Assembly (NCBI GenBank): GCA_030427125.1
Contig: JAUHXF010000001.1
Location: forward strand, 116,102 to 180,101
Length of the DNA stretch: 64,000 bases
Source: a bacterium
Lineage (GTDB): Bacteria > Patescibacteriota > Saccharimonadia > Saccharimonadales > SZUA-47
Reading direction: 5' to 3'
In this document: positions 1 through 64,000 of the stretch, in pieces
How the letters are laid out: every line of letters starts with the position of its first letter
Numbering within the stretch: position 1 is the first letter of the stretch
Made by a program: the position numbers and the translations under genes
The notes under the pieces: generated by a model
What the model was told of the DNA's origin: nothing
Databases searched by the model: none
Seen by the model: the letters and a program-made list of their open reading frames with translations, nothing else

Positions 1-31
1 ACAGGTGGTCATGGTAGGGTAAACTAGACGT

Positions 32-604
32 ATGATAGCAAGACTTTCAGGACAGGTTGTTGAACATGATGGGTCTATGGTTATTGTTGATTGTCACGGG
101 GTTGGCTATGGTGTTCTAGTACCTGTTGATGAGCAGTCAAAGTTGCCCGTTGGTACGAAAGCGGAATTGCACATAGCTGAGCATATTAAGGAAGATACAC
201 ATGACCTTTTTGGGTTTTCTGTAAAATCTCGCAAGATGTTGTTTGACTTGCTGACAAGTGTGAATGGCATTGGTCCAAAGGCTGCTATGGCGATATTGAA
301 CATAGGAACAGAGGCGCAAGTGCGTAGCGCTATTGCATCCGGTGATACGAAATTCATCTCAGCTGCAAAAGGTGTCGGTAAGAAAGTTGCTGAGCGAGCA
401 GTTGTTGATCTCAAGAATAAAGTAGGTTTAGAAGCGAGCGATTCCGCCGTAGATTTTCTCGGTGATGCAGCAACAACCGACGAGGCTGTCGAAGCGCTCA
501 TTGCTCTGGGCCATAGCGCACAGGATGCAGCCGAGCTATTGAGAGGTGTTGACCAGTTATTATCAGTAAATGAACGTATTAAACAGGCATTGAGAGCAAA
601 ATGA
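32..604 (+). CDS. ruvA: Holliday junction DNA helicase subunit RuvA
   Basis: 190 aa. The N-terminus MIARLSGQVVE... and overall layout match RuvA (OB domain plus helix-hairpin-helix). It is followed by ruvB after one intervening gene. Confidence 0.85.
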   Translation: MIARLSGQVVEHDGSMVIVDCHGVGYGVLVPVDEQSKLPVGTKAELHIAEHIKEDTHDLFGFSVKSRKMLFDLLTSVNGIGPKAAMAILNIGTEAQVRSAIASGDTKFISAAKGVGKKVAERAVVDLKNKVGLEASDSAVDFLGDAATTDEAVEALIALGHSAQDAAELLRGVDQLLSVNERIKQALRAK

Positions 605-1161
605 ATAAGCAGGCTATATTACTACATGGGACAGGCGGAAGTGATATTGATTATTTTTGGTTTGAAGATACAAAAAAGTATTTAGAATCGAAAGGCTATA
701 TAGTTTGGTGGCCTTTGCTGCCTAGTACAGAGAAGCCTAATCTTCAAGAGACAGTAGAGTTTCTTGAAAAAGAAATGCCATCTCTCGATGAAGAGTCGAT
801 TTTCATAGCTCACTCTTCAGCCTGTCCGTTAGTACTGCACCTATTAGAATCATTTGATGTACGAGTGAAGCAAGTAATTTTAGTAGCAGGCTATTATCAG
901 TCTATTTCAGATGAATCTACTTCTATGTTGCCAGAGAATGGTTTTAAATGGTTTGAGATACGGGAGAAGTCAGAGCAATTTTTCTTTATAAACTCGGACA
1001 ATGACCCCTGGAAATGTACCGATGAGCAAGCTCGTGTAGCTGCTGAGACATTACAGTCACCACTGATTGTGAACTACGGACAGGGTCATATGGGTTCGGG
1101 TGCATTTAATCAGCCGTATAGAGAATTCCCGCTACTGAAAAAACTATTGGAGGTAGGATAA
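601..1161 (+). CDS. alpha/beta-fold serine hydrolase (RBBP9/YdeN-like)
   Basis: 186 aa with a nucleophile-elbow-like AHSSA motif and later D and H residues. Its start overlaps the ruvA stop by 4 nt and its stop abuts ruvB. Confidence 0.55.
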
Positions 1162-2216
1162 TGGCAGTTGAGAGAATTGTAGACCCACAGCAGCATGATG
1201 AACCTGATGAGCAGGTGCAAGAAGAGCAGCGTATCGAAAACGTGCTTCGACCAAAGGTGTTTGATGATTATGTCGGACAAGAACGAGTCAAAAAAGTGCT
1301 AAAAGTTGGCATCGAAGCTGCCAAGAAGCGCGGTGAACCACTTGATCACATCTTGCTATATGGACCTCCGGGACTTGGTAAGACGACGCTTGCGAACATC
1401 ATCGCGAATGAGATGGGCGCGCAGATTCGCGTCACCAGCGGACCTGCAATAGATCGAGCGGCAGACTTGGCGAGTATTTTAACGAATCTTGGCGATGGAG
1501 ATGTATTGTTTATTGATGAAATCCATCGGTTAAACAGATCAGTCGAAGAAGTTTTGTACAGCGCGATGGAAGACTACGCTATCGATATCATGCTCGGTAA
1601 AGGCCCTAGTGCACGCAGCCTGCGACTGGATGTGCCGAAGTTTACGCTCATAGGTGCGACAACGAGAACCGGAGCTCTTGCAGCTCCACTGAGAGATCGA
1701 TTCGGTATGCTGCACCGACTTGAGTATTACAAGCCAGAAGAAATTGCATCAATTGTGCAGCGATCTGCAAAGCTGCTTGACTCTGAGGTGCATCCAGAAG
1801 CAGCGTCTACACTTTCAAATCGATCACGATTGACACCGAGAATAGCAAATCGTCTACTGAAGCGAGTTCGTGACTACGCTGATGTGAATGGCGATGGCAT
1901 TATTGATACAAAAATTACGACGGAGGCATTGAGGGAGCTTGAGATAGATGAGCACGGGCTTGATACTGCTGACCGCATGCTACTGAGCGCAATTATCGAT
2001 AATCACGGTGGTGGCCCGGTCGGCCTTAATACGCTCGCTGCAGTCCTAGGAGACGAAGTGAGTACCGTTGAGGATTTTTATGAGCCGTACTTGATGCAAA
2101 TAGGGTTTCTAGAACGAACTCCGCGTGGACGTAAAGCAACACCCAAAGCATACAAGCATATGGGCAAAGAATCTCCAGAAGTCTCAAAGAGTTCTTCTCA
2201 AGAAAAACTGCTATAA
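1161..2216 (+). CDS. ruvB: Holliday junction ATP-dependent DNA helicase RuvB
   Basis: Walker [15 protein letters not shown], the AAA+ sensor motifs and a RuvB C-terminal winged-helix region. Confidence 0.95.
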
Positions 2217-2223
2217 TTAACCT

Positions 2224-2862
2224 ATGCAGAGTACCGAAAGAAACCGCATGGCTCGTGTCGATGCGGACGAAGTTAAGTTATGTGAAGTGCATAAGCATAA
2301 TTTTGGTATTGTTGCGTTGTACGCACAGATTACTCTTGGCATGATTACCGCTACACTGCTCGCTTACTTTTTGCTACCGACGCTAATCTCTAATACTGAC
2401 GATGCAATATTCTATGCAAATGTATTCGCTGCGTTTATAGTTATGATATCTTTTTCCATTATTCTGGTAGCAACATATGTGTATCGACAAAATAGATTGA
2501 TTGTAACCGATAGGAATATTACACAAGTTCTACAAAGTGGTTTATTTAGCAGAAAGACGTCGCAGTTAAATCTCTATAACGTTGAAGACGTCACGGCGAC
2601 AGAAAACGGCTTCCTATCAACGACGTTTGGGTATGGAGAGTTAATGATTGAAACTGCAGGCGAGCAGGCAAATTTTAAGTTTGCATATTGTCCGAAGCCT
2701 GACTACTATGCAAAGATTATTCTAGATGCTCGAGAGAAACTACTAGGTCAAATGAAAAAACAGTCTGCAGAAGACCGAAAACAATCAGTCAAAAAAATGG
2801 GTAAAGAAGTATTAGATAAATCAGCACTTTCGGGTGGTGAAATCTTTATGAAGACCCGCTAA
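2224..2862 (+). CDS. membrane protein with bacterial PH (bPH_2/YdbT-like) domain
   Basis: Two N-terminal hydrophobic helices followed by a segment resembling DUF304/bPH_2 (…ELMIETAGEQANFKFAYCPKPDYY…). Confidence 0.45.
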   Translation: MQSTERNRMARVDADEVKLCEVHKHNFGIVALYAQITLGMITATLLAYFLLPTLISNTDDAIFYANVFAAFIVMISFSIILVATYVYRQNRLIVTDRNITQVLQSGLFSRKTSQLNLYNVEDVTATENGFLSTTFGYGELMIETAGEQANFKFAYCPKPDYYAKIILDAREKLLGQMKKQSAEDRKQSVKKMGKEVLDKSALSGGEIFMKTR

Positions 2863-2878
2863 GGTAATCTTGTTCTGG

Positions 2879-3760
2879 TTACTGGCTTTGCTGGAAATAC
2901 AAGGCGCCGTCTTTGAAGGTTGTTCGTAGTACAAACGAGCTGCAGCCGCTTGATGTGCAGTCTATACCTCGATAGGAGTAGTCGCTATCATCGTCATTAA
3001 CCTTGGCACCTTTTGGATCCGTCGATACGAACGTATCGTTAAGAATGTCTGAATAGTATGTGTTCATGCTCTCAACAAAACTGCTTTCCGTTGGGTATAG
3101 TCTGCTTGTTGATGCTTTTGAGAAGGTATCAAGCGCTTGAGCAGTATTGTTAACCCAGTCTCGCTTCGTTGAATCAGTTTCTCCTAATTGGTAAATGCTC
3201 GAGCCAACATCAGCAGTCAAGAAAAAGCCACCGCAGCGCCCATTATCACATCGCTCTGCCGCATAGCGATAAGAACTGTTGCTTGCATTAACACTACGTC
3301 CTTCATCATCACTGGAGGGAACTCCCGCAGCGCCCAGTACTGTTATGATTTGGTTTTCAGTTGGGTAGAATTCGTTTTCACTAAAGTACGACTCTAGGGC
3401 GCTCGCGGCATCGATAACCCAGTTACTTTCTACAGTTGCATTGCTGAACGCACTACGGCGATATGTGGCAATGTTTGAGCTAATCGATACATCTTCATCT
3501 TGGCTGAGTGCGAGCAACTTTTCTTCAGTCTCAGGCTTGATATTAAGGCTTGTAACTGGAGATGGAGTGTCACCGCCAGAACTATCAATCTTCTTAGAAG
3601 TATTGCTTGTGAGTGAATTTACGCTGAATAGCGCAAAGCCAATCAATATGCCGGCTAATATGATGAGCAGAGTAAGCGAGTGATGCTCTACTGCGTTAAG
3701 AAATCCTTGGTACAGATTCTTTAGTTTTATTTGTTTAATTTTGTCTGATATTGAATTCAT
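2879..3760 (-). CDS. hypothetical secreted/membrane-anchored protein (Ser/Thr/Asn-rich, two C-terminal Cys pairs) adjacent to pilus genes
   Basis: One N-terminal TM helix, a low-complexity extracellular part, and paired cysteines near the C-terminus (CDNGRCGG…CTSSGC). No class III prepilin motif. Co-directional with the pilMNO genes. Confidence 0.4.
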   Translation of the reverse strand: MNSISDKIKQIKLKNLYQGFLNAVEHHSLTLLIILAGILIGFALFSVNSLTSNTSKKIDSSGGDTPSPVTSLNIKPETEEKLLALSQDEDVSISSNIATYRRSAFSNATVESNWVIDAASALESYFSENEFYPTENQIITVLGAAGVPSSDDEGRSVNASNSSYRYAAERCDNGRCGGFFLTADVGSSIYQLGETDSTKRDWVNNTAQALDTFSKASTSRLYPTESSFVESMNTYYSDILNDTFVSTDPKGAKVNDDDSDYSYRGIDCTSSGCSSFVLRTTFKDGALYFQQSQ

Positions 3761-3762
3761 AA

Positions 3763-4329
3763 TTATGGCTTTATGTACGTTACGATTGCTAAAGAGACAG
3801 AGAATTGATCACCGTCATTGGGGCTAATTGATAAGCTTTGAATTTCAAATTGTCGCTTATTGTTCTCTAGGTCTTCGAGGAACTGCAGAACATTTTCATA
3901 GTCGGTCTCTATCGCAGTGCTTAGGCGTAAACTAAATACTCCCGGAAGACCATCTACTTTTTCTGTTTGTGACGTTTCTGGGTCAGATGAAGACTGAGCA
4001 CCAGCAAATGAAATAGTTGCGAGTTGTAGCCCTCTGCCTGCTGCTAGATCGATCAATTCACCAACAATATTTTCTTGGGATTTAGAATCTGGCAATATGT
4101 CTTCAGTGACTTGCACGAGCTCTGCATTCTCCTCCAACTCTTCTCGTAACTGTATTGCTGCTTCGGTTTTAGTGTCAAGCTCTTGAACCTGCGTGCGTTT
4201 TTCATCAATAGTCTGTGACCTGTTATCTAGTTGAGATTTAGACCAATATAGGGTGAATATTACAGCTATAGAGACAAGGGCCAGTGCACCCAGTAGGCCA
4301 AAGAAGCTTGTTTTTGGTGTGAGCTTCAT
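3763..4329 (-). CDS. pilO: type IV pilus assembly protein PilO-like
   Basis: N-terminal TM helix, a coiled-coil, then a PilO-like C-terminal fold. Immediately downstream of pilN, with an overlapping start/stop. Confidence 0.55.
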   Translation of the reverse strand: MKLTPKTSFFGLLGALALVSIAVIFTLYWSKSQLDNRSQTIDEKRTQVQELDTKTEAAIQLREELEENAELVQVTEDILPDSKSQENIVGELIDLAAGRGLQLATISFAGAQSSSDPETSQTEKVDGLPGVFSLRLSTAIETDYENVLQFLEDLENNKRQFEIQSLSISPNDGDQFSVSLAIVTYIKP

Positions 4330-4985
4330 TAGTTTTGCCCTCCTTGGCCATCAGAGTCGGCAGCTTGTCCTGCTGCCTCTGCTGCTGCCTGGGCTGCTGC
4401 TGCTCGAGCAGCCTTCTCTTGCGCAATCTTCTCAGCACTTCCAGTGAGGCTTGCTTGGATTGAAACAGAATAACGGATAGGGTTTCCTGTGTCGCCACCA
4501 CCTGTTTGATTAACAGACTGAATGTCTGCTGTCTCAAAGACACCTGAGTCCACAAGGTTACGCCGGAGCGTACCAGCTAATTCTTGTGTGCTAGTTGTTG
4601 CGCTGATTTGAAGCGGTGCCGTGCTGGTGCCTGTAAGAGATAGACCTGTTAGCTCAGCGCCGACTGGGATTGAGCTTGCTATCTCAACCAATAGTTGTGA
4701 GAACTTAACTTCACGATCGAAAAGCTTCTCAATCGTCGACACATTTGATCTAAAGCTGTTTGCTTGGTTCTCGTATGCTTGGACATTGCCGTAGATAGCT
4801 TCTTTTTGCTCTATTGATTCGTCGAGAAAAGCTTCGTCATCTGCTGTTATCTGCAGTCCGGACAGCATCACGGCACTTGCAAGTACGCCGATGGCGACTA
4901 TTCCGACAAGTAACTTAACAAGCAATACATTGAGGCGACCATAACGTCGTTTTTTTTGAATTGCAGGAGGGAGCAGATTAATCAT
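4329..4985 (-). CDS. pilN: type IV pilus assembly protein PilN-like
   Basis: The N-terminus MINLLPP…RR plus a single TM is typical of PilN. It sits between pilM and pilO. Confidence 0.6.
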   Translation of the reverse strand: MINLLPPAIQKKRRYGRLNVLLVKLLVGIVAIGVLASAVMLSGLQITADDEAFLDESIEQKEAIYGNVQAYENQANSFRSNVSTIEKLFDREVKFSQLLVEIASSIPVGAELTGLSLTGTSTAPLQISATTSTQELAGTLRRNLVDSGVFETADIQSVNQTGGGDTGNPIRYSVSIQASLTGSAEKIAQEKAARAAAAQAAAEAAGQAADSDGQGGQN

Positions 4986-6046
4986 AGTTTTCCAAGCTCC
5001 CGGTAATCAACCATGCCGAGGCCGCTAGCAGTGGTGTATAGCGTGCTTTCGAGCTCATGCGGTGGCTGCAGACGCCCAAAAGAAACATTCTCCCATGGTG
5101 CGCACAAACGTGTCGGTATTCGGGTTCGATCTGTGAGGTACGTGCTTAGGCCAGGGAGGTTTGCGCCACCGCCTAGAATAATAATCTGGCCGATTGGATC
5201 GCCTTTGCTCTCACGATCGCTGAAGTAACGAAGCACCTTTCTTATTTCATTCACCAGTTTTTTAAGTTCTGGTTCAACTGCTGCAGTTATTTCTTTTTGC
5301 TTCTTGCTGAGCTCTAGCCCATAACGAGTTTTAATGTTTTGTGCTTTTTCTTTACTGACGTTTAGAGATGATGCGATATTCTCGGTTATGCGCTCGCTTG
5401 AACAGTCAACGGTACCTGTCGCGCGGACGGCTGACCCGTCATAGATAGTGATGTCGCAGGCAGTAGATCCAACATCAACAATAAGCGTTGACACGTCATG
5501 AGCTTCAGCATGTGCGACCAGGCGCGTCACAGCTGCAATATTAGGCTCAACAATCGCTGCTTCGAGTCCAAGAGCGTTGAACACCTCGATATATGAATCA
5601 ACGATAGAACAGGGGCTTGCAACCACCTGGACTTCACGGCTGCCATCCTCGAGTTCGTGAATAACAGAATAGTCGAAATACAGCTCATCCATTGGCATTG
5701 GGATTGATTGATCGACCTCGGCTTGAACAGCGCTCGCCAGATCTTTTTCGCTCATCTGTGGTAGTGTCAGCACTCGACTGAAACTGTGGGAGTTTGGCAA
5801 GCTGACGGCAACTCGATTAGTTGAAATATTGCCGATGAGTTTCTTCTCGAGAAGTTCGTGAGCTGCCTTGACGATAATTTCGTGATCAACAACCACGCCA
5901 TCCTTGATAGCGACAGGATCGAATGTTGTGGAGCCGTAGGCTTTGACAAGTGGTTGCTTGCCAGCCATATCTATCTCCATAACCTTAATAGAGCTCCTCC
6001 CGATGTCGAAGCCGAATACTGGTTTGTCTTTATAAAAAATGCCCAC
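4982..6046 (-). CDS. pilM: type IV pilus assembly protein PilM (actin-like ATPase fold)
   Basis: 354 aa. The FGFDIGRSSIKV start and an FtsA/actin-like fold are characteristic of PilM. Confidence 0.8.
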   Translation of the reverse strand: MGIFYKDKPVFGFDIGRSSIKVMEIDMAGKQPLVKAYGSTTFDPVAIKDGVVVDHEIIVKAAHELLEKKLIGNISTNRVAVSLPNSHSFSRVLTLPQMSEKDLASAVQAEVDQSIPMPMDELYFDYSVIHELEDGSREVQVVASPCSIVDSYIEVFNALGLEAAIVEPNIAAVTRLVAHAEAHDVSTLIVDVGSTACDITIYDGSAVRATGTVDCSSERITENIASSLNVSKEKAQNIKTRYGLELSKKQKEITAAVEPELKKLVNEIRKVLRYFSDRESKGDPIGQIIILGGGANLPGLSTYLTDRTRIPTRLCAPWENVSFGRLQPPHELESTLYTTASGLGMVDYRELGKL

Positions 6047-6187
6047 TTTTTCTGTGCTACCTTAGTCTTTGGTTTTTTAGGAACTACTTATGCTTGTAGT
6101 ATAGCATCCATAACGGATTGAACACCAATTAGAACATAAAAAAACACCCTAGCGTAAGCCAAGGTGTTTTTGATGTAGCTATAACGA

Positions 6188-6679
6188 TTAGTTCAAGCTG
6201 TTCTTGATGATATCGTTTGCTTCGTCAGTCTCCTGATATCCTGCGAGGATGTACTTCTCACATGGAGCTGTGTTGTCACAACCTGAGCTGTAGAAGTGCA
6301 AAATGTACTCTGTATCAGTGTCTGGGTTAGGTACTGTTGGAGTACCGCCTCCTGCGATGTCTACGTCTTCGTAGGTAACAGAAACGTCGTCACCATCTTC
6401 GTCAACGAGTGCAGTTGGGTCGATACCAGGGAATGTTGTCTGTGCTTGTGCTGAAGTCACAGCTGTTCCGACTGGATAGCCACTGTTGTTGTTGTAGTAT
6501 TCCTCCAGCTTAGAGAACATACTGTTAATGTCGCTGCTTCGTACTGTGTCACGACCACGTGCTTGTGCACCTTGGAAGTTAGTTAGTACGAGTGTAGCCA
6601 AAATACCGATGATAGCAATCACGATTAGGAGCTCGATGATTGTAAAACCAGCTTGTACTTTACTTTTTAGTTGGAGCAT
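6188..6679 (-). CDS. pilA: type IV pilin (major pilin candidate)
   Basis: Class III signal peptide with the G|FTIIELLIVIAIIGILA prepilin cleavage/methylation motif. 163 aa. Confidence 0.85.
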   Translation of the reverse strand: MLQLKSKVQAGFTIIELLIVIAIIGILATLVLTNFQGAQARGRDTVRSSDINSMFSKLEEYYNNNSGYPVGTAVTSAQAQTTFPGIDPTALVDEDGDDVSVTYEDVDIAGGGTPTVPNPDTDTEYILHFYSSGCDNTAPCEKYILAGYQETDEANDIIKNSLN

Positions 6680-6780
6680 TGGAGCCCACCTCCTATGTTA
6701 TTTATATGAAGTAAACTCTCTATCGAAAGAGCTTATGGTTACAAGTATCTTACGAGAGGCTTCTGTAGTCAAGCGTTTTT

Positions 6781-7998
6781 TTAGATGTTTTGTGACAAGC
6801 TACTGATTGGACCAAGGACGCTGGAAGCAATAACGCCGACCATGACGCCCATGACCACAATCATGAGGGGTTCGAGTATGGAGCTCAGGCTTTCTGCTGC
6901 AGCATCAACTTCTTCCTCGTAGAAGTCGGCAACTTTAACGAGGACCGTGTCTGTTTGGCCGGTTTCTTCACCTATTGAAAGCATCTGCGACACGATTGGC
7001 GGAAAAATCTCACTTTTAGATAGTGGCTCAGAAAATTGCGCACCATTTGCTACTTGTTTAGCGGCCTCTAGTAGTTCTTTTTCAATGACGGTATTACCAA
7101 TCGCTTTTGCTGTTATTTCTATTGAATCAAGTACGCTCACGCCAGCTGTCATGAGACTTGCGAATATTCGTGAAAAGCGGGCTACGGCCATCTTAATAAT
7201 AATAGTTTTTATGCCAGGAATTCGTAGAAGTACACGATCCCTCACCTCTCTGCCGCGCTTAGTGCGCAAGAATTTTATGAGATAAAAGCCGCCACCAACC
7301 ACAATACCGATCTCTAACCACCAATAGGTCGTCATGAATTCACTGACACTAAGAAGCACCTTTGTCATGGTTGGGAGTTCTCCACCAGACAGATCACCAA
7401 CAATCGTTCCAATTTGCGGTACAACGAACGTCATGAGCGAAATGAAGACGACTATGGTAATGCCGACAAGTACAGCTGGGTAGGTCATCGCGCTTTTGAA
7501 TTTGCCACGTAGTGTCGCGTCTTTTTCTTGCTGCATGGCGAGTTTTTTAAGAATTTCATCTAATATACCACCCGCCTCACCAGCTCGAACCATGTTGATA
7601 TAGATTGGCCCAAAAGCATCCGGGTGTTTTTCTAGGGCGTCGGCAAACGCGGTACCGCTCTCGACGTCTTTGCTGATTTCCGCGAGATGCTTCTGTAGGG
7701 CCTCACTTTCAGTCTGGCTCTGCATAGTTGCGAGTGAGCGCACGAGAGGAACTCCAGCGTTAATCATCGTTGCAAGCTGTCTTGTAAATATGACGATGTC
7801 TTTGCTTTTAACTTTCTTACTAGTTAAGAAGCTAATTTCCATATTCATGCCTTTTCTCTTCTCAGCCTTTTTGATAACGAGTGGCTTGAGTTTGAGGCGG
7901 ACAATCGCGCTGCGAGCAGCTGATTCATTGGCTGCTTCTATAGTGCCTGTGTGCTGTTTTCCGTCATCGCCCGTGGCGGTGTAGCTAAATTTTGCCAT
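6781..7998 (-). CDS. pilC: type IV pilus inner-membrane platform protein PilC (GspF family)
   Basis: 405 aa with duplicated GspF domains and three TM segments. Confidence 0.85.
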   Translation of the reverse strand: MAKFSYTATGDDGKQHTGTIEAANESAARSAIVRLKLKPLVIKKAEKRKGMNMEISFLTSKKVKSKDIVIFTRQLATMINAGVPLVRSLATMQSQTESEALQKHLAEISKDVESGTAFADALEKHPDAFGPIYINMVRAGEAGGILDEILKKLAMQQEKDATLRGKFKSAMTYPAVLVGITIVVFISLMTFVVPQIGTIVGDLSGGELPTMTKVLLSVSEFMTTYWWLEIGIVVGGGFYLIKFLRTKRGREVRDRVLLRIPGIKTIIIKMAVARFSRIFASLMTAGVSVLDSIEITAKAIGNTVIEKELLEAAKQVANGAQFSEPLSKSEIFPPIVSQMLSIGEETGQTDTVLVKVADFYEEEVDAAAESLSSILEPLMIVVMGVMVGVIASSVLGPISSLSQNI

Positions 7999-7999
7999 A

Positions 8000-9763
8000 T
8001 TACTCTCGTGTCACCCTGAGGATTTCTTCTATAGATGTCATACCGATCATTGCCTTAATGAGGCCGTCAAGCTGCATCGTCACCATACCTTCTTTTATGG
8101 CTTGCGATTGAATTTCATCTGAGGTCGCATTGCTGACAATCATTTTTTGGATCTCTTCTTCGTTACTGAGCACCTCATAAATACCCATTCGTCCTTTGTA
8201 GCCAGTTTTTGTTTCCGGCAGATCGGCTTTTGGACGCCATAAGGTCAGTTTTGTTGTTTTTGGCTTGCCGAAGTGATCTTGGGCTGCATTGACTAATGAG
8301 AAGATGCTATCCCAATCGGCTTTGGTTTTTATGCCAAACACTCGTTCGATTTCTTTTTTCTCTTTATCGTTCGGCGTGTACTCTTCGCAGTCTTCTGGCT
8401 GTAATCGACGCACAAGACGCTGACCAATGACGACTCGGACAACACTCGCGATAAGAAATGGTTCAATGTTCATGTCTAGCAGACGAGGCAGGCAGGTTGC
8501 AGCGTTATTCGTGTGTAGCGTAGAGAATACGAGGTGACCGGTCAACGCTGCTTGTACAGCCAAGCCGGCAGTTTCACCATCACGAACCTCACCAACCATG
8601 ATGATATTCGGGTCCTGGCGAAGCAAGGCACGCAAGCCTGCAACAAAGGTCATGCCTGCAACTGGGTTTACTTGTGTTTGATTAACACCTTCGAGCTTAT
8701 ACTCGACTGGGTCTTCTATGGTTGATATGTTTACATCTGGCTTATTGAGTATATGCAAAACAGAGTGCAGGGTAGTGGATTTACCTGAGCCGGTAGGCCC
8801 CGTGACGAGTATCATGCCGTGTGGCTGTCTAGAGGCGCGGTTTATATCGTCTAGAGCCTTGCCCCAAAAGCCGAGTGTCTCGAGAGACAACGGTTCACTC
8901 GATTCGTCTAATACACGCATAACGACTTTTTCACCTTCAGTAATTGGTAGTGTGGACACACGGAAGGCAAACACGCGGCCGTTCATGTTGATTTTAAATC
9001 TACCATCCTGCGGGGCGCGTCGTTCATCGATTTTAAGATTTGAGAGAATTTTTATGCGTGATACAAGTGCGGCTAGGGTCTTTTTCGGTAAACGGTTTGC
9101 TTCGCGCAAGACACCGTCGACGCGATAGCGGATCAGTACTTCTCTGTCGCGTGGCTCAATGTGAATATCACTGGCACCAGACTTGATAGCGTACTCAACG
9201 ACGAGATTTACTGTTTGAGCGATAGGGGAGTCTTCAGCGATATCTTCTTCAGAGACTTCTTCATCGACCTCTTCTTCGTCTTCATCACCAGTAACAATCT
9301 TTGAAATCTCACTGCCGATATTGCCACGGTATTGATCGAGGGCAGATAGGATATTGAAGTGCGTTGCAATGTACACCGTAATTTTCTGGCCGAATAGCTT
9401 GTGTAATACGTCTACTGCCTGTAAATCGTCAGGGTCTTCCATGGCGACTGATTTCGGCGTGTCTTTATCGTCAGGTGCGCCAGCAAAAACCACCATGTTG
9501 TACAGCTTGGCAATATGTTCAGGAATTTGCTTCAGAACTGCTTTATCGAGTTCTTTTGGATTGATCTCAACATATTCAACGCCAATCTCATCTGCATATG
9601 CTTTTATCAGTTCTGAATCACTAAGGATATTTTGCTTAGCAACTAACTCTTGCAGGTCAGTTTTTTCTGTCTTTGCCTGTTCAACAAGCTCTTCAATCTG
9701 CTCCTTGTTCAGGTCGCCAGCTGACTCGAGTATTTTTAGGATTGTTTCTTCTGCAATGCGCAT
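8000..9763 (-). CDS. pilB: type IV pilus assembly ATPase PilB (GspE family)
   Basis: Walker A VTGPTGSGKSTT, Asp/His boxes and an N-terminal GSPII-like domain. 587 aa. Confidence 0.9.
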   Translation of the reverse strand: MRIAEETILKILESAGDLNKEQIEELVEQAKTEKTDLQELVAKQNILSDSELIKAYADEIGVEYVEINPKELDKAVLKQIPEHIAKLYNMVVFAGAPDDKDTPKSVAMEDPDDLQAVDVLHKLFGQKITVYIATHFNILSALDQYRGNIGSEISKIVTGDEDEEEVDEEVSEEDIAEDSPIAQTVNLVVEYAIKSGASDIHIEPRDREVLIRYRVDGVLREANRLPKKTLAALVSRIKILSNLKIDERRAPQDGRFKINMNGRVFAFRVSTLPITEGEKVVMRVLDESSEPLSLETLGFWGKALDDINRASRQPHGMILVTGPTGSGKSTTLHSVLHILNKPDVNISTIEDPVEYKLEGVNQTQVNPVAGMTFVAGLRALLRQDPNIIMVGEVRDGETAGLAVQAALTGHLVFSTLHTNNAATCLPRLLDMNIEPFLIASVVRVVIGQRLVRRLQPEDCEEYTPNDKEKKEIERVFGIKTKADWDSIFSLVNAAQDHFGKPKTTKLTLWRPKADLPETKTGYKGRMGIYEVLSNEEEIQKMIVSNATSDEIQSQAIKEGMVTMQLDGLIKAMIGMTSIEEILRVTRE

Positions 9764-9955
9764 GTTTACTGATCGGTGCCCACTTGTTTTTATCTATCGT
9801 TCATTTTATCACGCTTATGACTAGGGCTCTAGAAAAGGTTTAGCATATTAATACTTAACAAGTTGTGAAAACATTAATGAGACTTGTGTATATTAGTGAT
9901 ATAAACATAAACAAATTCATAATTAACGTGTAAAGAACACACAAGGAGGGTTTCC

Positions 9956-10984
9956 ATGGCAAAGAAAGAAGCAAAGAAAATGGGTGAAAAAGCCGGCGAC
10001 GAAGCTGGTAAGGCAAAGGCACTAAACTTGGCGATGGACCAAATTGAAAAACAGTTTGGTAAGGGGTCTATCATGCATCTCGAGGGCGATAATAAGATTG
10101 ATGTAGAGACAATTCCAACAGGTAGTGTATCACTCGACCTTGCTCTTGGTGGCGGTATTCCAAAAGGCCGAATTATTGAGATATACGGCCCAGAAAGTTC
10201 AGGAAAAACGACACTAACGCTACATGCCGTCGCAGAGGTACAAAGATCAGGTGGAACAGCGGCATTTATTGATGCTGAGCATGCACTCGATCCAGCATAC
10301 GCGAAACGACTTGGTGTCGACATCGAGAAGCTACTTGTGTCACAGCCAGATAGTGGCGAGCAGTCGCTTGAAATCGTAGAAACGCTTGTTCGATCAAATG
10401 CGGTAGATCTCGTGGTTGTTGATTCTGTGGCTGCTCTCGTGCCGCAGGCAGAAATAGAAGGCGATATGGGTGATTCACACATGGGCTTACAGGCGAGGCT
10501 CATGAGTCAAGCGCTTCGAAAACTCACAAGTATCATCAGTCGCAGCAAATGTACAGTTGTGTTCATTAACCAGCTGCGCATGAAAATTGGTGTTATGTTC
10601 GGTAACCCAGAGACAACAACTGGCGGAAATGCATTGAAGTTCTACGCTAGTGTTCGTATGGATATTCGGCGTACATCGCAAATCAAGGTTGGCGAAGATG
10701 TAATCGGTAACCGGGTGCGAGTAAAGGTGGTGAAGAATAAAATTGCACCGCCATTCCGCCAGGCTGAGTTTGACATTATGTACAACCAAGGAATCAGTAC
10801 GGAAGGCGATATCTTAGACCTCGCGACAGAACGCGGTATTGTTGAAAAGGCCGGTGCGTGGTTCAGCTATGGTGGCGAAAACGTGGCGCAAGGTCGCGAA
10901 GCAGCAAAGCAATATCTCAAAGACAATCCAAAGGTCTTGAAAGAAATTGATAAAAAAGTTCGTGCAGCTTCAAGCGAGGAGTAG
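9956..10984 (+). CDS. recA: recombinase RecA
   Basis: [10 protein letters not shown]-loop and the L1/L2 loops. It is preceded by a GGAGGG ribosome-binding site. It carries an extra Lys-rich N-terminal extension of about 20 aa. Confidence 0.95.
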
Positions 10985-10986
10985 AA

Positions 10987-11327
10987 TGGCTGAATTATTG
11001 ACTGTTGATCATGAAGGTCAGAGGTTTCCTGTGTCTAGAATTGGGCGAGATGATCCGATTACGTTTGTCATGCCCTTTTCGTGTGTGCGGTGGGACGATA
11101 AAGGTAAGGTGACTTTTCAGCGAGAGTCGCTTCAAGCGGATATCGACAGTAGTGTTGATCCGCCACATGTAGAAGTATTGCATTTGGTGTTACCTCCTGA
11201 CGGTGGCGAGATAGTGAGCCCTGCAACGGCAGATCAAGTAGGATATCTTGCGGCCTGTGCTGAAGTAGATCTTCCTGGGCATTCAGGTGTTGCTGAGCTT
11301 CGTGATTATGCAAACAGGATGCAATGA
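10987..11327 (+). CDS. hypothetical protein embedded between recA and recX
   Basis: ATG at 10987, 3 nt after the recA stop. The longer track ORF from 10947 overlaps recA. No recognisable family. Confidence 0.35.
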
Positions 11328-11953
11328 AGATTACTGCGATTAAGGCCCAGGTAAAAAATGAGAACCGAGTATCTATATTTGTTGACGGGAAGTACTCGGT
11401 TAGTCTGACACTTGATCAGTTATTGGGACAGAAGCTGAAGAAAGATGATGAAATTGATGATGCACGCATAAAAGAGCTGAAAAAACTGTCTGATGAGGGC
11501 AAGCTGAAAGCTCGAGCAACCGAGTGGCTGATGAATCGACCACATTCGGTGCGGGAGTTTCGAGATTATATGTTTAAAAAGCGTGCTGAAAAAGAGCTAA
11601 CAGAAGCTTGGATCGAAGAGTTTACTGATAAAAAGCTTCTGAACGAAGAGCATTTTGCTCGCTGGTTTGCAGAAAACCGCGCACGAAAAAAGAAATCTAA
11701 CCGCGAAATCTCTGCAGAACTTGCAAGCAAGGGGATTTCACGAGAGGTGGCCTCGACTGTACTGACGGAATTACGTGAAGAGAAAACAGAAGAAGAATCA
11801 CTAGCCGAATTAGTGCAAAAACTCCGTAAGAGAACTCGCTACCAAGATGAGCAGAAATTGAAAACATACTTAGTCTCAAAAGGGTTTCGCTATGACGACA
11901 TCAAGCATGCACTTGAAGAAAGTGAAGCGAAATCCGATTTAAATCCGATTTAA
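11324..11953 (+). CDS. recX: regulatory protein RecX
   Basis: Position immediately downstream of recA and a three-repeat helical RecX-like sequence (…EWLMNRPHSVREFRDYMFKK…). The C-terminal KSDLNPI* is encoded by the 33-bp palindromic repeat. Confidence 0.7.
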   Translation: MKITAIKAQVKNENRVSIFVDGKYSVSLTLDQLLGQKLKKDDEIDDARIKELKKLSDEGKLKARATEWLMNRPHSVREFRDYMFKKRAEKELTEAWIEEFTDKKLLNEEHFARWFAENRARKKKSNREISAELASKGISREVASTVLTELREEKTEEESLAELVQKLRKRTRYQDEQKLKTYLVSKGFRYDDIKHALEESEAKSDLNPI

Positions 11954-11962
11954 ATCGGATTT
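11930..11962. repeat. 33-bp palindromic repeat (3 x 11-nt units AAATCCGATTT / AAATCGGATTT), copy 1
   Basis: AAATCCGATTT AAATCCGATTT AAATCGGATTT. Contains the recX stop codon and lies between convergent genes. Confidence 0.7.
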
Positions 11963-11967
11963 GTGTA

Positions 11968-12489
11968 CTAGGCTGCTGCCGCTGCAGGAGATCCTGCACC
12001 CACGCGCACGCTCGTGTCTCGAACGATGATTGCTTTGTTATTAATCTCAACGATCTGATTACGGTCAACAACGAGATCTTGCTTCGTGAGGCCTCGTACT
12101 GCACCGCGTGATACGTACAGTTTCTGAATGAGCATATTCTGGTCGTTCACTGTGTAATTAACTACTTTACCAAGTCGATGTTTTTGGTCTGTCTTGACAG
12201 TCTTGCCAATTACTTCGAAACGCATGTGTAGTAAATTCTCCATCCGCACCAAATCCTCGGGGTGTGTAATCGCATCATGATCGTTCACGATGAAGCCACG
12301 AGCAACAATTTCACGTATTTCGGTGGCCGGTAGCACCATCTCTTCTTTATTGCGCGTTTCTGTTGCGAACCATCCCTCGATACGTAAGTTAGCAGGGTTG
12401 ATAATCGGTGCATATGCATGACCGATAGGAGCACCGACACGCAAGCTCATAATGTCTTTATCGGTATAGTATTCTGAAAACCTCAGCAT
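11968..12489 (-). CDS. PRC-barrel-like domain protein (hypothetical)
   Basis: The internal Met MLRFSEYY… is the likely start. Two repeats resembling PRC-barrel halves. Convergent with recX. Confidence 0.3.
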   Translation of the reverse strand: MLRFSEYYTDKDIMSLRVGAPIGHAYAPIINPANLRIEGWFATETRNKEEMVLPATEIREIVARGFIVNDHDAITHPEDLVRMENLLHMRFEVIGKTVKTDQKHRLGKVVNYTVNDQNMLIQKLYVSRGAVRGLTKQDLVVDRNQIVEINNKAIIVRDTSVRVGAGSPAAAAA

Positions 12490-12540
12490 AGCTTTAGTAT
12501 AATACACTCCATGAAGGCCTGTTTTGAGACAAATAGCGAG

Positions 12541-12984
12541 ATGGAGACTCAAGCATTAGGTATAAAAATTGGAAAAGTTCTTCATGGCGGCGAGATTATA
12601 GAGCTCTCAAGTGATGTTGGGGGTGGTAAAACTACATTAACCAAGGCTATAGCTAAGGGCGCGGGCTCGACGGACCTCGTTCACTCGCCTACGTTTACCG
12701 TCTCAAATGTTTATCAGGCAAAAGACCTGGAGATTCATCACTATGACTTTTACCGTATTGATCAGTTGGGTCTAATGAGTGAAGAATTAGGAGAAGTTAT
12801 AGATAACCCAAAAGCAGTTGTGATTATTGAGTGGGCGGGAGAGGCTCATGACTTACTGCCGACAGAAAAGCTTACACGTGTAACTTTGAGCCGAACAGGC
12901 AGGGGTGAAAATAGCCGTAGTCTAGAGATTGAAACAAACGCTGCTTTTCTTAAAAAAGCGGATCTAGGAGAGTCGTCATGTTGA
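12541..12984 (+). CDS. tsaE: tRNA threonylcarbamoyladenosine biosynthesis protein TsaE
   Basis: P-loop SDVGGGKTTLTKAIAKG and YjeE-like size. Start taken at the internal Met (METQALGI). Confidence 0.7.
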   Translation: METQALGIKIGKVLHGGEIIELSSDVGGGKTTLTKAIAKGAGSTDLVHSPTFTVSNVYQAKDLEIHHYDFYRIDQLGLMSEELGEVIDNPKAVVIIEWAGEAHDLLPTEKLTRVTLSRTGRGENSRSLEIETNAAFLKKADLGESSC

Positions 12985-13361
12985 TGTTAGCGTTGCGCAC
13001 AGACAAACCGGAGGCCGAGCTGTATTTATACGAAAATGGAGTTGAATTGGGCAGCGTAGTCTGGCAAGCACACCGGCAACTTGCAGAAACGCTTCACAAG
13101 AAAATTGTAGAGCTATTGAACGAGAACAGTAAAGACCAACAATCTCTAGAGAAAATTGGGGCATATGAAGGTCCTGGTTCTTTTACGGGTTTGAGGATTG
13201 GATTAAGCGTCGCTAACACACTTTCATATGCACTACAAATACCTATTGTCGGTGCTAGTGGGGATGATTGGCTCAATCAATGCGTGCAATTTGACGGCTC
13301 GATGGAGCCTGTCATTCCGCAGTATGGTGCAGACCCTCACATCACCAAACAAAAGAAGTAA
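12978..13361 (+). CDS. tsaB: TsaB (YeaZ)-like protein, short form (N-terminal domain only)
   Basis: GPGSFTGLRIG motif of the YeaZ/Kae1 fold. Only 127 aa, so it lacks the C-terminal half of canonical TsaB. Confidence 0.6.
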   Translation: MLMLALRTDKPEAELYLYENGVELGSVVWQAHRQLAETLHKKIVELLNENSKDQQSLEKIGAYEGPGSFTGLRIGLSVANTLSYALQIPIVGASGDDWLNQCVQFDGSMEPVIPQYGADPHITKQKK

Positions 13362-13506
13362 AACCTGGAAGTACAGACATTAGATAGATTGTGAAGCACG
13401 TATAGTAGGTCGAACCAGAATAATCGCGCGCTATTGCAGAGGTCCGACCTCTGCATGGATGTAGATGTATAAGGTTCAGAAGCAATTTGAAGAAGTATAA
13501 AAATTG

Positions 13507-13529
13507 AAATTGCAAAAAATTTGCAATTT
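13507..13529. promoter_or_regulatory. perfect AT-rich palindrome AAATTGCAAAAAATTTGCAATTT upstream of surface-protein island
   Basis: Inverted repeat ATTGCAAA/TTTGCAAT, 210 bp upstream of the first island gene. Confidence 0.3.
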
Positions 13530-13740
13530 TAATCTGAGAGTAGATTGATGATGAGAAGTAAAAATAAAGCAGAGTTAATGGCTAGTTAGCACACGAGTGA
13601 TGTGCAATAGTCAACAATAAGCATAAACGACTTGACACACATAACAGATACACTTATAGTCGTCTTTGTAGTAATTAAAAACACATAACTTATAAGACAA
13701 AGAATCTCGCACAAAACTCTTTGTTGAAAGGGCGTAAAAC

Positions 13741-15564
13741 ATGAAATCAAATATTATAAAACTTGTTGGAGTGCAGGCTTTGCTAGTATTCGCGGCTTTG
13801 TTGTTCGGTGGAGCTAGCGCAAATGCTGCTGCCGACACATGTGTCTGGACCGGTGGTGGAACTGGAACAGTAGATTCCGGGGCAAATACAATCACATTTA
13901 ACGTTAACGACGCGTCTAACTGGAGCACTTGTGATAACGGTGCTATTCCAGAAGCAGGCGATACGCTCGAATTCCCAGCTAACCTTGCAGACGTAGATCC
14001 TGGAGACACAATTGATGATAATGACGAGTGGCAGTGGACGTATATAGTGAATAATGACTTGGCTGCTGATACAGCTTTTGCAGCGATAAACTTCACTGGA
14101 GACGCCGGGGACGACAATGTCAACAATGACGGTTATAAGCTTGCGGGTAATGCAATTCAGTTAAACGGAGACATTACTTTGGGGTATAACACTTATAACG
14201 AACGGCCGGAGATTCGACTAGATGTTGAAGCGCTAACCGATGTGGCGTTAGGGGTTGGTTTTGGTTCAAATTCAACACTTACTTATGGTGCGAATGAATT
14301 AACCTTAGGAAGTAATGGGTATCCTTCTTTTAGCGCAGAATTCAACGGTACTGGTGTCATAAATATTGGGCAAGCAAACTTTAACTTAGCAAGCACGAGC
14401 TCAATTGGCTCCTCTATAGTGGTTCAAGACGACAGGCGAATTTATGTGGATCTTAATTCACCTCTTAACGACTCAGGGCTCACAATCACGTTAGGTGATG
14501 GTGCCAGCATGGATATCAGCTCGTCACAGGCAGATTTTGATACCCTAAATACCAACATAGTATTTGTAGGAAGCGGCACCACAACATCTTATTCAACTAG
14601 TAATAATTATTCAGATCCTTCAAGTTCAGTCGAGGTTGAGAATTATAGAGGGTCAATTAGCGGGTCAGAATATAACCCTGAAACAGAAAAAACAACTCTA
14701 TTTGGTATAACACTAGCTGGCGATATGACATTGTCCAGCGATACAGTTTTACAATTACGCAGTGATGCTGAAATTACAGGTGATATTAGTGGTGAATATG
14801 AGATATCGTTAATGGCAGGTTCCGTTGGGCGTCTGGCTATTAGCAGCGAGAATAATGACAGTGAAACAAGTGGTACATTGTCTGCAGAAATGATCACTTT
14901 TAATCTGTTTGACGAAGCATTTGATATATGGCTTGCGGCAGGTAGAATCGGCATTTTGTCTCCAGATGAGGAGATTGATGACAAGCTAACTGTAATTCAG
15001 GGGGCTCGTTTACAGGGCGAAGGACAAGTAGCGGGACTAGAAGTACAGACTGGTGCGGTTGTAGCACCCGGAAATAGTCCAGGTTGTATTGTGTCTGACG
15101 GTGACCTAGAGCTGAACGGTACATACGAGTTTGAGATAGAAGAAGATACTGAATGTACCGGGTACGATCAGCTCGATGTGACAGGTGCAGTCGACATTAC
15201 TGGTGCGACTCTAGAGATATCACTTCTAGACGATTACAACTTCGATGTTGATACTGAGTTTATCTTGATAAATAATGATGGCTCAGATGATGTGACGGGT
15301 GAATTTGATGGGCTTGAGGAAGGTGACACAATCACCGTTGATGGCAATGATTTCGAAATTAGCTACGAAGGTGGTGATGGAAATGATGTATCAGTTCTCG
15401 CAATAAGCATATCTGATGAAAATGCTGCTTCTGAAGAGGCTCCTGGAGCTCCTGATACAGGTGTTGGTTCACTCATGCAGAATCCGATGGTAACACTATT
15501 AGCAGCAGTGCTCGCAGCTGGTGCGATAGTTGGATTGCGAAAAGTACAAAGCTCACGAAACTAA
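13741..15564 (+). CDS. secreted beta-helix/PATR-repeat surface protein with C-terminal APxTG-type sorting signal
   Basis: Signal peptide. An autotransporter-associated (PATR)-like motif (CVWTGGGTG…NWSTCDNG…P…D…F). C-terminus …EAPGAPDTGVGS + hydrophobic helix + LRKVQSSRN. Confidence 0.6.
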   Translation: MKSNIIKLVGVQALLVFAALLFGGASANAAADTCVWTGGGTGTVDSGANTITFNVNDASNWSTCDNGAIPEAGDTLEFPANLADVDPGDTIDDNDEWQWTYIVNNDLAADTAFAAINFTGDAGDDNVNNDGYKLAGNAIQLNGDITLGYNTYNERPEIRLDVEALTDVALGVGFGSNSTLTYGANELTLGSNGYPSFSAEFNGTGVINIGQANFNLASTSSIGSSIVVQDDRRIYVDLNSPLNDSGLTITLGDGASMDISSSQADFDTLNTNIVFVGSGTTTSYSTSNNYSDPSSSVEVENYRGSISGSEYNPETEKTTLFGITLAGDMTLSSDTVLQLRSDAEITGDISGEYEISLMAGSVGRLAISSENNDSETSGTLSAEMITFNLFDEAFDIWLAAGRIGILSPDEEIDDKLTVIQGARLQGEGQVAGLEVQTGAVVAPGNSPGCIVSDGDLELNGTYEFEIEEDTECTGYDQLDVTGAVDITGATLEISLLDDYNFDVDTEFILINNDGSDDVTGEFDGLEEGDTITVDGNDFEISYEGGDGNDVSVLAISISDENAASEEAPGAPDTGVGSLMQNPMVTLLAAVLAAGAIVGLRKVQSSRN

Positions 15565-15588
15565 AAAAAGAAAAAAGGAGAAAGAAAA

Positions 15589-16818
15589 ATGAGCAAAATG
15601 AAAAAAGTAAAAGCAGCCGTTCTCTCGACGGTAGTTGGTGCAATGTCGCCACTCGCAATGATTGCACCTGCGTCGGCAATTACAAATACTTGGACAGGCT
15701 TTGACGAGTCGAGCAATAATTGGAACAATTCAGACAACTGGTCATCTGGTTTCGGTCCAGGCAACGGTGACACATTAATTTTTCCTACATCAGCTCGATA
15801 TCAAGTTACGGAAAATGATATTGCGGGAACACTAGAGCTTGTAAGTATTATTTTCAACGGGGAATTTGACCCCGTTAACAACAGTTCAAAAGACTTCAGT
15901 ATTGAAGGCGGTTCAATAGAAATTTCAGACTCTATTCAAGCTAAAATGACTGGCAATGGCGGTAATCATACAATAGACTCTGATGTTGTGCTTGGTGATG
16001 ATGTTACTTTCAGTACCTCAGGAGTAGACACTTTAACAGTAGGTGGTGACGAAACGACACTTGATCTTGCGGGTAACGCACTTACATTGAGCGCTTCAGG
16101 TGGAACCATTACTATACAAGGTGTGATCGATGGTGAAGGAAGCGTAGAAGTCGCTAAAGGTAGAGTGAACATGCTTGCTGAGCCTGGCGATGACTATGAT
16201 GCGACAACAACAGTGTCTGGCGGTGAATATATCGTATCTGCAACAAGCCAGGGTAGTGTCACAATCGATGGTGGTGTACTTAAGGGAGAAAGTGGTGACA
16301 CAGGACTTCTAGGTACGGTAACACTCAATGACGGTTCAATTGAGCCGGGTATGAGCCCAGGCTGTCTCAATGTTTCAGAGTTAGTCCTCAATGGTGGTAC
16401 ATACGAAGTCGAACTTGAAGGCAATGCACAGTGTACAGAGTATGACTCTACAGCTGTAGCTGGCGATGTTGATCTCGGTGAAGGAGATGTGACGCTGGAT
16501 ATTCAAAGACTATCAAGCTTTGAGCCAGAAGTAGATGATGTGTTTGCAATCATTACTTACTCTGATGACTCCGATGTAAGTGGCTATTTTGAAGGTCTCG
16601 AAGATGGTGAATCTGTAACACTCGCTGAGTACACATATGAGATTAACTATGACGATGATGATGCTGTCACGTTAACGGTGCTTGGAACACCAGAAGCACC
16701 ATATACGGGTGTTGGGTCGCTGCTAAACAGTCCGTTGCTTACGCTAAGTGCAGCTGGAGCAGTGTTAGTTGTTCTTGGTGCAACACGGTACGCACAAGTG
16801 AAGAAGACGCAAAAGTAA
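15589..16818 (+). CDS. secreted PATR/beta-helix surface protein with C-terminal APxTG-type sorting signal (paralog)
   Basis: Signal peptide and NTWTGFDESSNNWNNSDNWSSG…P. C-terminus …EAPYTGVGS + TM + RYAQVKKTQK. The RBS-like AAAGGAG precedes it. Confidence 0.6.
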   Translation: MSKMKKVKAAVLSTVVGAMSPLAMIAPASAITNTWTGFDESSNNWNNSDNWSSGFGPGNGDTLIFPTSARYQVTENDIAGTLELVSIIFNGEFDPVNNSSKDFSIEGGSIEISDSIQAKMTGNGGNHTIDSDVVLGDDVTFSTSGVDTLTVGGDETTLDLAGNALTLSASGGTITIQGVIDGEGSVEVAKGRVNMLAEPGDDYDATTTVSGGEYIVSATSQGSVTIDGGVLKGESGDTGLLGTVTLNDGSIEPGMSPGCLNVSELVLNGGTYEVELEGNAQCTEYDSTAVAGDVDLGEGDVTLDIQRLSSFEPEVDDVFAIITYSDDSDVSGYFEGLEDGESVTLAEYTYEINYDDDDAVTLTVLGTPEAPYTGVGSLLNSPLLTLSAAGAVLVVLGATRYAQVKKTQK

Positions 16819-16890
16819 GTTAAAAAGTAAAACGGAATAACATCACACCCCGGGCGCAACTAAGGGGTGTGATGTTTCAAAAGAAAAAAC

Positions 16891-18006
16891 ATGGGTGCAC
16901 AATCACAATCAAACTCAAATCGACTTTCGCTGAATAGTTCAGTGTTTGCTGGTCGTGTAAAGAAGTTCGATACATATGAACCACGACCAGCTCAACAGCA
17001 GCGACCTATTCAGCGTACATCGATACAGCAGGTAGCTCAGAAAAAGATAGTTGCTCCACAGCCGCTCGCCATAGCTAAGCCAGTGGCTCAAATGAGGCCT
17101 GCTGTTTTGAAGAAGCCAGTGTTGAAGCAGCCCGCAGCAGTAGAAAAGCCTAGCCTATACAGAGCTATCCCTAAGCAGAATGTTGGTGATCAAGAACAGT
17201 CAATGCGTCCGACACATACACTTGCTATGCAGGCAGTTGGCCAATCTAACGCAAAGCAGAAATCAGTGCTTGCTGATCAGTTTGAAGAATCGCTTTATAT
17301 GAACGCTAATAAGCCAAAGCAGGAAAAATCTAAGTTGGTTACCGCGATGAACACGGTGGCAGTTATTGTGTTTATCTTTGCGAGTGCGGTTAGCGTGCAA
17401 ACTCTGTTGACTAATCGGCAGACCCAGGATGTACTCGCCGACAAAGCCGAGCAAGTTCAAACAGCAGATGCGCAGGGAGTTTCTGAAGGAACTGGTCGTG
17501 ATCCTGCTGAAGAGCCTGTGCCAGATAACGCTATTATTAACTACCAGGTAGCGCCAGAGTTGCCTAGATACCTAAGCATCCCAGACATCGGCGTATTTGC
17601 ACGTATTAAGCACACGGGTCGGGATGACAGCGGGGCAGTTGATGCGCCACGCAATATACATGACGTTAGTTGGTATACAGAAAGTGCTAAGCCAGGAAAT
17701 GCCATCGGTGCTTCGTTGCTTCTCGGGCATGTTCAAGGCTGGAGTGCGCCAGGAGTGTTTAAGGAAATTGACAAGCTGCAGCCCGGAGCTCGTTTCACCG
17801 TTGAAAAAGGTAGCGGAGAGACGATTACCTATGAAGTAACAAGGGGTCAAGAATACTCACTTGAAGAATTGAACATGGGCAAAATTCTAAGCGCTGAAGA
17901 GTCCGGAGAGCACGATATGAAGCTGATGACATGCGCTGGAGCGTTTGACGCATCGACAGAAAGCTATATGTCGCGCTATGTTGTCTATGCAAAAGTTGTT
18001 CGATAA
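16891..18006 (+). CDS. sortase (class E/F-like) with long Q/P/K-rich N-terminal cytoplasmic extension
   Basis: TM helix then a catalytic domain with LLLGHVQGW (His), KLMTCAG (the TLxTC Cys) and a downstream Arg. Located directly after two candidate substrates. Confidence 0.75.
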   Translation: MGAQSQSNSNRLSLNSSVFAGRVKKFDTYEPRPAQQQRPIQRTSIQQVAQKKIVAPQPLAIAKPVAQMRPAVLKKPVLKQPAAVEKPSLYRAIPKQNVGDQEQSMRPTHTLAMQAVGQSNAKQKSVLADQFEESLYMNANKPKQEKSKLVTAMNTVAVIVFIFASAVSVQTLLTNRQTQDVLADKAEQVQTADAQGVSEGTGRDPAEEPVPDNAIINYQVAPELPRYLSIPDIGVFARIKHTGRDDSGAVDAPRNIHDVSWYTESAKPGNAIGASLLLGHVQGWSAPGVFKEIDKLQPGARFTVEKGSGETITYEVTRGQEYSLEELNMGKILSAEESGEHDMKLMTCAGAFDASTESYMSRYVVYAKVVR

Positions 18007-18197
18007 ACCATTGCACTGAAGTGCCTTGACGTCGTATGATTATTGCAAGTTTACGTCCCAAAAGTGTGAGTGGATATAAGCTTTATTGAATTTTATTATA
18101 TTTCGATTTATTGTTGCAGTTCGATTGACTAATGAAGTGATAGTGACGTCACAGAAGGCTGTAACAGCTCGATACAAAAAGAAAGGAAGGTCCAATA

Positions 18198-19712
18198 ATG
18201 GATCCGATTACCATTGTTGCAGCTGTGGTGGCTGCTGGTGTTGGCTTTGGTGCTAGCAACTACACGACGAAACAAAAGATAGGTTCAGCTGAAGAGAAAG
18301 CTACTAAAGAGCTCGAAAAAGCCAAGCGTGAAGGTAAAAAAGCAGTAGAAGAGGCTAAAGAAGAAGCACATAAAATTGCCGAAGAAGCACGTAAAGATGA
18401 AAAAAAGCGTCGCGATGAAATCAAAGAGGTTGAAAAACGGCTGTTGGATCGTGAGACTAATTTAGACAAGAAGCTTGATGAACTTGATAAGCGCGCTGAA
18501 AAACTACGAAAAGGTGAAGATGAAGTCGAAGCACTCAAGAACGAGATTCGTGATATTCGGACCAGGCAGCAGGACAAGCTCGAGAAGATTGCTAAGCTAA
18601 AGAAGACCGAAGCAGCTGAAAAGCTTATGGCAATGACCGAACGTGATATTAAAGGTGATCTCGAAGGCCTTGTTGCGAAGTTGCAGAACGAAGCCAAAGA
18701 GAATGCAGAAGAACTTGCCGGGACCGCAATCGTTGAGGCAATGGAACGTATGGCTTCTGAAGTGACAGCAGAGCGCACAATCAGCGCGTTGAAACTAACC
18801 GACGACGAAATGAAAGGTCGAATTATCGGTAAAGAAGGCCGAAATATCCAGGCTATTCAGAAAGCCACTGGCGTAGATGTCATGGTTGATGACACGCCTG
18901 GTATGGTTGTGTTGAGCTCATTCGATCCTATTCGTCGTGCCGTGGCGGTTCGAGTGATGGAGATGCTCATGAAAGACGGCCGAATCCATCCTGGTCGGAT
19001 TGAAGAAGTTGTTGAAAAAGCGCAGAAAGAAATTCATAAAGACGTGATGCGCGCGGGTGAAGACGCTGCGCGTGAAGTTGGTATTGTCGGCATTCCGAAA
19101 GAAGTACTCGAGCTCATTGGGCAACTCAAGTATCGAACAAGCTATGGTCAGAATGTCTTGAAGCACTCAACCGAAATGGCGCATATGGCAGGGATCCTCG
19201 CTGAGCAAGTTGGCGCTGATGTGAAGACGGCAAAGTACGCAGCGCTTATTCACGATATGGGCAAGGCACTGACGCACAAGATGGAAGGAAAGCATCACCA
19301 TATCTCCGGTGAAATGGCTCGAAAGTATGGAGTGCCTGAAGCGGTAGCACAAGCTGCGGAACAACATCATGACGATGTTGAGGCGACAAGTACCGAGGCA
19401 ATCATTATTCGGGTAGTTGATGCAATATCCGCTGCTCGTCCAGGTGCACGAAACATTTCTGCAGAGAACTTCGCAGAACGAATGAAGGATCTTGAGAATA
19501 CTGCACTTTCATTTGAAGGTGTCGATAAAGCATACGCAATTAGTGCAGGTCGTGAAGTTCGTGTTTTCGTTAAGCCAACCAAGCTCGACGATCTCGGAGC
19601 GATTAAGCTTGCTCGTGATGTTGCAAATAAGATCGAATCGACGATGCAATACCCAGGTACGATTAAGGTGAATGTCATCCGCGAAACTCGTGCTATAGAA
19701 TTCGCTAAGTAG
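18198..19712 (+). CDS. rny: ribonuclease Y
   Basis: N-terminal TM, coiled-coil, KH domain (GRIIGKEGRNIQAIQKATG) and HD domain (H…HD motif). Confidence 0.9.
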   Translation: MDPITIVAAVVAAGVGFGASNYTTKQKIGSAEEKATKELEKAKREGKKAVEEAKEEAHKIAEEARKDEKKRRDEIKEVEKRLLDRETNLDKKLDELDKRAEKLRKGEDEVEALKNEIRDIRTRQQDKLEKIAKLKKTEAAEKLMAMTERDIKGDLEGLVAKLQNEAKENAEELAGTAIVEAMERMASEVTAERTISALKLTDDEMKGRIIGKEGRNIQAIQKATGVDVMVDDTPGMVVLSSFDPIRRAVAVRVMEMLMKDGRIHPGRIEEVVEKAQKEIHKDVMRAGEDAAREVGIVGIPKEVLELIGQLKYRTSYGQNVLKHSTEMAHMAGILAEQVGADVKTAKYAALIHDMGKALTHKMEGKHHHISGEMARKYGVPEAVAQAAEQHHDDVEATSTEAIIIRVVDAISAARPGARNISAENFAERMKDLENTALSFEGVDKAYAISAGREVRVFVKPTKLDDLGAIKLARDVANKIESTMQYPGTIKVNVIRETRAIEFAK

Positions 19713-19823
19713 CTAAATTCTACAACGCATTACGCTTGTGGCTACCCCTGTATTTTGGCTATACTGTTATAGATAGCTGAAAACAGGGGTAGTTCTATTT
19801 CTGCGAGGATAGATCGATCGGTA

Positions 19824-22800
19824 GTGAGGTTTTTTCGGCGCAGCCACTATGTGGTTGTTGCTTTGTTTTTACTTGTGCAGTTTTTGCCAGCTGATCAATT
19901 ACGTACACTTCTGCCGAAAGCACATGCTGCACCTGGTGATGGTCATATGTTGTTGTTCTGGGATGGCGGAAGTGCGCCGAGTGGTTGGAGTTGCGTGTCT
20001 TGCAGCCCGGGTGATGATTTCTATCAAAGATTCATTCGAGGTAATGATGCCTATGGAGCTACTGGTGGTGCCGCAACGCATACACACACGGCTGATGGTT
20101 CGGTTGACGAGACAACCACGCCAATGCCGGCTCGATCGCGCAATACACCACCGAACGACATTCACGAAAATGATCATACACATACATTTAGTCCGACGAT
20201 TGGAACTGCTAGCAATCTCCCTGAATACAGACAGCTGCAAGTTATCAGACACGACACTGCAGGTGATCCTGCAACGCTACCGGCTGGTGCAATAGCAATA
20301 TTTGACGCCGCAGTGCCAACTGGCTGGACGAGGTATTCAGCGCAAGATGGTCGATATATACGTGGTGAAAACACTGTTGGCACAACGGGCGGTTCGAATA
20401 CGCATACCCATGCCATAACGGGCACAACCGGCACAGCTCAGGGTGCTGATCGTGAACGAAACATAAACGGTACACAAACAAATGTTGCTGATGGGGCACA
20501 TACGCATGATGCATCGGGGACTTCCGCGAGCACGAGCAACGAGCCACCGTATATTGAGGTCATTCTCGGCGAATTGGACGCTGGTGCTGCCCCGCCAAAT
20601 GACATGTATGCAATGTGGGATGATGACCCGACAACAGCGTGGTCTGTGAAGAGTGAGAGTGGTGGTGTCTTCCACCAGGCGTTCTTTAAAGGTGCGAGTT
20701 CATATGGTGCTACCGGCGGGAGTGAGTCGCACAGTCATGCAGATGTGAGTTATGAATCAGGTTTACCAAGTGCGACGACTACCTCACGAACAAACGGTAC
20801 GGTCCGCGCCGCAGACGATCAGCATACGCACACGATAAACGTCACGAATTTCTCCGACGTGAATCATCTGCCGCCGTATATCGACGTTATTATTGCCAAG
20901 AAACAAGCTCCAAGTACACTGGAGCAATCATCATACCGATGGTTTAGAAACCAAGATAGTACAGATGCTGGAACGTCGCTCGCTGCTGAGAACACCGCAG
21001 CAACTGCACCACCTCAGGGCAAAGAATTTCGTTTGCGCTTCACAATTGGTGTCAGCGATGTCGACATGGGGTTGAACGGAGAGACCATGAAGCTGCAGGT
21101 TGCGCAACGCGTAGGTGCGTGTGATACGAGTTTCATCGGCGAAACATACAGTGATGTATCAGATTCATCTGGTGTGATTCGTTTTGCTAATAATCCTACG
21201 CCAGATGACGGCGATTCGTTAACGACAATTGCTAATGATCCAACTGGCGGAGGCGGGACGGTTGTCGCGCAAAGCTATGAAGAGTCTGGCGGTTTTTCCA
21301 ATACAGAAGCAGCAATAGATATTGGTGAAGATGGATTGTGGGACGTGGCGTTGGTCGATGATTCAGCACCGGCTTCAACAGCGTATTGTTTCCGTGTGGT
21401 GCGTAGCTCTGGATCAAGCCTAGATTACTACAGCGAAATACCAGAAATCACCACTGATGACGGGCTTGGTCATATGCTGCTGTTTTGGGATGGAGTTAGT
21501 GTGCCGAGCGGCTGGAGCTGTGTGTCGTGCAACCCAGGTGATGATTTCTATCAACGCTTTCCACGCGGCGAGACTACCTACGGAGCAACTGGAGGTAGTG
21601 CTGCGCACTCGCACACCGCAGACGGAACAGTTGGGGCGCAATCAGCCTTATCAGGAAGAAGTAGTGCAGGCACTGGATTCATTCGGGCACACGATCACTC
21701 CATTACGCCGATCATTGGCAATGCTAGTAACTTGCCGGTGTATAGACAGCTGCAGGTAATTCGCTTTGACAGCAGTGGAACTCCGACGACAATTCCAGCT
21801 GGTGCAATAGCAATTTTTGACGCAGCTGTACCAACAGGCTGGACGAGGTATTCAGTGCAAGATGGTAATTACATTCGCGGTGAGAGCACTGTAGGATCAA
21901 CTGGTGGTAGCAACACTCATACCCATACGATTACTGGTACAACAAGCATAGGTACAGGGACTATTCGAGGTCAAAACACAAATAATACCCAAGGCCCCGC
22001 ACCAACTGATACACACACCCACACAATCTCTGATAATTCAGACTCTGTGAGTAACGAACCGCCGTACATCGAAACGATCTTGGGCTCAATAAACGCCAAT
22101 GGCTCTGCGCCATCAAACATGCTAGCTATGTGGGATGGAGTTATGCCTGGTACCTGGACATCGCAATCAGACGCCGTAGGCGCATTTAACCAGAACTTCA
22201 TGAAGCCTGCAGCAACCTATGGCGCGACTGGCGGAAGTGCGACGCACTCACATGGCACAACTATCACGACATCATCCGGACCAAGTGCAACGGCGACAAC
22301 TAGAACGGGTGGGACGAACCTAAGTTCAGCAACGCACACGCACCAAGTTACAATTGATAATTTCTCTGACGTGAATCACCTACCACCTTACATCGATGTC
22401 ATTATCGGAAAGCTAACAGGCACCAATACTGGGCCAAATATACCGACCGCTTTGGATCAAATTCGCGTAAGTGACAGTTCATCGGTGGCGGTTGGTGGGT
22501 TCACCAATAATGGACAAGTTGAATTCACGGCGCAAGCTACAGACACTGACAATCCAGACGATTTGCAATTGTGCGTCGAGGTGCTTCCTATCGGCAGTCC
22601 ATTCACGAATGTTGAGTTGCAATGCGGCACAGCGGCGACCTACAGTGGCTCAGCGGTTAGCGTGTCAGTTACTATTTCGGGACTCAGTGATGGTACAAGC
22701 TACCATTGGCAAGCGCGGATTAAGGACGGAGCGGGGGCGACATCTGGCTGGGTGAGTTTTGGTGCAAACCCAGAGGCAAATGCTGATTTCATTGATGACT

Positions 22801-23627
22801 CTACTGATCCGAGCGGAACGGTATTTGACGGCTCGACTACGGGATTTGATGCTGATTTCAACGATGGCTCACTTGATACTTTGGAGGCGAATTGGAACAT
22901 CACAGACGGCGGTTCAGGAATCTCTGAGTACGAATATGCTATCGGCACGAGCGCAGGCGGAACGGATATTGTTGCCTACACGAGCAACGGAACAACCGAT
23001 TCAGTAACCGCAGGGTCACTTACGCTAGAGACTTCACTGCCGTACTATTTCTCCATTCGTACAACTGACAATGCCGATAATCAGATTATAATAACTAGCG
23101 ATAGTCAGCTTGTCGCACCGACGCTTACATTTAGCACGAGCACATCAGGCGGTGTACAGTTTGATAATCTGAACGCAAATAATAACTACACAGACACGAA
23201 AACTACCGTGTTAACAACGTCAACAAATGCACGAAATGGCTACGCGGTGCGTGCCTATACAACTGGGCTCTTAGAGAATAGCTACTTCGATGTTATTAGC
23301 AACTTTACTGGCGGCACCTACGCGGCCCCAGATACATGGCAGAGTGGTGATGTTGGCTACGGCTATACGTCTAATGACACACAGGTGCAGGGATCTAATA
23401 TCTTCAATGCAGTAACGTGTCCAGGTGGTGGATCAGGAAGCTCATGTTACGCGCCGTTTAGTCAGACAGCTCCGGGCGACATAGTTGCGGACAACGAGTC
23501 AACGATTACCGGGACGCCTATTACGAGTGAGCAATTCATCATTACGCATCGCGTCACAACAGATGCAAATCAAGAAGCCGGGCAGTACCAGACAATAGTC
23601 ATATTCCAGGCCACAGCAAAGTATTAG
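19824..23627 (+). CDS. giant secreted surface protein: 8 phage tail-collar-like repeats (2 blocks of 4), beta-sandwich/FN3-like domains, shared C-terminal module
   Basis: Repeats fit the tail-collar pattern (GW.C…G..Y.R…G.TGG…H.H … NEPPYIEVILG). Blocks at nt 19941–20905 and 21468–22420 are ~80% identical in DNA. C-terminal module is …PTLTFSTSTSGG…GQYQTIVIFQATAKY. Confidence 0.7.
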   Translation: MRFFRRSHYVVVALFLLVQFLPADQLRTLLPKAHAAPGDGHMLLFWDGGSAPSGWSCVSCSPGDDFYQRFIRGNDAYGATGGAATHTHTADGSVDETTTPMPARSRNTPPNDIHENDHTHTFSPTIGTASNLPEYRQLQVIRHDTAGDPATLPAGAIAIFDAAVPTGWTRYSAQDGRYIRGENTVGTTGGSNTHTHAITGTTGTAQGADRERNINGTQTNVADGAHTHDASGTSASTSNEPPYIEVILGELDAGAAPPNDMYAMWDDDPTTAWSVKSESGGVFHQAFFKGASSYGATGGSESHSHADVSYESGLPSATTTSRTNGTVRAADDQHTHTINVTNFSDVNHLPPYIDVIIAKKQAPSTLEQSSYRWFRNQDSTDAGTSLAAENTAATAPPQGKEFRLRFTIGVSDVDMGLNGETMKLQVAQRVGACDTSFIGETYSDVSDSSGVIRFANNPTPDDGDSLTTIANDPTGGGGTVVAQSYEESGGFSNTEAAIDIGEDGLWDVALVDDSAPASTAYCFRVVRSSGSSLDYYSEIPEITTDDGLGHMLLFWDGVSVPSGWSCVSCNPGDDFYQRFPRGETTYGATGGSAAHSHTADGTVGAQSALSGRSSAGTGFIRAHDHSITPIIGNASNLPVYRQLQVIRFDSSGTPTTIPAGAIAIFDAAVPTGWTRYSVQDGNYIRGESTVGSTGGSNTHTHTITGTTSIGTGTIRGQNTNNTQGPAPTDTHTHTISDNSDSVSNEPPYIETILGSINANGSAPSNMLAMWDGVMPGTWTSQSDAVGAFNQNFMKPAATYGATGGSATHSHGTTITTSSGPSATATTRTGGTNLSSATHTHQVTIDNFSDVNHLPPYIDVIIGKLTGTNTGPNIPTALDQIRVSDSSSVAVGGFTNNGQVEFTAQATDTDNPDDLQLCVEVLPIGSPFTNVELQCGTAATYSGSAVSVSVTISGLSDGTSYHWQARIKDGAGATSGWVSFGANPEANADFIDDSTDPSGTVFDGSTTGFDADFNDGSLDTLEANWNITDGGSGISEYEYAIGTSAGGTDIVAYTSNGTTDSVTAGSLTLETSLPYYFSIRTTDNADNQIIITSDSQLVAPTLTFSTSTSGGVQFDNLNANNNYTDTKTTVLTTSTNARNGYAVRAYTTGLLENSYFDVISNFTGGTYAAPDTWQSGDVGYGYTSNDTQVQGSNIFNAVTCPGGGSGSSCYAPFSQTAPGDIVADNESTITGTPITSEQFIITHRVTTDANQEAGQYQTIVIFQATAKY

Positions 23628-23824
23628 TAACACCTTGTAAACCGGTAAGTAGGCTACCGGATGGTTTATGGGCGAATCTATTTGTAAATTGCTTGTGCTT
23701 ACCTCTGTTTTTATATAGAATAAGCATAAGTATCTCGCAAAGGTGACTTGAAATTAAAAATAGGGCGCAACTATTTCAGTCTAATCTTGTACGTGGTCGT
23801 TTTTTAATCACGGTACTGCTGTTT

Positions 23825-26800
23825 TTGGTGACTGAGTTTACTTTTTTGCTTAGTTTTATCCAGCCGGCTGCAGCTGCCGGAGAAATATTCCGTACGACTA
23901 CCTATGAGATAGAGGCAGGAACTTTTACGAGTACAGTCTATTCACTGACACTCAATAACAACCTAGAGAACAACTACTTCACGATGATAAGCGGTCCATC
24001 GGAAGCTACCGGATCTCGAGCACCAAACGCTGATCGGGTACGGGTGACTGCAGATCCACATAGTAATTTTGCTAGCACTACAGCCTCAAACCAACTGGAG
24101 CTTACACGCAATAATGCGACCAATGACTGGATAGGAGCCCTTACAGTAGTTGAGTGTCTCAGTAACTGTGCAACAAAAGGGTTTGTTCTGTCAGAAATTC
24201 TTGAGACAGATTTAGCGGCAGGTACTGCCAATACACTACAAACAGTGAACGATACCTTAAGTGCAAGCCACACTGCTCAAACAGTACCGTTTGGCGGTAG
24301 GTTCGGTGGCGGCATGGAAAGTGCTGGTACGGATTCAAATGCATATGCGACAACTGTTGGTATTAAAATAACTAAAACTAGCACTAATCAAATTACGTAT
24401 GAACGTTATGGCGCTGAGAGCCGTGCTCCAGCCGCGGGGACTGTGACAACGTATATCACCGAATGGGGAAGTGAATGGACTGTGCAAGATGTGAGCGTGT
24501 CAGGCACGAATGCAGGTTCGGGTATTGATGCAACGAATGAATACGAGACAACAAGCATCACATCAGTGGTTCGCGATAATACGTTTGTCTGGGGTGGTGG
24601 CTACTCCTATGATGATGGGCTTGGTGATGGTGCACTTGGTCAAGTAATCACTCTTGGTGATGGTGTGTCTCAGAATGCAACTGAAACGCTGGTTGCAGTT
24701 GGTGCTGAAGGTGGGCAGGTATCACCAGGTAGAGATTTTCAAGTCTATGTTTTAGAGCATGAGGGTTTAGCAGTTGACTATCGTTTCCGAGCACGAGGTG
24801 ACCAAGGCAGTAGTACTGGCTATCAAGAGTTAACTCAAACAGTTGATGCACCAATTGGATTAGAAACAAGAGATAATACTGCCACTGATGTGAGGTATAC
24901 GGAAGGCTTTCGTGTGCCATTGTTCTACAACACCTCAGGAGGGACGGGTCAAGCATATTCACGAACCGGCGCCTGGGGCCTTAGGCACACTGATGTAACC
25001 GAGATCACTTATTGGCGTGCTTATGCGGGTCAGCCAATAACTGGGTGGTTTCAGTCAATTGATTTCGCAGACATAAAATTCACCAATGTGATTACTCGGC
25101 AAGAGGCTTTTCGCTGGCGAGACGACTCAACAGATCTCAATACCGACGGTGGCTGGTTGGCATCAGAAGATACCAATCTCGGTGATCAAGCAAAGAATAC
25201 TAATTTGCGCCTACGCATTAAGTCATCAAATTTTGGTACAACACCTGAAACAGCCGCTAAGACTTACGAATTGCAGTTTAGCGAGAAAACATCTGCGTCT
25301 TGCAATGCTCTTGGTTCTTGGGTTGGTATCTCTGATAGCACTACGGACGCCTTTGCCCTGTATGATTCACCAAACATCGATCCTGATGGAGAGGTCACGA
25401 CACTAGGTTTGCTGTCAAACGGAGATGGCTTCACGTATGTCAACGGAGAAGGTCGTGAACTTGCAGATACGACAAACTCTATTGGACCTATAGCAAATAG
25501 CGCCTACACAGAAATCGAGTATGCGTTACGTCCAACTGATGAAGCAATCACGGGCAAAACCTATTGTTTTAGACTGTTCGACACGACTGCTAGCATGCCA
25601 CTTGATGGATATACAGTATATCCAGAACTTACTATTGAATCTGTTGTTATCGATGCTGTTTCTGGTCTAGGCGAAGCTGGCACATTTAGCTCAGCCGTCG
25701 ATGGAGGCTGGACGACAATTAACTTCTTGGGCACATACATGAACCCTGTCGTTGTCGGGACAACAAATACGCAGAACGGAGAGGATGCGTTAGTGTTTGA
25801 AGCACGTAATGTAACCGGTACGAGTGCTGAAATGCGCGTCTGTGAGTCAGAAGGAGCTGCCGCAAACGGCTGTGATACACACGCATCAGAGACAGTTGGG
25901 TATATGGTGATTGATGCAGCCGTGGCCGCAACAACGGACGGTATTGAAGCTGGGACATTCTCTGCTGATGGCGATTTTGACACCGATGCAGTAACGACAT
26001 CTTATCCGACTGCTTTTTCTTCGGCGCCATACGTATTTGCCAATGTTAATACGGTGAATTCATCTGATGAGCCGGTCGAAGTGATGGTCAGAGGTGTTAC
26101 AGCATCAACTTTTACAGCGGGACTATGTCATCAGTTAGTTGGTCCAGATTTAAATAGCTGTGACACAACACATGGATCAGAGACAGTTGGATGGGTGGCA
26201 ATTGAACCAGGCAATGAACCTTTTTCGGAGCAGTTTGACACGGGTGATGTGTCAATTGGTAACAGCACTTGGACGCCTATTACATTCAGTCCTTCTTTTG
26301 CTGCGCCTCCAGTCGTGATCGTCGAGTCACAGACAGACAACGGAGGTGAGGACGCGGTGCTTGATGAAGCTCGATTGGTAACAACAACAGGTGCTGATAT
26401 CCGTTTCTGTGAAATGGAAAATTTTGATACTTGCGATAGCCATAATGCTGATGATATTGCGTGGTTTGCTATCGAGCCGGGTCAATTCTCAGAAGCACTC
26501 GCACTTGATCAGGACGGCTATCGGTTCTATGAAAATGCTGATGCACTGACTCCAGCCGTTTCGTTAGATGCAGAAAATACTGAGATAGCAAATGTTGATA
26601 GCGGCGATGTGCTACGGCTGCGCTTGGCAGTACAGTCGGGTTCGCAAGCTACCGTTGTCGATGCCTTTGAGCCTAAACTCCAGTATGGCGTCGGTACCAC
26701 GTGCTCTGCTGTAGGCACATGGAATGATGTTGGTGGAATTGGCTCAGGTACAATCTGGCGTGGATATAATAATGCAACACCGTCCGATGCAGCGACGCTT

Positions 26801-28885
26801 CCGAGCTCACTATTAGATGGAGGTGCTAACACGCTGCAAACTTATGAAGAGGCGAATGATGCCTTGTCAAATCCAAACCTCATCCCGGCTAATAGTCGTG
26901 GTGAATGGGATTGGGTTATACAAAATAATGGCGCTGCAAACTTTACCAGTTATTGTTTCCGTATGGTGACTGTTGCTGGCGATCCAATTAATTATGCACT
27001 ATACCCACGATTAACAACGTCAACTGGTGTGGTCAACTCGGCACCGAACGACCCTATGAATCTTACGCAAGAACGAACAACAGGTGTGAATATTGCAGTT
27101 GGTGAGCTGATCAATACCGGCTCAGTAGTATTCAAGGCAGACATAAGTGATCAGAATGCTAATGACATTATCGAGCTTTGTATAGAAGTCAAAGAAGTCG
27201 GCCAAGCTTTTACTGATACTGAAGACAGCTGCAGTTCAAGCTATGTATATAACGGCTCCATGGTCGCAGCGGAACACACTATATCGGGTTATGAACACAA
27301 TACAACATACCACTGGCAAGCTCGCGTTAAAGACGCTGCTGGTTTGTATTCTGCCTGGGCTAGTTTTGGGGGTAATAGCGAAAATGCGCCAGACTTCGAT
27401 GTTGATACGGTTGACCCGGAGGTAATCGTCTATGATGGTATGACTCTAGGAGCAGACATTGAATTTAACGACGGGTCACTTAATACGCTCAGTGCAGTAT
27501 GGGAACTGCAAGACGAAGACGTTCCGACTGATTTTAGCGGCTTGGCACTATGGCTCGATGGTGCAGATGTCAACGCAGATGGTTCAACAGTTTCAGATGG
27601 AGCTGCAGTAAGCACATGGTTTGATAAATCAGGTAACGGGAATGATATAGCCGGTACTGGCGCCTCGACTTATAGCTCAGCAAACCAGGCGCCCGGATAC
27701 AGTGGCACGGCACAGCCATTCGATGATACTTACGATCGATCTGGTGGAAACGTAAACTCACAAACGTCATTCAGCGTTGTGACTGGTGATAATACAGATA
27801 CAAATGCCGTATGGTATGAGACTACGACACCTCGTGTTGCGCCAGGAGAACAAGGGCTACTGGGTGGCGGCACAACTCTTACAAACAATAACTTGTATGG
27901 AAGCTTTATTAGCAGTCAGCAACTCGTAACTTTGGAATATCTATCGTCGGGTGCTTCAACAAGCTGGCTTGATCGTAGCCAAGAGTTCTCATTCTCCGAG
28001 ACGCAGATTTTCGCTGATTCACAACGGTTGGTTATTGGTGATGACACAACTGGTGGAAACCCGCTGCAGTCGAATGAATATGTTCATGAATTAATTGTCT
28101 ATAATCAAGATTTGACGGCTGCGGAACGAAAAGCTGTATGGAACTACCTCGAGTGTAAATGGGGTCTCAAAGATTGTACTGTTACATATGAATACTCAAT
28201 TGGTACCTCTCCAGACGGGACTGATCTTGTCGATTGGACTTCTACAGGGACAACAACAACATTTACCGCCAGCACTCTTAATCTAGAAACTTCAGATATA
28301 TATTACGTCAATATTAGAGCAACAGATCCTGCTGGTAATCAGAAAGTCTTTAACTCTGATGGTCAGCAGGTAGCACCATCGCTTACATTCTCCACGTCGA
28401 CATCCAGTGGTGTAGTTTTTGATAATCTCAATGCCGGTAATAGTTTTACCGACACAGAGTCGACCATACTCACAACGAGTACAAATGCTCGAAATGGCTA
28501 TGCAGTTCGCTCATATATAACCGGTTCATTAGAGAATGTACTTCTAGATACGATAGGCGAGTTTGACGGTGGTACTTATGCTGCTCCTGACACCTGGCAA
28601 GGTGGGGATGAAGGCTATGGTTATACGTCTAGCGATACACTAGTTGATGGTGTAAATCGATTTAATGCAGCAACATGTCCGGGTGGTGGTAGTGGTGGTC
28701 CGTGTTTCGCGCCATTTAGTTTATCTGCCCCTGGCGACATAGTGGCAGACAATCTTGGTCCAGTAGTCGGAACACCAATCTCCAATGAGCAATTTACTAT
28801 TACGCATCGAGTCACAACAAATGCCTCGCAGTCTTATGGCACGTATCAGACTTCAGTGATATTTCAAGCAACAGCTGTATACTAA
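23825..28885 (+). CDS. giant secreted lectin-domain protein (3 H-type-lectin-like domains, LamG-like domain, FN3-like domains, shared C-terminal module)
   Basis: The start is probably TTG or GTG. There are three ~100-aa repeats matching the H-type lectin pattern, around nt 25640–26480 (a representative one is ITFSPSFAAPPVVIV…TTTGADIRFC…IAWFAIEPG). A LamG_3-like segment (LALWLDGADVNADGS…DKSGNGND) lies around nt 27530–28180. The C-terminus …GTYQTSVIFQATAVY is homologous to that of 19824..23627. Confidence 0.7.
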   Translation: MVTEFTFLLSFIQPAAAAGEIFRTTTYEIEAGTFTSTVYSLTLNNNLENNYFTMISGPSEATGSRAPNADRVRVTADPHSNFASTTASNQLELTRNNATNDWIGALTVVECLSNCATKGFVLSEILETDLAAGTANTLQTVNDTLSASHTAQTVPFGGRFGGGMESAGTDSNAYATTVGIKITKTSTNQITYERYGAESRAPAAGTVTTYITEWGSEWTVQDVSVSGTNAGSGIDATNEYETTSITSVVRDNTFVWGGGYSYDDGLGDGALGQVITLGDGVSQNATETLVAVGAEGGQVSPGRDFQVYVLEHEGLAVDYRFRARGDQGSSTGYQELTQTVDAPIGLETRDNTATDVRYTEGFRVPLFYNTSGGTGQAYSRTGAWGLRHTDVTEITYWRAYAGQPITGWFQSIDFADIKFTNVITRQEAFRWRDDSTDLNTDGGWLASEDTNLGDQAKNTNLRLRIKSSNFGTTPETAAKTYELQFSEKTSASCNALGSWVGISDSTTDAFALYDSPNIDPDGEVTTLGLLSNGDGFTYVNGEGRELADTTNSIGPIANSAYTEIEYALRPTDEAITGKTYCFRLFDTTASMPLDGYTVYPELTIESVVIDAVSGLGEAGTFSSAVDGGWTTINFLGTYMNPVVVGTTNTQNGEDALVFEARNVTGTSAEMRVCESEGAAANGCDTHASETVGYMVIDAAVAATTDGIEAGTFSADGDFDTDAVTTSYPTAFSSAPYVFANVNTVNSSDEPVEVMVRGVTASTFTAGLCHQLVGPDLNSCDTTHGSETVGWVAIEPGNEPFSEQFDTGDVSIGNSTWTPITFSPSFAAPPVVIVESQTDNGGEDAVLDEARLVTTTGADIRFCEMENFDTCDSHNADDIAWFAIEPGQFSEALALDQDGYRFYENADALTPAVSLDAENTEIANVDSGDVLRLRLAVQSGSQATVVDAFEPKLQYGVGTTCSAVGTWNDVGGIGSGTIWRGYNNATPSDAATLPSSLLDGGANTLQTYEEANDALSNPNLIPANSRGEWDWVIQNNGAANFTSYCFRMVTVAGDPINYALYPRLTTSTGVVNSAPNDPMNLTQERTTGVNIAVGELINTGSVVFKADISDQNANDIIELCIEVKEVGQAFTDTEDSCSSSYVYNGSMVAAEHTISGYEHNTTYHWQARVKDAAGLYSAWASFGGNSENAPDFDVDTVDPEVIVYDGMTLGADIEFNDGSLNTLSAVWELQDEDVPTDFSGLALWLDGADVNADGSTVSDGAAVSTWFDKSGNGNDIAGTGASTYSSANQAPGYSGTAQPFDDTYDRSGGNVNSQTSFSVVTGDNTDTNAVWYETTTPRVAPGEQGLLGGGTTLTNNNLYGSFISSQQLVTLEYLSSGASTSWLDRSQEFSFSETQIFADSQRLVIGDDTTGGNPLQSNEYVHELIVYNQDLTAAERKAVWNYLECKWGLKDCTVTYEYSIGTSPDGTDLVDWTSTGTTTTFTASTLNLETSDIYYVNIRATDPAGNQKVFNSDGQQVAPSLTFSTSTSSGVVFDNLNAGNSFTDTESTILTTSTNARNGYAVRSYITGSLENVLLDTIGEFDGGTYAAPDTWQGGDEGYGYTSSDTLVDGVNRFNAATCPGGGSGGPCFAPFSLSAPGDIVADNLGPVVGTPISNEQFTITHRVTTNASQSYGTYQTSVIFQATAVY

Positions 28886-29800
28886 TTGGCAATGAAGTAC
28901 GCGTTATTTGGTTTTGGTGTATTGCTGAGTTTCGTATGTATCGCAAAAACTGGACTCGCACAGCAAGAGACACAACTAGTAGTGACGCCAGCTATTATTG
29001 ATGCGCCAGCAGTCGCCGGTGAATCTACAAAACGTACGATACAGATAAGTAATAACAATGATTATGCACTGCCAATTAGTGTTGAAGTGCAATCAGCTGT
29101 TATCGATGGTGAACCTCTTGAGGGAGTGAGTAACGACCGGTATGATGTGAGTAATTGGGTCTCCTTTGACAAAAAAACCTATATTTTTGAATCTGGAGAG
29201 ACGCGGCAAATACCATTTACTATTACGCCTCCGTTTACTGCTTCAGCTGGCGGACATTATGCACAGATTAGTATTCGAGGGTTAACCCTCGAATCTTCAT
29301 CAGGGCAGCAAGGACTTGTATTCCCTGAGATTGGTGTGCCGTTACTCGTAACGGTGCCGGGTGAAATCGTTGAGGATGCTCGTGTTCAGGATGTGTCGAT
29401 ATTTCCTCGATTCGTAACACCAAACAAACCAATTGATATCGAAATACCCGTTGAAAATATTGGAACGGTACATAATCTTGTTCGAGTGAAGATGGTCTTT
29501 GTGCAGGGTGATTCGGTTGTTGATGAACTAGAGTTACCGCCAGGAATTATTCTCCCTGGCACGAGGAAGCTCTTCCGTGGTGTGTGGCAGCCAGAACAAT
29601 ATGGGCAGTTTGATGCCTATGTAGAATTGGCGTATGGGTCTAATCGCACTACAACACGATCGCAAGCAGAACAGGTGCTTGTCATGCCTCCTGTCAGCTC
29701 ACTTATCTTACTTGGAATTTTTGTGTGGCTAGGTACTTATCTATGGCCGCGTCGGCAGAATATTGTAGGTGCTATTAAAACAATATTTACAGCTCAATAA
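28886..29800 (+). CDS. signal-peptide protein with C-terminal TM anchor (DUF916/CscA-like architecture)
   Basis: Signal peptide, a ~250-aa beta-rich ectodomain, and a C-terminal TM (LILLGIFVWLGTYLW) plus basic tail. Paralogous to 31014..32003. Confidence 0.5.
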   Translation: MAMKYALFGFGVLLSFVCIAKTGLAQQETQLVVTPAIIDAPAVAGESTKRTIQISNNNDYALPISVEVQSAVIDGEPLEGVSNDRYDVSNWVSFDKKTYIFESGETRQIPFTITPPFTASAGGHYAQISIRGLTLESSSGQQGLVFPEIGVPLLVTVPGEIVEDARVQDVSIFPRFVTPNKPIDIEIPVENIGTVHNLVRVKMVFVQGDSVVDELELPPGIILPGTRKLFRGVWQPEQYGQFDAYVELAYGSNRTTTRSQAEQVLVMPPVSSLILLGIFVWLGTYLWPRRQNIVGAIKTIFTAQ

Positions 29801-29863
29801 AGCTTGCGCTTTACTCTTGATTTCGGTACAATTTCAAGGAATTCTACAAAGAGAGGGTATTAC

Positions 29864-30922
29864 ATGACACAAACAAAGATTTTTCGACTATCGACGCTTT
29901 TGGCGATAGTTGGTTTATTAATGGCACTTTTGCTGCCAGCAGTTCCTGCGAGCGCTTTAACAAATAGTTCATTGCTATTGTCAGATCCGCGTACTGGCGA
30001 GACAAGTGACTACACACTAACGACTAGCGGTCTAACAACTGGAACTACGATCAACTGTATACAGCTGGATATCGGTACCGCATCTGATGGTACAGGCGAT
30101 GTTGGGCTTGATCTTTCAAGTGTCGATGTAACGACTGAAACAATTACATCTGGTGGTGCATGGGCAGATGCGAGCGTTGACGGTACAACTGATCAATTGC
30201 GATACACATCAGCTGGTGGAGCAACACCAAATGCCTCAGGTTCAATTACTTGGGATGATGTCGTCAATGGATCCACTGAAGGTGCAACATACTACGGCGT
30301 ATTTGAGACATTTAGCAATACCGACTGTTCAACCGGTGGTCCTGTCGACTCGGTCACTGTTGCATTCACCTACAAAGACGGAGAATTGGTGCAACTTACA
30401 ATTGATCCAACACTAACATTTACTTGTTCAGATGTCGCATCTGGACTGCCGGTAAACGGTGTGAACACAACAGTTGCTTCGACTGCGAGCGGTATTAATC
30501 ATGGCAATTCAGTAACATTTGGTGCCAAAGGTATATCAGCACATGATTTGAACGTGACCACAAATGCACCTGGCGGCTACACTGTGTACATCCGCCACAC
30601 AGGACAGCTTACAAATGGTTCTGACAACATTGCTAATCACACCGGTACAAATGCAGCGCCTACAGCTTTCCCTGCTGCAGGTACTGAAGCCTGGGGCTAT
30701 ACAACTGAGGATAATACTCTAGGAGGTGGTGGAGCGACACGGTTTACTGCTGCAAATGGATACGCCGGCTTTACGACTACTAACGAGCCAGTCATGGACA
30801 ACACAGGTGCAGCTCCAAGTGGTGACACGGTTCGTGTTGGTCACCAGGTTGGTGTAGCGAATACTACACCGTCAGGTACATACCAGACGACCATTGTGTA
30901 CACAGTTGCTTCTGTGTACTAA
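29864..30922 (+). CDS. secreted protein carrying the shared C-terminal module (small CscB/WxL-like analogue?)
   Basis: Start at the internal ATG preceded by GAGAGGG. Signal peptide. C-terminal …PTLTFTCSD…GTYQTTIVYTVASVY is homologous to the C-termini of both giant proteins. Confidence 0.55.
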   Translation: MTQTKIFRLSTLLAIVGLLMALLLPAVPASALTNSSLLLSDPRTGETSDYTLTTSGLTTGTTINCIQLDIGTASDGTGDVGLDLSSVDVTTETITSGGAWADASVDGTTDQLRYTSAGGATPNASGSITWDDVVNGSTEGATYYGVFETFSNTDCSTGGPVDSVTVAFTYKDGELVQLTIDPTLTFTCSDVASGLPVNGVNTTVASTASGINHGNSVTFGAKGISAHDLNVTTNAPGGYTVYIRHTGQLTNGSDNIANHTGTNAAPTAFPAAGTEAWGYTTEDNTLGGGGATRFTAANGYAGFTTTNEPVMDNTGAAPSGDTVRVGHQVGVANTTPSGTYQTTIVYTVASVY

Positions 30923-31013
30923 AACTCACAAGCAGTGATGTACAAAAGACCCCGTTTGCGCGGGGTCTTTCTCTTGAGTAGTCTATAAAAACAGGGTAGA
31001 CTACTTAGTAAGT

Positions 31014-32003
31014 ATGGGGTTCACACACAGACACATTGCCAGGTGGGCAAGCGTCGCTTTAATTGCACTAGTTAGTATTTTTGCTGTTTTCACTGTCTCG
31101 TCCAGTGCACAAGAACCAGCTGAGACTATTTCACTTGGTATTTCACCGCAAATTCTTGATGTGACGGCTAATCCTGGAGAGACACTTGAGAATACATTCC
31201 GATTAACGAATGCTTCTCCAGCGTCAGTCGATATCCAAGCAACACCAAAGAACTTTACACCTCGTGGGGAGGAAGGCGCCGTTGATTTAACCGTCGATGA
31301 CACTAGTTTCTCCTTAGCAGACTGGGTTAGTGTGTCGCCTGAGCGAACAGTAATTGAGCCTGGTCAAACAACTGATTTTGCTGTTACGATTGTGGTGCCA
31401 GATAACGCTGAGCCTGGTAGCCATTTTGGCTCAGTGGTTTTTCAGACAATTCCACCAGAAGATGCTACCGCAGACGCCTTAGTGAGCCAGGAAATAGCTC
31501 CGGTAATACTTGTAAAAATAGCTGGAAACACGACCGAGACAGCCGAGATAGAAGAACTCACCACTGATCAGAATAGCTACGGTAGTAACCCAACAATTCA
31601 GTTAATTTCTCGCATAAAGAACACCGGAAATGTTCACTTCAAACCGGTGGGTAAGATTACTATCAAGAATATGTGGGGAAACGAGATTGCTGAATTAGAG
31701 CTGGATCGAAGAAATGTGCTGCCAGATTCTATTCGGCAAATAACAACTGATTGGCAGCCAGAAGGGTTTCAATTAGGCAGATACACCGCAACTTTAACTC
31801 TTGTGTATGGAGAGAATGATGAAATACGTGTCGAAGAAACGAGTTTCACGATTTTCCCTTGGGAGATAATATTACCAATTGTAGCTGGAGCTGTAATAGT
31901 GAGTTTTGTAGCCATACGTTATCGAAAGCGCTTTGCACTAGCTGCAAAAGTACTCAGCGGTAAACAAGATACTAATTCAAACTCAAAAGGCACAAAAGAG
32001 TAA
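31014..32003 (+). CDS. signal-peptide protein with C-terminal TM anchor (paralog of 28886..29800)
   Basis: Same architecture: signal peptide, beta-rich ectodomain, and a C-terminal TM (ILPIVAGAVIVSFVAI) plus RYRKR tail. Confidence 0.5.
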   Translation: MGFTHRHIARWASVALIALVSIFAVFTVSSSAQEPAETISLGISPQILDVTANPGETLENTFRLTNASPASVDIQATPKNFTPRGEEGAVDLTVDDTSFSLADWVSVSPERTVIEPGQTTDFAVTIVVPDNAEPGSHFGSVVFQTIPPEDATADALVSQEIAPVILVKIAGNTTETAEIEELTTDQNSYGSNPTIQLISRIKNTGNVHFKPVGKITIKNMWGNEIAELELDRRNVLPDSIRQITTDWQPEGFQLGRYTATLTLVYGENDEIRVEETSFTIFPWEIILPIVAGAVIVSFVAIRYRKRFALAAKVLSGKQDTNSNSKGTKE

Positions 32004-32008
32004 GTAGC

Positions 32009-33394
32009 GTGCATAGAATCACACAACTAATGGTGGTAGGGTTGTTTGTAGGTCTATTTTCACTAGCTATAGCAAATAACGGCGCTGCCATCTCGCGAAC
32101 GGAAGACATAGAGTTAACAATCCCTGATACCGTGTTGGAAATTAGTGGCTATGCAGCTCCAGGCGCGCTCGTAACAATTCAGGAAGGTAGTTCTACGCTA
32201 GGCACAGTCCTGGCAAACGCGGAAGGAGCTTATTCAACAGTACTTACTTCGCAAGACGCAGGTTTGCGCTCTATTAAGACATATTTTACTGATGCAGAGG
32301 GTATACGCTCTCAGACAAGCACAAGGAATATTAGTATTCAACCACAGCGAGTTACCTCGTTTGAAACATATTTAAGCCCAACAATTATCCGGCGAACACC
32401 TACGCAAGTTCAGAGCGGCAGTATCGTACAGATTGTTGGTTATACAGTTGCTGATGCACGCGTGTCATTGTCATTCGGCGTCGTTGGAGATGAACAGCAG
32501 GTCATTGCGAACTCAGCAGGATATTATGAATTTTTATTAGACACTAAAATTTTAGATGATGGAAAGTACACTGTTTCAACATCAAGTAAAAAAACAGGAT
32601 TGACAGATAGCAGTGAGCAGTCTAAATCTGTTTCTTTTCGAGTTGTTAGCAAAGAAAAGTCAGAGGAAGGTGCCCCTGACATAATCGTCCGTCCTAATCA
32701 ATTACCTCCCCCTATTCCACAGTCACCAGATGACGGATCTGTCATAGTCGGCGACAGTGTATTAATAACTGGTGAGTCAGTGCCTTATGCTCAAATTGTA
32801 ATTTACGAAAATGGCAAGGTTATTGGCTCAGTACTTTCGAATGGACAGGGTAAATGGGAATTCAACTATACCGCTACATCAAGCCCCATAGTATTAACAT
32901 TTGAAGCGTGTCGGGAGGGGGTCTGTAGTGTTCTATCGCAGTCTTTATCTCTGTCGTTTCCAGCATTGGTAAGCACTCAGAATCCATGTAGCAAGCAGGT
33001 TTTTGAGCTGGAGTCTTATCGATTTTGGGGTGTACTGCCAAACGAGGAGGTGATGCTAGATGTATTGTTAACAAATGGTGACGGGGTGTTATTTGTAGAT
33101 TGGGGTGACGGTACTACTGAAGAACGGTTTGATCATGATGCGGATAGACCAACGTCCTACGAACATGTTTATAGCACAGGCCAGCATAATGGCTCTATCA
33201 GATTTGAACAAGGGGAGTGTAATATAGCACGATACTTTAGTGTAGATGCTCGTGGCCATAGTGGCATTAACACAAATTTTTACCTTATGGCATTGCTGAT
33301 TCTGGCCATCTTACCGTTTAGTTATTGGTCATATATCGAAGGTAAGGTTCTAATGCAAAAAGAAGTAAAAAAAGCGACAAAGAGCAACATATAG
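32009..33394 (+). CDS. Ig-like (Big) repeat surface protein with C-terminal TM anchor
   Basis: Signal peptide, repeated ~90-aa beta-sandwich-like units and a C-terminal hydrophobic helix. Confidence 0.45.
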   Translation: MHRITQLMVVGLFVGLFSLAIANNGAAISRTEDIELTIPDTVLEISGYAAPGALVTIQEGSSTLGTVLANAEGAYSTVLTSQDAGLRSIKTYFTDAEGIRSQTSTRNISIQPQRVTSFETYLSPTIIRRTPTQVQSGSIVQIVGYTVADARVSLSFGVVGDEQQVIANSAGYYEFLLDTKILDDGKYTVSTSSKKTGLTDSSEQSKSVSFRVVSKEKSEEGAPDIIVRPNQLPPPIPQSPDDGSVIVGDSVLITGESVPYAQIVIYENGKVIGSVLSNGQGKWEFNYTATSSPIVLTFEACREGVCSVLSQSLSLSFPALVSTQNPCSKQVFELESYRFWGVLPNEEVMLDVLLTNGDGVLFVDWGDGTTEERFDHDADRPTSYEHVYSTGQHNGSIRFEQGECNIARYFSVDARGHSGINTNFYLMALLILAILPFSYWSYIEGKVLMQKEVKKATKSNI

Positions 33395-33475
33395 ATAGAA
33401 GTTTTACTTTTCATTACCTAAAGTGTTACAGGGGTAGTAAATCGTATGCAAGTAAGTTATAATTGTGTCTCAGTC

Positions 33476-33552
33476 CGGGGTGTAGCTCAGTTGGCTAGAG
33501 TGCGCGGTTTGGGACCGTGAGGTCGTAGGTTCAAGTCCTATCACCCCGACCA
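33476..33552 (+). tRNA. tRNA-Pro(TGG)
   Basis: Cloverleaf folded by hand: a 7-bp acceptor stem CGGGGTG/CACCCCG, anticodon loop TTTGGGA, T-loop TTCAAGT, and an encoded CCA. Confidence 0.85.
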
Positions 33553-33608
33553 TAAAAGATTCACAGATACTGTGAGTCTTTTTTAATTGGCTGTATAATC
33601 AGTACATT

Positions 33609-34262
33609 GTGTTAAAGCTTCTCATAGCAACGGTGCCAATTGCCTTTATCTTGCTCTTGTCTGAATATTTGTGGCGCAAGAAAGTTGTCAGAGGAGAACG
33701 GGCACGAAAACTAATTCACATTCTTGCTGGTGTATGGATGGCGATGTGGCCATTCTATCTACCGTTTGACGGTATATTTATGCTTGGTTTTCTCGCTATG
33801 ACCGTGCTGTTGTACTCTCGTTTTACAAATTTATTTCATGCGATGTATGCAGTAAAGCGAAAGACTTATGGTGAGTTATTCTTCGCACTCGCAATTATTG
33901 TATGTGCGTATTTAGGCCAGGAGCCGTGGGTTTTTTCGGTGTCTATTTTGCTTCTCGCGGTTGCAGATGGTGGAGCGGCGATTGTTGGGCGCTATTGGGG
34001 TGCGGGTAATAGCTACTTTGTCTTTGGAAATAAAAATCTCCAGAAAAGTATTGCAGGGACAGCCGCATACTTAGTATTGGCGTATGTTTCGATAGGAGTT
34101 GGTTGGCTCGAAGGAGGTGAGCAAGTTATACAGGATAATGTTGTACTTGTACTATTGGTTCTCCCGTTCGGCGCGACATTATTAGAAAATACCGCACCGT
34201 ATGGCAGCGATAATATATTAACCCCACTGTATGCAACAGTCCTTCTGAACGGCCTGCTATAA
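33609..34262 (+). CDS. polyprenol/dolichol kinase-like membrane protein (DGK1/SEC59/VTE5 CTP-dependent kinase family)
   Basis: Multi-TM protein with the family C-terminal motif LAVADGGAAIVGRYWG. Confidence 0.45.
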   Translation: MLKLLIATVPIAFILLLSEYLWRKKVVRGERARKLIHILAGVWMAMWPFYLPFDGIFMLGFLAMTVLLYSRFTNLFHAMYAVKRKTYGELFFALAIIVCAYLGQEPWVFSVSILLLAVADGGAAIVGRYWGAGNSYFVFGNKNLQKSIAGTAAYLVLAYVSIGVGWLEGGEQVIQDNVVLVLLVLPFGATLLENTAPYGSDNILTPLYATVLLNGLL

Positions 34263-34271
34263 TATACGAAG

Positions 34272-34805
34272 ATGATTAAAAAAGTAGAAGAAAACCTACG
34301 TGAGTTTGTCTATGGAGGCATGGACGGCGCAGTAACGACATTTGCTATTGTCACTGGTGCTGCAGGGGCAGGTTTCAGTACAAAAATAATACTTATATTA
34401 GGTCTTGCTAACGTATTTGCCGATGGCTTTTCTATGGCGGTTGGAGCGTATTTAAGCGAAAAAGCTGACATGGAGTTAGAAGCAAAAAACACCAAAGTAC
34501 AAGGTGATCAACCAGGTGTGCCGCTTGCTGCTTCTGTGGCTACATTTATTTCATTTGTTCTCGTAGGGTTTATTCCGCTAAGTATTTATATAATCGATTA
34601 TATAGCTGATCTTGGGCTTGGTGATGATGCGCTTGTGTATTCAATATTCTTAACACTAGTCGCCTTTGCAGCCATTGGCTATTTACGAGCAGTTATTACG
34701 CATATCAGTAAAGCGAAATCTGTACTAGAGTCCCTTGGGCTTGGAGTGGCAGCGGCAATAATTTCTTACTCACTTGGTAGTGTGCTCGAAGGATTAATTA
34801 CGTAA
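34272..34805 (+). CDS. VIT1/CCC1-family membrane transporter
   Basis: FVYGGMDGAVTTFAIVTGAAGA signature. 177 aa. Confidence 0.6.
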   Translation: MIKKVEENLREFVYGGMDGAVTTFAIVTGAAGAGFSTKIILILGLANVFADGFSMAVGAYLSEKADMELEAKNTKVQGDQPGVPLAASVATFISFVLVGFIPLSIYIIDYIADLGLGDDALVYSIFLTLVAFAAIGYLRAVITHISKAKSVLESLGLGVAAAIISYSLGSVLEGLIT

Positions 34806-34811
34806 TTTTAC

Positions 34812-35297
34812 TTAGTTGTGTGGGTGGACGTCGTCAGTGTGACGTTGACCTTTGCCAAGATATTTTTGTTCAAGATTGCCAACTGCTAGGTTCGTGAGTA
34901 CCACGAGGCCTGTCAAGCAAAGCGCAAGCCAATATCGTTCAAGTCCAACTGTTATACCGATTCCTGCTGCAAAAAGTATTGATGCAGCCGTTGTAAGGTA
35001 GTAGACACTGTGTGATTTCTCACTCTTAAGAACTGTACCAGCACCGATAAAGCTAATACCGACAATAACGGCTTCGATAACACGAACAGGGTCCGACTGA
35101 ACCGCAACGGGGCTTGTGGCAAAGTCTCGGATTAGGAGTGTGCTAATGCCCATAACGAGTGCCGCTGCACCAGCGACGAACATGTGCGTACGTATGCCAG
35201 CTGGTTTTTTTGATAGTTCTCGCTCGATACCTATAATACCGCCCATGCTGACAGCAACGACAACTTGTAGGAAAATATCTATTTCTTCTTGAGTCAT
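34812..35297 (-). CDS. MgtC/SapB family membrane protein
   Basis: MgtC N-terminal signature VSMGGIIGIERE and four or five TM helices. Confidence 0.75.
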   Translation of the reverse strand: MTQEEIDIFLQVVVAVSMGGIIGIERELSKKPAGIRTHMFVAGAAALVMGISTLLIRDFATSPVAVQSDPVRVIEAVIVGISFIGAGTVLKSEKSHSVYYLTTAASILFAAGIGITVGLERYWLALCLTGLVVLTNLAVGNLEQKYLGKGQRHTDDVHPHN

Positions 35298-35385
35298 ATA
35301 GTAAGCATAAGTATTACAGAAGTCTTTATTCGATACAAGGATTTGCTGAAAATAAAAAAGACCACTACTTTGTGATCTTCATTTG

Positions 35386-35462
35386 GGGCGAGTGATGGGA
35401 ATTGAACCCACGGCCTTCGGAACCACAACCCGACGCTCTAACCAACTGAGCTACACCCGCCA
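35386..35462 (-). tRNA. tRNA-His(GTG) with genome-encoded G-1
   Basis: On the minus strand an 8-bp acceptor stem GGCGGGTG/CACTCGCC pairs G-1 with C73. Anticodon loop TTGTGGT. CCA encoded. Confidence 0.8.
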
Positions 35463-35481
35463 TAACTGTTTAGTATAACTT

Positions 35482-35558
35482 GGTACCCTGGGAGGGAGTC
35501 GAACCCCCGACACGCGGGATAGAAGCCCGCTGCTCTAATCCGCTGAGCTACCAGGGCA
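35482..35558 (-). tRNA. tRNA-Arg(TCT)
   Basis: Minus strand: acceptor GCCCTGG/CCAGGGT, anticodon stem GCGGG/CCCGC with loop CTTCTAT, T-loop TTCGACT, CCA encoded. Confidence 0.8.
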
Positions 35559-35567
35559 TCTATTTTT

Positions 35568-35642
35568 GGTGCGGGTGGCGGGAGTCTAACCCGCGTCGCC
35601 TGCTTGGAAGGCAGGAATAATAAACGTTATACCACACCCGCT
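35568..35642 (-). tRNA. tRNA-Gly(TCC), AT-rich atypical D-arm
   Basis: Minus strand: acceptor GCGGGTG/CACCCGC, anticodon stem CCTGC/GCAGG with loop CTTCCAA, T-arm GCGGG-TTAGACT-CCCGC, CCA encoded. The D-arm GTAT/AACGTTTA/TTAT pairs weakly. Confidence 0.6.
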
Positions 35643-35670
35643 CGATAAAAATAGCGCAGCGTAACGGGGG

Positions 35671-37041
35671 TTGATTATAGCAGAAAACATTCTCATTCGG
35701 AAGCAAGAACGGTATACTACCTTCATGTATCAACAAGTAAAAAACGTTATCAAGAAGCTGGTGCCTCAGAAATTTCGCTATTCTCTAGCAAATTCATTGC
35801 ACTGGATAGAGGCGTTTGGTGCCAACATCGCGACTGGCTTCCCAGCAAGAAAGCTAAAAGTCATTGGTGTAACGGGTACTTCTGGCAAGTCCACGACGAC
35901 TGCCATGATATCGCATATATTTAATGTGAACGGATACAAAGCGGCTCATTTCACAACGACAAATGCATACTGGGGTGGTGAAGAGCACGTGAATGCGTCG
36001 ACACTCACGACAGAGCGGCCACTAATGTTGTACAGACGAATAAAATCAGTCGTTGACGCAGGAGATGAGTATTTAATCATCGAGTCATCCGCGCATGCAG
36101 TTGTGCAGCATCGTTTAGCGTTCATCCCATTTGGAGGTGCAGTATTTACAAATCTCAGCCACGACCATCTTGATTATTTCGGTGATATGAATACGTACGC
36201 ATCTGCAAAGCAAGGATTATTTAAATTGGTCTCGAGACATGACGGCTATGGGGTGTTTAGGGATTCAGACGACTATAGCGCACTGATGTACAGTCCAATA
36301 GCTGAAGAGAAAAGAATGACGTTTGATTTTGACACGGGATCTATCCAGGCGCATGACATTAGTGAAAAGGACGGTGTCTCTTCGTTTACCGTGTCCTTTA
36401 AAAGCGAGTCTGTCGAGGTTAAAATGCCGCTTATCGGCAAGCATAATGTTTTAAATGCATTAGCTGCAGCTGGCTGTGCTGTGCAAGAGGGAATAGACTT
36501 TACGCAAGCGGCAAAGGCACTTGATTCATTCCAGGGAGTTAAAGGTCGGATGGAGCGGTTAACTGCCCCTAATGGAGCACAAGTACTTATCGATTTTGCA
36601 CACACGCCTGAAGCATTTGAACTCATTTTGTCCGATTTGCAGCGATCAAAAACAGGAAAATTGATAGCAGTTTTTGGTGGATATGGCGATCGAGATCCGA
36701 CCATTAGAGCGCCGTTTGGCAGTATTGCAGCCACATATTGTGATGACATTATACTTACCGAAGATACCGTTGGCTCGGAGACGGTCGCAGCAATCAACCA
36801 GGATATTATAACTGGAATAAAATCCGTAGCATCATATAAAGGTGGCTACTTAGAAATTGAGGCTCGAGAAGAAGCGATACAGGAAGCACTAAAACGAGCT
36901 GGACCTAACGACACGGTCGCGTTGCTCGGCAAAGGTCACGAGCGTGAGATTAAGCGATACCCGACAGATAAACCGTGGGATGAGATTCAAGCGACTAGAG
37001 ATGCATTTGATGTGCTTAGTAGGGGCAAAAATGCAAAATAA
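35671..37041 (+). CDS. Mur ligase family protein, MurE-like (UDP-MurNAc-dipeptide:diamino acid ligase)
   Basis: GVTGTSGKSTT P-loop, NLSHDHLDYFG, GKHNVLNALAAAG and GVKGRMER motifs, typical of MurE/MurF-type ligases. Confidence 0.6.
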   Translation: MIIAENILIRKQERYTTFMYQQVKNVIKKLVPQKFRYSLANSLHWIEAFGANIATGFPARKLKVIGVTGTSGKSTTTAMISHIFNVNGYKAAHFTTTNAYWGGEEHVNASTLTTERPLMLYRRIKSVVDAGDEYLIIESSAHAVVQHRLAFIPFGGAVFTNLSHDHLDYFGDMNTYASAKQGLFKLVSRHDGYGVFRDSDDYSALMYSPIAEEKRMTFDFDTGSIQAHDISEKDGVSSFTVSFKSESVEVKMPLIGKHNVLNALAAAGCAVQEGIDFTQAAKALDSFQGVKGRMERLTAPNGAQVLIDFAHTPEAFELILSDLQRSKTGKLIAVFGGYGDRDPTIRAPFGSIAATYCDDIILTEDTVGSETVAAINQDIITGIKSVASYKGGYLEIEAREEAIQEALKRAGPNDTVALLGKGHEREIKRYPTDKPWDEIQATRDAFDVLSRGKNAK

Positions 37042-37843
37042 CAGGATAGAATCACTGCTTCAAGATATCGAGACTGTACTCATTGGCTTGCGAGATGACG
37101 TGGTTGCTGGAGCAGGTACAACAGACGTTATGTATAAGGCGGATGGTAGTGAGCAGACCGATATGGACGTTCGAGTTGAGCAAACGGTTTTTGATTTTGT
37201 GAAGTCGCGATATCCTGAGGTGACTTTTTACGGTGAGGAGACGGGATATGGTCTGCCGTTACCTGAGCTATGCTGTTTGCTTGATCCGATTGACGGTACA
37301 AAAAGCTACGTTGAGGGTACAGATGGCTACACTGCTATGGCAGTACTTATCTTAAATAATGTAGCAGTGGGTTCGATCATCTACCGGTATACGGACGGAG
37401 CGTCATTTATCGCAATAAAGGGTAGTGGTGCAACGAAAAATGGAGAGAAAATTTCTCTGCAAAACACTGATCTTCCGAGAACTATTTACTGTCGAGAGCG
37501 CATGATTCCTTTTGTGCAGCAGCTACCAGAACTTCATGGTTACACGGTAGAAAAAGGTCCTACCGGTGCGGGTCACGGCTTCGCATTAGTTGCAGAAGGT
37601 GCGATAGCAGCTCGCATAAACGCCACACATTCCGTTGGCGGCGGCGGGTTTATCCATGACTACGCGCCTGGAACCTTGCTTGTGGAAGAGGCTGGAGGTT
37701 CAGTGGTGCCCTTTGAAGACAAGCCGTACGCAGTAGATACCTTCAGTTTTGTCGCATGTCATCCTGCATTATCTAGCACGGTGTCTTCCGTACGTACAGC
37801 GCTAGCTAGTATTGAGGTTGATAGTCTAGGAAAGAAAATCTAG
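37031..37843 (+). CDS. inositol monophosphatase family (IMPase/SuhB/CysQ-like) phosphatase
   Basis: LLDPIDGT metal-binding motif and a downstream GG motif. Start taken at the ATG at 37031, which overlaps the upstream gene end by 11 nt. Confidence 0.7.
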   Translation: MQNNRIESLLQDIETVLIGLRDDVVAGAGTTDVMYKADGSEQTDMDVRVEQTVFDFVKSRYPEVTFYGEETGYGLPLPELCCLLDPIDGTKSYVEGTDGYTAMAVLILNNVAVGSIIYRYTDGASFIAIKGSGATKNGEKISLQNTDLPRTIYCRERMIPFVQQLPELHGYTVEKGPTGAGHGFALVAEGAIAARINATHSVGGGGFIHDYAPGTLLVEEAGGSVVPFEDKPYAVDTFSFVACHPALSSTVSSVRTALASIEVDSLGKKI

Positions 37844-38392
37844 CGCGTCTTTTGTAAGCTCTTTTATATCTCGCGTTCCATCTAGCTGCAATGTGTTTTG
37901 GTGCTCGTGGAATGAAGAGAAATTTTCAACTCGGTCCATAAACGTATGCTTTGAAGGTCCGTGCTCGCCAGCAGCGATTCGTTCTTGAATGCGTTCATAC
38001 GCAATATCGGGTGGCGTATTTAGTTCAATGATGTATACATCAAGTTCTACGCTTTTTTCATGTGCTGCTGTGCGAATAAAGTCAATCAACCTGGTAAATA
38101 CACCTTCATCGGTGAATGGCTGATTCCACATAATTATTGCTCCGTCTTGTGCTGCACGTACAGCCTGGAGTCGTAGCCAGCGAAACGGGTGAATTGCTTT
38201 TGGCAAGTCTTGTGCTGTAAGCTCTTCAGAAAATTTTTTGTAGCCGGGGTTATTCAGATCAAGCGCATCTGGATCCAGCAAGACAATGTTTTCGTTTCCC
38301 AGAGTCTGCAATAATTGATGTGCTAAGTAGGACTTTCCACTTCCTGGAATACCACGTATAAATACTAGCTTTGCATGTTGTGTGTGACTCAT
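37826..38392 (-). CDS. P-loop kinase-like protein (AAA_33/zeta-toxin/CPT-like fold), function unknown
   Basis: Walker A GIPGSGKS at the N-terminus and a following Asp-containing segment. 188 aa. Confidence 0.4.
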   Translation of the reverse strand: MSHTQHAKLVFIRGIPGSGKSYLAHQLLQTLGNENIVLLDPDALDLNNPGYKKFSEELTAQDLPKAIHPFRWLRLQAVRAAQDGAIIMWNQPFTDEGVFTRLIDFIRTAAHEKSVELDVYIIELNTPPDIAYERIQERIAAGEHGPSKHTFMDRVENFSSFHEHQNTLQLDGTRDIKELTKDALDFLS

Positions 38393-38453
38393 AATCTGAG
38401 AATATTATACACTCTACAAGCACTTGTCATTGTGCTAGAGTTATATACACAGT

Positions 38454-39479
38454 ATGGAAACAAATACTTTCATTGAAGACGAAGTCGCATTTAGTTTGTT
38501 TCTTGGCGTACTGACTTTTGTGTTCGCGATGTTGTTAACGCCAATTTATACATACGTCGCCTACAAAAAGAAGCTCTGGAAGAAGCCGCGTACTCACTCT
38601 GTGACAGGTGACGAATTAAAAGTCATATCAAAGCTACGTATTAAGCGTAAGATTCCGCGCATGGCCGGAATCGTCACTATAGTCGCTGTTGCATTGACGA
38701 CGCTTTTCTTTAATCTAGATCGCGAACAGACGTGGCTGCCGCTAGCTGCACTAATCGGTGCGGGCTGCATTGGTATGATTGATGACTTAATCAATATCAA
38801 AGGTTTGGGTGGTAAAGTAGCCGGACTATCTGCGCCGTTGAAACTTGCAATGATTAGTACAGTTGGACTTATCGGTGCATGGTGGTTTTACTTCAAGCTT
38901 GATTTTGACTTGTTGCAAATTCCGTTTTACGACAGTATCTCGCTCGGGCTGCTTATTATTCCGGTTTTTGTATTTATCGTGATTGCGACGAGTAATGCAG
39001 TGAACATGACTGATGGGCTCGATGGGCTTGCAGGTGGTTTGTTGATTAATGCTTTTGGAGCATACGGCATTATTACTGCGATGCAAGGAAACTACGGTAT
39101 TGCAGCATTTTGTTTTTCTATCGTCGGTGCTCTCCTGTCGTATACGTGGTTTAATATCGCACCAGCTCGTTTCATAATGGGGGACATAGGTTCGTTTGCG
39201 CTAGGAACTGCTCTTGGTGTTGTTGCTATGCAGTCTAATACTTTATTGCTGCTCCCAGTAATTGGCTTTATTTTTGTATTAGAGGCAGGCTCTGTTCTGT
39301 TGCAGGTTCTATCAAAAAAGATCCTGAAACGAAAAATTTTTCGAGCTTCACCACTTCATCACCATTTAGAGTCTGGCGGGTGGCCCAAGACAAAAGTTAC
39401 TATGCGTTTCTGGATATTAAGCCAGATGTGCGCACTGTTTGGTGTGACGCTGGCGATTACCGGCGGCTTTATCTCATAG
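38454..39479 (+). CDS. mraY: phospho-N-acetylmuramoyl-pentapeptide transferase MraY
   Basis: NAVNMTDGLDGLAGG signature, a cytoplasmic HHH loop and ten predicted TM helices. Confidence 0.9.
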   Translation: METNTFIEDEVAFSLFLGVLTFVFAMLLTPIYTYVAYKKKLWKKPRTHSVTGDELKVISKLRIKRKIPRMAGIVTIVAVALTTLFFNLDREQTWLPLAALIGAGCIGMIDDLINIKGLGGKVAGLSAPLKLAMISTVGLIGAWWFYFKLDFDLLQIPFYDSISLGLLIIPVFVFIVIATSNAVNMTDGLDGLAGGLLINAFGAYGIITAMQGNYGIAAFCFSIVGALLSYTWFNIAPARFIMGDIGSFALGTALGVVAMQSNTLLLLPVIGFIFVLEAGSVLLQVLSKKILKRKIFRASPLHHHLESGGWPKTKVTMRFWILSQMCALFGVTLAITGGFIS

Positions 39480-39480
39480 T

Positions 39481-41004
39481 TTATAAATCGTAGATAACTT
39501 CTATATCGGCACCCAAGTTATTAAGCCGACGAGCAATATCCTCGTAGCCGCGATTGATCGTGTAGACGTTGCGAAGCATTGAAGTTCCAGGTGCAGCTAA
39601 CATGCCGATGAGGAGTAGGCTGGCCGGACGAAGCGCGGGTGGGCAGACGAGGTCTGCTGCACTGAATTTTGTTGGACCAGTTATGTAGACTCTATGCCGG
39701 TCAGCGAGATCGATGTTCGCTCCAATTTTTGAGAGTTCAGTGTAGTAGATTGCTCGATTTTCAAAAGACCAATCATGAATAAGTGTGCGACCTTTTGCGA
39801 TTGCAGCGATAGGTACGAAGTAAGGTAGATTATCCATGTTCAGCCCTGGGTATGGCCGACTGTAGATTTTTCCAGATGGGGCTTTGAGGCTTCCATTGTG
39901 TTTATGGACCGTTACATCAACGAGGTCTGTGAATCCGTTTTCTGCTTTGTAGCGCTTTGACTGCGTGAACGACGCGCCCATTTTTTCAAGCTTTAAGAGC
40001 TCGAGAGCCATAAAGTCAATCGGTACTCGATTAATTGTGATCTCAGAGTTAGTCGTGAGAGCGGTGCTGACAAAGAACATCGCTTCAATTGGGTCTTCAG
40101 CCGGGGCGTACACAATATCCTTTTTTATCTGACCTTTTACGCCAGTTATATGCAATGTTGTCGAGCCTTTGCCCTCAATCTTTACGCCGAGTGCTTCAAG
40201 ATACCCACACACGTCTTGGACCATATAATTTGCACTTGCAAATTGTAAGGTTAGCGATTTGTCGTCATGCGCCGCTGCCATCAACACATTTTCGGTGACT
40301 GTATCACCTGATTCATACATGATTATATGTTCAGGTTTTGCATACGTAGTTTCGACTTTATAGAATCTGTCTTTTGCCTCGATGTTTACACCGAAGTGTT
40401 CTAGGCCGTATAGGTGTGGTTGAACAGAACGTTCTCCCAACTTGCAGCCCCCTGCATATGGAATTTTGAATTCAGGTAGTTCATGCGCGAGAGCGCCAAT
40501 CATCATGAGCACAGAGCGAGTTTTACGCGCAGCCTTGCCATCTAATTGATCCATTTTAAGGGTCGCTGGGCGTTTTAGCTCCAGATCATTATTATCAAGC
40601 CAGCGCACTTTGACGCCAATACTCTCTAAGACTTCAATGATTCGGAATACTTCTTCGATGCGAGGGAATTTCTTAAAGGTTGTCGTACCCTTGTTGAGCA
40701 AGCTTGCACAGAGTAGAGCAACAGCGGCATTTTTACTTGTTTTGAGGGTGATTTCTCCTAACAGCTCTTTGCCACCCTTAATTTTGAGATTTACACCTTG
40801 GTTTCCTACCGATATGAGCGGTTTCTGCAATACGTCGCTAATTCGACTTAGCATATCGAGGCTGAGATTTTGGCCACCTTTTTCTATACGATTGACGGCT
40901 GACTGGGAAGTTTGTAATTTCTTTGCAAATTCTGCCTGTGTGAGTCCTCGTATCTGTCGTATCTCAGAAATGAGAGCACCAAGTCGTTGATTGGGATCAT
41001 TCAT
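39481..41004 (-). CDS. murA: UDP-N-acetylglucosamine 1-carboxyvinyltransferase MurA with fused N-terminal XRE-family HTH domain
   Basis: Residues ~10–65 are an XRE HTH (IRGLTQAEFAKKL…VNRIEKG…LSLDMLSRIS). The remainder is MurA, including the active-site loop KIPYAGGCKLGERSVQPH with the catalytic Cys. 507 aa in a single ORF. Confidence 0.8.
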   Translation of the reverse strand: MNDPNQRLGALISEIRQIRGLTQAEFAKKLQTSQSAVNRIEKGGQNLSLDMLSRISDVLQKPLISVGNQGVNLKIKGGKELLGEITLKTSKNAAVALLCASLLNKGTTTFKKFPRIEEVFRIIEVLESIGVKVRWLDNNDLELKRPATLKMDQLDGKAARKTRSVLMMIGALAHELPEFKIPYAGGCKLGERSVQPHLYGLEHFGVNIEAKDRFYKVETTYAKPEHIIMYESGDTVTENVLMAAAHDDKSLTLQFASANYMVQDVCGYLEALGVKIEGKGSTTLHITGVKGQIKKDIVYAPAEDPIEAMFFVSTALTTNSEITINRVPIDFMALELLKLEKMGASFTQSKRYKAENGFTDLVDVTVHKHNGSLKAPSGKIYSRPYPGLNMDNLPYFVPIAAIAKGRTLIHDWSFENRAIYYTELSKIGANIDLADRHRVYITGPTKFSAADLVCPPALRPASLLLIGMLAAPGTSMLRNVYTINRGYEDIARRLNNLGADIEVIYDL

Positions 41005-41167
41005 GCATAACAGTATAACATTTCAGATGATGCATATACCATACATGATATATTGTGTATTTTACGTGTACTCGAACACTATAACTGGGGTATACTTTTT
41101 TTATGATTTAGCGTATTTCTCCAGCAACAGAAATTGGTAAGAGATAGTAATTATTGGAGGGACAGAT

Positions 41168-42445
41168 ATGAATGATTTTCCGTTCATCGCAGATGAAGAA
41201 ATTCAAGAACTAGCAAAAAAAGAAGCCGAGCGTCAGGCAAATGGCCTAGAGATGATTCCGAGTGAGAACCACACATCGGAAGCTGTGCTCAACGTGCTTG
41301 GTTCACGGCTGACTGATAAGTATTCAGAGGGTTACCCTGGTGCGCGTTATTATGGCGGCTGTGAAATTGTTGATCAAGTCGAAAATATAGCTATAGAGCG
41401 GGCAAAAGAATTGTTTGGTGTAACACACGCGAATGTACAGGCATATTCAGGTTCACCTGCTAATCAAGCAGTGTATTTCGCATTACTAGAACCTGGTGAT
41501 ACTGTGCTAGGAATGCATCTTTTTTACGGTGGTCACATGACGCATGGTTTGAAAGTGAATTTTTCAGGGACGTTATACAATTCAGTTCAATATCATACCG
41601 ATAAGTCGGGATTTATTGATTATGATGAAGTCGCCAAAATGGCAAGGGAACACAAGCCGAAGCTAATTGTAGGTGGCTATACTGCGTATCCACGAAAAGT
41701 AGACTGGAAAAAGCTTCGAGAAATTGCTGATTCTGTTGATGCTTTTCTACTCGCGGATATTTCTCATATTAGTGCGTTAGTTGTGAGTGGTGATCACCCA
41801 TCTCCGGTCGGCATTGCAGACGTGGTGATGACAACGACTCACAAGGGTATGCGGGGCCCGCGAGGGGCACTCATTTTGTGTAACGGAAATCCTTCGACGC
41901 CACTTAAAAAGTTAGAGAAAACTAAGGAAAACATACCGTCTTTGATTGATCGAGCAATTATTCCTGGACTTCAAGGAGGGCCGCACAATCACCAAACGGC
42001 CGGAATTGCTGTTGCACTCAAGCAAGCACTGCAGCCGGAGTTTAAAGAGTACGGTCATCAAGTAGCTAAAAATGCAAAGGTTCTCGCTGATGAACTAATG
42101 AAGCGTGGCTTTGAATTAGTAACTGGCGGTACTGACACGCATCTCATGGTAATCGACATGAACAATAAAGGTTTGAGCGGCAAAGAAGCAGAAAAAGCCC
42201 TCGGTAAGGCTGGCATTACCGTGAATAAGAATACGGTGCCATTTGATCCTAGAAGTCCGTTTGATCCAAGTGGCATACGACTTGGAACGCCGGCGTTGAC
42301 AACACGAGGCATGAAAGAAAAAGAAATGGTACAGGTAGCTGCGTGGATTGATGAAGCTGTTCAGCATGCTGATGATGATGCGCATCTCAAAAACATGCAT
42401 AAGGAAATTACGAAATTCACAAAAGATTTCCCGTTGCCTAGCTAG
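41168..42445 (+). CDS. glyA: serine hydroxymethyltransferase
   Basis: PLP-Lys motif TTTHKGMRGPRGALI. Confidence 0.95.
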   Translation: MNDFPFIADEEIQELAKKEAERQANGLEMIPSENHTSEAVLNVLGSRLTDKYSEGYPGARYYGGCEIVDQVENIAIERAKELFGVTHANVQAYSGSPANQAVYFALLEPGDTVLGMHLFYGGHMTHGLKVNFSGTLYNSVQYHTDKSGFIDYDEVAKMAREHKPKLIVGGYTAYPRKVDWKKLREIADSVDAFLLADISHISALVVSGDHPSPVGIADVVMTTTHKGMRGPRGALILCNGNPSTPLKKLEKTKENIPSLIDRAIIPGLQGGPHNHQTAGIAVALKQALQPEFKEYGHQVAKNAKVLADELMKRGFELVTGGTDTHLMVIDMNNKGLSGKEAEKALGKAGITVNKNTVPFDPRSPFDPSGIRLGTPALTTRGMKEKEMVQVAAWIDEAVQHADDDAHLKNMHKEITKFTKDFPLPS

Positions 42446-43104
42446 AATTGAATTGGTTCGCCGAGGACTGTATCTTCTCCGATTATATTGGCGTTAAACA
42501 CTGCCTTTGTGCGAGCGAAGACTTCGCGCATGCTTTGGCCGATAAATCTACGTGGTGAGCTTCCGACGCCTTCTGCTTTTACACCAAACGTATCGATACC
42601 GAAATGCTCACACAAATAGATCGCACGGGGTAGGTGGGTTTGTTGCGAAATAAGTATAGCTGAATCGATGTTGAAAATTTTTGCGGCTCTTTCACAAGAC
42701 TCGAAGGTGCTTCTACCTGCTAAATCTTGCTGCATAGCACTACGTGGTACGCCGCGCTCGTATAGGTAATTCTCCATGACTTGTGGCTCATTGTAGGCAA
42801 GCGTTCGGTTGTCACCTGTGAGTAAGAGCTTTTTAATTTTGCCATCTTTGTACAGTTTGTACGCCGTATTGAGCCGGTCCTGTAATGGGTCCAGCGGACC
42901 TTCGTCTGTAAATCCTGCACCAAAGACTATGCCGACTCGTTTGTCATCGAAAGTGTCATCAATGCTGTATACAGACGAGACTTCCTTTTGAACAATCAAG
43001 AATGACCCGAGTACAAATGCTAATGCCAAACCCACTGCGAGCAAGATCAGCTCTTTTATATTAGATGTAATATATAGAAATCCTCGCTCAATCACCGAAA
43101 TCAC
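42442..43104 (-). CDS. SanA/YdcF (DUF218) family membrane-anchored protein
   Basis: N-terminal TM and a DUF218 core (…KKLLLTGDN…LISQQTHLPRA…). Confidence 0.55.
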   Translation of the reverse strand: MISVIERGFLYITSNIKELILLAVGLALAFVLGSFLIVQKEVSSVYSIDDTFDDKRVGIVFGAGFTDEGPLDPLQDRLNTAYKLYKDGKIKKLLLTGDNRTLAYNEPQVMENYLYERGVPRSAMQQDLAGRSTFESCERAAKIFNIDSAILISQQTHLPRAIYLCEHFGIDTFGVKAEGVGSSPRRFIGQSMREVFARTKAVFNANIIGEDTVLGEPIQF

Positions 43105-44158
43105 CTAATAGTCGAACTTCAGCTTCAAGCTCTATCGCTAGCTTTTGTCTCACCGTTGCTTGAATCAGTTTCATGACTGCATGTACGTCTTGTGCGGTAG
43201 CACCAGGTAGCGCTTCAATTTTTAAGACATTATTCTCGTGTAAACGTACGTTCCCCCATGCTTGACCTCGTTTGAACCCAGCAGCCAACAGTACGTGAGC
43301 GGCTGACACTTTTTGTTCGTTGCCAGCATGTGTTGCATTCATTTTACGGATTTCGCTACTAGTTTTACCGCTTTCATCAAAAGTAATTATTTCTGCAGCT
43401 TTTTCAGGAGTAACAAGTATGTTCTTGAAAAATGAGCCAGCAGTTCGATGCGCTTGTTTATCTTCAGGATTCCAAAGAGAACCTGCTCGTCGACGGGCTT
43501 CGATAATGACCTCCCGACGTGTTTGCAGCTTGTCGAGAGAGACACTCCTCTCTTCAGCTATATCGATAGCTTTCTGGTAGGTGACGTCCGTAGTCTGTTT
43601 CCTTGCTAGCTGCAGACATACTCTCAGAATAATCAAATTCTTACCGGCGTCTGTCTGAAAAATAGATTGTTTGTAGTCCCATGATAGGTCATCTTTGGTG
43701 AGTTTCATTATCGAAGACGTTGTCCGGTCCCATACCTCGATCCACTCAGCAACCGTACCAACAGACTGGCCATATGCAGTGATGTTGATAAATACAGATG
43801 CACCCACGCTGCCAGGAACTTTGCTCATCAACTCAATGCCCCACAAGTTGTGCTCAATTGCTTGTTTGACGACGTCATCCCACCACGCTCCAGCATCAGC
43901 AATGATCTGTGCTTTTGTCGGGTCAACTGATATTTCACCACCACGTATACATATCGTCATACCAGGCAATCCCTTATCAGATATTAGACAATTGCTTCCG
44001 TAGCCGATAGTCCACAGCTGTGTATCAGACAGTGTGCATTGCAAAGCCTCGGTTAGTTCATCTGCATTATGTACGAGTGCAAAATTCTCAGCCATACCAC
44101 CAACACCGAATGAGGTGTATGGTGCTAACTCAACGTCTTGTTTGATATGAAAAGACAT
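43088..44158 (-). CDS. murB: UDP-N-acetylenolpyruvoylglucosamine reductase MurB
   Basis: FAD-binding N-terminus (LAPYTSFGVGGMAE) and a MurB C-terminal domain. Confidence 0.8.
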   Translation of the reverse strand: MSFHIKQDVELAPYTSFGVGGMAENFALVHNADELTEALQCTLSDTQLWTIGYGSNCLISDKGLPGMTICIRGGEISVDPTKAQIIADAGAWWDDVVKQAIEHNLWGIELMSKVPGSVGASVFINITAYGQSVGTVAEWIEVWDRTTSSIMKLTKDDLSWDYKQSIFQTDAGKNLIILRVCLQLARKQTTDVTYQKAIDIAEERSVSLDKLQTRREVIIEARRRAGSLWNPEDKQAHRTAGSFFKNILVTPEKAAEIITFDESGKTSSEIRKMNATHAGNEQKVSAAHVLLAAGFKRGQAWGNVRLHENNVLKIEALPGATAQDVHAVMKLIQATVRQKLAIELEAEVRLLGDFGD

Positions 44159-44218
44159 ATGTCAGATTATACCTTGTTTACTCATCTTGTTATACCTGAT
44201 TTAAAGAGGTAAAATAGA

Positions 44219-44788
44219 TTGACAATGGGAAATGAAAAAACGCCGTATAAGCAATTCGGACTTGAGTTAAAACGGCTACGATCAAAAGCCGCCAAAACGC
44301 CAGCGGAAGTTTCTGGGGCTATTGAGATTGACGAAATTCGACTTGCTAAATTTGAAAATGGTGAGCTACGACCAAGCGAAGATATTCTTCATCTTTTACT
44401 GCAGCATTTTGATATTCAAGGTTCAAAAGCAGAAGAATTATGGAAGCTGGCAGGATATGGCAGTTCACAGACTCCAGAGCAAATCTTCATGCAGGATGAT
44501 TTTGGCACGGCCGTTGAAGAGGTTGCAATGCAGCTTGCCGCTCAGGACAATAGAATTGTCTACACGGATATGCTCCAGGTAATGGTGAATAACTATGGCG
44601 TTATTATGAATTTTATGCAGGGTGCAGGAACTGGCAATCAACCGCTCGCAGTTGCTCGTGTAGGCATGAGCAAAGAACATGCACGCACCGTTATAGATGT
44701 ATTGCAACGTACACTTGACGAGGCTGATAAGCCATCAAAACCAAAACAAATTTCACCGGGAAATAACGCGTCTGAAAAGAAGAGGTAG
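44219..44788 (+). CDS. XRE-like HTH domain protein (putative transcriptional regulator)
   Basis: N-terminal HTH-like segment. The C-terminal part is unassigned. Confidence 0.35.
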   Translation: MTMGNEKTPYKQFGLELKRLRSKAAKTPAEVSGAIEIDEIRLAKFENGELRPSEDILHLLLQHFDIQGSKAEELWKLAGYGSSQTPEQIFMQDDFGTAVEEVAMQLAAQDNRIVYTDMLQVMVNNYGVIMNFMQGAGTGNQPLAVARVGMSKEHARTVIDVLQRTLDEADKPSKPKQISPGNNASEKKR

Positions 44789-44791
44789 CGT

Positions 44792-46261
44792 ATGCTGCCA
44801 GATTTGAGTAGCGGATGGCAAGTCCTACTATTTATATGGTTTATTTTTGAGTGGATATTGCGTTTGGTGATGCTCTACGTCGTTCCGAAGCGCAAATCTC
44901 CTGCAGCAGCAAATGGATTTCTCCTCCTCATTATGCTGTTGCCGGTGCCAGGAACCATTATTTTTGTAATGTTTGCTAATCCAAAACTGCCACAAATACG
45001 TCGTGATAAACAGCGTGAAGTTGACCAGTTGACGCAAAAAGAACTCGATGAGATCCAACAAAACCACACAGGGATCATCACAAAGCCATCAAATGAAACA
45101 CATAATTCTATAGCACGTCTTGGTTCAGTTTTAGGTGGTTTGCCGCCAATGAGCGGTAATAGCGTCCAGTTGAGTACTGATTATGAGGGTGGTCTTAAAG
45201 AGATTGCGAAAGCCATTGACAAGGCAGAGCAGTACGTACATATAGAATATTTCATTATCGTGCTCGATGAGTCAACAGAGCCAATTTTTAAAGCATTGGA
45301 GGGAGCGGTAAAAAGAGGCGTTAGTGTGCGGGTGCTATACGACAAATTGGTTTCAAGAAGCTATCCGCGACACAAAGAAATGATTGAAAGACTTACAAAC
45401 GCTGGCGTACAGCATCATCAAATGATTCCTTTGAGTCTTATGCCAGGGAAGTATTTTACACGTCCCGACCTGCGCAATCACCGGAAAATAGTTGTCATTG
45501 ATGGGTCGGTTGCATTTACTGGATCGCAGAATATAGTACAGCGAAACTATCATCGAAAAGATGACTTGGTGTATGAAGAATTGTTGCTGAGAATCGAAGG
45601 ACCAGCTGTATGGCAGATGAACAATGTATTCCGGTCGGATTGGTTTCCTGAGACGGGTGACACACTCGTAGACCTCGTAGAAGATGAGGATATGCCAAGC
45701 AAAGCTGGTGACGTTATCGCGCAGGTACTACCGAGTGGTCCATCGCACGACGAGGAAAATAATCTGCGCTTCTACACATCTATGGTGCACGCTGCAAAAA
45801 AACGGGTTAGTATCGTCGTACCATATTTTGTTCCTGATGATTCCTTTCTGGATGCACTTACAACTGCAGCTCAGCGCGGTGTTGAAGTTGTCATTATTAA
45901 TTCGGCCATAATCGACAAGGTTATCGTTGGCCATGCACAGCGCTCGTATTATGAGGAGCTATTGCAGGCTGGCGTGAAAATACATTTATACAAGTGGCCG
46001 GTGTTTTTGCATACGAAACAGGTCATTATTGACGATGAGGTTGCAATTATTGGATCGAGTAACCTCGACGTGCGATCTTTTGCATTGGACCTTGAGCTGA
46101 ATGTTATCTTGTATGACCAAAAAACAGTGAAAGAATTATTGAACATAGAGGGTGAGTATATTAAGAAGTCTGATCCTGTGCTCATGAAGCACTGGATAGC
46201 GCGCCCGCTTAAACATAAGATCTTAGAAAGTCTAGCTCGCATAACTGCACCGCTGCAGTAG
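44792..46261 (+). CDS. cls: cardiolipin synthase (phospholipase D family)
   Basis: Two N-terminal TM helices and two HKD motifs (HRKIVVIDGSVAFTGSQN and HTKQVIIDDEVAIIGSSN). Confidence 0.85.
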   Translation: MLPDLSSGWQVLLFIWFIFEWILRLVMLYVVPKRKSPAAANGFLLLIMLLPVPGTIIFVMFANPKLPQIRRDKQREVDQLTQKELDEIQQNHTGIITKPSNETHNSIARLGSVLGGLPPMSGNSVQLSTDYEGGLKEIAKAIDKAEQYVHIEYFIIVLDESTEPIFKALEGAVKRGVSVRVLYDKLVSRSYPRHKEMIERLTNAGVQHHQMIPLSLMPGKYFTRPDLRNHRKIVVIDGSVAFTGSQNIVQRNYHRKDDLVYEELLLRIEGPAVWQMNNVFRSDWFPETGDTLVDLVEDEDMPSKAGDVIAQVLPSGPSHDEENNLRFYTSMVHAAKKRVSIVVPYFVPDDSFLDALTTAAQRGVEVVIINSAIIDKVIVGHAQRSYYEELLQAGVKIHLYKWPVFLHTKQVIIDDEVAIIGSSNLDVRSFALDLELNVILYDQKTVKELLNIEGEYIKKSDPVLMKHWIARPLKHKILESLARITAPLQ

Positions 46262-46262
46262 A

Positions 46263-47489
46263 GTGATTTGTATGATTAAAACTATTGCAGAAGCTGAAGC
46301 AATTCTACGAACGTATGTACCTGCAGTATCTAAAACTGGCGATGATCAGTCACTAGAGCGTATGTGGCCTGCGCTGCAAGTGGCAGGCAATCCGCATGAG
46401 GCTTTACGGGTAGTTCACGTTGCCGGGACAAGCGGTAAGACTTCAACGAGCTACTATATAGCTGCACAGCTAGCAGCAAGCGGCAAAAAGGTTGGCCTAA
46501 CCGTATCGCCGCATGTAGATACGATAACTGAGCGTTTGCAGATTAATGGTGAGCCAATTAGCAACGAAAGCTTCTGCTCGTACTTAGAAGAGTTTCTACA
46601 GCTTGTTGACGGAATTGAATTAAGTTACTTTGAGCTATTGATTGTATTTGTGCTTTGGGTGTTTGCGCGTGAACATGTTGATTATGTTGTATTGGAAACA
46701 GGCATGGGGGGTCTGTTTGACGGAACAAACGTTGTTACAAGGAAGGATAAAGTGTGCGTCATTACAGATATTGGCTACGATCACATGAATATACTTGGTA
46801 ACACCTTAGAGCAAATAGCTTTTCAGAAGGCGGGTATTGTGCACGAAAGGAATGTTGTATTTTCACAGCAGCAGGAGCCTGAAGCTGCAAAGGTTATTAA
46901 CACACATTGCGCGAAAATGAATGCAGAACTACATGTAATTACGAAAGAAATTGCAAAAAATTCGCAATCTAACTCTTATCAGTCTCGAAATTGGCTGCTT
47001 GCTCGCATGGTGGCGGACTATATAGCAATGAGAGACGGGTTGAAGCTTGCGAAGATTGACCCTTCGAGTATTACTATTCCTGGGAGAATAGAAAAAAAGG
47101 TTTTAGTAGACGGCTCAATCTTACTTATGGATGGCGCGCATAATGGTCAGAAAATGACTGCTTTTGTAGAAAGTGTCCAGTCGCAATATCCCAACCGGGA
47201 TGCAACGGTGTTGCTCGCCCTAAAGCAAGGCAAAGAAGTTAGAGAGGTATTGCAGGCACTCAAGCCGATAGCAGGTAAACTCATTATCACAGAGTTTACG
47301 AGTTACCAGGATTTACCATTTAAAGCTATATCTGCTACGGCTATTGCTGAACAAGCAACGGTACAGGGTATGGATGCTGCCATTGTGCACGATTATGCGA
47401 AAGCACTTGAAGCCCTTTTCAGCAATGATGGCCTTAAAATCATAACCGGATCTTTTTATTTGCTCTCAGATATACGCAAACTTCTTTAG
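46263..47489 (+). CDS. folC: folylpolyglutamate synthase/dihydrofolate synthase (Mur ligase family)
   Basis: VVHVAGTSGKTST P-loop and FolC-like domain order. Confidence 0.7.
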   Translation: MICMIKTIAEAEAILRTYVPAVSKTGDDQSLERMWPALQVAGNPHEALRVVHVAGTSGKTSTSYYIAAQLAASGKKVGLTVSPHVDTITERLQINGEPISNESFCSYLEEFLQLVDGIELSYFELLIVFVLWVFAREHVDYVVLETGMGGLFDGTNVVTRKDKVCVITDIGYDHMNILGNTLEQIAFQKAGIVHERNVVFSQQQEPEAAKVINTHCAKMNAELHVITKEIAKNSQSNSYQSRNWLLARMVADYIAMRDGLKLAKIDPSSITIPGRIEKKVLVDGSILLMDGAHNGQKMTAFVESVQSQYPNRDATVLLALKQGKEVREVLQALKPIAGKLIITEFTSYQDLPFKAISATAIAEQATVQGMDAAIVHDYAKALEALFSNDGLKIITGSFYLLSDIRKLL

Positions 47490-47554
47490 TGCCAACAAGC
47501 ATAAAAGTACAGTTTACGCACAAAAACATTCATTGAAGTAATATAATAAAACTA

Positions 47555-48043
47555 ATGAATGCTGTAAAAAAAGAGTACCTACAAAGTTCTATCTTTGGTT
47601 TTAATGATGCGCTTGTTTCAACGACTGGTGTAATCGTTGGCGTTAGCACGGGAACAAATGACAAATCTATCGTAATTCTTGCTGGGGTAGTGACAATTTT
47701 AGTTGAAGCACTGTCTATGGGTGCTGGCCAATACTCCAGTTCAAAATCCATACATCAATTAGATAAAATAGATACATTCAAGGTACCAGTTATTAGTGGC
47801 GCAATTATGTTTATTTCTTATTTTTTGGGTGGGCTCGTGCCGCTGCTACCCATCTTGCTCTTTCCTATGGAATATTCTCGAGATGTCGCAATTATCGCAT
47901 CGTTAGTGGGGTTATTCGTGCTGGGATTTTACAAAGGGAAAATTGTAAAAGTTTCTCCACTGAAAAGTGCACTAGAGATATTGATTATCGGTGGCATTGC
48001 AACCGCGATTGGTATCATAGTAGGAAATATTTTAGCAGTATAA
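47555..48043 (+). CDS. VIT1/CCC1-family membrane protein (second copy)
   Basis: FGFNDALVSTTGVIVGVS signature. Paralogous to 34272..34805. Confidence 0.55.
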   Translation: MNAVKKEYLQSSIFGFNDALVSTTGVIVGVSTGTNDKSIVILAGVVTILVEALSMGAGQYSSSKSIHQLDKIDTFKVPVISGAIMFISYFLGGLVPLLPILLFPMEYSRDVAIIASLVGLFVLGFYKGKIVKVSPLKSALEILIIGGIATAIGIIVGNILAV

Positions 48044-48270
48044 TATTAAGTCAAGGTCGAGGGCCTGGTGGGATTACCGCTGCGCTTTTCTAGTAAAAAC
48101 TGCGTATTTTTACTTGTATTTCATCTAACTGACTCTACCACTTCGTAGTGGCTAGGTTATCGAATCAATAAATTTCCAACTTAAAAACCCGACACAAGGT
48201 CAGGTTTGTAAGTTGGAGGGCCACCGTACTTCTTGTTGCAACCAAAATTAAGGCGCAGACTGTCTAGCGA

Positions 48271-49149
48271 TTAGCGTGCAGACCAAGTACTACCGTTATC
48301 GGTGCTTTGGAAAATCTTGAGTGATTTTGTTATGAGGTATGACTTTGTTGGCTCTGAAGCAGAAGATGCAATGTAGAGCACAGTGTCGGATGTGCTGAAG
48401 TCGCTCTTCTCCCAAGTTTCGCCATTGTCGATGGACGTCACTAATCCCTGTGCGCTCGTATTAGCAATCATCTGACCTGATACAGGATTAACCTCAATGG
48501 CAATAACTGTCTCGCCTTCGAAAGCAGCTAGCTCCCATGTGTTACCTTGATCGTTGCTTCTATAGAGCCCATTCGTTGTTGCGGCGTATATTTGGTCTTG
48601 TTTGTTTCCTGCGCTGAGCTGAATGATCTGATCGGGAGCATCATTGAGATATTCCCATGATTCGCCACCATCAAGAGTTCGCTGAAGCGCTCCCGCATAG
48701 TAGCCGTAGATATGGTCACCGTTCGCTGAATCAACAGCCATTGTGTGAAAGTCGACTGGTCCATTTAGACCTTCTGAAACATCTTGCCATGTCACACCAC
48801 CATCAACCGACTTAATAAGTCCAAAGTTGCCCCCTGCTCGTGGGTGTCCGCTTGCATAAAATACGTTTTCATCAGAGGGATGAACGGCAAAACTCATCAA
48901 ATCATCGGATATTTCACTTTGCTTCTTAATTTCTCCGTCAGATTCTTGCACGTACAAGCCCTGATGATTAGGCAGATAGAGTCGATCTGGATCGTTAATA
49001 TCTACCTCAAGCCCATGAATGTCTGATAGCGTTAGCGTTTCAGTGTCGGACGCCTCATTTGTGTCGGTGCTATCGCTACTTGAAAGAGAGAAGAGCCCGA
49101 ATAGGACGATAACAACTCCAATGACTCCCCAAAAAATCTTGTTATTCAT
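48271..49149 (-). CDS. BNR/Asp-box repeat beta-propeller protein (Ycf48/sialidase-like), membrane-anchored
   Basis: Five S-x-D-x-G-x-T-W boxes (SVDGGVTW, TLDGGESW, SNDQGNTW, SIDNGETW, STDNGSTW) and an N-terminal TM helix. Confidence 0.6.
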   Translation of the reverse strand: MNNKIFWGVIGVVIVLFGLFSLSSSDSTDTNEASDTETLTLSDIHGLEVDINDPDRLYLPNHQGLYVQESDGEIKKQSEISDDLMSFAVHPSDENVFYASGHPRAGGNFGLIKSVDGGVTWQDVSEGLNGPVDFHTMAVDSANGDHIYGYYAGALQRTLDGGESWEYLNDAPDQIIQLSAGNKQDQIYAATTNGLYRSNDQGNTWELAAFEGETVIAIEVNPVSGQMIANTSAQGLVTSIDNGETWEKSDFSTSDTVLYIASSASEPTKSYLITKSLKIFQSTDNGSTWSAR

Positions 49150-49151
49150 CT

Positions 49152-50012
49152 CTAACCCCCACAGACGCTATCACTTAGTGGTACAAGGTTAGCGAATCGA
49201 TCTTGCACCTGTTGTTCAGTCGGCTCTGTGTCTTGCACGAATATAACGACATTACCGATCAGGTTATTAATGCGCTCAAGTCGCGCTTCATCATTTTCAA
49301 ACTCTGATTCATCATGTCCATCATCCTCCATGCCGTGGGCATAGGCTTTTTGAGTGAACCAATCAAGCGGGTTGAATGAAGTTTCTTCATCAGTGTTTAA
49401 GTAGCTTTTCTTGCCCAAAAAATCCTCAAGATCCATATTGAGAAAATCGTTCCAGTCTTTTTGCTCATAACTATTTTCATCACCAATATAGACGTAGAAA
49501 TTGGCTCCTTCTGGGATATCTGGCAACAGATCGCCAGCTGTTCTAACATGATGCATGCGCATCATTCCTTGGTCATAACGTCGACCAAGTGAATCATCCT
49601 CTCCACCAATAAGATTCCAGCCGTAGAACTTCAAGAATTCACCACCAGTAATACCGCTCCAGTGTACATGAGCCATTTGGTCCATTTCGTCATGGAAATC
49701 GATTGGCTGACCAGTCAGCTCAGCACTACAAGAGTTTTTATCATACTCTTCTTGGAAATCATGGTGGGAGAAATCAACGGGCTCACCATCTACAACAATT
49801 TGAGTCCTCAAATGGTAATGCTCGAATTCTGGATTACGCAAATGAGCTGGTGTTGATGCATACAAGTATCCGTAATAGCCACCGCTAAGTAACAATACAG
49901 CCAGCGCTACCAGTCCGCCTTTAATAAACCATGTTTTCTTGTTGGAAGATTTTTTTGTATTTTCAACCTCTTTCACATCTTTATTTTCTTGTTTTTCCTC
50001 TTCTTTTGCCAT
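49152..50012 (-). CDS. His/Met-rich membrane-anchored protein (putative metal-binding), hypothetical
   Basis: N-terminal TM. Clusters HYHLRT, HHDFQ, HVHW and MMRMHHVR. Immediately downstream of the copper ATPase on the same strand. Confidence 0.4.
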   Translation of the reverse strand: MAKEEEKQENKDVKEVENTKKSSNKKTWFIKGGLVALAVLLLSGGYYGYLYASTPAHLRNPEFEHYHLRTQIVVDGEPVDFSHHDFQEEYDKNSCSAELTGQPIDFHDEMDQMAHVHWSGITGGEFLKFYGWNLIGGEDDSLGRRYDQGMMRMHHVRTAGDLLPDIPEGANFYVYIGDENSYEQKDWNDFLNMDLEDFLGKKSYLNTDEETSFNPLDWFTQKAYAHGMEDDGHDESEFENDEARLERINNLIGNVVIFVQDTEPTEQQVQDRFANLVPLSDSVCGG

Positions 50013-50013
50013 G

Positions 50014-52026
50014 TTACACCTCCTTAGTTCTTAGTAACTGTGCATTAAATGCAACGATAATTGTTGATAGCGACATCAGTACAGCGCCAATTGCTGGCGA
50101 TAACACAAAACCGACGCCCGCTAAGGCTCCAGCAGCAAGTGGTATTGCTATAACGTTATATCCAGTTGCCCACACAAGATTCTGCTGCATTTTTCTATAC
50201 GTTGCCTTTGATAGATTAATTATGCGCGATACGCCTTGTGGGTCGCTACTTGCAAGCACAATACTAGCTGATTCAATGGCTACGTCTGTGCCTGCACCAA
50301 TAGCAATGCCAACATCAGCTTGCGTGAGCGCTGGCGCATCATTTACACCATCTCCAACAAAGGCGACTTTCTTGCCATCCTTTTGCAATTTCTTGACTAC
50401 ATCTGACTTATTCTCAGGCAGTACTTCTGCATGGTAGTCATCGATTCCGAGCTGATCGGCCACCCAAGAAGCCACACCCCTGGAGTCGCCAGTGACTATC
50501 GCGACTTTTTTGCCAGCTTTCTGCAGAGTCTTAACAGCGGATTTAGATTCTTCTCGAATGGTATCTGCAATCATAAAAGCGCCTAAAACTTCATTTCCGG
50601 TTATGGCGTAGACAACTGTCTGACCATTTTCGTGTGCTTTATCGGTAGCTTTTTGCAGTTTAGAATTCAGTTGAGCTTTTTGTTCTTTTAGGAGTCTTGG
50701 GCCACCAACGTAGTAGGTAGTCTTTCCGATCTTTGCCTTAGCGCCACGACCCTCGAGCGCACTGAAATTATCAGCAGACTTTATCTTTACTTTTGTGTCC
50801 TTGGCCTTGGTAACGATGGCTTCGGCAATTGGATGTTCTGAATCTTGCTCTACACCGGCAGCAATAGCAAGCAACTCTTCTTTAATGTCAGCAACAATAT
50901 CAACCACGCCTTGTTCGCCAGTTGTAAGGGTTCCAGTTTTATCAAAAAGAACGACGTCTACATTACGCACGAGTTCCAAAGCGCTTCTTTCTCGTACAAT
51001 TACTCCCGCACTTGCTGCTTTGCTGGTTGAAATAGCTGTAACCAATGGAATCGCTAACCCTAGTGCATGCGGACAGGCGATGATTAATACCGCCACCACT
51101 CGCTCAAGTGTGTAGCCACCTGATTCGCCAGCGATTGACCACCCGATCGCAGTTACGAACGCAGCTATGAGTGCGATATAAAAAAGATAGGCTGCAGCTC
51201 TGTCGGCTAGAATTTGTGTTTTAGATTTGCTATTTTGAGCATCAGAAACAAGCTTCATAATTCCAGCAAGAGCAGTATCGTCACCAATTTTAGTTACTTT
51301 CATAGTAAGTGAACCACTGCCGTTAACGGTACCAGCTGCTAATTCACTATCCTTGGCCTTATCTACCGGTTTTGATTCACCAGTCAGCATCGATTCGTTA
51401 ACCTTGGATTCACCCTTAATAACGACACCATCAACAGGTATTTGTGAACCGGGGCGTATAAGTACCTTATCTCCGACTTTCAGCTCTTTAACCGACACCG
51501 TCTTAGTCCCAGATTTAGTCACTAATTCAGCTTCGTCAGGTAGAAGCTTGGCAAGTTCGTTTAATGCTCCTTGCGCGTTCATGACAGACGCCATCTCTAA
51601 CCAGTGACCAAGTAACATAATCGTTACGAGGGAGGCAAGCTCCCACCAGAAATCCATACCATCTACAATGTTGAGTGTAATAAGTGAGCTATATATAAAT
51701 GCAACACTAATTGCGAGTGAGATAAGCGTCATCATGCCCGGTTGACGGTTGGCAATTTCTGCTTTTGCACTCTTTAGAAAAACCAAACCACCGTAAAAGA
51801 AAATAATCACTCCAAAAATTGCCGGGATGTATTCACTTCCTGTGAACGAAATAGCGTTGTAGCCCAATAAATCTTGAATGGTTTGGGAAAAATATAGGAC
51901 TGGCAGAGTGAACAGTAGCGATAACCAGAATTTCTGCTTAAACATATTGGGGTTATGGCCCGCATGTTTATCATGGCCTCCATGCTCTGAATGATTCATA
52001 TGATGGTGATGCTCGTGATGATTCAT
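50014..52026 (-). CDS. copB: copper-translocating P1B-type ATPase (CopB-like, CPH motif, His-rich N-terminus)
   Basis: N-terminal MNHHEHHHHMNHSEHGGHDKHAGH, TM6 motif CPH (IACPHALG), DKTGTLT and GDGVNDAP. Confidence 0.85.
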   Translation of the reverse strand: MNHHEHHHHMNHSEHGGHDKHAGHNPNMFKQKFWLSLLFTLPVLYFSQTIQDLLGYNAISFTGSEYIPAIFGVIIFFYGGLVFLKSAKAEIANRQPGMMTLISLAISVAFIYSSLITLNIVDGMDFWWELASLVTIMLLGHWLEMASVMNAQGALNELAKLLPDEAELVTKSGTKTVSVKELKVGDKVLIRPGSQIPVDGVVIKGESKVNESMLTGESKPVDKAKDSELAAGTVNGSGSLTMKVTKIGDDTALAGIMKLVSDAQNSKSKTQILADRAAAYLFYIALIAAFVTAIGWSIAGESGGYTLERVVAVLIIACPHALGLAIPLVTAISTSKAASAGVIVRERSALELVRNVDVVLFDKTGTLTTGEQGVVDIVADIKEELLAIAAGVEQDSEHPIAEAIVTKAKDTKVKIKSADNFSALEGRGAKAKIGKTTYYVGGPRLLKEQKAQLNSKLQKATDKAHENGQTVVYAITGNEVLGAFMIADTIREESKSAVKTLQKAGKKVAIVTGDSRGVASWVADQLGIDDYHAEVLPENKSDVVKKLQKDGKKVAFVGDGVNDAPALTQADVGIAIGAGTDVAIESASIVLASSDPQGVSRIINLSKATYRKMQQNLVWATGYNVIAIPLAAGALAGVGFVLSPAIGAVLMSLSTIIVAFNAQLLRTKEV

Positions 52027-52030
52027 GAAA

Positions 52031-52312
52031 TTAACCTCGTACGTTCGTTAAGTCATAAATCCGCAACATCTCATCGATAATTTCCTGTTGAGTTTTTGCA
52101 TCACCCTCGGTCATGCCTTCTTTAACATGGGTCTTCATGTGGTTTTCTAGTACTAGTTTATTAAGAGAGCGGAGAGACTGCTGGATAGCTAAACTTTGGG
52201 TAAGAATATCTATGCAATATTCTTCCTTTTCAATTGCTTTAATCAGCCCCTTAAACTGTCCCTCAATAATCTTTGACCTGTGTGTCGCGCGTTTTTTAAT
52301 ATCTTGAATCAT
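52031..52312 (-). CDS. csoR: CsoR/RcnR-family metal-sensing transcriptional repressor
   Basis: Core …IIEGQFKGLIKAIEKEEYCIDILTQ…H…C-type ligand pattern. Start taken at Met8 of the track ORF. Confidence 0.75.
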   Translation of the reverse strand: MIQDIKKRATHRSKIIEGQFKGLIKAIEKEEYCIDILTQSLAIQQSLRSLNKLVLENHMKTHVKEGMTEGDAKTQQEIIDEMLRIYDLTNVRG

Positions 52313-52323
52313 ACATACAATAT

Positions 52324-52340
52324 ATACCCCCATGGGGTAT
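52324..52340. promoter_or_regulatory. candidate CsoR operator: GC-core inverted repeat ATACCCC-CAT-GGGGTAT
   Basis: Near-perfect palindrome 12–28 nt upstream of the csoR start codon. It resembles described CsoR operators (TACCC…GGGTA type). Confidence 0.6.
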
Positions 52341-52545
52341 TAATGCAACTTTTCAAGCAACTAAAAAACGCCTCTGTCTTGAGGCGAATTTGAGTTACAA
52401 ATGTTGTAATTTACTCTGGAGGGCCATCTGGGACAATGCACGTTTCGTCGTATTCTCGAAGCGAGCTTCTGTGAGAACTCCTTACGAGCGAACCCATCCG
52501 CCTGTCGGCGGAATCTGGGTTCTCGTCGCTAAATACATTTCCAAT

Positions 52546-52570
52546 TCAAAAAGCCACACAATGTGGCTTC
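52546..52570 (-). terminator. rho-independent terminator after the tRNA-Arg/tRNA-Lys pair
   Basis: On the minus strand, hairpin GAAGCCACA-TTG-TGTGGCTT followed by TTTTTG. Confidence 0.55.
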
Positions 52571-52576
52571 ATGAAT

Positions 52577-52653
52577 TGGAGGGCCTGGTGGGATTCGAAC
52601 CCACGACACGCGGCTTAAGAGGCCGCTGCTCTAACCAACTGAGCTACAGGCCC
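52577..52653 (-). tRNA. tRNA-Lys(CTT)
   Basis: Minus strand: acceptor GGGCCTG/CAGGCCC, anticodon stem GCGGC/GCCGC with loop CTCTTAA, T-loop TTCGAAT, discriminator U, CCA encoded. Confidence 0.8.
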
Positions 52654-52663
52654 ACATATATTG

Positions 52664-52738
52664 TGGTGCGCCCGCAGGGACTCGAACCCCGAATAATGGT
52701 TCCGAAGACCATTGTGATATCCATTTCACCACAGGCGC
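52664..52738 (-). tRNA. tRNA-Arg(TCG)
   Basis: Minus strand: acceptor GCGCCTG/CGGGCGC (with one G-U pair), D-stem GTGA/TCAC, anticodon stem ATGGT/ACCAT with loop CTTCGGA, T-loop TTCGAGT, CCA encoded. Confidence 0.75.
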
Positions 52739-52849
52739 ACGTCAGAAATTTGTCTTACTTTCGTTTTGCTAATCCTCTCGCAAAACGAGAAGCTGCAATC
52801 GGAAGATAATTTTAACAGAAAACAGATAAGAATGCTAGAATGCAATGGT

Positions 52850-53677
52850 ATGAAAAAAGAATTAAACGGTGCAGAGCTTGCTGATTTTGTCAAAGAACGA
52901 CAAGCTAAGGCTGTGCGCGGGTTGCGTCAACAATGGAATATACTGCCGAAGCTCGCGATTATTCGTACTAATCCAGAACCAGTGGTAGATAGCTATATGC
53001 GTATCAAAACTGGGTACGGTGAAGATATTCTTATTGATGTCGAGGTACATACAATTGACCAATCGGAAGCAATGCAGACTATACAGCGTTTAAATTCCGA
53101 TGATGCAGTGCATGGGATAATCGTACAGATTCCACTCCCTGATAGATCTCAAACCACTGAAGTCCTAAATGCGGTTGCGGCACAAAAAGACGTTGATGGT
53201 CTCAGCGAAAAATCACGATTCGACGCACCGACGCCAGTTGCTATAACGTGGCTACTGAACGGCTATAACATTGAGCTAGCAGGCAAGAAAATAGTACTCG
53301 TTGGCAATGGCCGGCTCGTTGGCAAGCCGCTCGCGCGTATGTGGAAGCAATCCGGCTATGATGTGACCGTGGCAGATAAAAATACTGCGAATCTTCCTGA
53401 GCTTACAAGACAAGCTGATGTACTTGTGTCGGCTACTGGTGTGCCAGGGCTTATAACTGTAGATATGGTGAAGCCAGATGCAGTTATCGTTGACGCTGGT
53501 GTGGCGACAGACAGTAATGGACTCATTGGTGACGTGTCCCAAGACGCTCGAGATCTGCCAGGAGTAATTATGACACCAGTAAAAGGTGGGGTGGGCCCGT
53601 TGACCGTTGCAGCGTTATTCGAGAACGTTATATCCGCCGCGCGTTCAACTGTGAAATCGGATTTAAATCCGAGTTAA
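52850..53677 (+). CDS. folD: bifunctional methylenetetrahydrofolate dehydrogenase/cyclohydrolase FolD
   Basis: IVQIPLP and GGVGPLT motifs. Start at the ATG at 52850 (MKKELNG). The C-terminal KSDLNPS* is encoded by the palindromic repeat. Confidence 0.85.
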   Translation: MKKELNGAELADFVKERQAKAVRGLRQQWNILPKLAIIRTNPEPVVDSYMRIKTGYGEDILIDVEVHTIDQSEAMQTIQRLNSDDAVHGIIVQIPLPDRSQTTEVLNAVAAQKDVDGLSEKSRFDAPTPVAITWLLNGYNIELAGKKIVLVGNGRLVGKPLARMWKQSGYDVTVADKNTANLPELTRQADVLVSATGVPGLITVDMVKPDAVIVDAGVATDSNGLIGDVSQDARDLPGVIMTPVKGGVGPLTVAALFENVISAARSTVKSDLNPS

Positions 53678-53686
53678 ATCCGATTT
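53654..53686. repeat. 33-bp palindromic repeat, copy 2
   Basis: AAATCGGATTT AAATCCGAGTT AAATCCGATTT followed by a T-run. Contains the folD stop codon and lies between convergent genes. Confidence 0.7.
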
Positions 53687-53696
53687 CTATTTTTTG

Positions 53697-54959
53697 CTAT
53701 GTTAACTCAAGAACTGCTTGCTGAAAAAGGCTGCCTTTTTCTTCGAATGAACTCCACAAGACAGTGCTAGGAGCTGCTGTCGATAGTAGACAGATGCTGC
53801 CGCTTGGCGTTTGTTCTGCTGCCCAGTTAACTGCTTCTTTCATGTCACGCGTCTCAAAAATGTCTGGTGTATACGATTCAGGTAGTTGAGATTTAATTAT
53901 AGCGCCGGTATCTGGAAACAGCACTAGTTTCGGTATGCCCACTCGGCTAATCATCCGTATCAGTTCAGAGAAGTCGTATTCTCGATCAACACCACCAAGC
54001 ATGATGCAACCCACTGGCCCTCTGTTACGGATGAGGGCTTCAATACCTGCTATTGTTGCCTCTGGTGTCGAGCCGATGGCATCATCAACAAACGTCACGC
54101 CGTTCACGTTCTTAACCGTTTGCAGACGATGTCTAACGGGTTCAAATTCCCGCAGTGACAGCATCGTGATGTTCCTATCAACGCCAAGCGACTCTGCAAC
54201 TGTCCTCGCCATAAGGAAGTTGAGCCGATTATGATCACCAATAAGCTTTGCTTGCGACATATCGATAGTTTCATTGGGGTCAATTGCAACCGTTTTAGCT
54301 TTCGTGTCTGCAATCCAGTGCAAGGCGAATTCAGTCTGTGGGTTATAAACAAACATACCACTCTCATCCATGTGACGCATAATATTACGCTTTGCTTCCC
54401 AATACGCATCAATGCTGCCGTGGTAGTCTATATGGTCTCGGAAGAGGTTTGTGAGTATCGCTACATCAGGGCTTTGTGTAAGTTCATTCAGCTGAAAACT
54501 AGAAAGCTCGACGACAAATATATCTGTGCTCTTTGCGTCTCTTAAGGAATCGAGCATTGGATCACCCATGTTGCCACAGAGCCTAACCGGAAAACCGCCG
54601 TTTTTCAGCATGAAGGCGAGGAGTGATGCTGTCGTTGTTTTACCTTTTGTACCAGTCACACCAATTGTCTTTGCTCCAAGTTGCTTTACGCAGTCGAAAA
54701 ACACTCGAGTTGGTGTCGTATACGGTAACGGCAGCTGATTACCGGGATAACCTGCTGTTTTTACAAATATGGTTGATTCAGGGTTCATTGCTTGTAGTTC
54801 TGTAAGCTGTGTTTCTTTTGTGTCCTCGGTTAAGTACACAGATTTTAAAGATTTTATCTGCGCATTATCGGTGATAAATTTTTCAAAGCTAGACCACTCT
54901 TTGCCTTTACCTATAAAAACCACATCTTTACCCGTAAAGTACTCTAGATTAAATATCAT
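53697..54959 (-). CDS. Mur ligase family protein, MurD-like (possibly MurD2-type)
   Basis: P-loop GVTGTKGKTTT, DHIDYHGS and GDHNRLN motifs. The N-terminal Rossmann-like VVFIGKGKEWSS resembles MurD. Confidence 0.6.
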   Translation of the reverse strand: MIFNLEYFTGKDVVFIGKGKEWSSFEKFITDNAQIKSLKSVYLTEDTKETQLTELQAMNPESTIFVKTAGYPGNQLPLPYTTPTRVFFDCVKQLGAKTIGVTGTKGKTTTASLLAFMLKNGGFPVRLCGNMGDPMLDSLRDAKSTDIFVVELSSFQLNELTQSPDVAILTNLFRDHIDYHGSIDAYWEAKRNIMRHMDESGMFVYNPQTEFALHWIADTKAKTVAIDPNETIDMSQAKLIGDHNRLNFLMARTVAESLGVDRNITMLSLREFEPVRHRLQTVKNVNGVTFVDDAIGSTPEATIAGIEALIRNRGPVGCIMLGGVDREYDFSELIRMISRVGIPKLVLFPDTGAIIKSQLPESYTPDIFETRDMKEAVNWAAEQTPSGSICLLSTAAPSTVLWSSFEEKGSLFQQAVLELT

Positions 54960-56299
54960 AATAGTTTCTCCTGTATTTTCTGTGTTAAGGCAGTGTTTAT
55001 TTTTGGTGGAAATGCTGATTCTTGTGAAAGTAGCTCAGCCTCCACAGTGCTCTTATCGTTACCAACGAGCCCTTCATTACTGGCTTTTTGCATTAGAGCT
55101 GTGTTTGTAAATCGCTCTTGTCTGTGGAGTTCTTGCAGTGAGTAAAGGAGCTCGTTTGGTGTACCGACGCAGTCTAGTATCGGAGTGTTGCTACGTCCGA
55201 GCAGCGATATAAAAAGTTCTTCCAGCTCAGGTTCGTCAAGAAAGTTACGTCCAAAAGTCTCTTTGAGTTGTTCATCGGTCATATATGGACTCATGAGAAT
55301 GAAGCTACTCAGCGATTTAGGAGAGTCGTGTGACCAGCGAGGGTGATCGCGTTCACCTTGTTTTATACGAAAGACACTGTTGTCGCTTGTGAAGACGTTA
55401 AAATAGCTTGGATACCGCGAGAATAACTTGGCTATACCAAGTGATGTGAGTGGACGTATTGCACTAAAGTATTGCAGCTGCTCATCAATCTCACGCACGA
55501 CGTATTCCTGGAATAAACGCTCAAACTCTAATGATTTACTCCATTGGTGATTGATATCCATGCCATCCCATGAGACATGCGGGATGCTTGCACTCGCTTC
55601 ATTAGCGACAACCACGTATTTACGCTGATCTGCAGCTGCCAACATACAACCAGTAAGTGCAAAAATAAGCGAAATAGGAATGTGCCCATTGAATGCACCA
55701 TCAAGTTTGTTGATTTCAATGATCTGTTGATCGAGTCTTCTTTTTACTGGCTGCAGGTTTATCCCCATTATGTCTGCTACATCTTTTGTTTGACCGAGAA
55801 TTTCGCCTGTTGCTAGCACAAAACCACTTACGTCGATAGAAAGTTCTTTTAACAGTTCGCCAGCAACGATTGAATCTTTGCCGCCACCGATTCCCAGCAA
55901 AGCTTTTTCTTCATATGTAGCGGATGCGCTTGTTATCTCAGTGCCATTTTGTGGGGTAAATTGTGCTAGTTTGTCTGCGCTAAGATTGTTCTTATACAAA
56001 AACTCACCGAGCCCATTTCTGTATACCGTATTCCAGAAAGACGCCTCGTAATCGCTCATATTGTAGGAGTGGAGAAGCTCAGGCGGTATGAATGCTTTGT
56101 AGTAGCTAATGCCTAATGCGAGGTGGAGTGCCTTCGTCAGCTTATCAGTAGTAACATTTTGCGGGATGGCAATTGGGAAATCGAGCGATTCAGAAAGTTG
56201 AAACGATTCTTCATCGGTTTTGATGACATATTCACAAGATAGTATTGTTCTATCTTCGTTCCACGTCGTTTTTGCAAAGCTGAAAGATACGCCGATCAT
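54956..56299 (-). CDS. PP-loop (SGGxDS-type) ATP pyrophosphatase-fold protein, candidate MurL-like partner of the MurD-like ligase
   Basis: LLGIGGGKDSIVAGELL PP-loop located mid-protein. 447 aa. Start overlaps the upstream ligase stop by 4 nt (translationally coupled). Confidence 0.4.
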   Translation of the reverse strand: MIGVSFSFAKTTWNEDRTILSCEYVIKTDEESFQLSESLDFPIAIPQNVTTDKLTKALHLALGISYYKAFIPPELLHSYNMSDYEASFWNTVYRNGLGEFLYKNNLSADKLAQFTPQNGTEITSASATYEEKALLGIGGGKDSIVAGELLKELSIDVSGFVLATGEILGQTKDVADIMGINLQPVKRRLDQQIIEINKLDGAFNGHIPISLIFALTGCMLAAADQRKYVVVANEASASIPHVSWDGMDINHQWSKSLEFERLFQEYVVREIDEQLQYFSAIRPLTSLGIAKLFSRYPSYFNVFTSDNSVFRIKQGERDHPRWSHDSPKSLSSFILMSPYMTDEQLKETFGRNFLDEPELEELFISLLGRSNTPILDCVGTPNELLYSLQELHRQERFTNTALMQKASNEGLVGNDKSTVEAELLSQESAFPPKINTALTQKIQEKLL

Positions 56300-56318
56300 T
56301 AGAGGTATTATAGCCTAC

Positions 56319-56684
56319 TTACGCGACGTGTTCTTTGACCATTTCAGCGACTTGTCGAGGGGTCATATTTGCTTTTAGGATAAATGCCTCTACTTTAAGG
56401 TCTTTAATCGTTGCAGGTGCTTCGCTTTCTCCCATGTTTGTCAGAATAATCACTTTCAGGTCTTTGCCCCAGTCGGTTTCGCGCAGTTTCGTCAGCATTT
56501 CCTCGCCATCCATCTCAGGCATCATTAAATCGAGCAGAATGATATCTGGCTTCATTTCTTCAACGAGCGCCAGGCCTAACTTTCCATTCTCGGCAGTTTC
56601 TACCGTGTAACCTTCAGCTTCAAACTTTATACGGTACATCTGGCTGATAGCAGCATCGTCCTCAATAATTGCTATTTTACTCAT
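56319..56684 (-). CDS. stand-alone response regulator receiver (CheY-like) domain protein
   Basis: DD…D phospho-acceptor pattern (IIEDD…LLDLMMP) and a conserved K. 121 aa with no output domain. Confidence 0.8.
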   Translation of the reverse strand: MSKIAIIEDDAAISQMYRIKFEAEGYTVETAENGKLGLALVEEMKPDIILLDLMMPEMDGEEMLTKLRETDWGKDLKVIILTNMGESEAPATIKDLKVEAFILKANMTPRQVAEMVKEHVA

Positions 56685-56688
56685 AGTT

Positions 56689-57810
56689 CTATTTAAGCAT
56701 ATTCACAACGTGAGTTAGAATATCTAGCCCTTTTTTGACCTCATTTATTTCAGCACCATATGAAAGCCGAACATATCCGTGTCGACTGGAAAATGCACGT
56801 CCAGGTACTAGTATAAGATTATGCTCAAGAAGTAATTCACAGAACTCTATATCTGTCATGTCGTTTGGCGCTCGGAAGAAGACATAGTAACTTCCTTGCA
56901 CGCCTTCAATTTGAAGCCCTAGTTCTGTAAGTGCATTCACCACCAGGTCTCTCTTCGTCTTATATTTGGTTGAGAGGTTTTGTTCTAGTCGGAGTGCAGT
57001 GATGGCTGCGTGTTGTGCGATGGCTGATGATGAAAAAACGGCGTATTGTTGTAGTTCATTGATTGCTTCTATGACATCAAGCGGGCCTGACATGAACCCG
57101 AGTCGCCATCCAGTCATAGCATGTTGTTTTGAAAAACCAAACATACTTATTGTATCTGGATAAACACTTCCGACACTAAAATGCTCCCCCTCATAGATAA
57201 AATGCTCGTATATCTCGTCAGAAATAATGTACAGTCCGTGTTTTTCAGCTAATTCTGCTACTGCTAAGAGGTCTTTTTTTGGATAGACGGTTCCTGTTGG
57301 ATTATTCGGACTATTAATGACAATGGCTCTCGTTTTATCAGTGATACTGGCTTCTATCGCGGCTAGGTTGAGCTGGAAGTCAGGGAGGGTTACGACCGAC
57401 ATGACTGTTACGCCGAGTGCATCTGCAAGCTGATCGTATGGCGGGTAGCCCGGATCCATGGTGATTATCTCGTCGCCCGGGTCCAAAATGCTCATGTACA
57501 CAAGAAGAAGCCCAGTTGTCAGGCCAGGAACAACTGTAATTTGGTCGACTGATGTGTGTATGTTGTTTTGTGTGGATAGCTTCTTTTGTACTTCTTCGCG
57601 CAACTCGAGCAATCCATTCGCAGGGGTATAGCCAGTTTTGTCGTCGTTTATGGCTGCTATGCCTGCCTGTTTGATAGCAGTATCTGTCTTCTCTTCAGGC
57701 GTGCCGACACTTAAATCTACGGGTGTATCAAGTAGTGCTTGTTTACGAAAGACGTCACGAAACACACTGCTGTCAAAACTATTAATTCTAGCTGATACTC
57801 GTTTTTTCAT
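56689..57810 (-). CDS. class I/II PLP-dependent aminotransferase (aspartate aminotransferase-like)
   Basis: FGFSKQHAMTGWRLGFM PLP-Lys region. 373 aa. Confidence 0.8.
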   Translation of the reverse strand: MKKRVSARINSFDSSVFRDVFRKQALLDTPVDLSVGTPEEKTDTAIKQAGIAAINDDKTGYTPANGLLELREEVQKKLSTQNNIHTSVDQITVVPGLTTGLLLVYMSILDPGDEIITMDPGYPPYDQLADALGVTVMSVVTLPDFQLNLAAIEASITDKTRAIVINSPNNPTGTVYPKKDLLAVAELAEKHGLYIISDEIYEHFIYEGEHFSVGSVYPDTISMFGFSKQHAMTGWRLGFMSGPLDVIEAINELQQYAVFSSSAIAQHAAITALRLEQNLSTKYKTKRDLVVNALTELGLQIEGVQGSYYVFFRAPNDMTDIEFCELLLEHNLILVPGRAFSSRHGYVRLSYGAEINEVKKGLDILTHVVNMLK

Positions 57811-57862
57811 TTTTATTTTCTTTTGATAGCTGGATTATACCATAAACTTTATATTCGAAACT

Positions 57863-58996
57863 TTGTCGGGTACTATGTTAACGATCACCATGCACAAAAA
57901 ACTTACACACCTAGAAGTAGAAGGTTTATTGAAACAGAATGATAGCTTAAGCGTCCACGACGAAATGTCCTATGTAGCCGAGGAGCTTTTTGATATCGAG
58001 TTCCCGCAGAAAAAAGACAATAAATCTGAGAAAGAAATAGAAAAATTTTTTAATAAATTGACGAACAACGACCCAAATAACTGGGGTAGTTGGTTCTATT
58101 ATCCATGGCTTGGAAAGATTGTTCATGTGCCGCCAGTGGAGCAGTTTAGGGCGCTGAGAACCTCACGGAATAGAAATCTCGTCACCAAAGAAGAGCAGGA
58201 GCAGCTATATAACACGACAATATTGGTTGCAGGGCTGAGTGTCGGTAGTAACATAGTCGAGGCATTAGTCTCACAGGGAATAGGGGGCAAACTCGTCTTG
58301 GCGGACATGGATGTAATAGAGCCGAGTAACCTCAACAGAATTAGATCTCCGTATCATCACGTCGGATTACAAAAAACTGAGGCGATTGCTCAAAAATCGT
58401 ATGAGATAGACCCATATCTGGAAATAGTTCAGGTGACTGACGGCGTTAGCAATGAAACATTGGCTGAGATCTTAGAATCCGAAGGCATCGATGTGATAGT
58501 AGATGAAATCGATGATTTACCTATGAAGATAGCCATAAGGAAACATGCAAAAGCTCACGCTTTGCCGGTTGTTATGGCGGCAGATGACGGTGACAACTCA
58601 CTGGTTGAAATAGAGCGGTTTGACGAAAACAGTGAATTACCGATTTTCAATAATAGAATCCCAGAACCTATCTTAGACAAAGTTGAAAACGGTGATGTAA
58701 CTAGGGCAGAACAAGGTGTGATAATTGGTAAATACTTCGTAGGGTTTGAGCATGTTCCTTTGAGGATGTTTGAATCATTAGTCGAAGTAGGAAAGACTTT
58801 ACCGAGCTGGCCTCAGTTGGGCGGTGCGGCTACGTTATCAGGTGTTGCAATTGCGTACATCGTAAAAAGAATTGTTTTAGGTCAAGATGTACTGTCTGGA
58901 CAGACACTCATATCACTGGATGAAAAGTTGACCGAAGAACATAAAAGCTCAGAATACCAAGAAGCAAAACAAGCAATTATAAATAAAATGCAATAA
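57863..58996 (+). CDS. ThiF/MoeB/E1-like adenylyltransferase-fold protein with ~110-aa N-terminal extension
   Basis: Nucleotide-binding VAGLSVGSNIVEAL and LADMDVIEPSNLNRI motifs. Confidence 0.6.
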   Translation: MSGTMLTITMHKKLTHLEVEGLLKQNDSLSVHDEMSYVAEELFDIEFPQKKDNKSEKEIEKFFNKLTNNDPNNWGSWFYYPWLGKIVHVPPVEQFRALRTSRNRNLVTKEEQEQLYNTTILVAGLSVGSNIVEALVSQGIGGKLVLADMDVIEPSNLNRIRSPYHHVGLQKTEAIAQKSYEIDPYLEIVQVTDGVSNETLAEILESEGIDVIVDEIDDLPMKIAIRKHAKAHALPVVMAADDGDNSLVEIERFDENSELPIFNNRIPEPILDKVENGDVTRAEQGVIIGKYFVGFEHVPLRMFESLVEVGKTLPSWPQLGGAATLSGVAIAYIVKRIVLGQDVLSGQTLISLDEKLTEEHKSSEYQEAKQAIINKMQ

Positions 58997-58998
58997 TC

Positions 58999-60525
58999 AT
59001 GGATAAAACATTACACACACCCTATCTAAACGAAGCAAAAAGCTTATTGAGCGATGTTAAAAAATACAAACAACCTTATTGGACAGAGAGAGGCGAAGCT
59101 GCGGCATTGAAACTTTTTCATGAAGCGGCTACAAGAATCCCTGCCTACAAGGATTTTTTAGAAAAACAAGGATTCGATCCAGATTCAGTCGTGACTATTG
59201 AGGACTTTCAAAAGGTGCCTCTCACCAGTAAAGATAATTACTTAAGAAAATATAAACGCAGTGAATTGTGTTGGGATGGGAATTTCACAAACAATAGTTG
59301 GACAATAAGTGCAACTTCGGGTTCGACAGGCAAGCCTTTCTACTTCCCAAGACAAGATGTCCATAATGACTACTACGCACTAACTGCTGAAATGTATTTG
59401 CTAGAGCACTTCAAAATCGATCAAAAGTCTACTCTCTATGTAGACGCTTTTGCTATGGGAGTATGGATTGGCGGTGTATTCACATACGAATCTGTCAGAA
59501 AGGTCGCCGAAAGAGGCTACGACATTAGTGTGGTTACGCCAGGCATTAATACAGATGAAGTCCTAAACTGTGTACGTGAGCTCGGTGGAGAGTTTGATCA
59601 AGTTATTATTGGTTGTTATCCACCGATACTGAAGGACATAGTAGATATAGGTGTAGAACAGGGTATCGAGTGGTCGGACTATAACCTGGGTATAGTCTTC
59701 TCTGCTGAGGGCTTTAGTGAATCATTTAGACAGTATATTTTTGACAAAGCTAATTTGAAAGATTCGTACCTGTCTACCCTTAATCACTACGGGACTGTTG
59801 ATATGGGTACAATGAGTCATGAGACTGCGCTAACGAATCTTATTAGGAAGAATCTAGCCGATAGCGATGAGCTATCACGGTCAATATTCGGAAAAACCAA
59901 AAAGTTACCAACTCTGACACAATTTCTACCAGAACAGTTTTACTTTGAGCAAGTAGATGGGAATGTAGTCTGTACATCAAACAGTGGCTATCCGCTTATA
60001 AGGTATGATCTGAAGGATATTGGTGGTGTGCTCACAATGGAAGAGGTAGAAGTAGCCTATCGAGAATCTGGGGCTAGTCTCAGGGATGAGGCGTCTCGAG
60101 CGCATATCGACGGGCATATATGGAACCTGCCCTTCGTATATCTATTTGAGAGGGCAGATTTCTCTGTGACCTTTTCCGGAGCTCAAATATATCCTGAAGA
60201 AGTAAAAAAGGCCTTGCTAAATCCAGAGCTACACGATTCAGTAACAGGTAAGCTCACGTTAATTAGTGATTATGACGAAGAAGCACGTAACTACCTGGAA
60301 GTGCACATAGAGCTTCGTCGGGGTGTTGATGCCAGCAAAGATCTAGAGAACTTAGTACAAGAGAAAGTTGTTGAAATTCTTATAGCCGAGAATTCCGAAT
60401 ATCGAGTTTTACATCAAGCCAACCCCGATAAACTTTTACCAAACATAAAACTATGGCCCTTTAAACACGAAGAGCATTTCTCTGGAAAAGGAAAGCAAGT
60501 CTGGAGCAAGAAGCGTCAGAGGTAG
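58999..60525 (+). CDS. PaaK/CapK-like adenylate-forming enzyme (phenylacetate-CoA ligase / F390 synthetase family)
   Basis: AMP-binding motif SATSGSTGKPFYFP and PaaK-like size and topology. Starts 3 nt after the E1-like gene. Confidence 0.55.
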   Translation: MDKTLHTPYLNEAKSLLSDVKKYKQPYWTERGEAAALKLFHEAATRIPAYKDFLEKQGFDPDSVVTIEDFQKVPLTSKDNYLRKYKRSELCWDGNFTNNSWTISATSGSTGKPFYFPRQDVHNDYYALTAEMYLLEHFKIDQKSTLYVDAFAMGVWIGGVFTYESVRKVAERGYDISVVTPGINTDEVLNCVRELGGEFDQVIIGCYPPILKDIVDIGVEQGIEWSDYNLGIVFSAEGFSESFRQYIFDKANLKDSYLSTLNHYGTVDMGTMSHETALTNLIRKNLADSDELSRSIFGKTKKLPTLTQFLPEQFYFEQVDGNVVCTSNSGYPLIRYDLKDIGGVLTMEEVEVAYRESGASLRDEASRAHIDGHIWNLPFVYLFERADFSVTFSGAQIYPEEVKKALLNPELHDSVTGKLTLISDYDEEARNYLEVHIELRRGVDASKDLENLVQEKVVEILIAENSEYRVLHQANPDKLLPNIKLWPFKHEEHFSGKGKQVWSKKRQR

Positions 60526-60558
60526 TTTTTTCCTACAAACCACCTTATAATCAAGCTA

Positions 60559-62754
60559 ATGCTTTTAACGATTTCTATCACTGCTCTTGTAGTTCAGGCG
60601 CTTGTTGCACTAGTTGTCCTTCTTAAAGACAGAAAAGAATCCTCTCATATTTACTTTAGCCTACTTTCATTTGCACTGTTGTTTTGGGCACTATCAAGTT
60701 TCATGTTCGAGGCATACGAAAGTGCACAAACTATCGCTACAGTTCGTCTTACAATGTTTTTTGTAGTACTTCAGAATACGTTTTTTGCGTTCTTTAGTTA
60801 TTCTCTGGCAAAAACGAGCGTCTCAAAAAGAAAGAGAAACTCATACATTATTTTTTCGGTTATTACTGCCTTGGTGGCCTTGTCCCCGATCTTATTTACC
60901 GGGCTAGAAGAAGGGCAGAATGGTACATACCCAGTGGCAGGCCCAGGTATGCTGTTTTTCATAATTCATGCCCTAGCCTCTATCATTTACGGGTTCAGGT
61001 GTATGGTTAGCGCTCTTCACGACGCAAATGACCACGAAAAGAAGCAGCTAGAGGTAATTGTTGCTGGGTCAGTGATTTTGTGGGGTGTGGTGCCAGCAAC
61101 CAACTTTATTTACTCGATAACTCTCCAGACCACTTTCTTTGGGCTGTTTAGCCCGCTTTACGGATTAGCATTTTCGTCGCTTATTGCGTATGCAATTGTT
61201 AAACACAGACTGTTCGATATTCGTGCTGTTGCTACTCGTGCCGTTGGTTATGTAATTATTACCGGGGTAGTAGCTGTTACTTATGTTGTTTTGGCTAACT
61301 TGCTTCAAGCAATAGTGTTTGAAGACACGGAGATATCTACAGGATTTCTGTTGTTCAATATAACTCTTACAGTCACGTTAATCATCCTTTATCCATATCT
61401 AAAAAGAGTCATTGATCATCTGTCAAACAGTATCTTTTACAGAGATAATTATGACACACAGTCTTTTATTGACGAGCTTAATCAGGCTTTAGTGACGGAT
61501 GTAGAAGTCGAGTCACTTTTAAAGAAAACAGCAAAAATAATCGAAACAAATCTTAAAGCTTCATATTGTGGATTTTATATTCGTGAAACAGCGTATTTTC
61601 CTAGTCGCTTTGTATCTACTCAGTCAAAGAAATTGCCTACAGCCGACCTAGAAAGGATTCGTCAGGTTTCCCCTGAAATATCACAACTTGTGTACACACT
61701 CGACTCTAAGCCTCTGAATAACGAAGAGAAAATTCTTGAAGAGGTGATGAAGAAGAACGACATTGAAATTATTGGTAGACTGGTCAGTACCTTAAAGTAT
61801 GAGGTAGCTGGTGTGGGGTTCCTAGTTGTAGGACCGAAGAAATCAGGAAGTTCGTATACAGATCAGGACATAAAGGTGGTTGAGATAATCTCTAATGAGC
61901 TCGTATTGGCTGTTGAAAACGCGCTACGTCTCGAAGAAATTGAGAAGTTCAACGTTACCCTGCAGAAAAAGATTGATGAGGCGACGAAAGAGCTCAAAGA
62001 GAGTAACGACAAGCTTAAAGCGCTCGACGAAGCGAAGGATGAGTTCGTCTCAATGGCCTCGCATCAATTACGAACACCGCTCACCTCTATAAAAGGTTAT
62101 ATTTCCATGGTACTTGAAGAAGATGCAGGAAAGATAAACGAGACGCAGAAGAAAATGTTAGGTCAGGCGTTCTTTAGTTCGCAGCGGATGGTGTACTTGA
62201 TCTCTGATTTGTTGAACGTATCACGCTTAAAGACAGGGAAGTTTATTATAGAAACAAGACCAATTAACCTCGCCGACCTTGTCGAGTCGGAGCTTAATCA
62301 GTTGCAGGAAGGGGCCGTTGCCAAGAGTCAGACACTGTCATTCACGAAGCCAAAGGATTTTCCAATGCTCCACCTCGATGATATGAAGATTCGCCAAGTA
62401 GTTATGAATTTCACAGATAATGCGATGTATTACACCCCTGTTGGTGGAAAAATAACCATTGAGCTGAAAGATAAGAAAGGCAGTGTTGAGTTTACGGTAA
62501 AAGACAGTGGAATCGGTGTGCCAAAGAAGGAACAGCCAAAGTTGTTTACGAAGTTCTATCGTGCAGAAAACGCGCGAAAAGCTCGCCCTGACGGTACAGG
62601 CTTGGGACTGTTTATGGCTAAAAAGGTGGTCGTTGCACAAGGCGGAGCTATCATTTTCTCTTCGAAAGAGGGCAAAGGAAGTACCTTTGGATTTAGCTTC
62701 CCGAAGGAAAGACTGCTCGTGAAAAATGAGCCTAGCAGTAACGGTAAGAGTTAG
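60559..62754 (+). CDS. sensor histidine kinase with N-terminal multi-pass membrane sensor domain
   Basis: ~7 TM helices, a cytoplasmic linker with coiled-coil, H-box SMASHQLRTPLTSI, and N/G boxes (GTGLGLFMAKK). Confidence 0.8.
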   Translation: MLLTISITALVVQALVALVVLLKDRKESSHIYFSLLSFALLFWALSSFMFEAYESAQTIATVRLTMFFVVLQNTFFAFFSYSLAKTSVSKRKRNSYIIFSVITALVALSPILFTGLEEGQNGTYPVAGPGMLFFIIHALASIIYGFRCMVSALHDANDHEKKQLEVIVAGSVILWGVVPATNFIYSITLQTTFFGLFSPLYGLAFSSLIAYAIVKHRLFDIRAVATRAVGYVIITGVVAVTYVVLANLLQAIVFEDTEISTGFLLFNITLTVTLIILYPYLKRVIDHLSNSIFYRDNYDTQSFIDELNQALVTDVEVESLLKKTAKIIETNLKASYCGFYIRETAYFPSRFVSTQSKKLPTADLERIRQVSPEISQLVYTLDSKPLNNEEKILEEVMKKNDIEIIGRLVSTLKYEVAGVGFLVVGPKKSGSSYTDQDIKVVEIISNELVLAVENALRLEEIEKFNVTLQKKIDEATKELKESNDKLKALDEAKDEFVSMASHQLRTPLTSIKGYISMVLEEDAGKINETQKKMLGQAFFSSQRMVYLISDLLNVSRLKTGKFIIETRPINLADLVESELNQLQEGAVAKSQTLSFTKPKDFPMLHLDDMKIRQVVMNFTDNAMYYTPVGGKITIELKDKKGSVEFTVKDSGIGVPKKEQPKLFTKFYRAENARKARPDGTGLGLFMAKKVVVAQGGAIIFSSKEGKGSTFGFSFPKERLLVKNEPSSNGKS

Positions 62755-62921
62755 AAACTTTCTAAGCAACGTTTTCTAAGCAACGTATATAGTGATAATT
62801 ATCTCATTGCACGATGGCGTTTATAGTGCTGTAATAGTATTGATTTGCATGTTAAGAATTCTGCGGGAGTCTAGCATAAATAAAGGCGTTTAAGCATAAG
62901 GAGTACACCTATATAATAGTG

Positions 62922-62950
62922 TTGACAAAAAAAGAAGCATATGGTAATAT
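62922..62950 (+). promoter_or_regulatory. sigma70-type promoter (TTGACA-17 nt-TAATAT) for downstream partial CDS
   Basis: Consensus -35 and near-consensus -10 with a 17-nt spacer. An AAGGAGAG RBS lies at 62991. Confidence 0.55.
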
Positions 62951-63004
62951 GTAACGGAAAATCTCATTATGTTAAGAGGTGGGATTCAATAAGGAGAGAA
63001 TAAC

Positions 63005-64000
63005 TATGTCAATGACACCAGAGCAATTAGCTGAGTATGGACTACCAGAAACAGCGTTTCAGGTTACTCCGGAAGCAATGCTATCAGCAACCCAAGAAGT
63101 ACCCGAAGACAATAGAGGTATTTTCCATAAAGCAATAGATAAGCTAAAAAGTCCGTTTACGAAAGCAGCTATTGTCGCTGGAGCCGGAACTTTAGTACTA
63201 GGAGCGTGTGGCGGTGACGATGATGCAGTAGGCAGCACCGACATGCCACCTGTAACCACTACAGCAACCGAGACTACAGACCCGACAGCAACAACCGTTG
63301 CTGCAGACGGAGATGAGCCTGTTGATACAGTTTCTGATCTCGAAGCCCGAGGTATGGCAAATGATGAAGCAGTGCGCAAACGATTGCGTGACACTGGCAT
63401 GGATGAAGATCTTATTGCTGAAATTGTTGGTATAAAGAGCATCGTAGAGGGTTCGGCTGATAAATGTGTAGCTCGAGTTGATTCTGCTATGAGCGAAGAA
63501 CTTACTGTTGAAACTGAACATGGCGCGTTCATTCGTCGTGAAAACGTACAGTCAGCAGGTATACTTGGCGGCCTTATTACGAATGGTGGTGTAAATCAGT
63601 TTACTGATTCAGTATCGCGCGATTACAAAGACGGTGAAGGTGATACTCGTGAAGAAGTGGCTGAATACTTTGCACAAGGTGTTGAAAATGATGAAATCCG
63701 AATGGAAGCATTGCAAGAAGCAGCTGCACGACTCTGTGCAGACCCATATTCAGCAGCATCTGGTGCAGTAATGATTGCTAATGCTGAACTCGGTAACTCG
63801 GGTGTTCGACTCGGTGAAATCTTTACTGGTCTTGAAGAGTACGTTGTAGACGGTGAACGAACTGAAGAAGCAATGGATGAGAAGTACGAAATTGCTCTCG
63901 AAGACTTCCTTGGTGAACCGAATGCAGACAATGAAGATGTCGTAGATGCATACTATACGCAGCAGGAGAAGGCAGCGACTATGGCCGCTATTCTTGAGTC
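63005..64000 (+). CDS. hypothetical acidic protein, 3'-truncated by window end (possible lipoprotein-like segment LVLGACGG)
   Basis: Open frame from the ATG after a strong RBS to the window edge. Not in the ORF track because there is no stop within the window. The antisense ORFs listed here are probably spurious. Confidence 0.35.

Follow-up and report, generated by a model that had tools for sequence, protein, structure and literature searches.

The Pam system of Ca. Mycosynbacter amalyticus has previously been delineated using cryo-EM and proteomics (Troman et al., bioRxiv 2026, 10.64898/2026.03.03.709456). Its pilins are PamA, PamB, PamE and PamT; its chaperones, PamC and PamD, each have a TM helix at the C-terminus; and PamR, which is RbmA-like, serves as an anchor and likewise has a TM helix. 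In each pilin, a linker strand lies between a nine-strand N-terminal domain and a C-terminal domain of truncated Ig-like fold. [quoted passage not shown] Besides, the WxL/Csc clusters of Lactobacillales and Listeria encode a small WxL protein, a large WxL protein, WxLIP (DUF916-DUF3324-TM), and an LPXTG protein (Siezen 2006; Hassan et al. 2023, PMC10599100).

The present study concerns positions 13741 to 33394 of the window, i.e., of the whole 64,000-nucleotide stretch analysed. The ORF list and translations show ten ORFs filling this region on one strand (+). Judged by homology, domain architecture, predicted folds, and synteny, the region holds, with a probability of about 75%, two independent surface modules, a sortase module (A) and a Pam-type pilus operon (B) whose pilus has giant adhesin subunits. 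Module A (13741-18006) comprises two paralogous beta-helix proteins and a class-F-like sortase, and Module B (19824-33394) is the Pam-type pilus operon, p5 to p10. A sequence-only reading had proposed an exported cell-surface apparatus in a Saccharibacteria-like organism, plausibly serving attachment to a host or substrate, and our results support it. Of the features it pointed out, the common C-terminal module and the pair of anchored paralogs proved to be central. That reading did not know it as a described system; it is, however, the Pam pilus of CPR bacteria, published very recently, for which NCBIfam models exist (NF058581, CPR_Pam_pilin_C; NF058578, CPR_pilus_PamR). Thus, with a described Pam pilus operon found here, the attachment apparatus is real but not undescribed. 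The likeness to the M. amalyticus system is drawn from its published description and the NCBIfam models.

Features of the two surface modules and their surroundings (positions in the window)
Feature	Length (aa)	Position	Strand	Characteristics or evidence
p1	607	13741..15564	+	signal peptide; beta-helix/autotransporter-passenger-like; C-terminal APDTG, TM, basic tail
p2	409	15589..16818	+	p1 paralog; C-terminal APYTG, TM, basic tail
p3, sortase		16891..18006	+	~150-aa low-complexity N-terminal extension, one TM helix, class-F-like catalytic domain
RNase Y		18198..19712	+	TIGR03319 1.4e-172; housekeeping, in neither surface module
p5, probable giant adhesin subunit	1267	19824..23627	+	C-terminus vs NF058581 0.0017 over 3-148/148
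p5 linker strand QLVAPTLTFS and Pam-pilin-type C-terminal domain		23106..23624	+	hhalign, alignment
p6, probable giant adhesin subunit	1686	23825..28885	+	C-terminus vs NF058581 0.007
p6 linker strand QQVAPSLTFS and Pam-pilin-type C-terminal domain		28364..28882	+	alignment, hhalign
p7, membrane-anchored PapD/WxLIP-like chaperone	304	28886..29800	+	signal peptide, two Ig-like domains, C-terminal TM
p8, Pam-type major pilin (PamB-like)	352	29864..30922	+	AF2 model; family matches to NF058581
p9, membrane-anchored PapD/FimC/WxLIP-like chaperone (PamC/PamD-like)	329	31014..32003	+	
p10, PamR-like terminator/anchor	461	32009..33394	+	signal peptide, Big_6/Ig-like domains, C-terminal TM
tRNA-Pro		33476..33552	+	downstream boundary of block

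The architecture of p8 is that of a Pam pilin: a signal peptide, a nine-strand beta-sandwich N-terminal domain, the linker LTIDPTLTF (aa ~178-190), and an incomplete Ig-like C-terminal domain (aa ~220-352). The AF2 model places the nine strands at aa 34-169 and the linker strand at 184-190, the C-terminal domain being of lower confidence; fold searches returned generic Ig-like or adhesin folds only. The ORF opens at 29804, orthologs start at M21, and p8 is called at the tabulated length on an identical contig. NF058581 matched 19 of 24 p8-family members (best 8.4e-10) and gave no match to p8 itself. Homologs number more than 300, and the named ones are in Saccharibacteria.

In p5, a ~340-aa block built from ~110-aa His-rich repeats is duplicated (aa 30-368 and 539-879; 56% identity) and is followed by beta-sandwich and FN3-like modules, the Pam linker, and the pilin C-terminal domain. 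The other giant, p6, has three repeats of the H-type-lectin-like kind at aa ~618-885, a pair of beta-sandwich modules, one FN3-like module, and a LamG-like region, and ends in the same linker and domain. Of the earlier description as multi-lectin giants, the sizes stood, and so did H_lectin in p6 (27 bits against a Pfam cutoff of 24, two stretches); Collar and Laminin_G_3 gave no match at E<=1. The true start of p6 probably lies upstream, at the ATT codon 23755. Only from there is its signal peptide convincing, signal peptides having been judged by eye.

The last 248 aa of p5 and p6 are 66% identical, and the two have further modules in common. This C-terminal module had been said to recur in the small secreted protein, correctly so: p8 aligns with it by BLASTP (32%, E 1e-7), and the profile-profile comparison of the p8 family with the giants’ C-termini by hhalign, covering linker and C-terminal domain, gave a probability of 98.6% (E 1e-15). 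Because their C-termini carry the linker and domain of the pilin, p5 and p6 are probably adhesin subunits of the pilus, and as the linker is retained, a tip position is not forced. Alternatively, the giants could be free-standing lectins or enzymes, either secreted or associated with the wall, the module being a wall- or chaperone-binding anchor only and the pilus consisting of p8 alone. Their very large and variable N-terminal parts would suit such a role, as would the presence in relatives of either a p5-type or a p6-type giant and the listing of the ‘tail fibre-like protein’ as a conserved neighbour only (10.64898/2026.03.03.709456). We nevertheless regard this as unlikely, since the module holds both linker strand and groove domain, an alignment shows the two kept across 15 giants, and every locus with a giant beside p8 has a chaperone gene directly after the giant.

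The Ig-like anchored protein of the earlier reading is p10 (Big_6 domains, 5.9e-12; C-terminal TM helix). NF058578 matched it at 6.2e-5 (22 bits against a curated cutoff of 300), its orthologs at 5.7e-11 and 2.5e-18, and a homolog in a related pam locus at 2.6e-60. The giants, likewise, score 16-18 bits against a curated cutoff of 55 for NF058581. Since the window proteins fall below the curated cutoffs, the Pam assignment rests on family-level and transitive evidence. Both ends of p10 are conserved among orthologs; a PSSM scan gave no support for a resemblance of its conserved N-terminal strand, IELTIPDTVLEISG, to the pilin linker.

The remaining products of Module B, p7 and p9, are paralogs as had been anticipated (26% identity, E 7e-22), each having a signal peptide and, at the C-terminus, a TM helix. 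The p9-family HMM matched p7 at 1.3e-27, and Pfam gave p7 a weak PapD_N match (0.0056). The p7 start codon directly follows the p6 stop codon, and L009, which is without a giant, is also without p7; p7 is probably the dedicated chaperone for the giants. PF06030 (DUF916) matched 23 of 30 members of the anchored-paralog family, whose HMM found a Clavibacter DUF916 protein (2e-21) and Listeria WxLIP (6e-14); hhalign against Listeria WxLIP gave a probability of 91%. By sequence comparison, then, p7 and p9 are homologous to WxLIP (DUF916/DUF3324). The sequence-only reading was right in seeing a likeness to WxL/Csc clusters; its impression of non-homologous-looking parts was wrong for the anchored paralogs and right, at the sequence level, for the C-terminal module, which has no PF13731 match and an hhalign probability of 0.2-3% against WxL.

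This homology would also be in line with a non-filamentous WxL/Csc-type complex, in which p7 and p9 would act as membrane-anchored, WxLIP-like holders of ligand-binding proteins, one small and two large, through the common C-terminal module, with no polymer. The cluster logic matches (a small protein, large ones with binding domains at the N-terminus, an anchored protein with two Ig-like domains), and AF2 for WxL clusters predicts a WxLIP strand completing the WxL sandwich. However, homologous subunits of M. amalyticus have been seen as filaments by cryo-EM (10.64898/2026.03.03.709456), p8 and the giants retain the conserved linker strand that mediates polymerisation, no WxL domain or motif is present in Module B proteins, and p10/PamR has no counterpart in WxL clusters. 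We consider such a complex slightly less probable still than free-standing giants.

The order giant-p7-p8-p9-p10 is kept in ~17 Saccharibacteria loci, and the Module B core can likewise be found in Woesebacteria, Berkelbacteria, Parcubacteria, and Microgenomates; of 32 loci, 30 contain a pilin-domain protein together with a chaperone. Module B is flanked by RecA, RecX, TsaE, and RNase Y upstream and by tRNA, VIT1, and MgtC downstream. Both a sortase near the p5-p10 block and RNase Y between sortase and giant are found in close relatives only. Modules A and B adjoin because local gene order is conserved. The nine genes held to be consecutive are in fact interrupted by the RNase Y ORF, and they do not form one island either, as p5-p10 is present in relatives without sortase, RNase Y, or beta-helix genes (L003, L009, L011, L015).

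Within Module A, p1 and p2 are 34% identical over the C-terminal ~240 aa (E 1e-25). In both, the sorting signal AP(D/Y)TG, of the general form (A/T)PxTG, is followed at the C-terminus by hydrophobic residues and a basic tail, and their orthologs keep an (A/T)PDTG tail; p1 is a probable sortase substrate. Of the two PATR/beta-helix proteins with sorting signals described earlier, the signals were upheld, whereas Pfam found no PATR in p1 or p2, and p1 matched no more than the EprS passenger region of an autotransporter model (NCBIfam, 4.4e-10). The sortase call was sound (p3; Pfam Sortase 1.9e-16; NCBIfam class_F_sortase 1.8e-30, below its curated cutoff). Module A has the look of a system that simply anchors beta-helix adhesins to the wall: p1 and p2 would be covalently attached to the wall by the class-F-like sortase, independently of the pilus. 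A single integrated apparatus of all nine surface genes, beta-helix proteins included, with the sortase anchoring or assembling the fibre, is quite improbable despite the closeness of the genes on one strand, the sortase-RNase Y-giant order kept in L001, L002, L004-L007, and L030, and the LPXTG protein likewise included in Lactobacillales WxL/Csc clusters, because the housekeeping RNase Y separates the two parts, the Pam block occurs elsewhere without sortase or p1/p2, L002 has the sortase but no p1/p2, inspection of the p5-p10 sequences showed no sorting signal, and distant pam loci have no sortase nearby.

For the Pam-type pilus, we infer filament formation in this organism and strand exchange between subunits as follows. 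All Module B products would be exported by Sec, and the membrane-tethered p7 and p9 would donate a strand that caps the subunits’ incomplete Ig-like C-terminal domain, p7 serving the giants. Polymerisation would proceed via donor-strand exchange, the internal ‘PTLTF’ linker strand filling the C-terminal-domain groove of a neighbour. The shaft would be formed by p8 as the major pilin, and the giants, in which the linker and C-terminal domain stand behind arrays of lectin-like and repeat modules, would be incorporated as adhesins for host or substrate, most likely at a distal position in the fibre. Finally, p10 would terminate the fibre, its TM helix tethering the fibre to the cytoplasmic membrane. 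Neither usher nor sortase would be required.

Chaperone-usher pili (Pap, Fim, CFA/I, Csu) likewise have an incomplete Ig-like subunit domain, donor-strand complementation/exchange, and a two-domain adhesin at the fibre end. In contrast, the present system has no usher, no outer membrane, membrane-anchored chaperones, an internal linker instead of an N-terminal extension as donor strand, and a second (N-terminal) domain per subunit; sequence similarity is limited to the PapD_N match. Haloarchaeal Tat-fimbriae (TafA/C/E, TafF anchor; PMC11821415) are also usher-less donor-strand fibres assembled at the cytoplasmic membrane, with a lectin-like (laminin-G-like) tip subunit and a TM-anchored terminal subunit, but are exported by Tat, and chaperones are not described for them. 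The NCBIfam Taf models matched no window protein; the TafC model did match a protein in related Saccharimonadia pam loci (3.8e-15). Module A, with its sortase and two xPxTG, TM, and basic-tail substrates, resembles sortase-assembled Gram-positive pili and sortase-anchored adhesins, whereas no pilin motif is present here and the Pam subunits are without sorting signals.

With WxL/Csc clusters, Module B shares the cluster logic, the WxLIP architecture of p7/p9 (signal peptide, two Ig-like domains, TM), and an anchored protein predicted in both systems to complete its partner’s beta-sandwich with a strand. It differs in a C-terminal module that is not a WxL domain, a polymerising linker strand, a PamR-like terminator, two chaperones, and a CPR host; WxL proteins are thought to bind peptidoglycan, not to polymerise. 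The closest likeness in kind is to the Pam pilus: pilin architecture, PapD-like TM-anchored chaperones, a PamR-like anchored protein, Sec export, the absence of an usher, a CPR-restricted distribution, and a conserved operon. Compared with Pam, the window has a single shaft pilin gene, about PamB-sized, no PamA- or PamE-like gene, and no PamT-like subunit of a C-terminal domain alone; ATP synthase is not adjacent, and scores lie below the NCBIfam cutoffs. Furthermore, p10 is longer than the 297-position PamR model and has extra Big_6 domains, and here two giants bear the pilin linker and C-terminal domain.

Ten ORFs on the same strand fill positions 13741-33394 of the window. The sequence-only reading had counted nine consecutive genes for surface proteins here; nine is the number left when p4, an RNase Y, is set aside, and the nine are not consecutive because p4 intervenes. 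The conclusion is that the region consists of two modules, a sortase with two putative substrates (module A, p1-p3) and a Pam operon (module B, p5-p10), since their synteny is separable, xPxTG motifs lie on p1 and p2, and p5-p10 carry no sorting signal. The locus is real and biologically meaningful, and it is a member of a now-described system: the belief that it was undescribed has been overtaken by a 2026 preprint on the Pam system, which p5-p10 match.

Features of the window discussed in the text
Feature	Position	Strand	Group or basis
p1	13741-15564	+	ORF call, module A
p2	15589-16818	+	ORF call, module A
p3, sortase	16891-18006	+	ORF call, module A
p4, RNase Y	18198-19712	+	TIGR03319, 1.4e-172
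p5, giant	19824-23627	+	ORF call, module B
Stem-loop	23642-23660		terminator-like
p6, giant	23825-28885	+	ORF call, module B
p7, chaperone	28886-29800	+	ORF call, module B
p8, pilin	29804/29864-30922	+	ORF call, module B
p9, chaperone	31014-32003	+	ORF call, module B
p10, PamR-like	32009-33394	+	ORF call, module B
tRNA-Pro	33476-33552		downstream flank
tRNA-His/Arg/Gly cluster	35384-35641	-	downstream flank
Type IV pilus cluster, whole	2879-9763	-	
PilB-like T2SSE ATPase	8000-9763	-	type IV pilus cluster
PilC-like T2SSF	6781-7998	-	type IV pilus cluster
Prepilin with N_methyl motif	6188-6679	-	type IV pilus cluster
PilM, PilN, PilO	3763-6046	-	type IV pilus cluster

In the Saccharibacterium Ca. 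Mycosynbacter amalyticus, cryo-EM showed thin filaments to be built of the pilins PamA and PamB. Both consist of an N-terminal domain folded as a nine-strand beta-sandwich, a single linker strand, and an Ig-like C-terminal domain, which is truncated and takes up the linker of a neighbor by donor-strand exchange (Troman et al., 10.64898/2026.03.03.709456). The operon also encodes the PapD/FimC-like chaperones PamC and PamD, which have C-terminal TM helices, the further pilins PamE and PamT, and PamR, an RbmA-like TM-anchored terminator (an FnIII protein that has a strand at its N-terminus). [quoted passage not shown] Through the NCBIfam models and this description, module B is identified as a putative Pam-type operon, all window proteins scoring below the curated NCBIfam cutoffs for the Pam models.

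The pilin p8 has more than 300 homologues of about 352 aa, the named ones all from Saccharibacteria. In its AF2 model, a signal helix precedes exactly nine strands between residues 34 and 169 (pLDDT ~90), and these are followed by a strand at 184-190 in the invariant LTIDPTLTF region and by a less confident C-terminal beta domain. Compared with the published description, this is the Pam pilin architecture, and the lower confidence of the C-terminal domain is expected because its fold is incomplete. The CPR_Pam_pilin_C model (NF058581, curated cutoff 55 bits) was matched by 19 of 24 aligned family members, at best with 8.4e-10, and not by p8 of the window. Family-wide matches with window proteins below the cutoff thus indicate homology, the window proteins belonging to a divergent subfamily. 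Fold searches with the p8 model, in which the C-terminal domain is uncertain, were uninformative. Sequence searches of a PDB copy without the PamA/PamB entries 25PZ/25QA, using p8 and the p8 and p9 family profiles, returned no Pam, WxL, or WxLIP entry. Within the window, no pilin domain was found beyond p5, p6, and p8, and no chaperone beyond p7 and p9.

The C-terminal module had been noticed as common to the two giants and the small secreted protein, and the comparison bears this out: p5 and p6 are 66% identical over their last 248 residues, besides two more common modules, and the C-termini of p6 and p8 align at 32% identity (E 1e-7). The last ~170 residues of the giants are weak matches to NF058581 (p5 at 0.0017, spanning the entire model, and p6 at 0.007; 18.5 and 16.5 bits vs the cutoff of 55). 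Furthermore, a 15-sequence profile of giant C-termini aligns with the p8 family at 98.6% probability (E 1e-15), and this alignment takes in the linker ('SDGQLVAPSLTFS' vs 'DGELVQLTIDPTLTFT'). Taken together, these matches are evidence that the giants are predicted pilin-type adhesin subunits with enormous N-terminal parts. Their description as multi-lectin proteins was right in part. H_lectin was found in p6 in two stretches (27 bits vs 24) and is the sole match above a curated cutoff in either giant, but Pfam scans of giant fragments detected neither Collar nor Laminin_G_3. Against PHROGs, the giants matched one Hoc-like Ig and one virion-structural (LamG-like) family only, and no tail-fibre family. 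p6 contains three H-lectin-like repeats, and p5 a duplicated block of ~340 aa (56% identity) made of ~110-aa repeats. Relatives have a single giant of either the p5 or the p6 type; both occur in tandem in the window. With the listed TTG (23825) as start, the signal peptide of p6 is poor; upstream (23747-23830) the frame stays open as far as a stop at 23744-23746, and from an ATT at 23755 the protein gains 'IKNRAQLFQSNLVRGRFLITVLLF', a classic signal peptide like that of its orthologues in loci L001 and L005. p6 likely uses a non-canonical start. Promoter and terminator scans gave counts no better than chance, and the sole terminator-like site between genes of module B is a stem-loop 15 nt past the p5 stop.

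A scan of species-representative genomes found 32 loci, none of them from Ca. M. amalyticus and all in CPR (Saccharibacteria, Woesebacteria, Berkelbacteria, Parcubacteria, and Microgenomates). With its gene order kept, this is the conserved, CPR-restricted operon that characterizes Pam. A pilin-domain protein and a chaperone occur together in 30 of the 32; the chaperone was undetected in L014, which is 1.8 kb long, and in L018, whose contig ends 1.8 kb past the pilin gene. The expected co-conservation applies to p5-p10, with the order giant-p7-p8-p9-p10 kept in ~17 Saccharibacteria loci, but not to the sortase part, which is separable. The other four groups have the core too: one or more pilins, one or more chaperones, and often also a PamR-like gene. 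Only in close relatives does the Pam block follow the sortase and RNase Y; the block lies in other contexts in L003, L009, L011, and L015, and L002 has the sortase without p1 and p2. Since L009 has neither giant nor p7, and since p7 starts directly after the stop codon of p6, p7 is suggested to be a dedicated chaperone of the giants. Pilin genes number from one, as in the window, to three in tandem (L013:9971-12334; L019:9890-13420; L020, L022, L023, and L025), and the PamR-like gene lies upstream of the pilins, not downstream, in several loci. Between the two chaperone genes of pam loci from more distant Saccharimonadia (L019:14416-15762, also L020:5970-7517), a ~450-aa protein matches NCBIfam TafC (3.8e-15). 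TafC is the tip/activator subunit of haloarchaeal Tat-fimbriae, an usher-less donor-strand fibre (PMC11821415), and the match possibly connects Pam of bacteria with tafi of archaea.

The last gene, p10, was correctly read as an Ig-like anchored protein: it has Big_6 domains, and its family conserves an N-terminal strand motif and the C-terminal TM helix. It matches CPR_pilus_PamR (NF058578) at 6.2e-5 (22 bits; curated cutoff 300 bits), and its orthologues do so at 5.7e-11 and 2.5e-18 over positions 54-227 of 297, all below the cutoff; a 677-aa protein of a more distant pam locus reaches 2.6e-60. A pilin-linker PSSM run over p10 orthologues did not pick the N-terminal strand consistently or above background. 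Therefore, linker-like strand donation by p10 is taken solely from the model in the Pam paper. The PamR-like proteins of a Woesebacterium (L021:12099-12986; NF041540 dockerin_GC, 2e-4) and a Parcubacterium (L029:2379-3698) end in dockerin-like repeats without a TM helix, implying a different anchoring of the fibre.

Beyond the homology, folds, and synteny, the mechanism is inferred. All components would be exported by Sec, and p7 and p9 would retain the subunits at the membrane, complementing their fold with a strand. Linker-strand exchange would polymerize p8 into a thin, extended fibre, which the giants would enter by way of the same linker and groove, displaying their lectin-like modules toward host or substrate glycans. 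They are probably distal, and an internal position is possible because they keep the linker. p10 would end and anchor the fibre. Separately from this pilus, module A would attach two beta-helix proteins to the wall.

In module A, p1 and p2 are 34% identical over their C-terminal ~240 residues, and p1 matches the passenger region of an autotransporter model (4.4e-10), its only match. They had been read as a PATR/beta-helix pair with sorting signals; the signals are present (APDTG in p1, APYTG in p2, and (A/T)PDTG in orthologues, followed by a TM segment and a K/R basic tail), but Pfam detected no PATR. The sortase in p3 was confirmed (Pfam Sortase, 1.9e-16) and is class-F-like. A sortase and proteins with an xPxTG motif, hydrophobic segment, and basic tail, its putative substrates by motif, together have the make-up of a sortase-dependent surface-protein system. 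At 16891-17400, p3 has a Q/P/A-rich low-complexity N-terminal extension of ~150 residues ahead of its TM helix, which is unusual among sortases.

The upstream flank holds RecA, RecX, TsaE, and a TsaB-like gene; downstream lie a tRNA-Pro immediately past p10, VIT1, MgtC, a tRNA cluster 2 kb beyond the tRNA-Pro, and a Mur ligase. As these flanks are housekeeping and the GC content is even across the region, a prophage or mobile-island origin is rejected. The window also carries a type IV pilus cluster; therefore, two unrelated filament systems are encoded within 30 kb.

The paralogy proposed for p7 and p9 holds (26% identity, E 7e-22). The p9 model (pLDDT 88) shows two Ig-like domains and a TM helix, and the pair are PapD/FimC-like proteins with a signal peptide and a C-terminal TM helix, as in Pam. 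Domain matches were weak, p7 to PapD_N and p9 to WxLIP_PGBD (PF06030, DUF916; 0.0014, 19 bits, below the gathering score of 27.3). Across the p7/p9 family, 23 of 30 members match PF06030, at best with 1.2e-7; PF11797 (DUF3324), the second domain in the WxLIP layout of signal peptide, DUF916, DUF3324, and TM helix, is marginal (2 of 30, E 0.17). Tblastn of p9 against plasmids hit annotated DUF916 proteins of Clavibacter, Paenibacillus, Listeria, and Arthrobacter; the p9-family HMM gives 2e-21 for the Clavibacter and 6e-14 for the Listeria protein, and hhalign places the family on a Listeria innocua WxLIP with a probability of 91% across 210 columns. By fold and by profile, the case for homology of p7/p9 with WxLIP/DUF916 proteins is strong. 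The actinobacterial Clavibacter gene, on C. phaseoli plasmid pCCh (L036:7257-9071), adjoins one for a 208-aa secreted protein ending 'GDYSSTITLSLFE', between GH43 glycosidase genes; neither member of this pair matches the WxL or Pam-pilin HMMs, and the pair possibly represents a third variety of this kind of cluster.

A WxL cluster combines two WxL proteins, one small and one large, with a WxLIP; in AF2 complexes, a gap in the sandwich of the WxL domain is occupied by a strand from the WxLIP (Hassan et al. 2023, PMC10599100). We consider this to be chaperone-like behavior, although Hassan et al. do not name it so; WxL is unmentioned in the Pam preprint (10.64898/2026.03.03.709456). That the shared module is itself a WxL domain is rejected at the sequence level. 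PF13731, the WxL domain, matched none of 24 p8-family members at E<=10, and hhalign against a WxL profile gave 3.1% for the pilins and 0.2% for the giants. That profile held 55 sequences, a diverse set from an exhaustive representative search; a search seeded with a Listeria WxL protein gave near-identical Listeria sequences alone. With larger profiles the probability was 0.9%, the final strand alone aligning. A C-terminal strand pattern does recur (GTYQTTIIYT in Pam, GTYQSTLTWTL in Listeria WxL, GDYSSTITLSL in the Clavibacter DUF916 neighbor), and as a link between Pam and WxL it is only suggestive.

We put at roughly one in three the chance that the Pam pili of CPR and the WxL/Csc clusters of Firmicutes and Actinobacteria are branches of one ancient usher-less family, driven by membrane-anchored chaperones whose donated strand completes the fold of a partner, in which a small subunit and one or more giants have a common C-terminal groove module and the giants of this locus are adhesins loaded onto the fibre by their own chaperone p7. 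If so, WxLIPs would be chaperones or assembly factors, not host-membrane anchors; short polymers may also form from WxL proteins. The link makes the function of WxL clusters testable, and the homology ties poorly understood virulence- and colonization-associated clusters of Listeria, Enterococcus, and Lactobacillus to a structurally characterized assembly mechanism. CPR bacteria, including Saccharibacteria, are obligate episymbionts whose means of finding and holding hosts are little understood. This operon variant shows what a Pam fibre may use for recognition: interchangeable giants, with H-type-lectin-like and repeat modules fused to a pilin assembly module, are candidate determinants of host specificity. 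New here are the two-module split, the giants as putative adhesin subunits of pilin type, probably with a chaperone of their own, and the sequence and structure link from Pam chaperones to WxLIP/DUF916.

Among known systems, chaperone-usher pili have an outer-membrane usher of the PapC/FimD type, and no usher family appears in the Pfam or NCBIfam matches of the ten ORFs. Their PapD-like chaperone is soluble and periplasmic; here the fold is PapD-like, but a C-terminal TM helix anchors the protein. WxL/Csc clusters have two or more C-terminal WxL domains (PF13731, dual Trp-x-Leu motif), which neither the pilins nor the giants show in the searches above, and a small LPXTG-anchored CscD-like protein; p5-p10 carry no sorting signal, and p1 and p2, which do have xPxTG, are large, of beta-helix type, and part of a separable module. 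The analogy with WxL/Csc drawn from sequence alone therefore survives in part: for the shared module it is an architectural resemblance only, but for the anchored two-Ig-domain proteins it is true homology.

Follow-up and report, generated by a model that had tools for sequence, protein, structure and literature searches.

Reviews place SrtF of Cutibacterium (Propionibacterium) acnes in class F (PMC8225981, PMC13251363); it is the only member of the class that has been characterized biochemically, and it is reported to use LPXTG (PMC8225981, PMC13257024). Actinobacterial class F enzymes have been reported to carry Asn in place of the catalytic Arg (PMC6998099, PMC8703055), and an actinobacterial form of the sorting signal that lacks Leu is curated in NCBIfam as GVDTG_CTERM (NF058571). 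Among class E enzymes, SrtE1 of Streptomyces coelicolor possesses an N-terminal cytoplasmic extension of 100–200 aa, which is required in vivo and which nearly all other sortases lack (PMC5148588). Here we analyze a 64-kb stretch of DNA, which we call the window, and we consider it probable that it contains a chromosomal Saccharibacteria (TM7) cassette in which two paralogous, Sec-exported β-helix surface proteins are followed by their own class-F-type sortase, which would anchor them. What we observe directly is how the genes are built, that cassette and motif are conserved, that the catalytic triad is intact, which folds are predicted, and that the enzyme has an affinity to class F.

The cassette consists of three co-directional ORFs, as called on the 64-kb window (table 1). 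The best promoter-like site within positions 13200–18300 matches the consensus at 11 of 12 positions and is a candidate for the operon promoter. The hairpin between the substrate 2 and sortase genes folds with −23.1 kcal/mol (z = −5.3), is also detected as an inverted repeat, and has no U-tract on its 3' side on the plus strand. Similar hairpins occur in 7 of 8 related loci, with compensatory changes at 9 of 10 consensus pairs, and no Rfam family matched. We suggest that the probable role of the hairpin is to hold the level of substrate mRNA above that of sortase mRNA.

Table 1. Features of the sortase cassette, in window coordinates.
Feature	Position	Strand	Remarks
Promoter-like site TTGACA-17-TATAGT	13632..13660	+	~80 bp upstream of substrate 1 gene; consensus match only
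Substrate 1, 607-aa secreted protein	13741..15564	+	ORF; signal peptide, C-terminal module paralogous to substrate 2, sorting signal
Sorting motif A-P-D-T-G, substrate 1 residues 570–574	15448..15462	+	Then VGSLMQNP, hydrophobic helix, LRKVQSSRN to 15561
Substrate 2, 409-aa secreted β-helix protein	15589..16818	+	ORF; signal peptide and C-terminal sorting signal
Sorting motif A-P-Y-T-G, substrate 2 residues 370–374	16696..16710	+	Then VGSLLNSP, hydrophobic helix, RYAQVKKTQK
RNA hairpin between substrate 2 and sortase genes	16839..16876	+	13-bp perfect stem, 12-nt loop with GGGCGCAA
Class-F-like sortase, 371 aa	16891..18006	+	PF04203 and NF033748 matches
Cytoplasmic N-terminal tail, residues 1–148	16891..17334	+	Basic, Q/A/K/S/P-rich, mostly disordered
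Conserved tail motif RLSLNSSVFAGRVKKFDTY, residues ~11–29	16921–16977	+	Near N-terminus
Predicted membrane helix, residues ~150–174	17338..17412	+	Best hydropathy window starts at residue 149; AlphaFold helix 148–187
Sortase catalytic domain, residues 215–371	17533..18003	+	Invariant columns, pLDDT mostly >90
Catalytic residues His280, Cys348, Arg362	17728–17730, 17932–17934, 17974–17976	+	Alignment

The preliminary description of this locus had placed two proteins ending in APxTG, a helix and a basic tail beside a sortase, and both the ORFs and their C-termini confirm this arrangement (substrate 1, ...EEAPGAPDTGVGSLMQNPMVTLLAAVLAAGAIVGLRKVQSSRN; substrate 2, ...GTPEAPYTGVGSLLNSPLLTLSAAGAVLVVLGATRYAQVKKTQK). 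When all six frames of the 64-kb window were screened for the pattern x-[PA]-x-T-[GANS] with a hydrophobic stretch and a basic tail behind it, these two substrates were the sole matching ORFs. Across 60 non-redundant Saccharibacteria signals the P, T and G of the motif are invariant and position 3 usually holds D or N, and at position 1 we find A (40), T (11), V (4), K (2), S (2) or P (1) and never Leu, so that a canonical LPXTG signal is rejected. The earlier claim that the first Leu is replaced thus stands, whereas its assignment of Ala as the replacement is too narrow. The Pro located eight residues past the motif Gly is ~90% conserved (60 non-redundant signals, of which 40 were aligned in A3), and the flanks of these signals are only ~34% identical while P, T and G stay fixed. 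In substrate 2 the corresponding residues, P371, T373, G374 and P382, are invariant (alignment A2). Judging from these alignments, the features under selection are P, T and G, the D or N at position 3, a hydrophobic-Gly pair past the motif, and an [N/S]-P where the helix begins. None of the Saccharibacteria signals reaches the cut-off of a curated sorting-domain model. Against the GVDTG sorting domain (NF058571) the window signal scores 9.1 bits, below the 29-bit cut-off, and 2 of 40 Saccharibacteria signals match (best E = 0.0065); 5 of 40 match the LPXTG anchor (TIGR01167), at a best E of 0.034 that is not significant. The weak NCBIfam matches are mostly to sortase-signal models (NPXTG, LPXTG, GVDTG, srtB and LAVTG), and no Saccharibacteria signal significantly matched an exosortase-, archaeosortase- or rhombosortase-type signal.

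The proteins that carry these signals have Sec-type signal peptides, read by eye as residues 1–29 with an A-N-A cleavage site in substrate 1 and residues 1–30 with an A-S-A site in substrate 2, and they are paralogous to each other (BLASTP E = 1e-25, 34% identity over ~240 aa). All 26 full-length homologues of substrate 2 are annotated as hypothetical, and no Pfam domain was found in them. The AlphaFold model of substrate 2 is all-β (mean pLDDT 85.3), and its best Foldseek matches are β-helices and autotransporter passengers; substrate 1 partly matches the passenger region of the autotransporter EprS (NF051851, 38 bits). The cargo is in this respect similar to the passenger adhesins pertactin, Hap and Ag43, since an all-β helix is predicted for it too and its best structural matches are passenger domains. 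It differs from these adhesins in that it has no β-barrel translocator and would be attached through a sortase signal; moreover, the structural scores are weak (E ≥ 1.8e-3, TM 0.3–0.4), and no window protein has a Pfam match to PF12951 (PATR), which is carried by a distant cargo homologue (P0089). We infer that the cargo may work as an adhesin. After removal of the signal, 29 of 33 cargos fall into one superfamily, in which substrate 1 is grouped with 28 other sortase-adjacent proteins, and by this measure the cargo appears to co-evolve with the enzyme.

The third protein matches Pfam PF04203 over residues 228–369 (60.4 bits against a cut-off of 26.6, E = 1.9e-16), and its catalytic domain, with the predicted β-barrel fold of sortases, has 88 matches in the PDB at E ≤ 0.001 by Foldseek, with all 50 of the matches listed being sortases; they include sortases of classes C, E and A at E of ~1e-9 to 1e-8, class C being on top. 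An alignment of 24 sequences shows no variation at His280, Cys348 and Arg362, nor do these columns vary among 21 diverse catalytic domains. The triad had been proposed from the outset together with a TLxTC motif, which in fact reads K-L-M-T-C. Among NCBIfam class models, class_F_sortase (NF033748) is the best match by ~70 bits (105.6 bits, E = 1.8e-30, under the curated cut-off of 166), and the sole other sortase-class model matching at E ≤ 0.01 is class GN "marine" (E = 0.0018). Enzymes that NCBI itself names class F sortases (P0010, P0053, P0096, P0134, and those of Planococcus and Thermomicrobium) score 99–130 bits, so that names are in practice given more leniently than the 166-bit cut-off would allow; homologues of the window enzyme likewise bear the name class F sortase, Candidatus Saccharibacteria. 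In a tblastn search against annotated plasmids all 34 hits, at 26–35% identity, lie on genes for class F or unspecified sortases or on unannotated stretches, and nearly all of the annotated features under them are class F sortases. Class E was rejected (no model hit at E ≤ 0.01; relatives score 27–36 bits against a cut-off of 160; position 2 of the signal is Pro, not Ala), as was class C (no model hit at E ≤ 0.01; relatives score 20–30 bits against a cut-off of 160; the cargo is a β-helix and not Ig-like). By these sequence comparisons the window enzyme is class-F-like and not class E.

Its cytoplasmic tail has a net charge of +15, is composed to 53% of Q, A, K, S and P, and has an AlphaFold pLDDT below 50 over most of residues 1–105. 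The preliminary description had proposed a low-complexity cytoplasmic N-terminus of ~170 aa like that of class E sortases; the character of the tail is borne out, its length before the membrane helix is ~148 aa, and the likeness to SrtE1 holds as analogy but not as homology. Among 3568 ORFs, the tail motifs R[VILM][KR]K[FY]DxY and [RK]xxL[SDN]x[SP]x[FLV]xx[RK]x[KR] are confined to sortase ORFs, and we propose that the conserved N-terminal motif probably docks the sortase to an intracellular partner. The membrane helix is flanked on its N-terminal side by Lys-rich sequence, and the positive-inside rule predicts an N-in/C-out topology.

Dozens of related genomes carry the cassette as well, and it is therefore a real lineage variant of a known but barely studied anchoring system. 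Across Saccharibacteria loci the order is one or two paralogous β-helix proteins and then the sortase, with a single substrate in most related loci; in metagenome contigs found by searching from the signal side, the order substrate-substrate-sortase is present in 3 of 4. The recurring gene order, the intact triad and the absence of Leu from all 60 signals support the original suggestion of a dedicated sortase-substrate trio with a motif that lacks Leu. We propose that both proteins are exported and that their C-terminal helix and basic tail then retain them in the membrane. The sortase would be of type II topology, its catalytic domain facing the cell exterior. The enzyme would recognize x-P-[D/N/Y]-T-G and probably also the hydrophobic-Gly pair and the [N/S]-P with which the helix starts, and Cys348 would cleave between Thr and Gly and transfer the protein to an amino group of a cell-wall precursor, so that the β-helix would come to stand covalently on the wall. 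Cleavage, acceptor and wall anchoring are inferred in this model, and the co-inheritance of enzyme and signal suggests that the enzymatic specificity may be altered.

One alternative, which we regard as unlikely, is that the enzyme is a general housekeeping sortase and that its neighbors are simply the best-conserved members of a wider xPxTG set spread across a genome of ~1 Mb, of which the window covers 64 kb. A screen that ignored the motif and looked for a C-terminal helix with a basic tail in the window and 80 related loci yielded 98 anchor-bearing ORFs, among which, by a rough estimate, well under one xPxTG would be expected by chance. In a follow-up screen, 33 ORFs of Saccharibacteria loci fetched through the sortase have xPxTG at the right distance from the helix; the occurrence of the signal is far beyond chance. 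Thirty of the 33 directly adjoin a sortase, a linkage count that is biased because most of the loci are sortase-centered. Exceptions that would fit a larger repertoire are a metagenome contig with a signal-bearing gene and no sortase in the 1.8 kb downstream (L101), a locus whose two substrates lie at distances of 3.6 and 5.2 kb from its sortase (L036), and a single MAG with two sortases, each with its own substrates (L019 and L029). Against this, the 400 kb of fetched sequence situated over 6 kb away from a sortase gene contain no signal-bearing ORF and no others are found in the 64-kb window, the membership of 29 cargos in one superfamily argues for a dedicated system, and class F loci of other phyla share the pattern of one neighbor.

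It is very improbable that the two paralogues are instead polymerized into a covalent fiber by a class C-like reaction, in place of wall anchoring or before it. Two paralogous substrates before one sortase do resemble pilus operons, and class C enzymes head the Foldseek matches of the catalytic domain, but class E and class A match nearly as well (E ~1e-8), the relatives that gain 20–30 bits from class C gain 99–130 from class F, the window protein has no class C hit at E ≤ 0.01, the predicted β-helix is not an Ig-like pilin fold, and most related loci have only one substrate. Equally improbable is that the C-terminal segments are uncleaved membrane anchors or are handled by another enzyme, the sortase acting on something else or just releasing the proteins by hydrolysis. 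That cleavage is deduced and that the signals pass no curated sorting-domain model would be consistent with this, yet a plain anchor does not explain why P, T and G never change and keep a constant spacing to the helix amid a variable linker, the synteny with a triad-intact sortase is strict, and the signals have no significant match of exosortase, archaeosortase or rhombosortase type. We favor a dedicated sortase that would anchor its substrates to the wall. Going beyond this, we raise as a tentative and somewhat doubtful possibility that environmental Saccharibacteria have a distinct sortase subclass whose specificity for x-P-[D/N]-T-G, hydrophobic-Gly and [N/S]-P is orthogonal to LPXTG, in which the RLSLxSxxFxGRxKKFDxY peptide couples wall anchoring to an intracellular partner and the β-helix adhesins serve the attachment of ultra-small epibionts to their hosts. 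If true, such a subclass would add a new enzyme for orthogonal ligation and give concrete access to the study of CPR–host attachment.

Of 12 class F loci that we examined in other phyla (Actinomycetota, Bacillota and Thermomicrobia), 9 have a Leu-less signal on the upstream neighbor, and the signals beside annotated class F sortases elsewhere include GVETG, GADTG, MPETG, MPDTG, HPETG, HVGTG and VPRTG. Two signals from other phyla exceed the cut-off of GVDTG_CTERM, that of Streptomyces with 32.4 bits and that of Cryobacterium with 34.4 bits, and three more match the model below it. Because class F loci of other phyla show it and GVDTG_CTERM is curated, a Leu-less signal on a dedicated neighbor is a class F trait; the "dedicated upstream Leu-less substrate" is a pattern observed here, in the window and the Saccharibacteria loci alike, rather than a published class F criterion. 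Class F systems with GVDTG-type signals (NF033748/IPR042001) likewise have a secreted protein just upstream that ends in x-x-[D/E]-T-G, a helix and a basic tail. Their actinobacterial signals, however, have V or A at position 2 and D or E at position 3, whereas the Saccharibacteria signals have an invariant Pro, prefer D or N and add [N/S]-P at the helix start. The window sortase keeps the catalytic Arg, unlike the reported actinobacterial enzymes. Plasmid class F enzymes have 209–256 aa with a helix near the N-terminus, whereas the Saccharibacteria enzymes have a cytoplasmic tail of ~100–230 aa with its motif, and the cargo of other class F sortases is assorted (CHRD, DUF4397, ice-binding, amine oxidase) rather than drawn from one β-helix superfamily. 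Compared by description and not by sequence, C. acnes SrtF is a reported housekeeping enzyme for canonical LPXTG, whereas the Saccharibacteria signals never have Leu. Class E sortases (S. coelicolor SrtE1/SrtE2) share an Ala-containing non-canonical motif with the window, but their Ala sits at position 2 (L-A-x-T-G), where Saccharibacteria have the invariant Pro and are altered at position 1. The SrtE1 tail, with its acidic and basic patches, has no motif in common with the Saccharibacteria tail; the latter is analogous to the SrtE1 extension and not homologous. We found no curated model that covers the Saccharibacteria variant and no description of it in the searchable literature; it is distinguished by the xP[D/N]TG form of the signal, by its β-helix cargo, and by a cytoplasmic tail that bears a conserved motif.

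The two signal-bearing proteins and the adjoining sortase reported in the preliminary description are borne out by the ORF calls and by Pfam PF04203 (see the table). All three genes are read from the + strand and are separated by 24 and 72 bp. When the whole window was screened in six frames for x-[PA]-x-T-[GANS] with a hydrophobic stretch and then a basic tail behind it, only the two cassette substrates matched, and a search with a profile built from the family found a single sortase ORF in the window. Because the cassette is set among housekeeping genes, with recX, tsaE and a tsaB-like gene upstream and RNase Y downstream, followed by two very large proteins without Pfam assignment, we place it in the core chromosome and not in an obvious mobile element. 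The 1267-aa protein has an N-terminal hydrophobic segment and internally duplicated modules in which H-T-H-T and GATGGS motifs abound, with no Pfam match; the 1686-aa protein gives only a sub-threshold match to an H-type lectin, and neither carries a sortase signal. Two near-identical 33-bp palindromes, at gene 3' ends on opposite sides of the window, may represent a shared terminator or binding site.

Features of the cassette and its surroundings, in window positions
Feature	Position	Strand	Description
Palindrome	11930-11962		AAATCCGATTTAAATC
Promoter-like site	13632-13660	+	TTGACA-17-TATAGT; best such site in the region, ~80 bp before the substrate 1 gene
Substrate 1	13741-15564	+	607 aa; C-terminal end APGAPDTGVGSLMQNPMVTLLAAVLAAGAIVGLRKVQSSRN
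Substrate 2	15589-16818	+	409 aa; C-terminal end TPEAPYTGVGSLLNSPLLTLSAAGAVLVVLGATRYAQVKKTQK
Intercistronic hairpin	16839-16876	+	In the 72-bp gap before the sortase gene; 13-bp stem, -23.1 kcal/mol, z -5.3
Sortase	16891-18006	+	371 aa; Pfam PF04203, 60.4 bits against a cut-off of 26.6
Linker segment of sortase	17461-17511		Residues ~191-207
Very large protein	19824-23627	+	1267 aa; just downstream of RNase Y
Very large protein	23825-28885	+	1686 aa
Palindrome	53653-53687		GATTTAAATCGGATTT

The sorting signal was defined from 60 non-redundant examples, the flanks of which are only ~34% identical. Pro, Thr and Gly are invariant at positions 2, 4 and 5 of the motif, and position 3 is Asp in 42 signals, Asn in 10 and Tyr in 3, with rare others. 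At position 1, Leu is never found, in keeping with the APxTG motif first described; however, Ala is not its exclusive replacement (A 40, T 11, V 4, K 2, S 2, P 1). The first residue after the motif is hydrophobic (V, F or I), the second is usually Gly, and ~90% of the signals have a Pro eight residues past the motif Gly, with N, S or H just before it. Judging from these alignments, we find x-P-[D/N]-T-G-hydrophobic-G...[N/S]-P the most fitting form of the signal, small residues being favored at position 1. The APDTG of substrate 1 is the consensus form, and the rarer APYTG of substrate 2 also occurs in orthologues of that protein (P0063, L003). An NCBIfam scan of 40 signals gave sub-threshold matches only, and no curated sorting-domain model was passed: the GVDTG sorting domain (NF058571) reached 9.1 bits in the window against a cut-off of 29, with a best E of 0.0065 among the 40, and the other weak matches were mostly to sortase-type models (NPXTG, LPXTG, srtB, LAVTG).

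This signal is closely tied to the sortase gene. Every ORF of 80 genome loci fetched via the sortase was screened, blind to the motif, for a C-terminal hydrophobic helix and basic tail, and a follow-up screen found 33 ORFs in which x-P-x-T-G is correctly spaced from the helix. Thirty of these directly adjoin a sortase gene, a count that comes from sortase-centred loci and is biased toward sortase neighbourhoods. They lie mostly upstream on the same strand with gaps of less than ~120 bp, or form a tandem pair as in the window, and the 400 kb of the fetched loci that lies beyond 6 kb of any sortase holds no signal-bearing ORF. Given that 30 of 33 adjoin a sortase, we reject a chance resemblance of the signals. 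A metagenome scan that started from the signal yielded four contigs, three with the order substrate-substrate-sortase and a fourth with no sortase within the available 1.8 kb downstream of the signal-bearing gene. Close homologues of the sortase are without exception from Candidatus Saccharibacteria (TM7, Patescibacteria), and those that NCBI names are called class F sortase. A profile search with diverse catalytic domains gave 1886 matches, and among the 120 matches listed essentially all were from Saccharibacteria; one 'Dormibacteraeota' match (P0096) has the same APNTG neighbour and may be mis-binned. When 1.84 billion representative proteins were searched with the sortase, 297 clusters had E<=1e-30 and 3961 had E<=1e-10; among the best 150, almost every cluster is 280-460 aa long and so also carries a long N-terminal extension.

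With the signal removed, 29 of the 33 cargos belong to one homologous superfamily, and substrates 1 and 2 are paralogues (E=1e-25). Pfam gave nothing significant for either, and substrate 1 has a partial 38-bit NCBIfam match, to the passenger region of an autotransporter peptidase model. Substrate 2 has 26 full-length homologues, all 'hypothetical' and none with a Pfam domain. Its AlphaFold model is confident (pLDDT 85.3) and all-beta, and the best PDB matches are right-handed beta-helices, including a metagenomic beta-helix, pertactin, Hap, Ag43 and other autotransporter passengers, all of them weak (E of at least 1.8e-3, TM 0.3-0.4). Both substrates have Sec-type signal peptides with A-x-A sites, as judged by eye, and the motif follows the last beta-strand (...GDGNDVxL...) after only ~8-12 residues. 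We can reasonably infer an adhesin-like surface role for the cargo, and go no further.

The catalytic residues His280, Cys348 and Arg362 of the sortase are indeed retained, being invariant in alignments of the family, and the Cys motif reads K-L-M-T-C rather than TLxTC. The catalytic domain is modelled with high confidence by AlphaFold, which predicts most of residues 1-105 to be disordered and places the membrane helix at ~148-187. The fold assigns no class, because the 50 PDB matches listed by Foldseek are sortases only and classes C, E and A score about equally; a PDB sequence search gave only matches at E~0.01, to class C enzymes. The best NCBIfam model is class F (105.6 bits, E=1.8e-30), below the curated cut-off of 166 bits, and the only other match at E<=0.01 is to the class GN model (E=0.0018). 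We reject class E membership, as no class E model matches at that threshold. Proteins that NCBI names class F sortase score in the same range (99-130 bits), and of the annotated features that underlie 34 tblastn matches on plasmids (26-35% identity), nearly all are 'class F sortase'. On the strength of these matches we classify the sortase as class-F-like and divergent, and not as a member by the curated threshold.

Two further features of the family deserve mention. The extracellular linker between helix and catalytic domain holds a near-invariant segment, D-x-Q-G-V-x-[E/Q]-G-T-G-x-[D/E]-P-x-E (pLDDT ~87), with its conserved E-G-T-G-x-D-P at residues ~199-205. The G-T-G core is reminiscent of class F signals, HVGTG in Thermomicrobium being one; this segment could be a lid or pseudo-substrate. 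A subset of sortase-like paralogues in Saccharibacteria lacks the catalytic Cys and apparently keeps His and Arg, with L-x-T-C replaced by ...MTIAG, ...MTASG, ...VTASV, ...MTTPN, ...ITEIG and so on (L012:1715-2899, L024:9419-10546, L050:9713-10675, L061:9524-10495, L013:10982-11998, L035:3361-4374, L042:11708-12412 and others), and these may be pseudo-sortases. Furthermore, a protein of ~470-520 aa where complete recurs 1-3 kb upstream of many distant sortase homologues (L012:1-714, L017:6784-8241, L024:7041-8441, L045:5583-7079, L046:6930-8453, L048:6059-6874, L050:7318-8880, L040:5184-6767). It ends in ...HPxxLAxVGxLAxGYxxYEYRxDxxxRxxQFRxxR..., a helix and long basic tail with no xPxTG, and no copy was seen in the window.

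The long low-complexity tail noted earlier at the N-terminus of the sortase is present, although ~148 rather than ~170 residues precede the membrane helix. With a net charge of +15 the tail is basic, and 53% of its residues are Q, A, K, S or P. By the positive-inside rule it should be cytoplasmic, since the helix is Lys-rich on its N side. The motif RLSLxSxxFxGR[VI]KK[FY]DxY, at residues ~11-29, is common to the close clade, and a related pattern is retained at the N-terminus of Saccharibacteria sortases further removed (e.g., RMGLDNPQFHGRLR and IRLKLDNPIFEGKVR); among 3568 ORFs screened, both patterns are confined to sortase ORFs. Unlike this environmental long-tail clade, host-associated (gut and oral) Saccharibacteria have sortases of ~235 aa with the helix near the N-terminus, encoded directly after secY with no adjoining substrate gene (L038, L042, L054-L059, L062-L065, L070-L079). 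Plasmid class F enzymes are also short.

The hairpin before the sortase gene has no U-tract behind it on the + strand. An equivalent hairpin lies between substrate and sortase genes in seven of eight related loci (L001-L004, L006-L008), the stem sequences differing, and nine of ten consensus pairs show compensatory changes. The loop word GGGCGCA is common to five hairpins (that of the window and four from the loci), and no Rfam family matches. The window has two further copies of the loop word GGGCGCAA, a number not above chance, and the one at 23763 folds into no comparable hairpin, so the element is no dispersed repeat. Its role may be to attenuate expression of the sortase or to make the substrate mRNA more stable.

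The same arrangement extends beyond Saccharibacteria, a result that alters how the cassette is to be understood. We inspected 12 annotated class F sortase loci (L086-L097) on plasmids of Actinomycetota, Bacillota and Thermomicrobia, and in nine the gene just upstream, in the same orientation, encodes a secreted protein whose C-terminus carries a Leu-less signal, helix and basic tail. These are a copper amine oxidase-like protein (MPETG) and a hypothetical protein (MPDTG) on two Planococcus plasmids, a CHRD domain protein in Arthrobacter (GADTG), an ice-binding family protein in Rhodococcus (HPETG), a DUF4397 protein in Thermomicrobium (HVGTG), a DUF4331 protein in Streptomyces sp. CA-256286 (GVGAG-like), and hypothetical proteins in Streptomyces sp. 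Q6 and Cryobacterium (both GVETG) and Virgibacillus (VPRTG). One form of the signal is already recognised by database curators, as the Streptomyces sp. Q6 and Cryobacterium proteins pass NF058571 (32.4 and 34.4 bits; cut-off 29), with the Arthrobacter and Planococcus proteins just under it. Since nine of the 12 loci show such a neighbour, a Leu-less signal on a dedicated upstream protein may be a general rule for class F sortases.

The best-supported account of the cassette, and in our judgement probably the correct one, is that a dedicated class-F-type sortase would cleave x-P-[D/N/Y]-T-G between Thr and Gly and would attach to the wall the one or two beta-helix proteins encoded beside it. 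A small share of the probability goes to a housekeeping sortase with further unlinked substrates, given that the sequence read comprises only 64 kb of the source genome and sortase-centred loci; in a genome of ~1 Mb, the dedicated and housekeeping readings largely converge. Pilus-type polymerisation by the sortase is very unlikely, and we reject it on the class scores of the enzyme, the beta-helix cargo and the many single-substrate loci. That the signal is an uncleaved membrane anchor is likewise very unlikely, as its P, T and G are invariant.

Members of the Saccharibacteria phylum live attached to other bacteria, and to our knowledge, type IV pili apart, little is known of the factors by which they attach. 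For this phylum, in which the literature searchable here describes no wall-anchored surface proteins, the system supplies candidates; papers in that literature that cover Saccharibacteria or Patescibacteria together with sortases discuss no sorting signal. Full-text searches for APDTG, APXTG, PDTG, GVDTG, MPETG and similar sorting motifs returned unrelated uses only. The locus and the comparison across phyla provide a testable rule, that a class F enzyme is paired with one dedicated upstream substrate bearing a Leu-less x-x-[D/E/N]-T-G, and the Saccharibacteria version is suited to testing it because its motif is sharply conserved, its cargo is one family and the genomes are tiny. In addition, an xPDTG-specific enzyme could be orthogonal to the LPXTG sortases of protein ligation.

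Reviews ascribe no physiological role to class F sortases (PMC13251363, PMC6998099), and the sole characterised member, from Cutibacterium acnes, is reported to use LPXTG (PMC8225981, PMC13257024). The cassette is a sortase system that belongs with class F, and thus is not a new kind of system. Three traits set it apart as a distinct and conserved variant, namely a signal of its own, cargo drawn from one family and the conserved motif within its cytoplasmic tail. The secreted proteins upstream of class F sortases on plasmids are of differing kinds, whereas the Saccharibacteria cargo is a single family. The nearest precedent for the tail is the cytoplasmic extension of 100-200 aa in Streptomyces SrtE1, reported to be required in vivo and to be missing from nearly all other sortases (PMC5148588); the resemblance is functional and not in sequence.

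What the first reader, a model, noticed from the sequence alone, without database searches (positions are those of the whole stretch)
23825..28885. 1686-aa protein with three tandem H-type-lectin-like domains plus LamG-like jelly-roll
There are three ~100-aa repeats around nt 25640–26480. A representative one reads …TSYPTAFSSAPYVFANVNTV…VMVRGVTASTFTAG…VGWVAIEP. They fit the H-type lectin fold pattern: a hexamer-interface strand, then R..v.t.GF, then a terminal W.AI. A LamG_3-type segment follows (LALWLDGADVNADGS…SGNGND). A repeated YRWR-ND…FRLRF…YCFR beta-sandwich domain is shared with the preceding giant. This is strong evidence for a carbohydrate-binding adhesin. The gene appears to start at TTG or GTG with a weak signal peptide.
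Basis: partly seen in the sequence, partly recalled or inferred. Interest (0 to 1): 0.6.

Follow-up and report, generated by a model that had tools for sequence, protein, structure and literature searches.

The report
Giant lectin-bearing Pam-pilus adhesin subunit
This gene from an uncultured Saccharibacteria (CPR) genome encodes a giant secreted protein with three snail-lectin-like domains, and it ends in the subunit domain of the recently described CPR "Pam" pilus, so it is probably the sticky subunit that lets that pilus recognise a host cell.

Summary
ORF 23825-28885 (+) encodes 1686 aa. It has three about 95-aa repeats (aa 606-887) that are H-type-lectin-like by HMM (27 bits on the segment; 22 of 24 orthologs hit) and by fold (SLL-2, Helix agglutinins). 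AlphaFold packs the three repeats into one compact module (pTM 0.89). A LamG-like insert is supported only by profile-profile links, not by a direct Pfam hit. The "YRWR" sandwich is shared with the preceding giant protein.

The last about 175 aa form a chaperone-usher-pilin-like Ig domain. NCBIfam's CPR_Pam_pilin_C model hits 52 of 62 members of this domain family; the window copy itself is sub-threshold. The same domain ends the upstream giant and a 372-aa pilin-like protein downstream. Two membrane-anchored PapD/WxLIP-like chaperone candidates and a PamR-like protein complete a cassette that is conserved in eight related loci.

Best reading: an adhesin subunit, at the tip or on the side, of a donor-strand-exchange Pam pilus. 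Sugar binding is inferred, not shown; the canonical GalNAc-binding residues do not appear conserved. This is a new variant of known kinds. Interest is moderate to high.

The parts
23753..23881 (+). Probable true start (ATT 23753, 6 nt after AAGGTGA) and Sec signal peptide, KNRAQLFQSNLVRGRFLITVLLFLVTEFTFLLSFIQPAAAA|GE. The listed TTG start is at 23825.
   Evidence: There is no ATG/GTG/TTG between the stop at 23744 and 23825. The in-frame upstream translation is colinear with the signal peptides of orthologs P0004, P0012 and P0016. L002 has the same ATT AAA arrangement behind a Shine-Dalgarno-like site. A hydrophobic segment is detected at aa 15-37 of the ATT-started protein. This start is inferred.
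23882..25096 (+). N-terminal conserved beta-rich domain of about 400 aa with unknown fold and function. It would be the distal end of the protein.
   Evidence: It is 36-62% identical to segments of giant proteins from other phyla that also carry Kelch, C25 peptidase or DUF11 domains. It has no Pfam match and no PDB sequence match.
25097..25639 (+). First 'F/YRWR...RLR...LQY...YCFR' beta-sandwich-type domain.
   Evidence: Alignment A8, with invariant R, R-x-R, LQ, C and YC-R columns. Cross-hits to copy 2 in orthologs. No Pfam or PDB match.
25640..25924 (+). H-type-lectin-like repeat 1 (aa 606-700).
25925..26215 (+). H-type-lectin-like repeat 2 (aa 701-797).
   Evidence: H_lectin 17.0 bits when scanned alone.
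26216..26485 (+). H-type-lectin-like repeat 3 (aa 798-887).
   Evidence: H_lectin 15.3 bits when scanned alone.
26486..27040 (+). Second 'YRFY...RLR...LQY...YCFR' beta-sandwich domain, shared with protein B.
   Evidence: 27% identity to B 314-548, E 2e-17. Alignment A8.
27041..27394 (+). FN3-like domain (...YHWQARVKDAAGLYSAWASFG).
   Evidence: About 30% identical to B 868-987. Orthologs P0005 and P0007-P0012 carry a PA14 domain inserted here.
27395..27529 (+). N-terminal half of a second FN3-like domain that is split by the LamG-like insert.
   Evidence: This half is contiguous with the other half in protein B and in orthologs that lack the insert.
27530..28159 (+). LamG / concanavalin-like insert (aa 1236-1445).
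   Evidence: No direct Pfam or PDB sequence hit. hhalign gives 96.7% to P0056 and 97.8% to P0235. Five of the 10 top representative hits pass the Laminin_G_3 threshold. The fold was not modelled.
28160..28351 (+). C-terminal half of the split FN3-like domain (YEYSIGTSPDGTDLVDW...YYVNIRATDPAGN).
   Evidence: FN3 matches in this stretch of profile A5.
28352..28885 (+). Conserved linker strand (SDGQQVAPSLTFSTS) plus the Pam-pilin C-terminal Ig-like domain, ending ...YQTSVIFQATAVY*.
   Evidence: AF2 pLDDT 94. The best PDB folds are chaperone-usher pilins. NF058581 CPR_Pam_pilin_C hits 52 of 62 family members; the window copy scores 15.9 bits, E 0.011, below the cut-off of 55. It is 72% identical to the tail of B and 34-36% to the tail of S.
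19824..23627 (+). Protein B, a paralogous giant (1267 aa) with the same FN3 + linker + Pam C-terminal domain tail. It has one YRWR sandwich and no lectin or LamG module.
   Evidence: It is absent at this position in L001-L008.
28886..29800 (+). Chaperone candidate 1 (PamC/D-like): signal peptide, two Ig-like domains, C-terminal transmembrane helix.
   Evidence: PapD_N E 0.0056. WxLIP_PGBD hits 10 of 14 orthologs/paralogs, best E 6.3e-7. Transmembrane segment at aa 263-284. The gene abuts the stop codon of A.
29804..30922 (+). Protein S, a 372-aa pilin-like protein: N-terminal domain, linker (IDPTLTFTCSD) and Pam C-terminal domain, ending TYQTTIVYTVASVY*.
   Evidence: Its size is close to the 38.7 kDa reported for PamB.
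31014..32003 (+). Chaperone candidate 2, a paralog of candidate 1, with a C-terminal transmembrane helix.
   Evidence: WxLIP_PGBD E 0.0014. Alignment A6 and family scan. Transmembrane segment at aa 277-303.
32009..33394 (+). PamR-like candidate: signal peptide, Big_6/Ig-like repeats, hydrophobic C-terminus.
   Evidence: Big_6 E 5.9e-12. NF058578 CPR_pilus_PamR reaches only 22 bits against a cut-off of 300. It is conserved as the last cassette gene.

Best explanation
The gene encodes a secreted, about 1,700-aa adhesin subunit of a Pam-type pilus in a Saccharimonadia (CPR) bacterium. Pam pili are CPR-specific and assemble by donor-strand exchange.

Shown here:
- The last about 175 aa are an Ig-like domain with a chaperone-usher-pilin-like fold. 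This domain family is recognised by NCBIfam's Pam pilin C-terminal domain model.
- The same domain, preceded by the same conserved strand motif (V-x-P-[ST]-L-[ST]-F), ends the upstream giant B and a normal-sized pilin-like protein S.
- Two membrane-anchored two-Ig-domain proteins with PapD/WxLIP similarity and a PamR-like protein complete a five-gene cassette that stays together across related genomes.
- The N-terminal about 1,500 aa are a string of beta domains: an unknown 400-aa head, two 'YRWR' sandwiches, three H-type-lectin-like domains that AlphaFold packs into one compact three-module body, FN3-like domains, and a LamG-like insert.

Inferred:
- After Sec export, the anchored chaperones cap the C-terminal domain of the protein.
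- The linker strand of the pilin S then replaces the chaperone strand. This places the giant protein at the distal end of the fibre, or on its side.
- The lectin module, LamG insert and head domain bind surface glycans of the host bacterium.
- The three-in-one lectin body imitates the homotrimer of snail and coral H-type lectins, whose sugar sites lie between protomers. Its best-conserved feature is a Cys-x(7-10)-Cys-Asp-x-His loop in every repeat, at the position of the HPA ligand loop.
For: Lectin module:
- H_lectin scores 27.1 bits on the segment against a cut-off of 24, and hits 22 of 24 orthologs, best E 5.7e-10.
- The AF2 model has pLDDT 88.2 and pTM 0.89.
- Single-domain matches: SLL-2 3wmp (prob 1.00, TM 0.69) and HAA 4q56 (prob 1.00, TM 0.66), plus HPA, discoidin II and pyocin/phage fibre knobs. 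Whole-module matches go to the pseudo-threefold PCSK9 C-terminal domain.
- A viral protein shows the same three-domain body, TMq 0.75, E 8e-14.

C-terminal domain:
- AF2 pLDDT 94.1.
- Top PDB folds are CfaB, CsuA/B, CsuE, CooA, SafA, FimA and the PapG pilin domain.
- NF058581 CPR_Pam_pilin_C hits 52 of 62 family members (best 1.1e-10). In the window copy the hit covers the full length of the model. The PamT model hits 5 members.

Operon:
- The window holds three proteins with this domain and two chaperone-like proteins, and no others.
- PapD_N, WxLIP_PGBD and Big_6 hits; a weak PamR hit; signal peptide and transmembrane topology.
- The cassette giant-chaperone-pilin-chaperone-PamR-like is conserved in full in six related loci, L002-L004 and L006-L008, and in L011, where the flanking genes differ. 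L005 lacks the pilin and the second chaperone gene.

Taxon: Candidatus Saccharibacteria / Saccharimonadia.

Literature: Pam pili have an N-terminal domain, linker donor strand and truncated Ig C-terminal domain, PapD-like chaperones with transmembrane helices, and a PamR anchor. No host-binding component has been identified (bioRxiv 10.64898/2026.03.03.709456). Host glycans are suspected Saccharibacteria targets, but the lectins are unknown (PMC11623550).
Against: - The window's own C-terminal domain scores only 15.9 bits against a cut-off of 55. At E<=0.01 no NCBIfam model hit A, B, S or chaperone candidate 1, and candidate 2 hit only an unrelated sub-threshold model (choice_anch_T); the only Pam model hit in the operon was the weak PamR match. 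The relationship to the Mycosynbacter Pam proteins is therefore distant.
- All Foldseek PDB E-values are weak (at best 5e-3).
- The cryo-EM work saw only PamA and PamB in filaments, and proposed a small PamT as the tip. No PamT-like gene is present in this window.
- The AF2 monomer folds the linker strand back onto its own domain, so an open groove was not demonstrated.
- Sugar binding is untested. The HPA residues Asn61 and Arg63 (recalled from memory) do not align with conserved residues, in a low-confidence alignment (hhalign probability 7%).
- The compact pseudo-trimer rests on one AF2 model whose coordinates I could not inspect.
Confidence: 0.6

Rival explanations
1. A cell-surface complex of the WxL type, not a filament. 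The C-terminal domain docks permanently, by strand insertion, onto the membrane-anchored two-Ig-domain proteins, which act as WxLIP-like holders rather than transient chaperones. The giant adhesin then stands on the cell envelope, as proposed for 'large WxL' proteins of Firmicutes.
For: [quoted passage not shown] WxLIP_PGBD is the top Pfam family for the chaperone-like proteins (10 of 14, best E 6.3e-7). Only one ordinary pilin gene is present, and no PamT.
Against: No member of the C-terminal domain family hits Pfam WxL, and the dual W-x-L motif is absent. NCBIfam's Pam pilin model does recognise the family. The fold is closest to polymerising chaperone-usher pilins. The two readings may not be exclusive if WxL systems also work by strand exchange.
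Confidence: 0.25
2. The triple module is not a lectin. It is a pseudo-threefold beta-prism that binds a lipid or a protein on the host envelope, as the APCbeta domain of apicomplexan perforin-like proteins binds membranes and the PCSK9 C-terminal domain binds proteins. The rest of the model (pilus or surface adhesin) is unchanged.
For: The best whole-module PDB matches are the PCSK9 C-terminal domain and the APCbeta domains. Canonical HPA sugar ligands are not conserved. The known Pam pilus host has a mycolic-acid outer layer.
Against: The sequence HMM that hits is H_lectin, in 22 of 24 orthologs. Single domains match true lectins at 20-22% identity and TM 0.66-0.69. Related modules sit in phage tail fibres annotated as H-type lectin. 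The orthologs swap in other carbohydrate-binding-type modules (PA14, LamG).
Confidence: 0.25
3. A generic secreted multidomain surface protein whose C-terminal Ig-like domain has no assembly role. On this reading the neighbouring genes are unrelated envelope proteins.
For: All family hits for the window copies are below curated thresholds.
Against: The identical tail is kept at 72% identity in paralog B and at 55-77% in orthologs, which is better than most of the protein. It recurs in the small protein S. The five-gene cassette is kept intact where the flanks differ.
Confidence: 0.07
4. A prophage tail-fibre or receptor-binding protein left in the chromosome.
For: H-lectin-like knobs and the same triple module occur in viral proteins. 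The Pam preprint mentions a co-localised 'tail fibre-like protein'.
Against: There are no phage genes around it. The neighbours are RNase Y, a sortase, tRNAs, recA and PilB. The protein has a Sec signal peptide. It has a conserved chromosomal position in at least eight genomes.
Confidence: 0.02

Closest known systems
Pam pilus pilins (PamA/PamB/PamE/PamT) of Candidatus Mycosynbacter amalyticus (Troman et al., bioRxiv 10.64898/2026.03.03.709456)
   Same: A CPR/Saccharimonadia host and a Sec signal peptide. A C-terminal truncated-Ig-type domain recognised at family level by NF058581, preceded by a conserved strand. An operon with two PapD-like proteins that carry C-terminal transmembrane helices and a PamR-like protein. 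Paired cysteines.
   Different: The described pilins are 39-55 kDa with one nine-strand N-terminal domain. This protein has about 1,500 aa of extra adhesin-type domains. No lectin or adhesin component was described for Pam pili. Gene order differs, and no PamT is present here. Sequence similarity to the curated models is sub-threshold for the window copies.
Two-domain tip adhesins of chaperone-usher pili (FimH, PapG, CfaE, CsuE)
   Same: The logic of an N-terminal receptor-binding (lectin) part fused to a C-terminal pilin domain that accepts a donor strand. The fold of the C-terminal domain is closest to CfaB, CsuE and the PapG pilin domain.
   Different: The organism has no outer membrane and no usher gene was seen in the cassette. 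The chaperone candidates are membrane-anchored. The receptor-binding part is about ten times larger and multi-modular. No sequence similarity was detected.
H-type lectins (Helix pomatia/aspersa agglutinins, coral SLL-2, discoidin C-terminal domain; Pfam PF09458)
   Same: Six-strand beta-sandwich fold, an HMM match, and the R..VT..GF / W.AIE sequence pattern. A three-fold arrangement of the domains.
   Different: Three diverged domains sit in one chain instead of forming a homotrimer. Each domain has an added disulfide-type loop C-x(7-10)-C-D-x-H. The GalNAc ligands of HPA are not evidently conserved. The context is a bacterial giant protein.
WxL clusters of Firmicutes (large WxL, small WxL, WxLIP = DUF916-DUF3324-TM; PMC9772566, PMC10599100)
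   Same: The same parts list and order of ideas. The chaperone-like proteins hit WxLIP_PGBD. There is a predicted strand insertion from the Ig protein into the C-terminal domain.
   Different: No W-x-L motifs and no Pfam WxL hit. The phylum is different. Peptidoglycan binding is neither known nor tested here.
Phage tail-fibre / pyocin fibre knobs with H-lectin-like folds (R2 pyocin PA0620, LKA1 gp49, BFVD UPI001E6AE1CA_1)
   Same: The domain fold. In one viral protein the whole three-domain body is the same (TMq 0.75).
   Different: Most of these are homotrimeric fibres. This protein is a secreted chromosomal cell-surface protein.

Membership tests
H-type lectin domain (Pfam PF09458) | Sequence matches the family HMM above the gathering score (24 bits). 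| tested here: met
   Borderline. The whole protein scores 23.7 bits and the 285-aa segment scores 27.1 bits, E 4.5e-6. Single repeats score 17.0 and 15.3 bits, and repeat 1 has no hit. 22 of 24 orthologous segments hit, best E 5.7e-10.
H-type lectin domain (Pfam PF09458) | Six-stranded antiparallel beta-sandwich fold like HPA. | tested here: met
   AF2 pLDDT 88. Foldseek matches: SLL-2 3wmp (prob 1.00, TMt 0.69, rmsd 3.4), HAA 4q56 (prob 1.00, TMt 0.66, rmsd 2.7), HPA 2ce6 and 2cgy (prob 0.91-0.97). The E-values themselves are weak (0.05-0.3).
H-type lectin domain (Pfam PF09458) | Trimeric assembly with sugar sites between protomers (from my knowledge of the HPA structure). | tested here: inconclusive
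   pTM is 0.89 for the three-domain model. Full-length alignments go to the pseudo-threefold PCSK9 C-terminal domain and to a viral three-domain protein at TMq 0.75. Model coordinates could not be superposed on an HPA trimer.
H-type lectin domain (Pfam PF09458) | Conserved GalNAc-binding residues (HPA Asn61, Arg63, Trp83, His84, Tyr89; residue list from memory). | tested here: not met
   In the hhalign of the 72-repeat profile against HPA (HPA sequence verified), Asn61 and Arg63 fall on non-conserved positions or gaps. Only His84 aligns with the invariant His of the C..CD.H loop. The alignment probability is only 7%, so this is a weak negative.
H-type lectin domain (Pfam PF09458) | Binds carbohydrate. 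| not testable with these tools
   Needs a glycan array or ITC with the expressed protein.
Laminin_G_3 / concanavalin-like (Pfam PF13385) | Direct match to the family HMM. | tested here: not met
   No hit at E<=10 for the window segment or for any of 15 orthologous segments.
Laminin_G_3 / concanavalin-like (Pfam PF13385) | Profile-level homology to proteins that are bona fide members. | tested here: met
   The profile of the window plus orthologs only (A2) matches P0235 at hhalign 97.8%, E 7e-13, over 187 columns. P0235 scores 86 bits for Laminin_G_3. A2 matches P0056 at 96.7%. Five of the 10 top library hits pass the gathering score. Caveat: P0235 has several copies, and the aligned copy need not be the one Pfam scored best.
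Laminin_G_3 / concanavalin-like (Pfam PF13385) | Jelly-roll fold. | not tested
Pam pilus pilin (NCBIfam NF058581 CPR_Pam_pilin_C; Troman et al. 2026) | C-terminal domain matches the curated Pam pilin C-terminal model above its cut-off (55 bits). | tested here: inconclusive
   The window copy scores 15.9 bits, E 0.011, but is aligned over the whole model (12-148 of 148). 52 of 62 members of the same domain family hit at E<=1, best 1.1e-10. The whole-protein scan at E<=0.01 found nothing.
Pam pilus pilin (NCBIfam NF058581 CPR_Pam_pilin_C; Troman et al. 2026) | Truncated Ig-like, chaperone-usher-pilin-like fold of the C-terminal domain. | tested here: met
   pLDDT 94. Top Foldseek hits are CfaB (prob 1.00, TMt about 0.5), CsuA/B, CsuE, CooA, SafA, FimA and the PapG pilin domain. 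'Truncated' could not be judged, because the model includes the linker strand.
Pam pilus pilin (NCBIfam NF058581 CPR_Pam_pilin_C; Troman et al. 2026) | A conserved linker (donor) strand directly N-terminal to the C-terminal domain. | tested here: met
   In the motif SDGQ.VAP[ST]L[ST]FS, D3 and P9 are invariant and S2, G4, V7 and F13 are at least 90% conserved among 23 sequences, including A, B and S. Actual donation of the strand is inferred.
Pam pilus pilin (NCBIfam NF058581 CPR_Pam_pilin_C; Troman et al. 2026) | [quoted passage not shown] | tested here: met
   There are two paralogs with signal peptide, two Ig-like domains and a transmembrane helix. They hit PapD_N (E 0.0056) and WxLIP_PGBD (10 of 14). 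The last gene gives only a weak PamR hit (22 bits). The cassette is conserved. All HMM hits are sub-threshold; it is the architecture that matches.
Pam pilus pilin (NCBIfam NF058581 CPR_Pam_pilin_C; Troman et al. 2026) | Polymerises by donor-strand exchange into a filament. | not testable with these tools
   Needs complex prediction or experiment.
WxL cluster (Hassan & Williamson 2022/2023) | C-terminal domain with two W-x-L motifs, or a Pfam WxL hit. | tested here: not met
   No WxL hit in 23 or in 62 members at E<=10 and E<=1. The motifs are read as G-Y-x-V and [FY]-x-[AV] instead (sequence).
WxL cluster (Hassan & Williamson 2022/2023) | At least one WxLIP (DUF916-DUF3324-TM) next to one small and one large protein that share the C-terminal domain. 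| tested here: inconclusive
   The architecture is the same. WxLIP_PGBD hits 10 of 14 (best 6.3e-7), but WxLIP_HBD hits only 1 of 14 (E 0.035).

The most novel reading that the evidence does not exclude
Pam pili of CPR bacteria carry giant, modular, lectin-bearing subunits that decide which host is recognised. These subunits are built on the pilin domain itself, and their sugar-binding cassettes (triple H-lectin, PA14, LamG) are swapped between lineages.

Beyond that, the WxL surface clusters of Firmicutes and the Pam operons may be two branches of one ancient monoderm system. In it, membrane-anchored PapD-like proteins would hand C-terminal Ig domains over by strand exchange. This would mean WxL 'complexes' are cryptic donor-strand assemblies.
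Probability: 0.3. Interest if true: 0.8.

Novelty: new variant of a known kind. Interest (0 to 1): 0.62.

Why it matters
Two recent lines of work leave the same gap. The Pam pilus paper says it is unknown how the filaments recognise the host envelope. The Saccharibacteria type IV pilus work says the lectins and glycan targets of host recognition still have to be identified.

A giant protein that joins a Pam pilin domain to a lectin-type module gives a concrete, clonable candidate. The region aa 600-890 folds confidently and could go straight onto a glycan array. The module swaps between orthologs (PA14 inserted, LamG present or absent, a doubled lectin body) suggest a way in which host range could diversify.

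The single-chain version of the H-type lectin trimer is also a compact scaffold with three non-equivalent sites. The similarity of the chaperone candidates to WxLIP links a CPR pilus to a widespread but mechanistically unexplained Firmicute surface system.

Tried and rejected
Searches that found nothing useful:
- Profile searches of PDB sequences: the lectin module (A1), the LamG insert (A2 and A3), the N-terminal domain (A7) and the YRWR sandwich (A8). The C-terminal profile A5 gave only FN3 matches from the flanking stretch.
- Direct Pfam scans gave no family for the N-terminal 600 aa, the YRWR sandwiches, the LamG insert or the C-terminal domain.
- NCBIfam on whole proteins gave nothing for A, B, S or chaperone candidate 1 at E<=0.01.
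- I found no open paper giving the HPA ligand residues, so those residues are quoted from memory.

Readings rejected:
- Sortase anchoring of this protein. It has no LPXTG-like signal at its C-terminus. The APxTG signals belong to two other proteins at 13741-16818. The cassette also occurs without the sortase in L011.
- A prophage origin. The chromosomal context is conserved and the protein has a Sec signal.
- PA14 replacing the lectins in the 67%-coverage orthologs. PA14 is in fact an insertion in the FN3 domain, and the triple lectin is kept in those orthologs.

BLASTP of the protein against itself shows no off-diagonal hits. The repeats need profiles to be seen.


Full report
**Observation.** The window holds an ORF at 23825-28885 (+) of 1686 aa that starts with TTG. 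An HMM built from the three putative repeats places them at aa 606-700, 701-797 and 798-887, which is nt 25640-26485. It finds the same three units in 23 homologous proteins. The window's repeats are 22-34% identical to each other. Profiles of each repeat position (24 orthologs each) match one another at hhalign probability 97.3-98.5%, E 2e-11 to 3e-15. A repeat-1 HMM scores the real repeats 3 and 2 at 47.8 and 25.0 bits, against at most 13.7 bits in 1000 shuffled copies. Plain BLASTP of the protein against itself does not show the repeats. The 'YRWR...RLR...YCFR' domain is present twice in this protein (about aa 425-612 and 888-1072). It occurs once in the preceding giant, protein B (19824-23627), at E 2e-17.

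**Lectin module.**
- Pfam H_lectin is the only family that hits the whole protein, at 23.7 bits against a cut-off of 24.
- On the 285-aa segment it reaches 27.1 bits, and 22 of 24 orthologous segments hit, best E 5.7e-10.
- Scanned alone, repeats 2 and 3 score 17.0 and 15.3 bits, and repeat 1 has no hit.
- With a 24-sequence alignment, AlphaFold2 gives pLDDT 88.2 and pTM 0.89.
- Foldseek against the PDB finds single-domain matches to the coral lectin SLL-2 (3wmp; prob 1.00, TM 0.69, 22% identity) and Helix aspersa agglutinin (4q56; prob 1.00, TM 0.66). It also matches HPA, discoidin II and the knobs of pyocin and phage fibres.
- The full-length matches (277-280 columns, prob 0.99) are to the C-terminal domain of PCSK9 and to the APCbeta domains of perforin-like proteins. 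From my own knowledge, both are three-module, pseudo-threefold bodies.
- None of these PDB matches has E below 0.001.
- In the viral structure library one protein (UPI001E6AE1CA_1) matches the entire module at TMq 0.75, rmsd 3.3 A, E 8e-14. Several phage proteins named 'H-type lectin domain' or 'tail fiber' follow.

I conclude that the three domains have the H-type lectin fold and very probably pack into one compact body. That body would be a single-chain counterpart of the homotrimer that H-type lectins form (my own knowledge of HPA). I could not inspect coordinates, so the pseudo-trimer remains an inference.

Each repeat position is better conserved between orthologs (about 44-86% identity) than the repeats are to each other, so the triplication is old. 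The most conserved feature of every repeat is a loop C-x(7-10)-C-D-x-H. In a low-confidence hhalign to HPA (HPA sequence verified against 2cgy), this loop falls on the HPA loop that carries Trp83, His84 and Tyr89. HPA Asn61 and Arg63 have no conserved counterpart. Sugar binding is therefore plausible but unproven, and the specificity cannot be read off.

**Other domains.**
- *LamG-like insert.* The segment aa 1236-1445 begins and ends like many LamG_3 domains, but it gives no Pfam hit in the window protein or in 15 orthologs and no PDB sequence hit. A profile of the window protein and its orthologs alone matches P0056 (hhalign 96.7%) and P0235 (97.8%, E 7e-13). P0235 scores 86 bits for Laminin_G_3. 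A slightly wider profile finds 44,532 proteins, and 5 of the 10 I scanned pass the Laminin_G_3 threshold. The segment is thus a diverged LamG-like domain by transitive homology. Its fold was not modelled.
- *Position of the insert.* It is inserted in a loop of an FN3-like domain. Protein B and orthologs P0013 and P0016-P0022 have that domain uninterrupted.
- *PA14.* Orthologs P0005 and P0007-P0012 carry a PA14 domain inserted in the preceding FN3-like domain.
- *N-terminal domain.* The first about 400 aa are a conserved domain of unknown fold. It also occurs in giant proteins of Acidobacteriota, Deltaproteobacteria and others.

**C-terminus and operon.** The last about 175 aa (ending ...YQTSVIFQATAVY) are 72% identical to the end of protein B. 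They are 34-36% identical to the end of a 372-aa protein S encoded at 29804-30922. These are the only three ORFs in the window with this domain.

AlphaFold2 with 62 sequences gives pLDDT 94.1. The closest PDB folds are pilins of chaperone-usher pili: CfaB (prob 1.00), CsuA/B, CsuE, CooA, SafA, FimA and the pilin domain of PapG. Pfam has no family for the domain; 4 of 62 members touch DUF4402.

NCBIfam has a model NF058581, 'CPR_Pam_pilin_C, Pam pilus system pilin subunit'. It hits 52 of 62 family members (best E 1.1e-10). It hits the window copy over the full model length, but at only 15.9 bits (E 0.011, cut-off 55). NF058579 (PamT) hits five members.

The genes around fit the same system:
- 28886-29800 and 31014-32003 are paralogs with a signal peptide, two Ig-like domains and a C-terminal transmembrane helix. 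They hit PapD_N (E 0.0056) and WxLIP_PGBD (10 of 14 orthologs/paralogs, best E 6.3e-7).
- 32009-33394 has Big_6 repeats, a hydrophobic C-terminus and a weak hit to NF058578 (PamR).

**The Pam system in the literature.** The preprint that defined the Pam system (bioRxiv 10.64898/2026.03.03.709456) describes pilins made of an N-terminal domain, a donated linker strand and a truncated Ig-like C-terminal domain. It describes PapD/FimC-like chaperones (PamC, PamD) that keep a transmembrane helix, and a membrane-anchored PamR. It states that how the pili recognise the host is unknown. It mentions neither lectins nor adhesins, only a co-localised 'tail fibre-like protein'.

**Taxon and conservation.** Named relatives are Candidatus Saccharibacteria, Saccharimonadia and Patescibacteria. 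One lectin-module relative lies in a Gracilibacteria MAG. The order giant - chaperone-like - pilin-like - chaperone-like - PamR-like is kept in L002-L004 and L006-L008. It is also kept in L011, where the upstream flank is different. L005 lacks the pilin-like and second chaperone-like genes. Protein B is an extra copy specific to this window. The sortase and its two APxTG-type substrates upstream (13741-18006) are not part of the cassette.

**Start codon.** There is no ATG/GTG/TTG between the stop at 23744 and the TTG at 23825. The in-frame translation of that stretch (…NLVRGRFLITVLLF-LVTEF…) is colinear with the full signal peptides of the orthologs. An ATT at 23753 lies 6 nt after AAGGTGA, and L002 has the same ATT AAA arrangement. 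The 'weak signal peptide' is thus most likely a truncated one.

**Mechanism (inferred).** The protein is exported by Sec. Its C-terminal Ig domain is held by the anchored chaperone candidates. The linker strand of S, or of B or A, replaces the chaperone strand, as in the published Pam model, where fibres grow from the base with the tip subunit first. The protein has an acceptor domain and 1,500 aa lying N-terminal to it, so the lectin body, the LamG insert and the unknown head would sit at the distal end of the fibre, or project from its side. In logic it corresponds to FimH, PapG or CsuE: a lectin part on a pilin domain. The swapping of PA14 and LamG modules, and a contig with two lectin bodies in tandem (L009), suggest that this part of the protein diversifies.

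**Rivals.**
- The same parts list defines the WxL clusters of Firmicutes: large and small proteins sharing a C-terminal domain, plus WxLIP. The protein could therefore be held on the cell envelope rather than on a fibre. Against this, no WxL motif or HMM hit exists, while the Pam model does hit.
- The lectin body could bind a lipid or a protein instead of a sugar.
- A generic surface protein and a prophage fibre are both unlikely, given the conserved cassette and the chromosomal context.

**Limits.**
- All hits of curated models to the window's own copies of the Pam-type parts are below threshold.
- All PDB fold E-values are modest.
- The LamG fold, the N-terminal domain and the YRWR sandwiches were not modelled.
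- No binding or assembly was tested.

Noticed in passing
window 28886-29800 and 31014-32003; related loci L002-L008: The membrane-anchored Pam-type chaperone candidates hit Pfam WxLIP_PGBD (DUF916) in 10 of 14 orthologs/paralogs (best E 6.3e-7). The whole cassette mirrors the small-WxL / large-WxL / WxLIP clusters of Firmicutes. The Pam preprint never mentions WxL. The two systems may be related.
   Followed up: partly
window 13741-15564, 15589-16818, 16891-18006: Two secreted proteins end in APDTG / APYTG followed by a hydrophobic stretch and a basic tail, which are sortase sorting signals. They lie next to a class-F-like sortase (NF033748, 105.6 bits, below its cut-off of 166). This is a separate surface-protein module. 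The giant-protein cassette occurs without it in L011.
   Followed up: partly
window 19824-23627: Protein B (1267 aa) is a second giant with the same FN3 + linker + Pam C-terminal domain tail, but no lectin or LamG modules. It is missing at this position in all related loci examined, so it looks like a lineage-specific extra adhesin.
   Followed up: partly
window 23744-23830; L002 8105-8174: The probable non-canonical ATT start codon lies 6 nt behind AAGGTGA, and the same ATT AAA arrangement is present in an ortholog. Several database orthologs appear to be called with truncated N-termini.
   Followed up: partly
L009 4216-5031 and 5086-5898: A related contig encodes two complete triple-lectin modules back to back, six H-lectin-like domains in all.
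   Followed up: no
orthologs P0005, P0007-P0012 (PA14 insert); P0013, P0016-P0022 (no LamG): Orthologs differ by whole modules. PA14 is inserted in the FN3-like domain near aa 1157, and the LamG-like insert is present or absent. This looks like cassette-type variation of putative glycan-binding parts.
   Followed up: partly
window 23882-25096; P0031-P0049: The about 400-aa N-terminal domain also occurs (35-50% identity) inside giant proteins of other phyla that carry Kelch repeats, C25 peptidase or DUF11 repeats. It has no Pfam family and no PDB sequence relative.
   Followed up: partly
BFVD entry UPI001E6AE1CA_1: A 784-aa viral protein has the same three-domain H-lectin-like body (TMq 0.75, rmsd 3.3 A, E 8e-14). 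The single-chain pseudo-trimer is therefore not confined to CPR bacteria.
   Followed up: no
window 8000-9763 (-), 9956-10984 (+): A type IV pilus ATPase PilB (E 8e-119 to PDB PilB) and a recA-like gene lie about 10-14 kb upstream. The genome thus encodes both type IV pilus and Pam-type surface systems close together.
   Followed up: partly
window 33476-33552; 35384-35641; 52577-52738: There are six tRNA genes. tRNA-Pro lies directly after the last cassette gene, and a His-Arg-Gly cluster lies on the minus strand.
   Followed up: no
window 23642-23660: A terminator-like hairpin (CCGGTAAGTAGGCTACCGG) lies just after the stop codon of protein B and before the start of the lectin protein. The T-run is poor, so its function is uncertain.
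   Followed up: no
L010 10001-10777: A lectin-module relative (48% identity) is encoded in a Candidatus Gracilibacteria MAG, outside Saccharimonadia.
   Followed up: no
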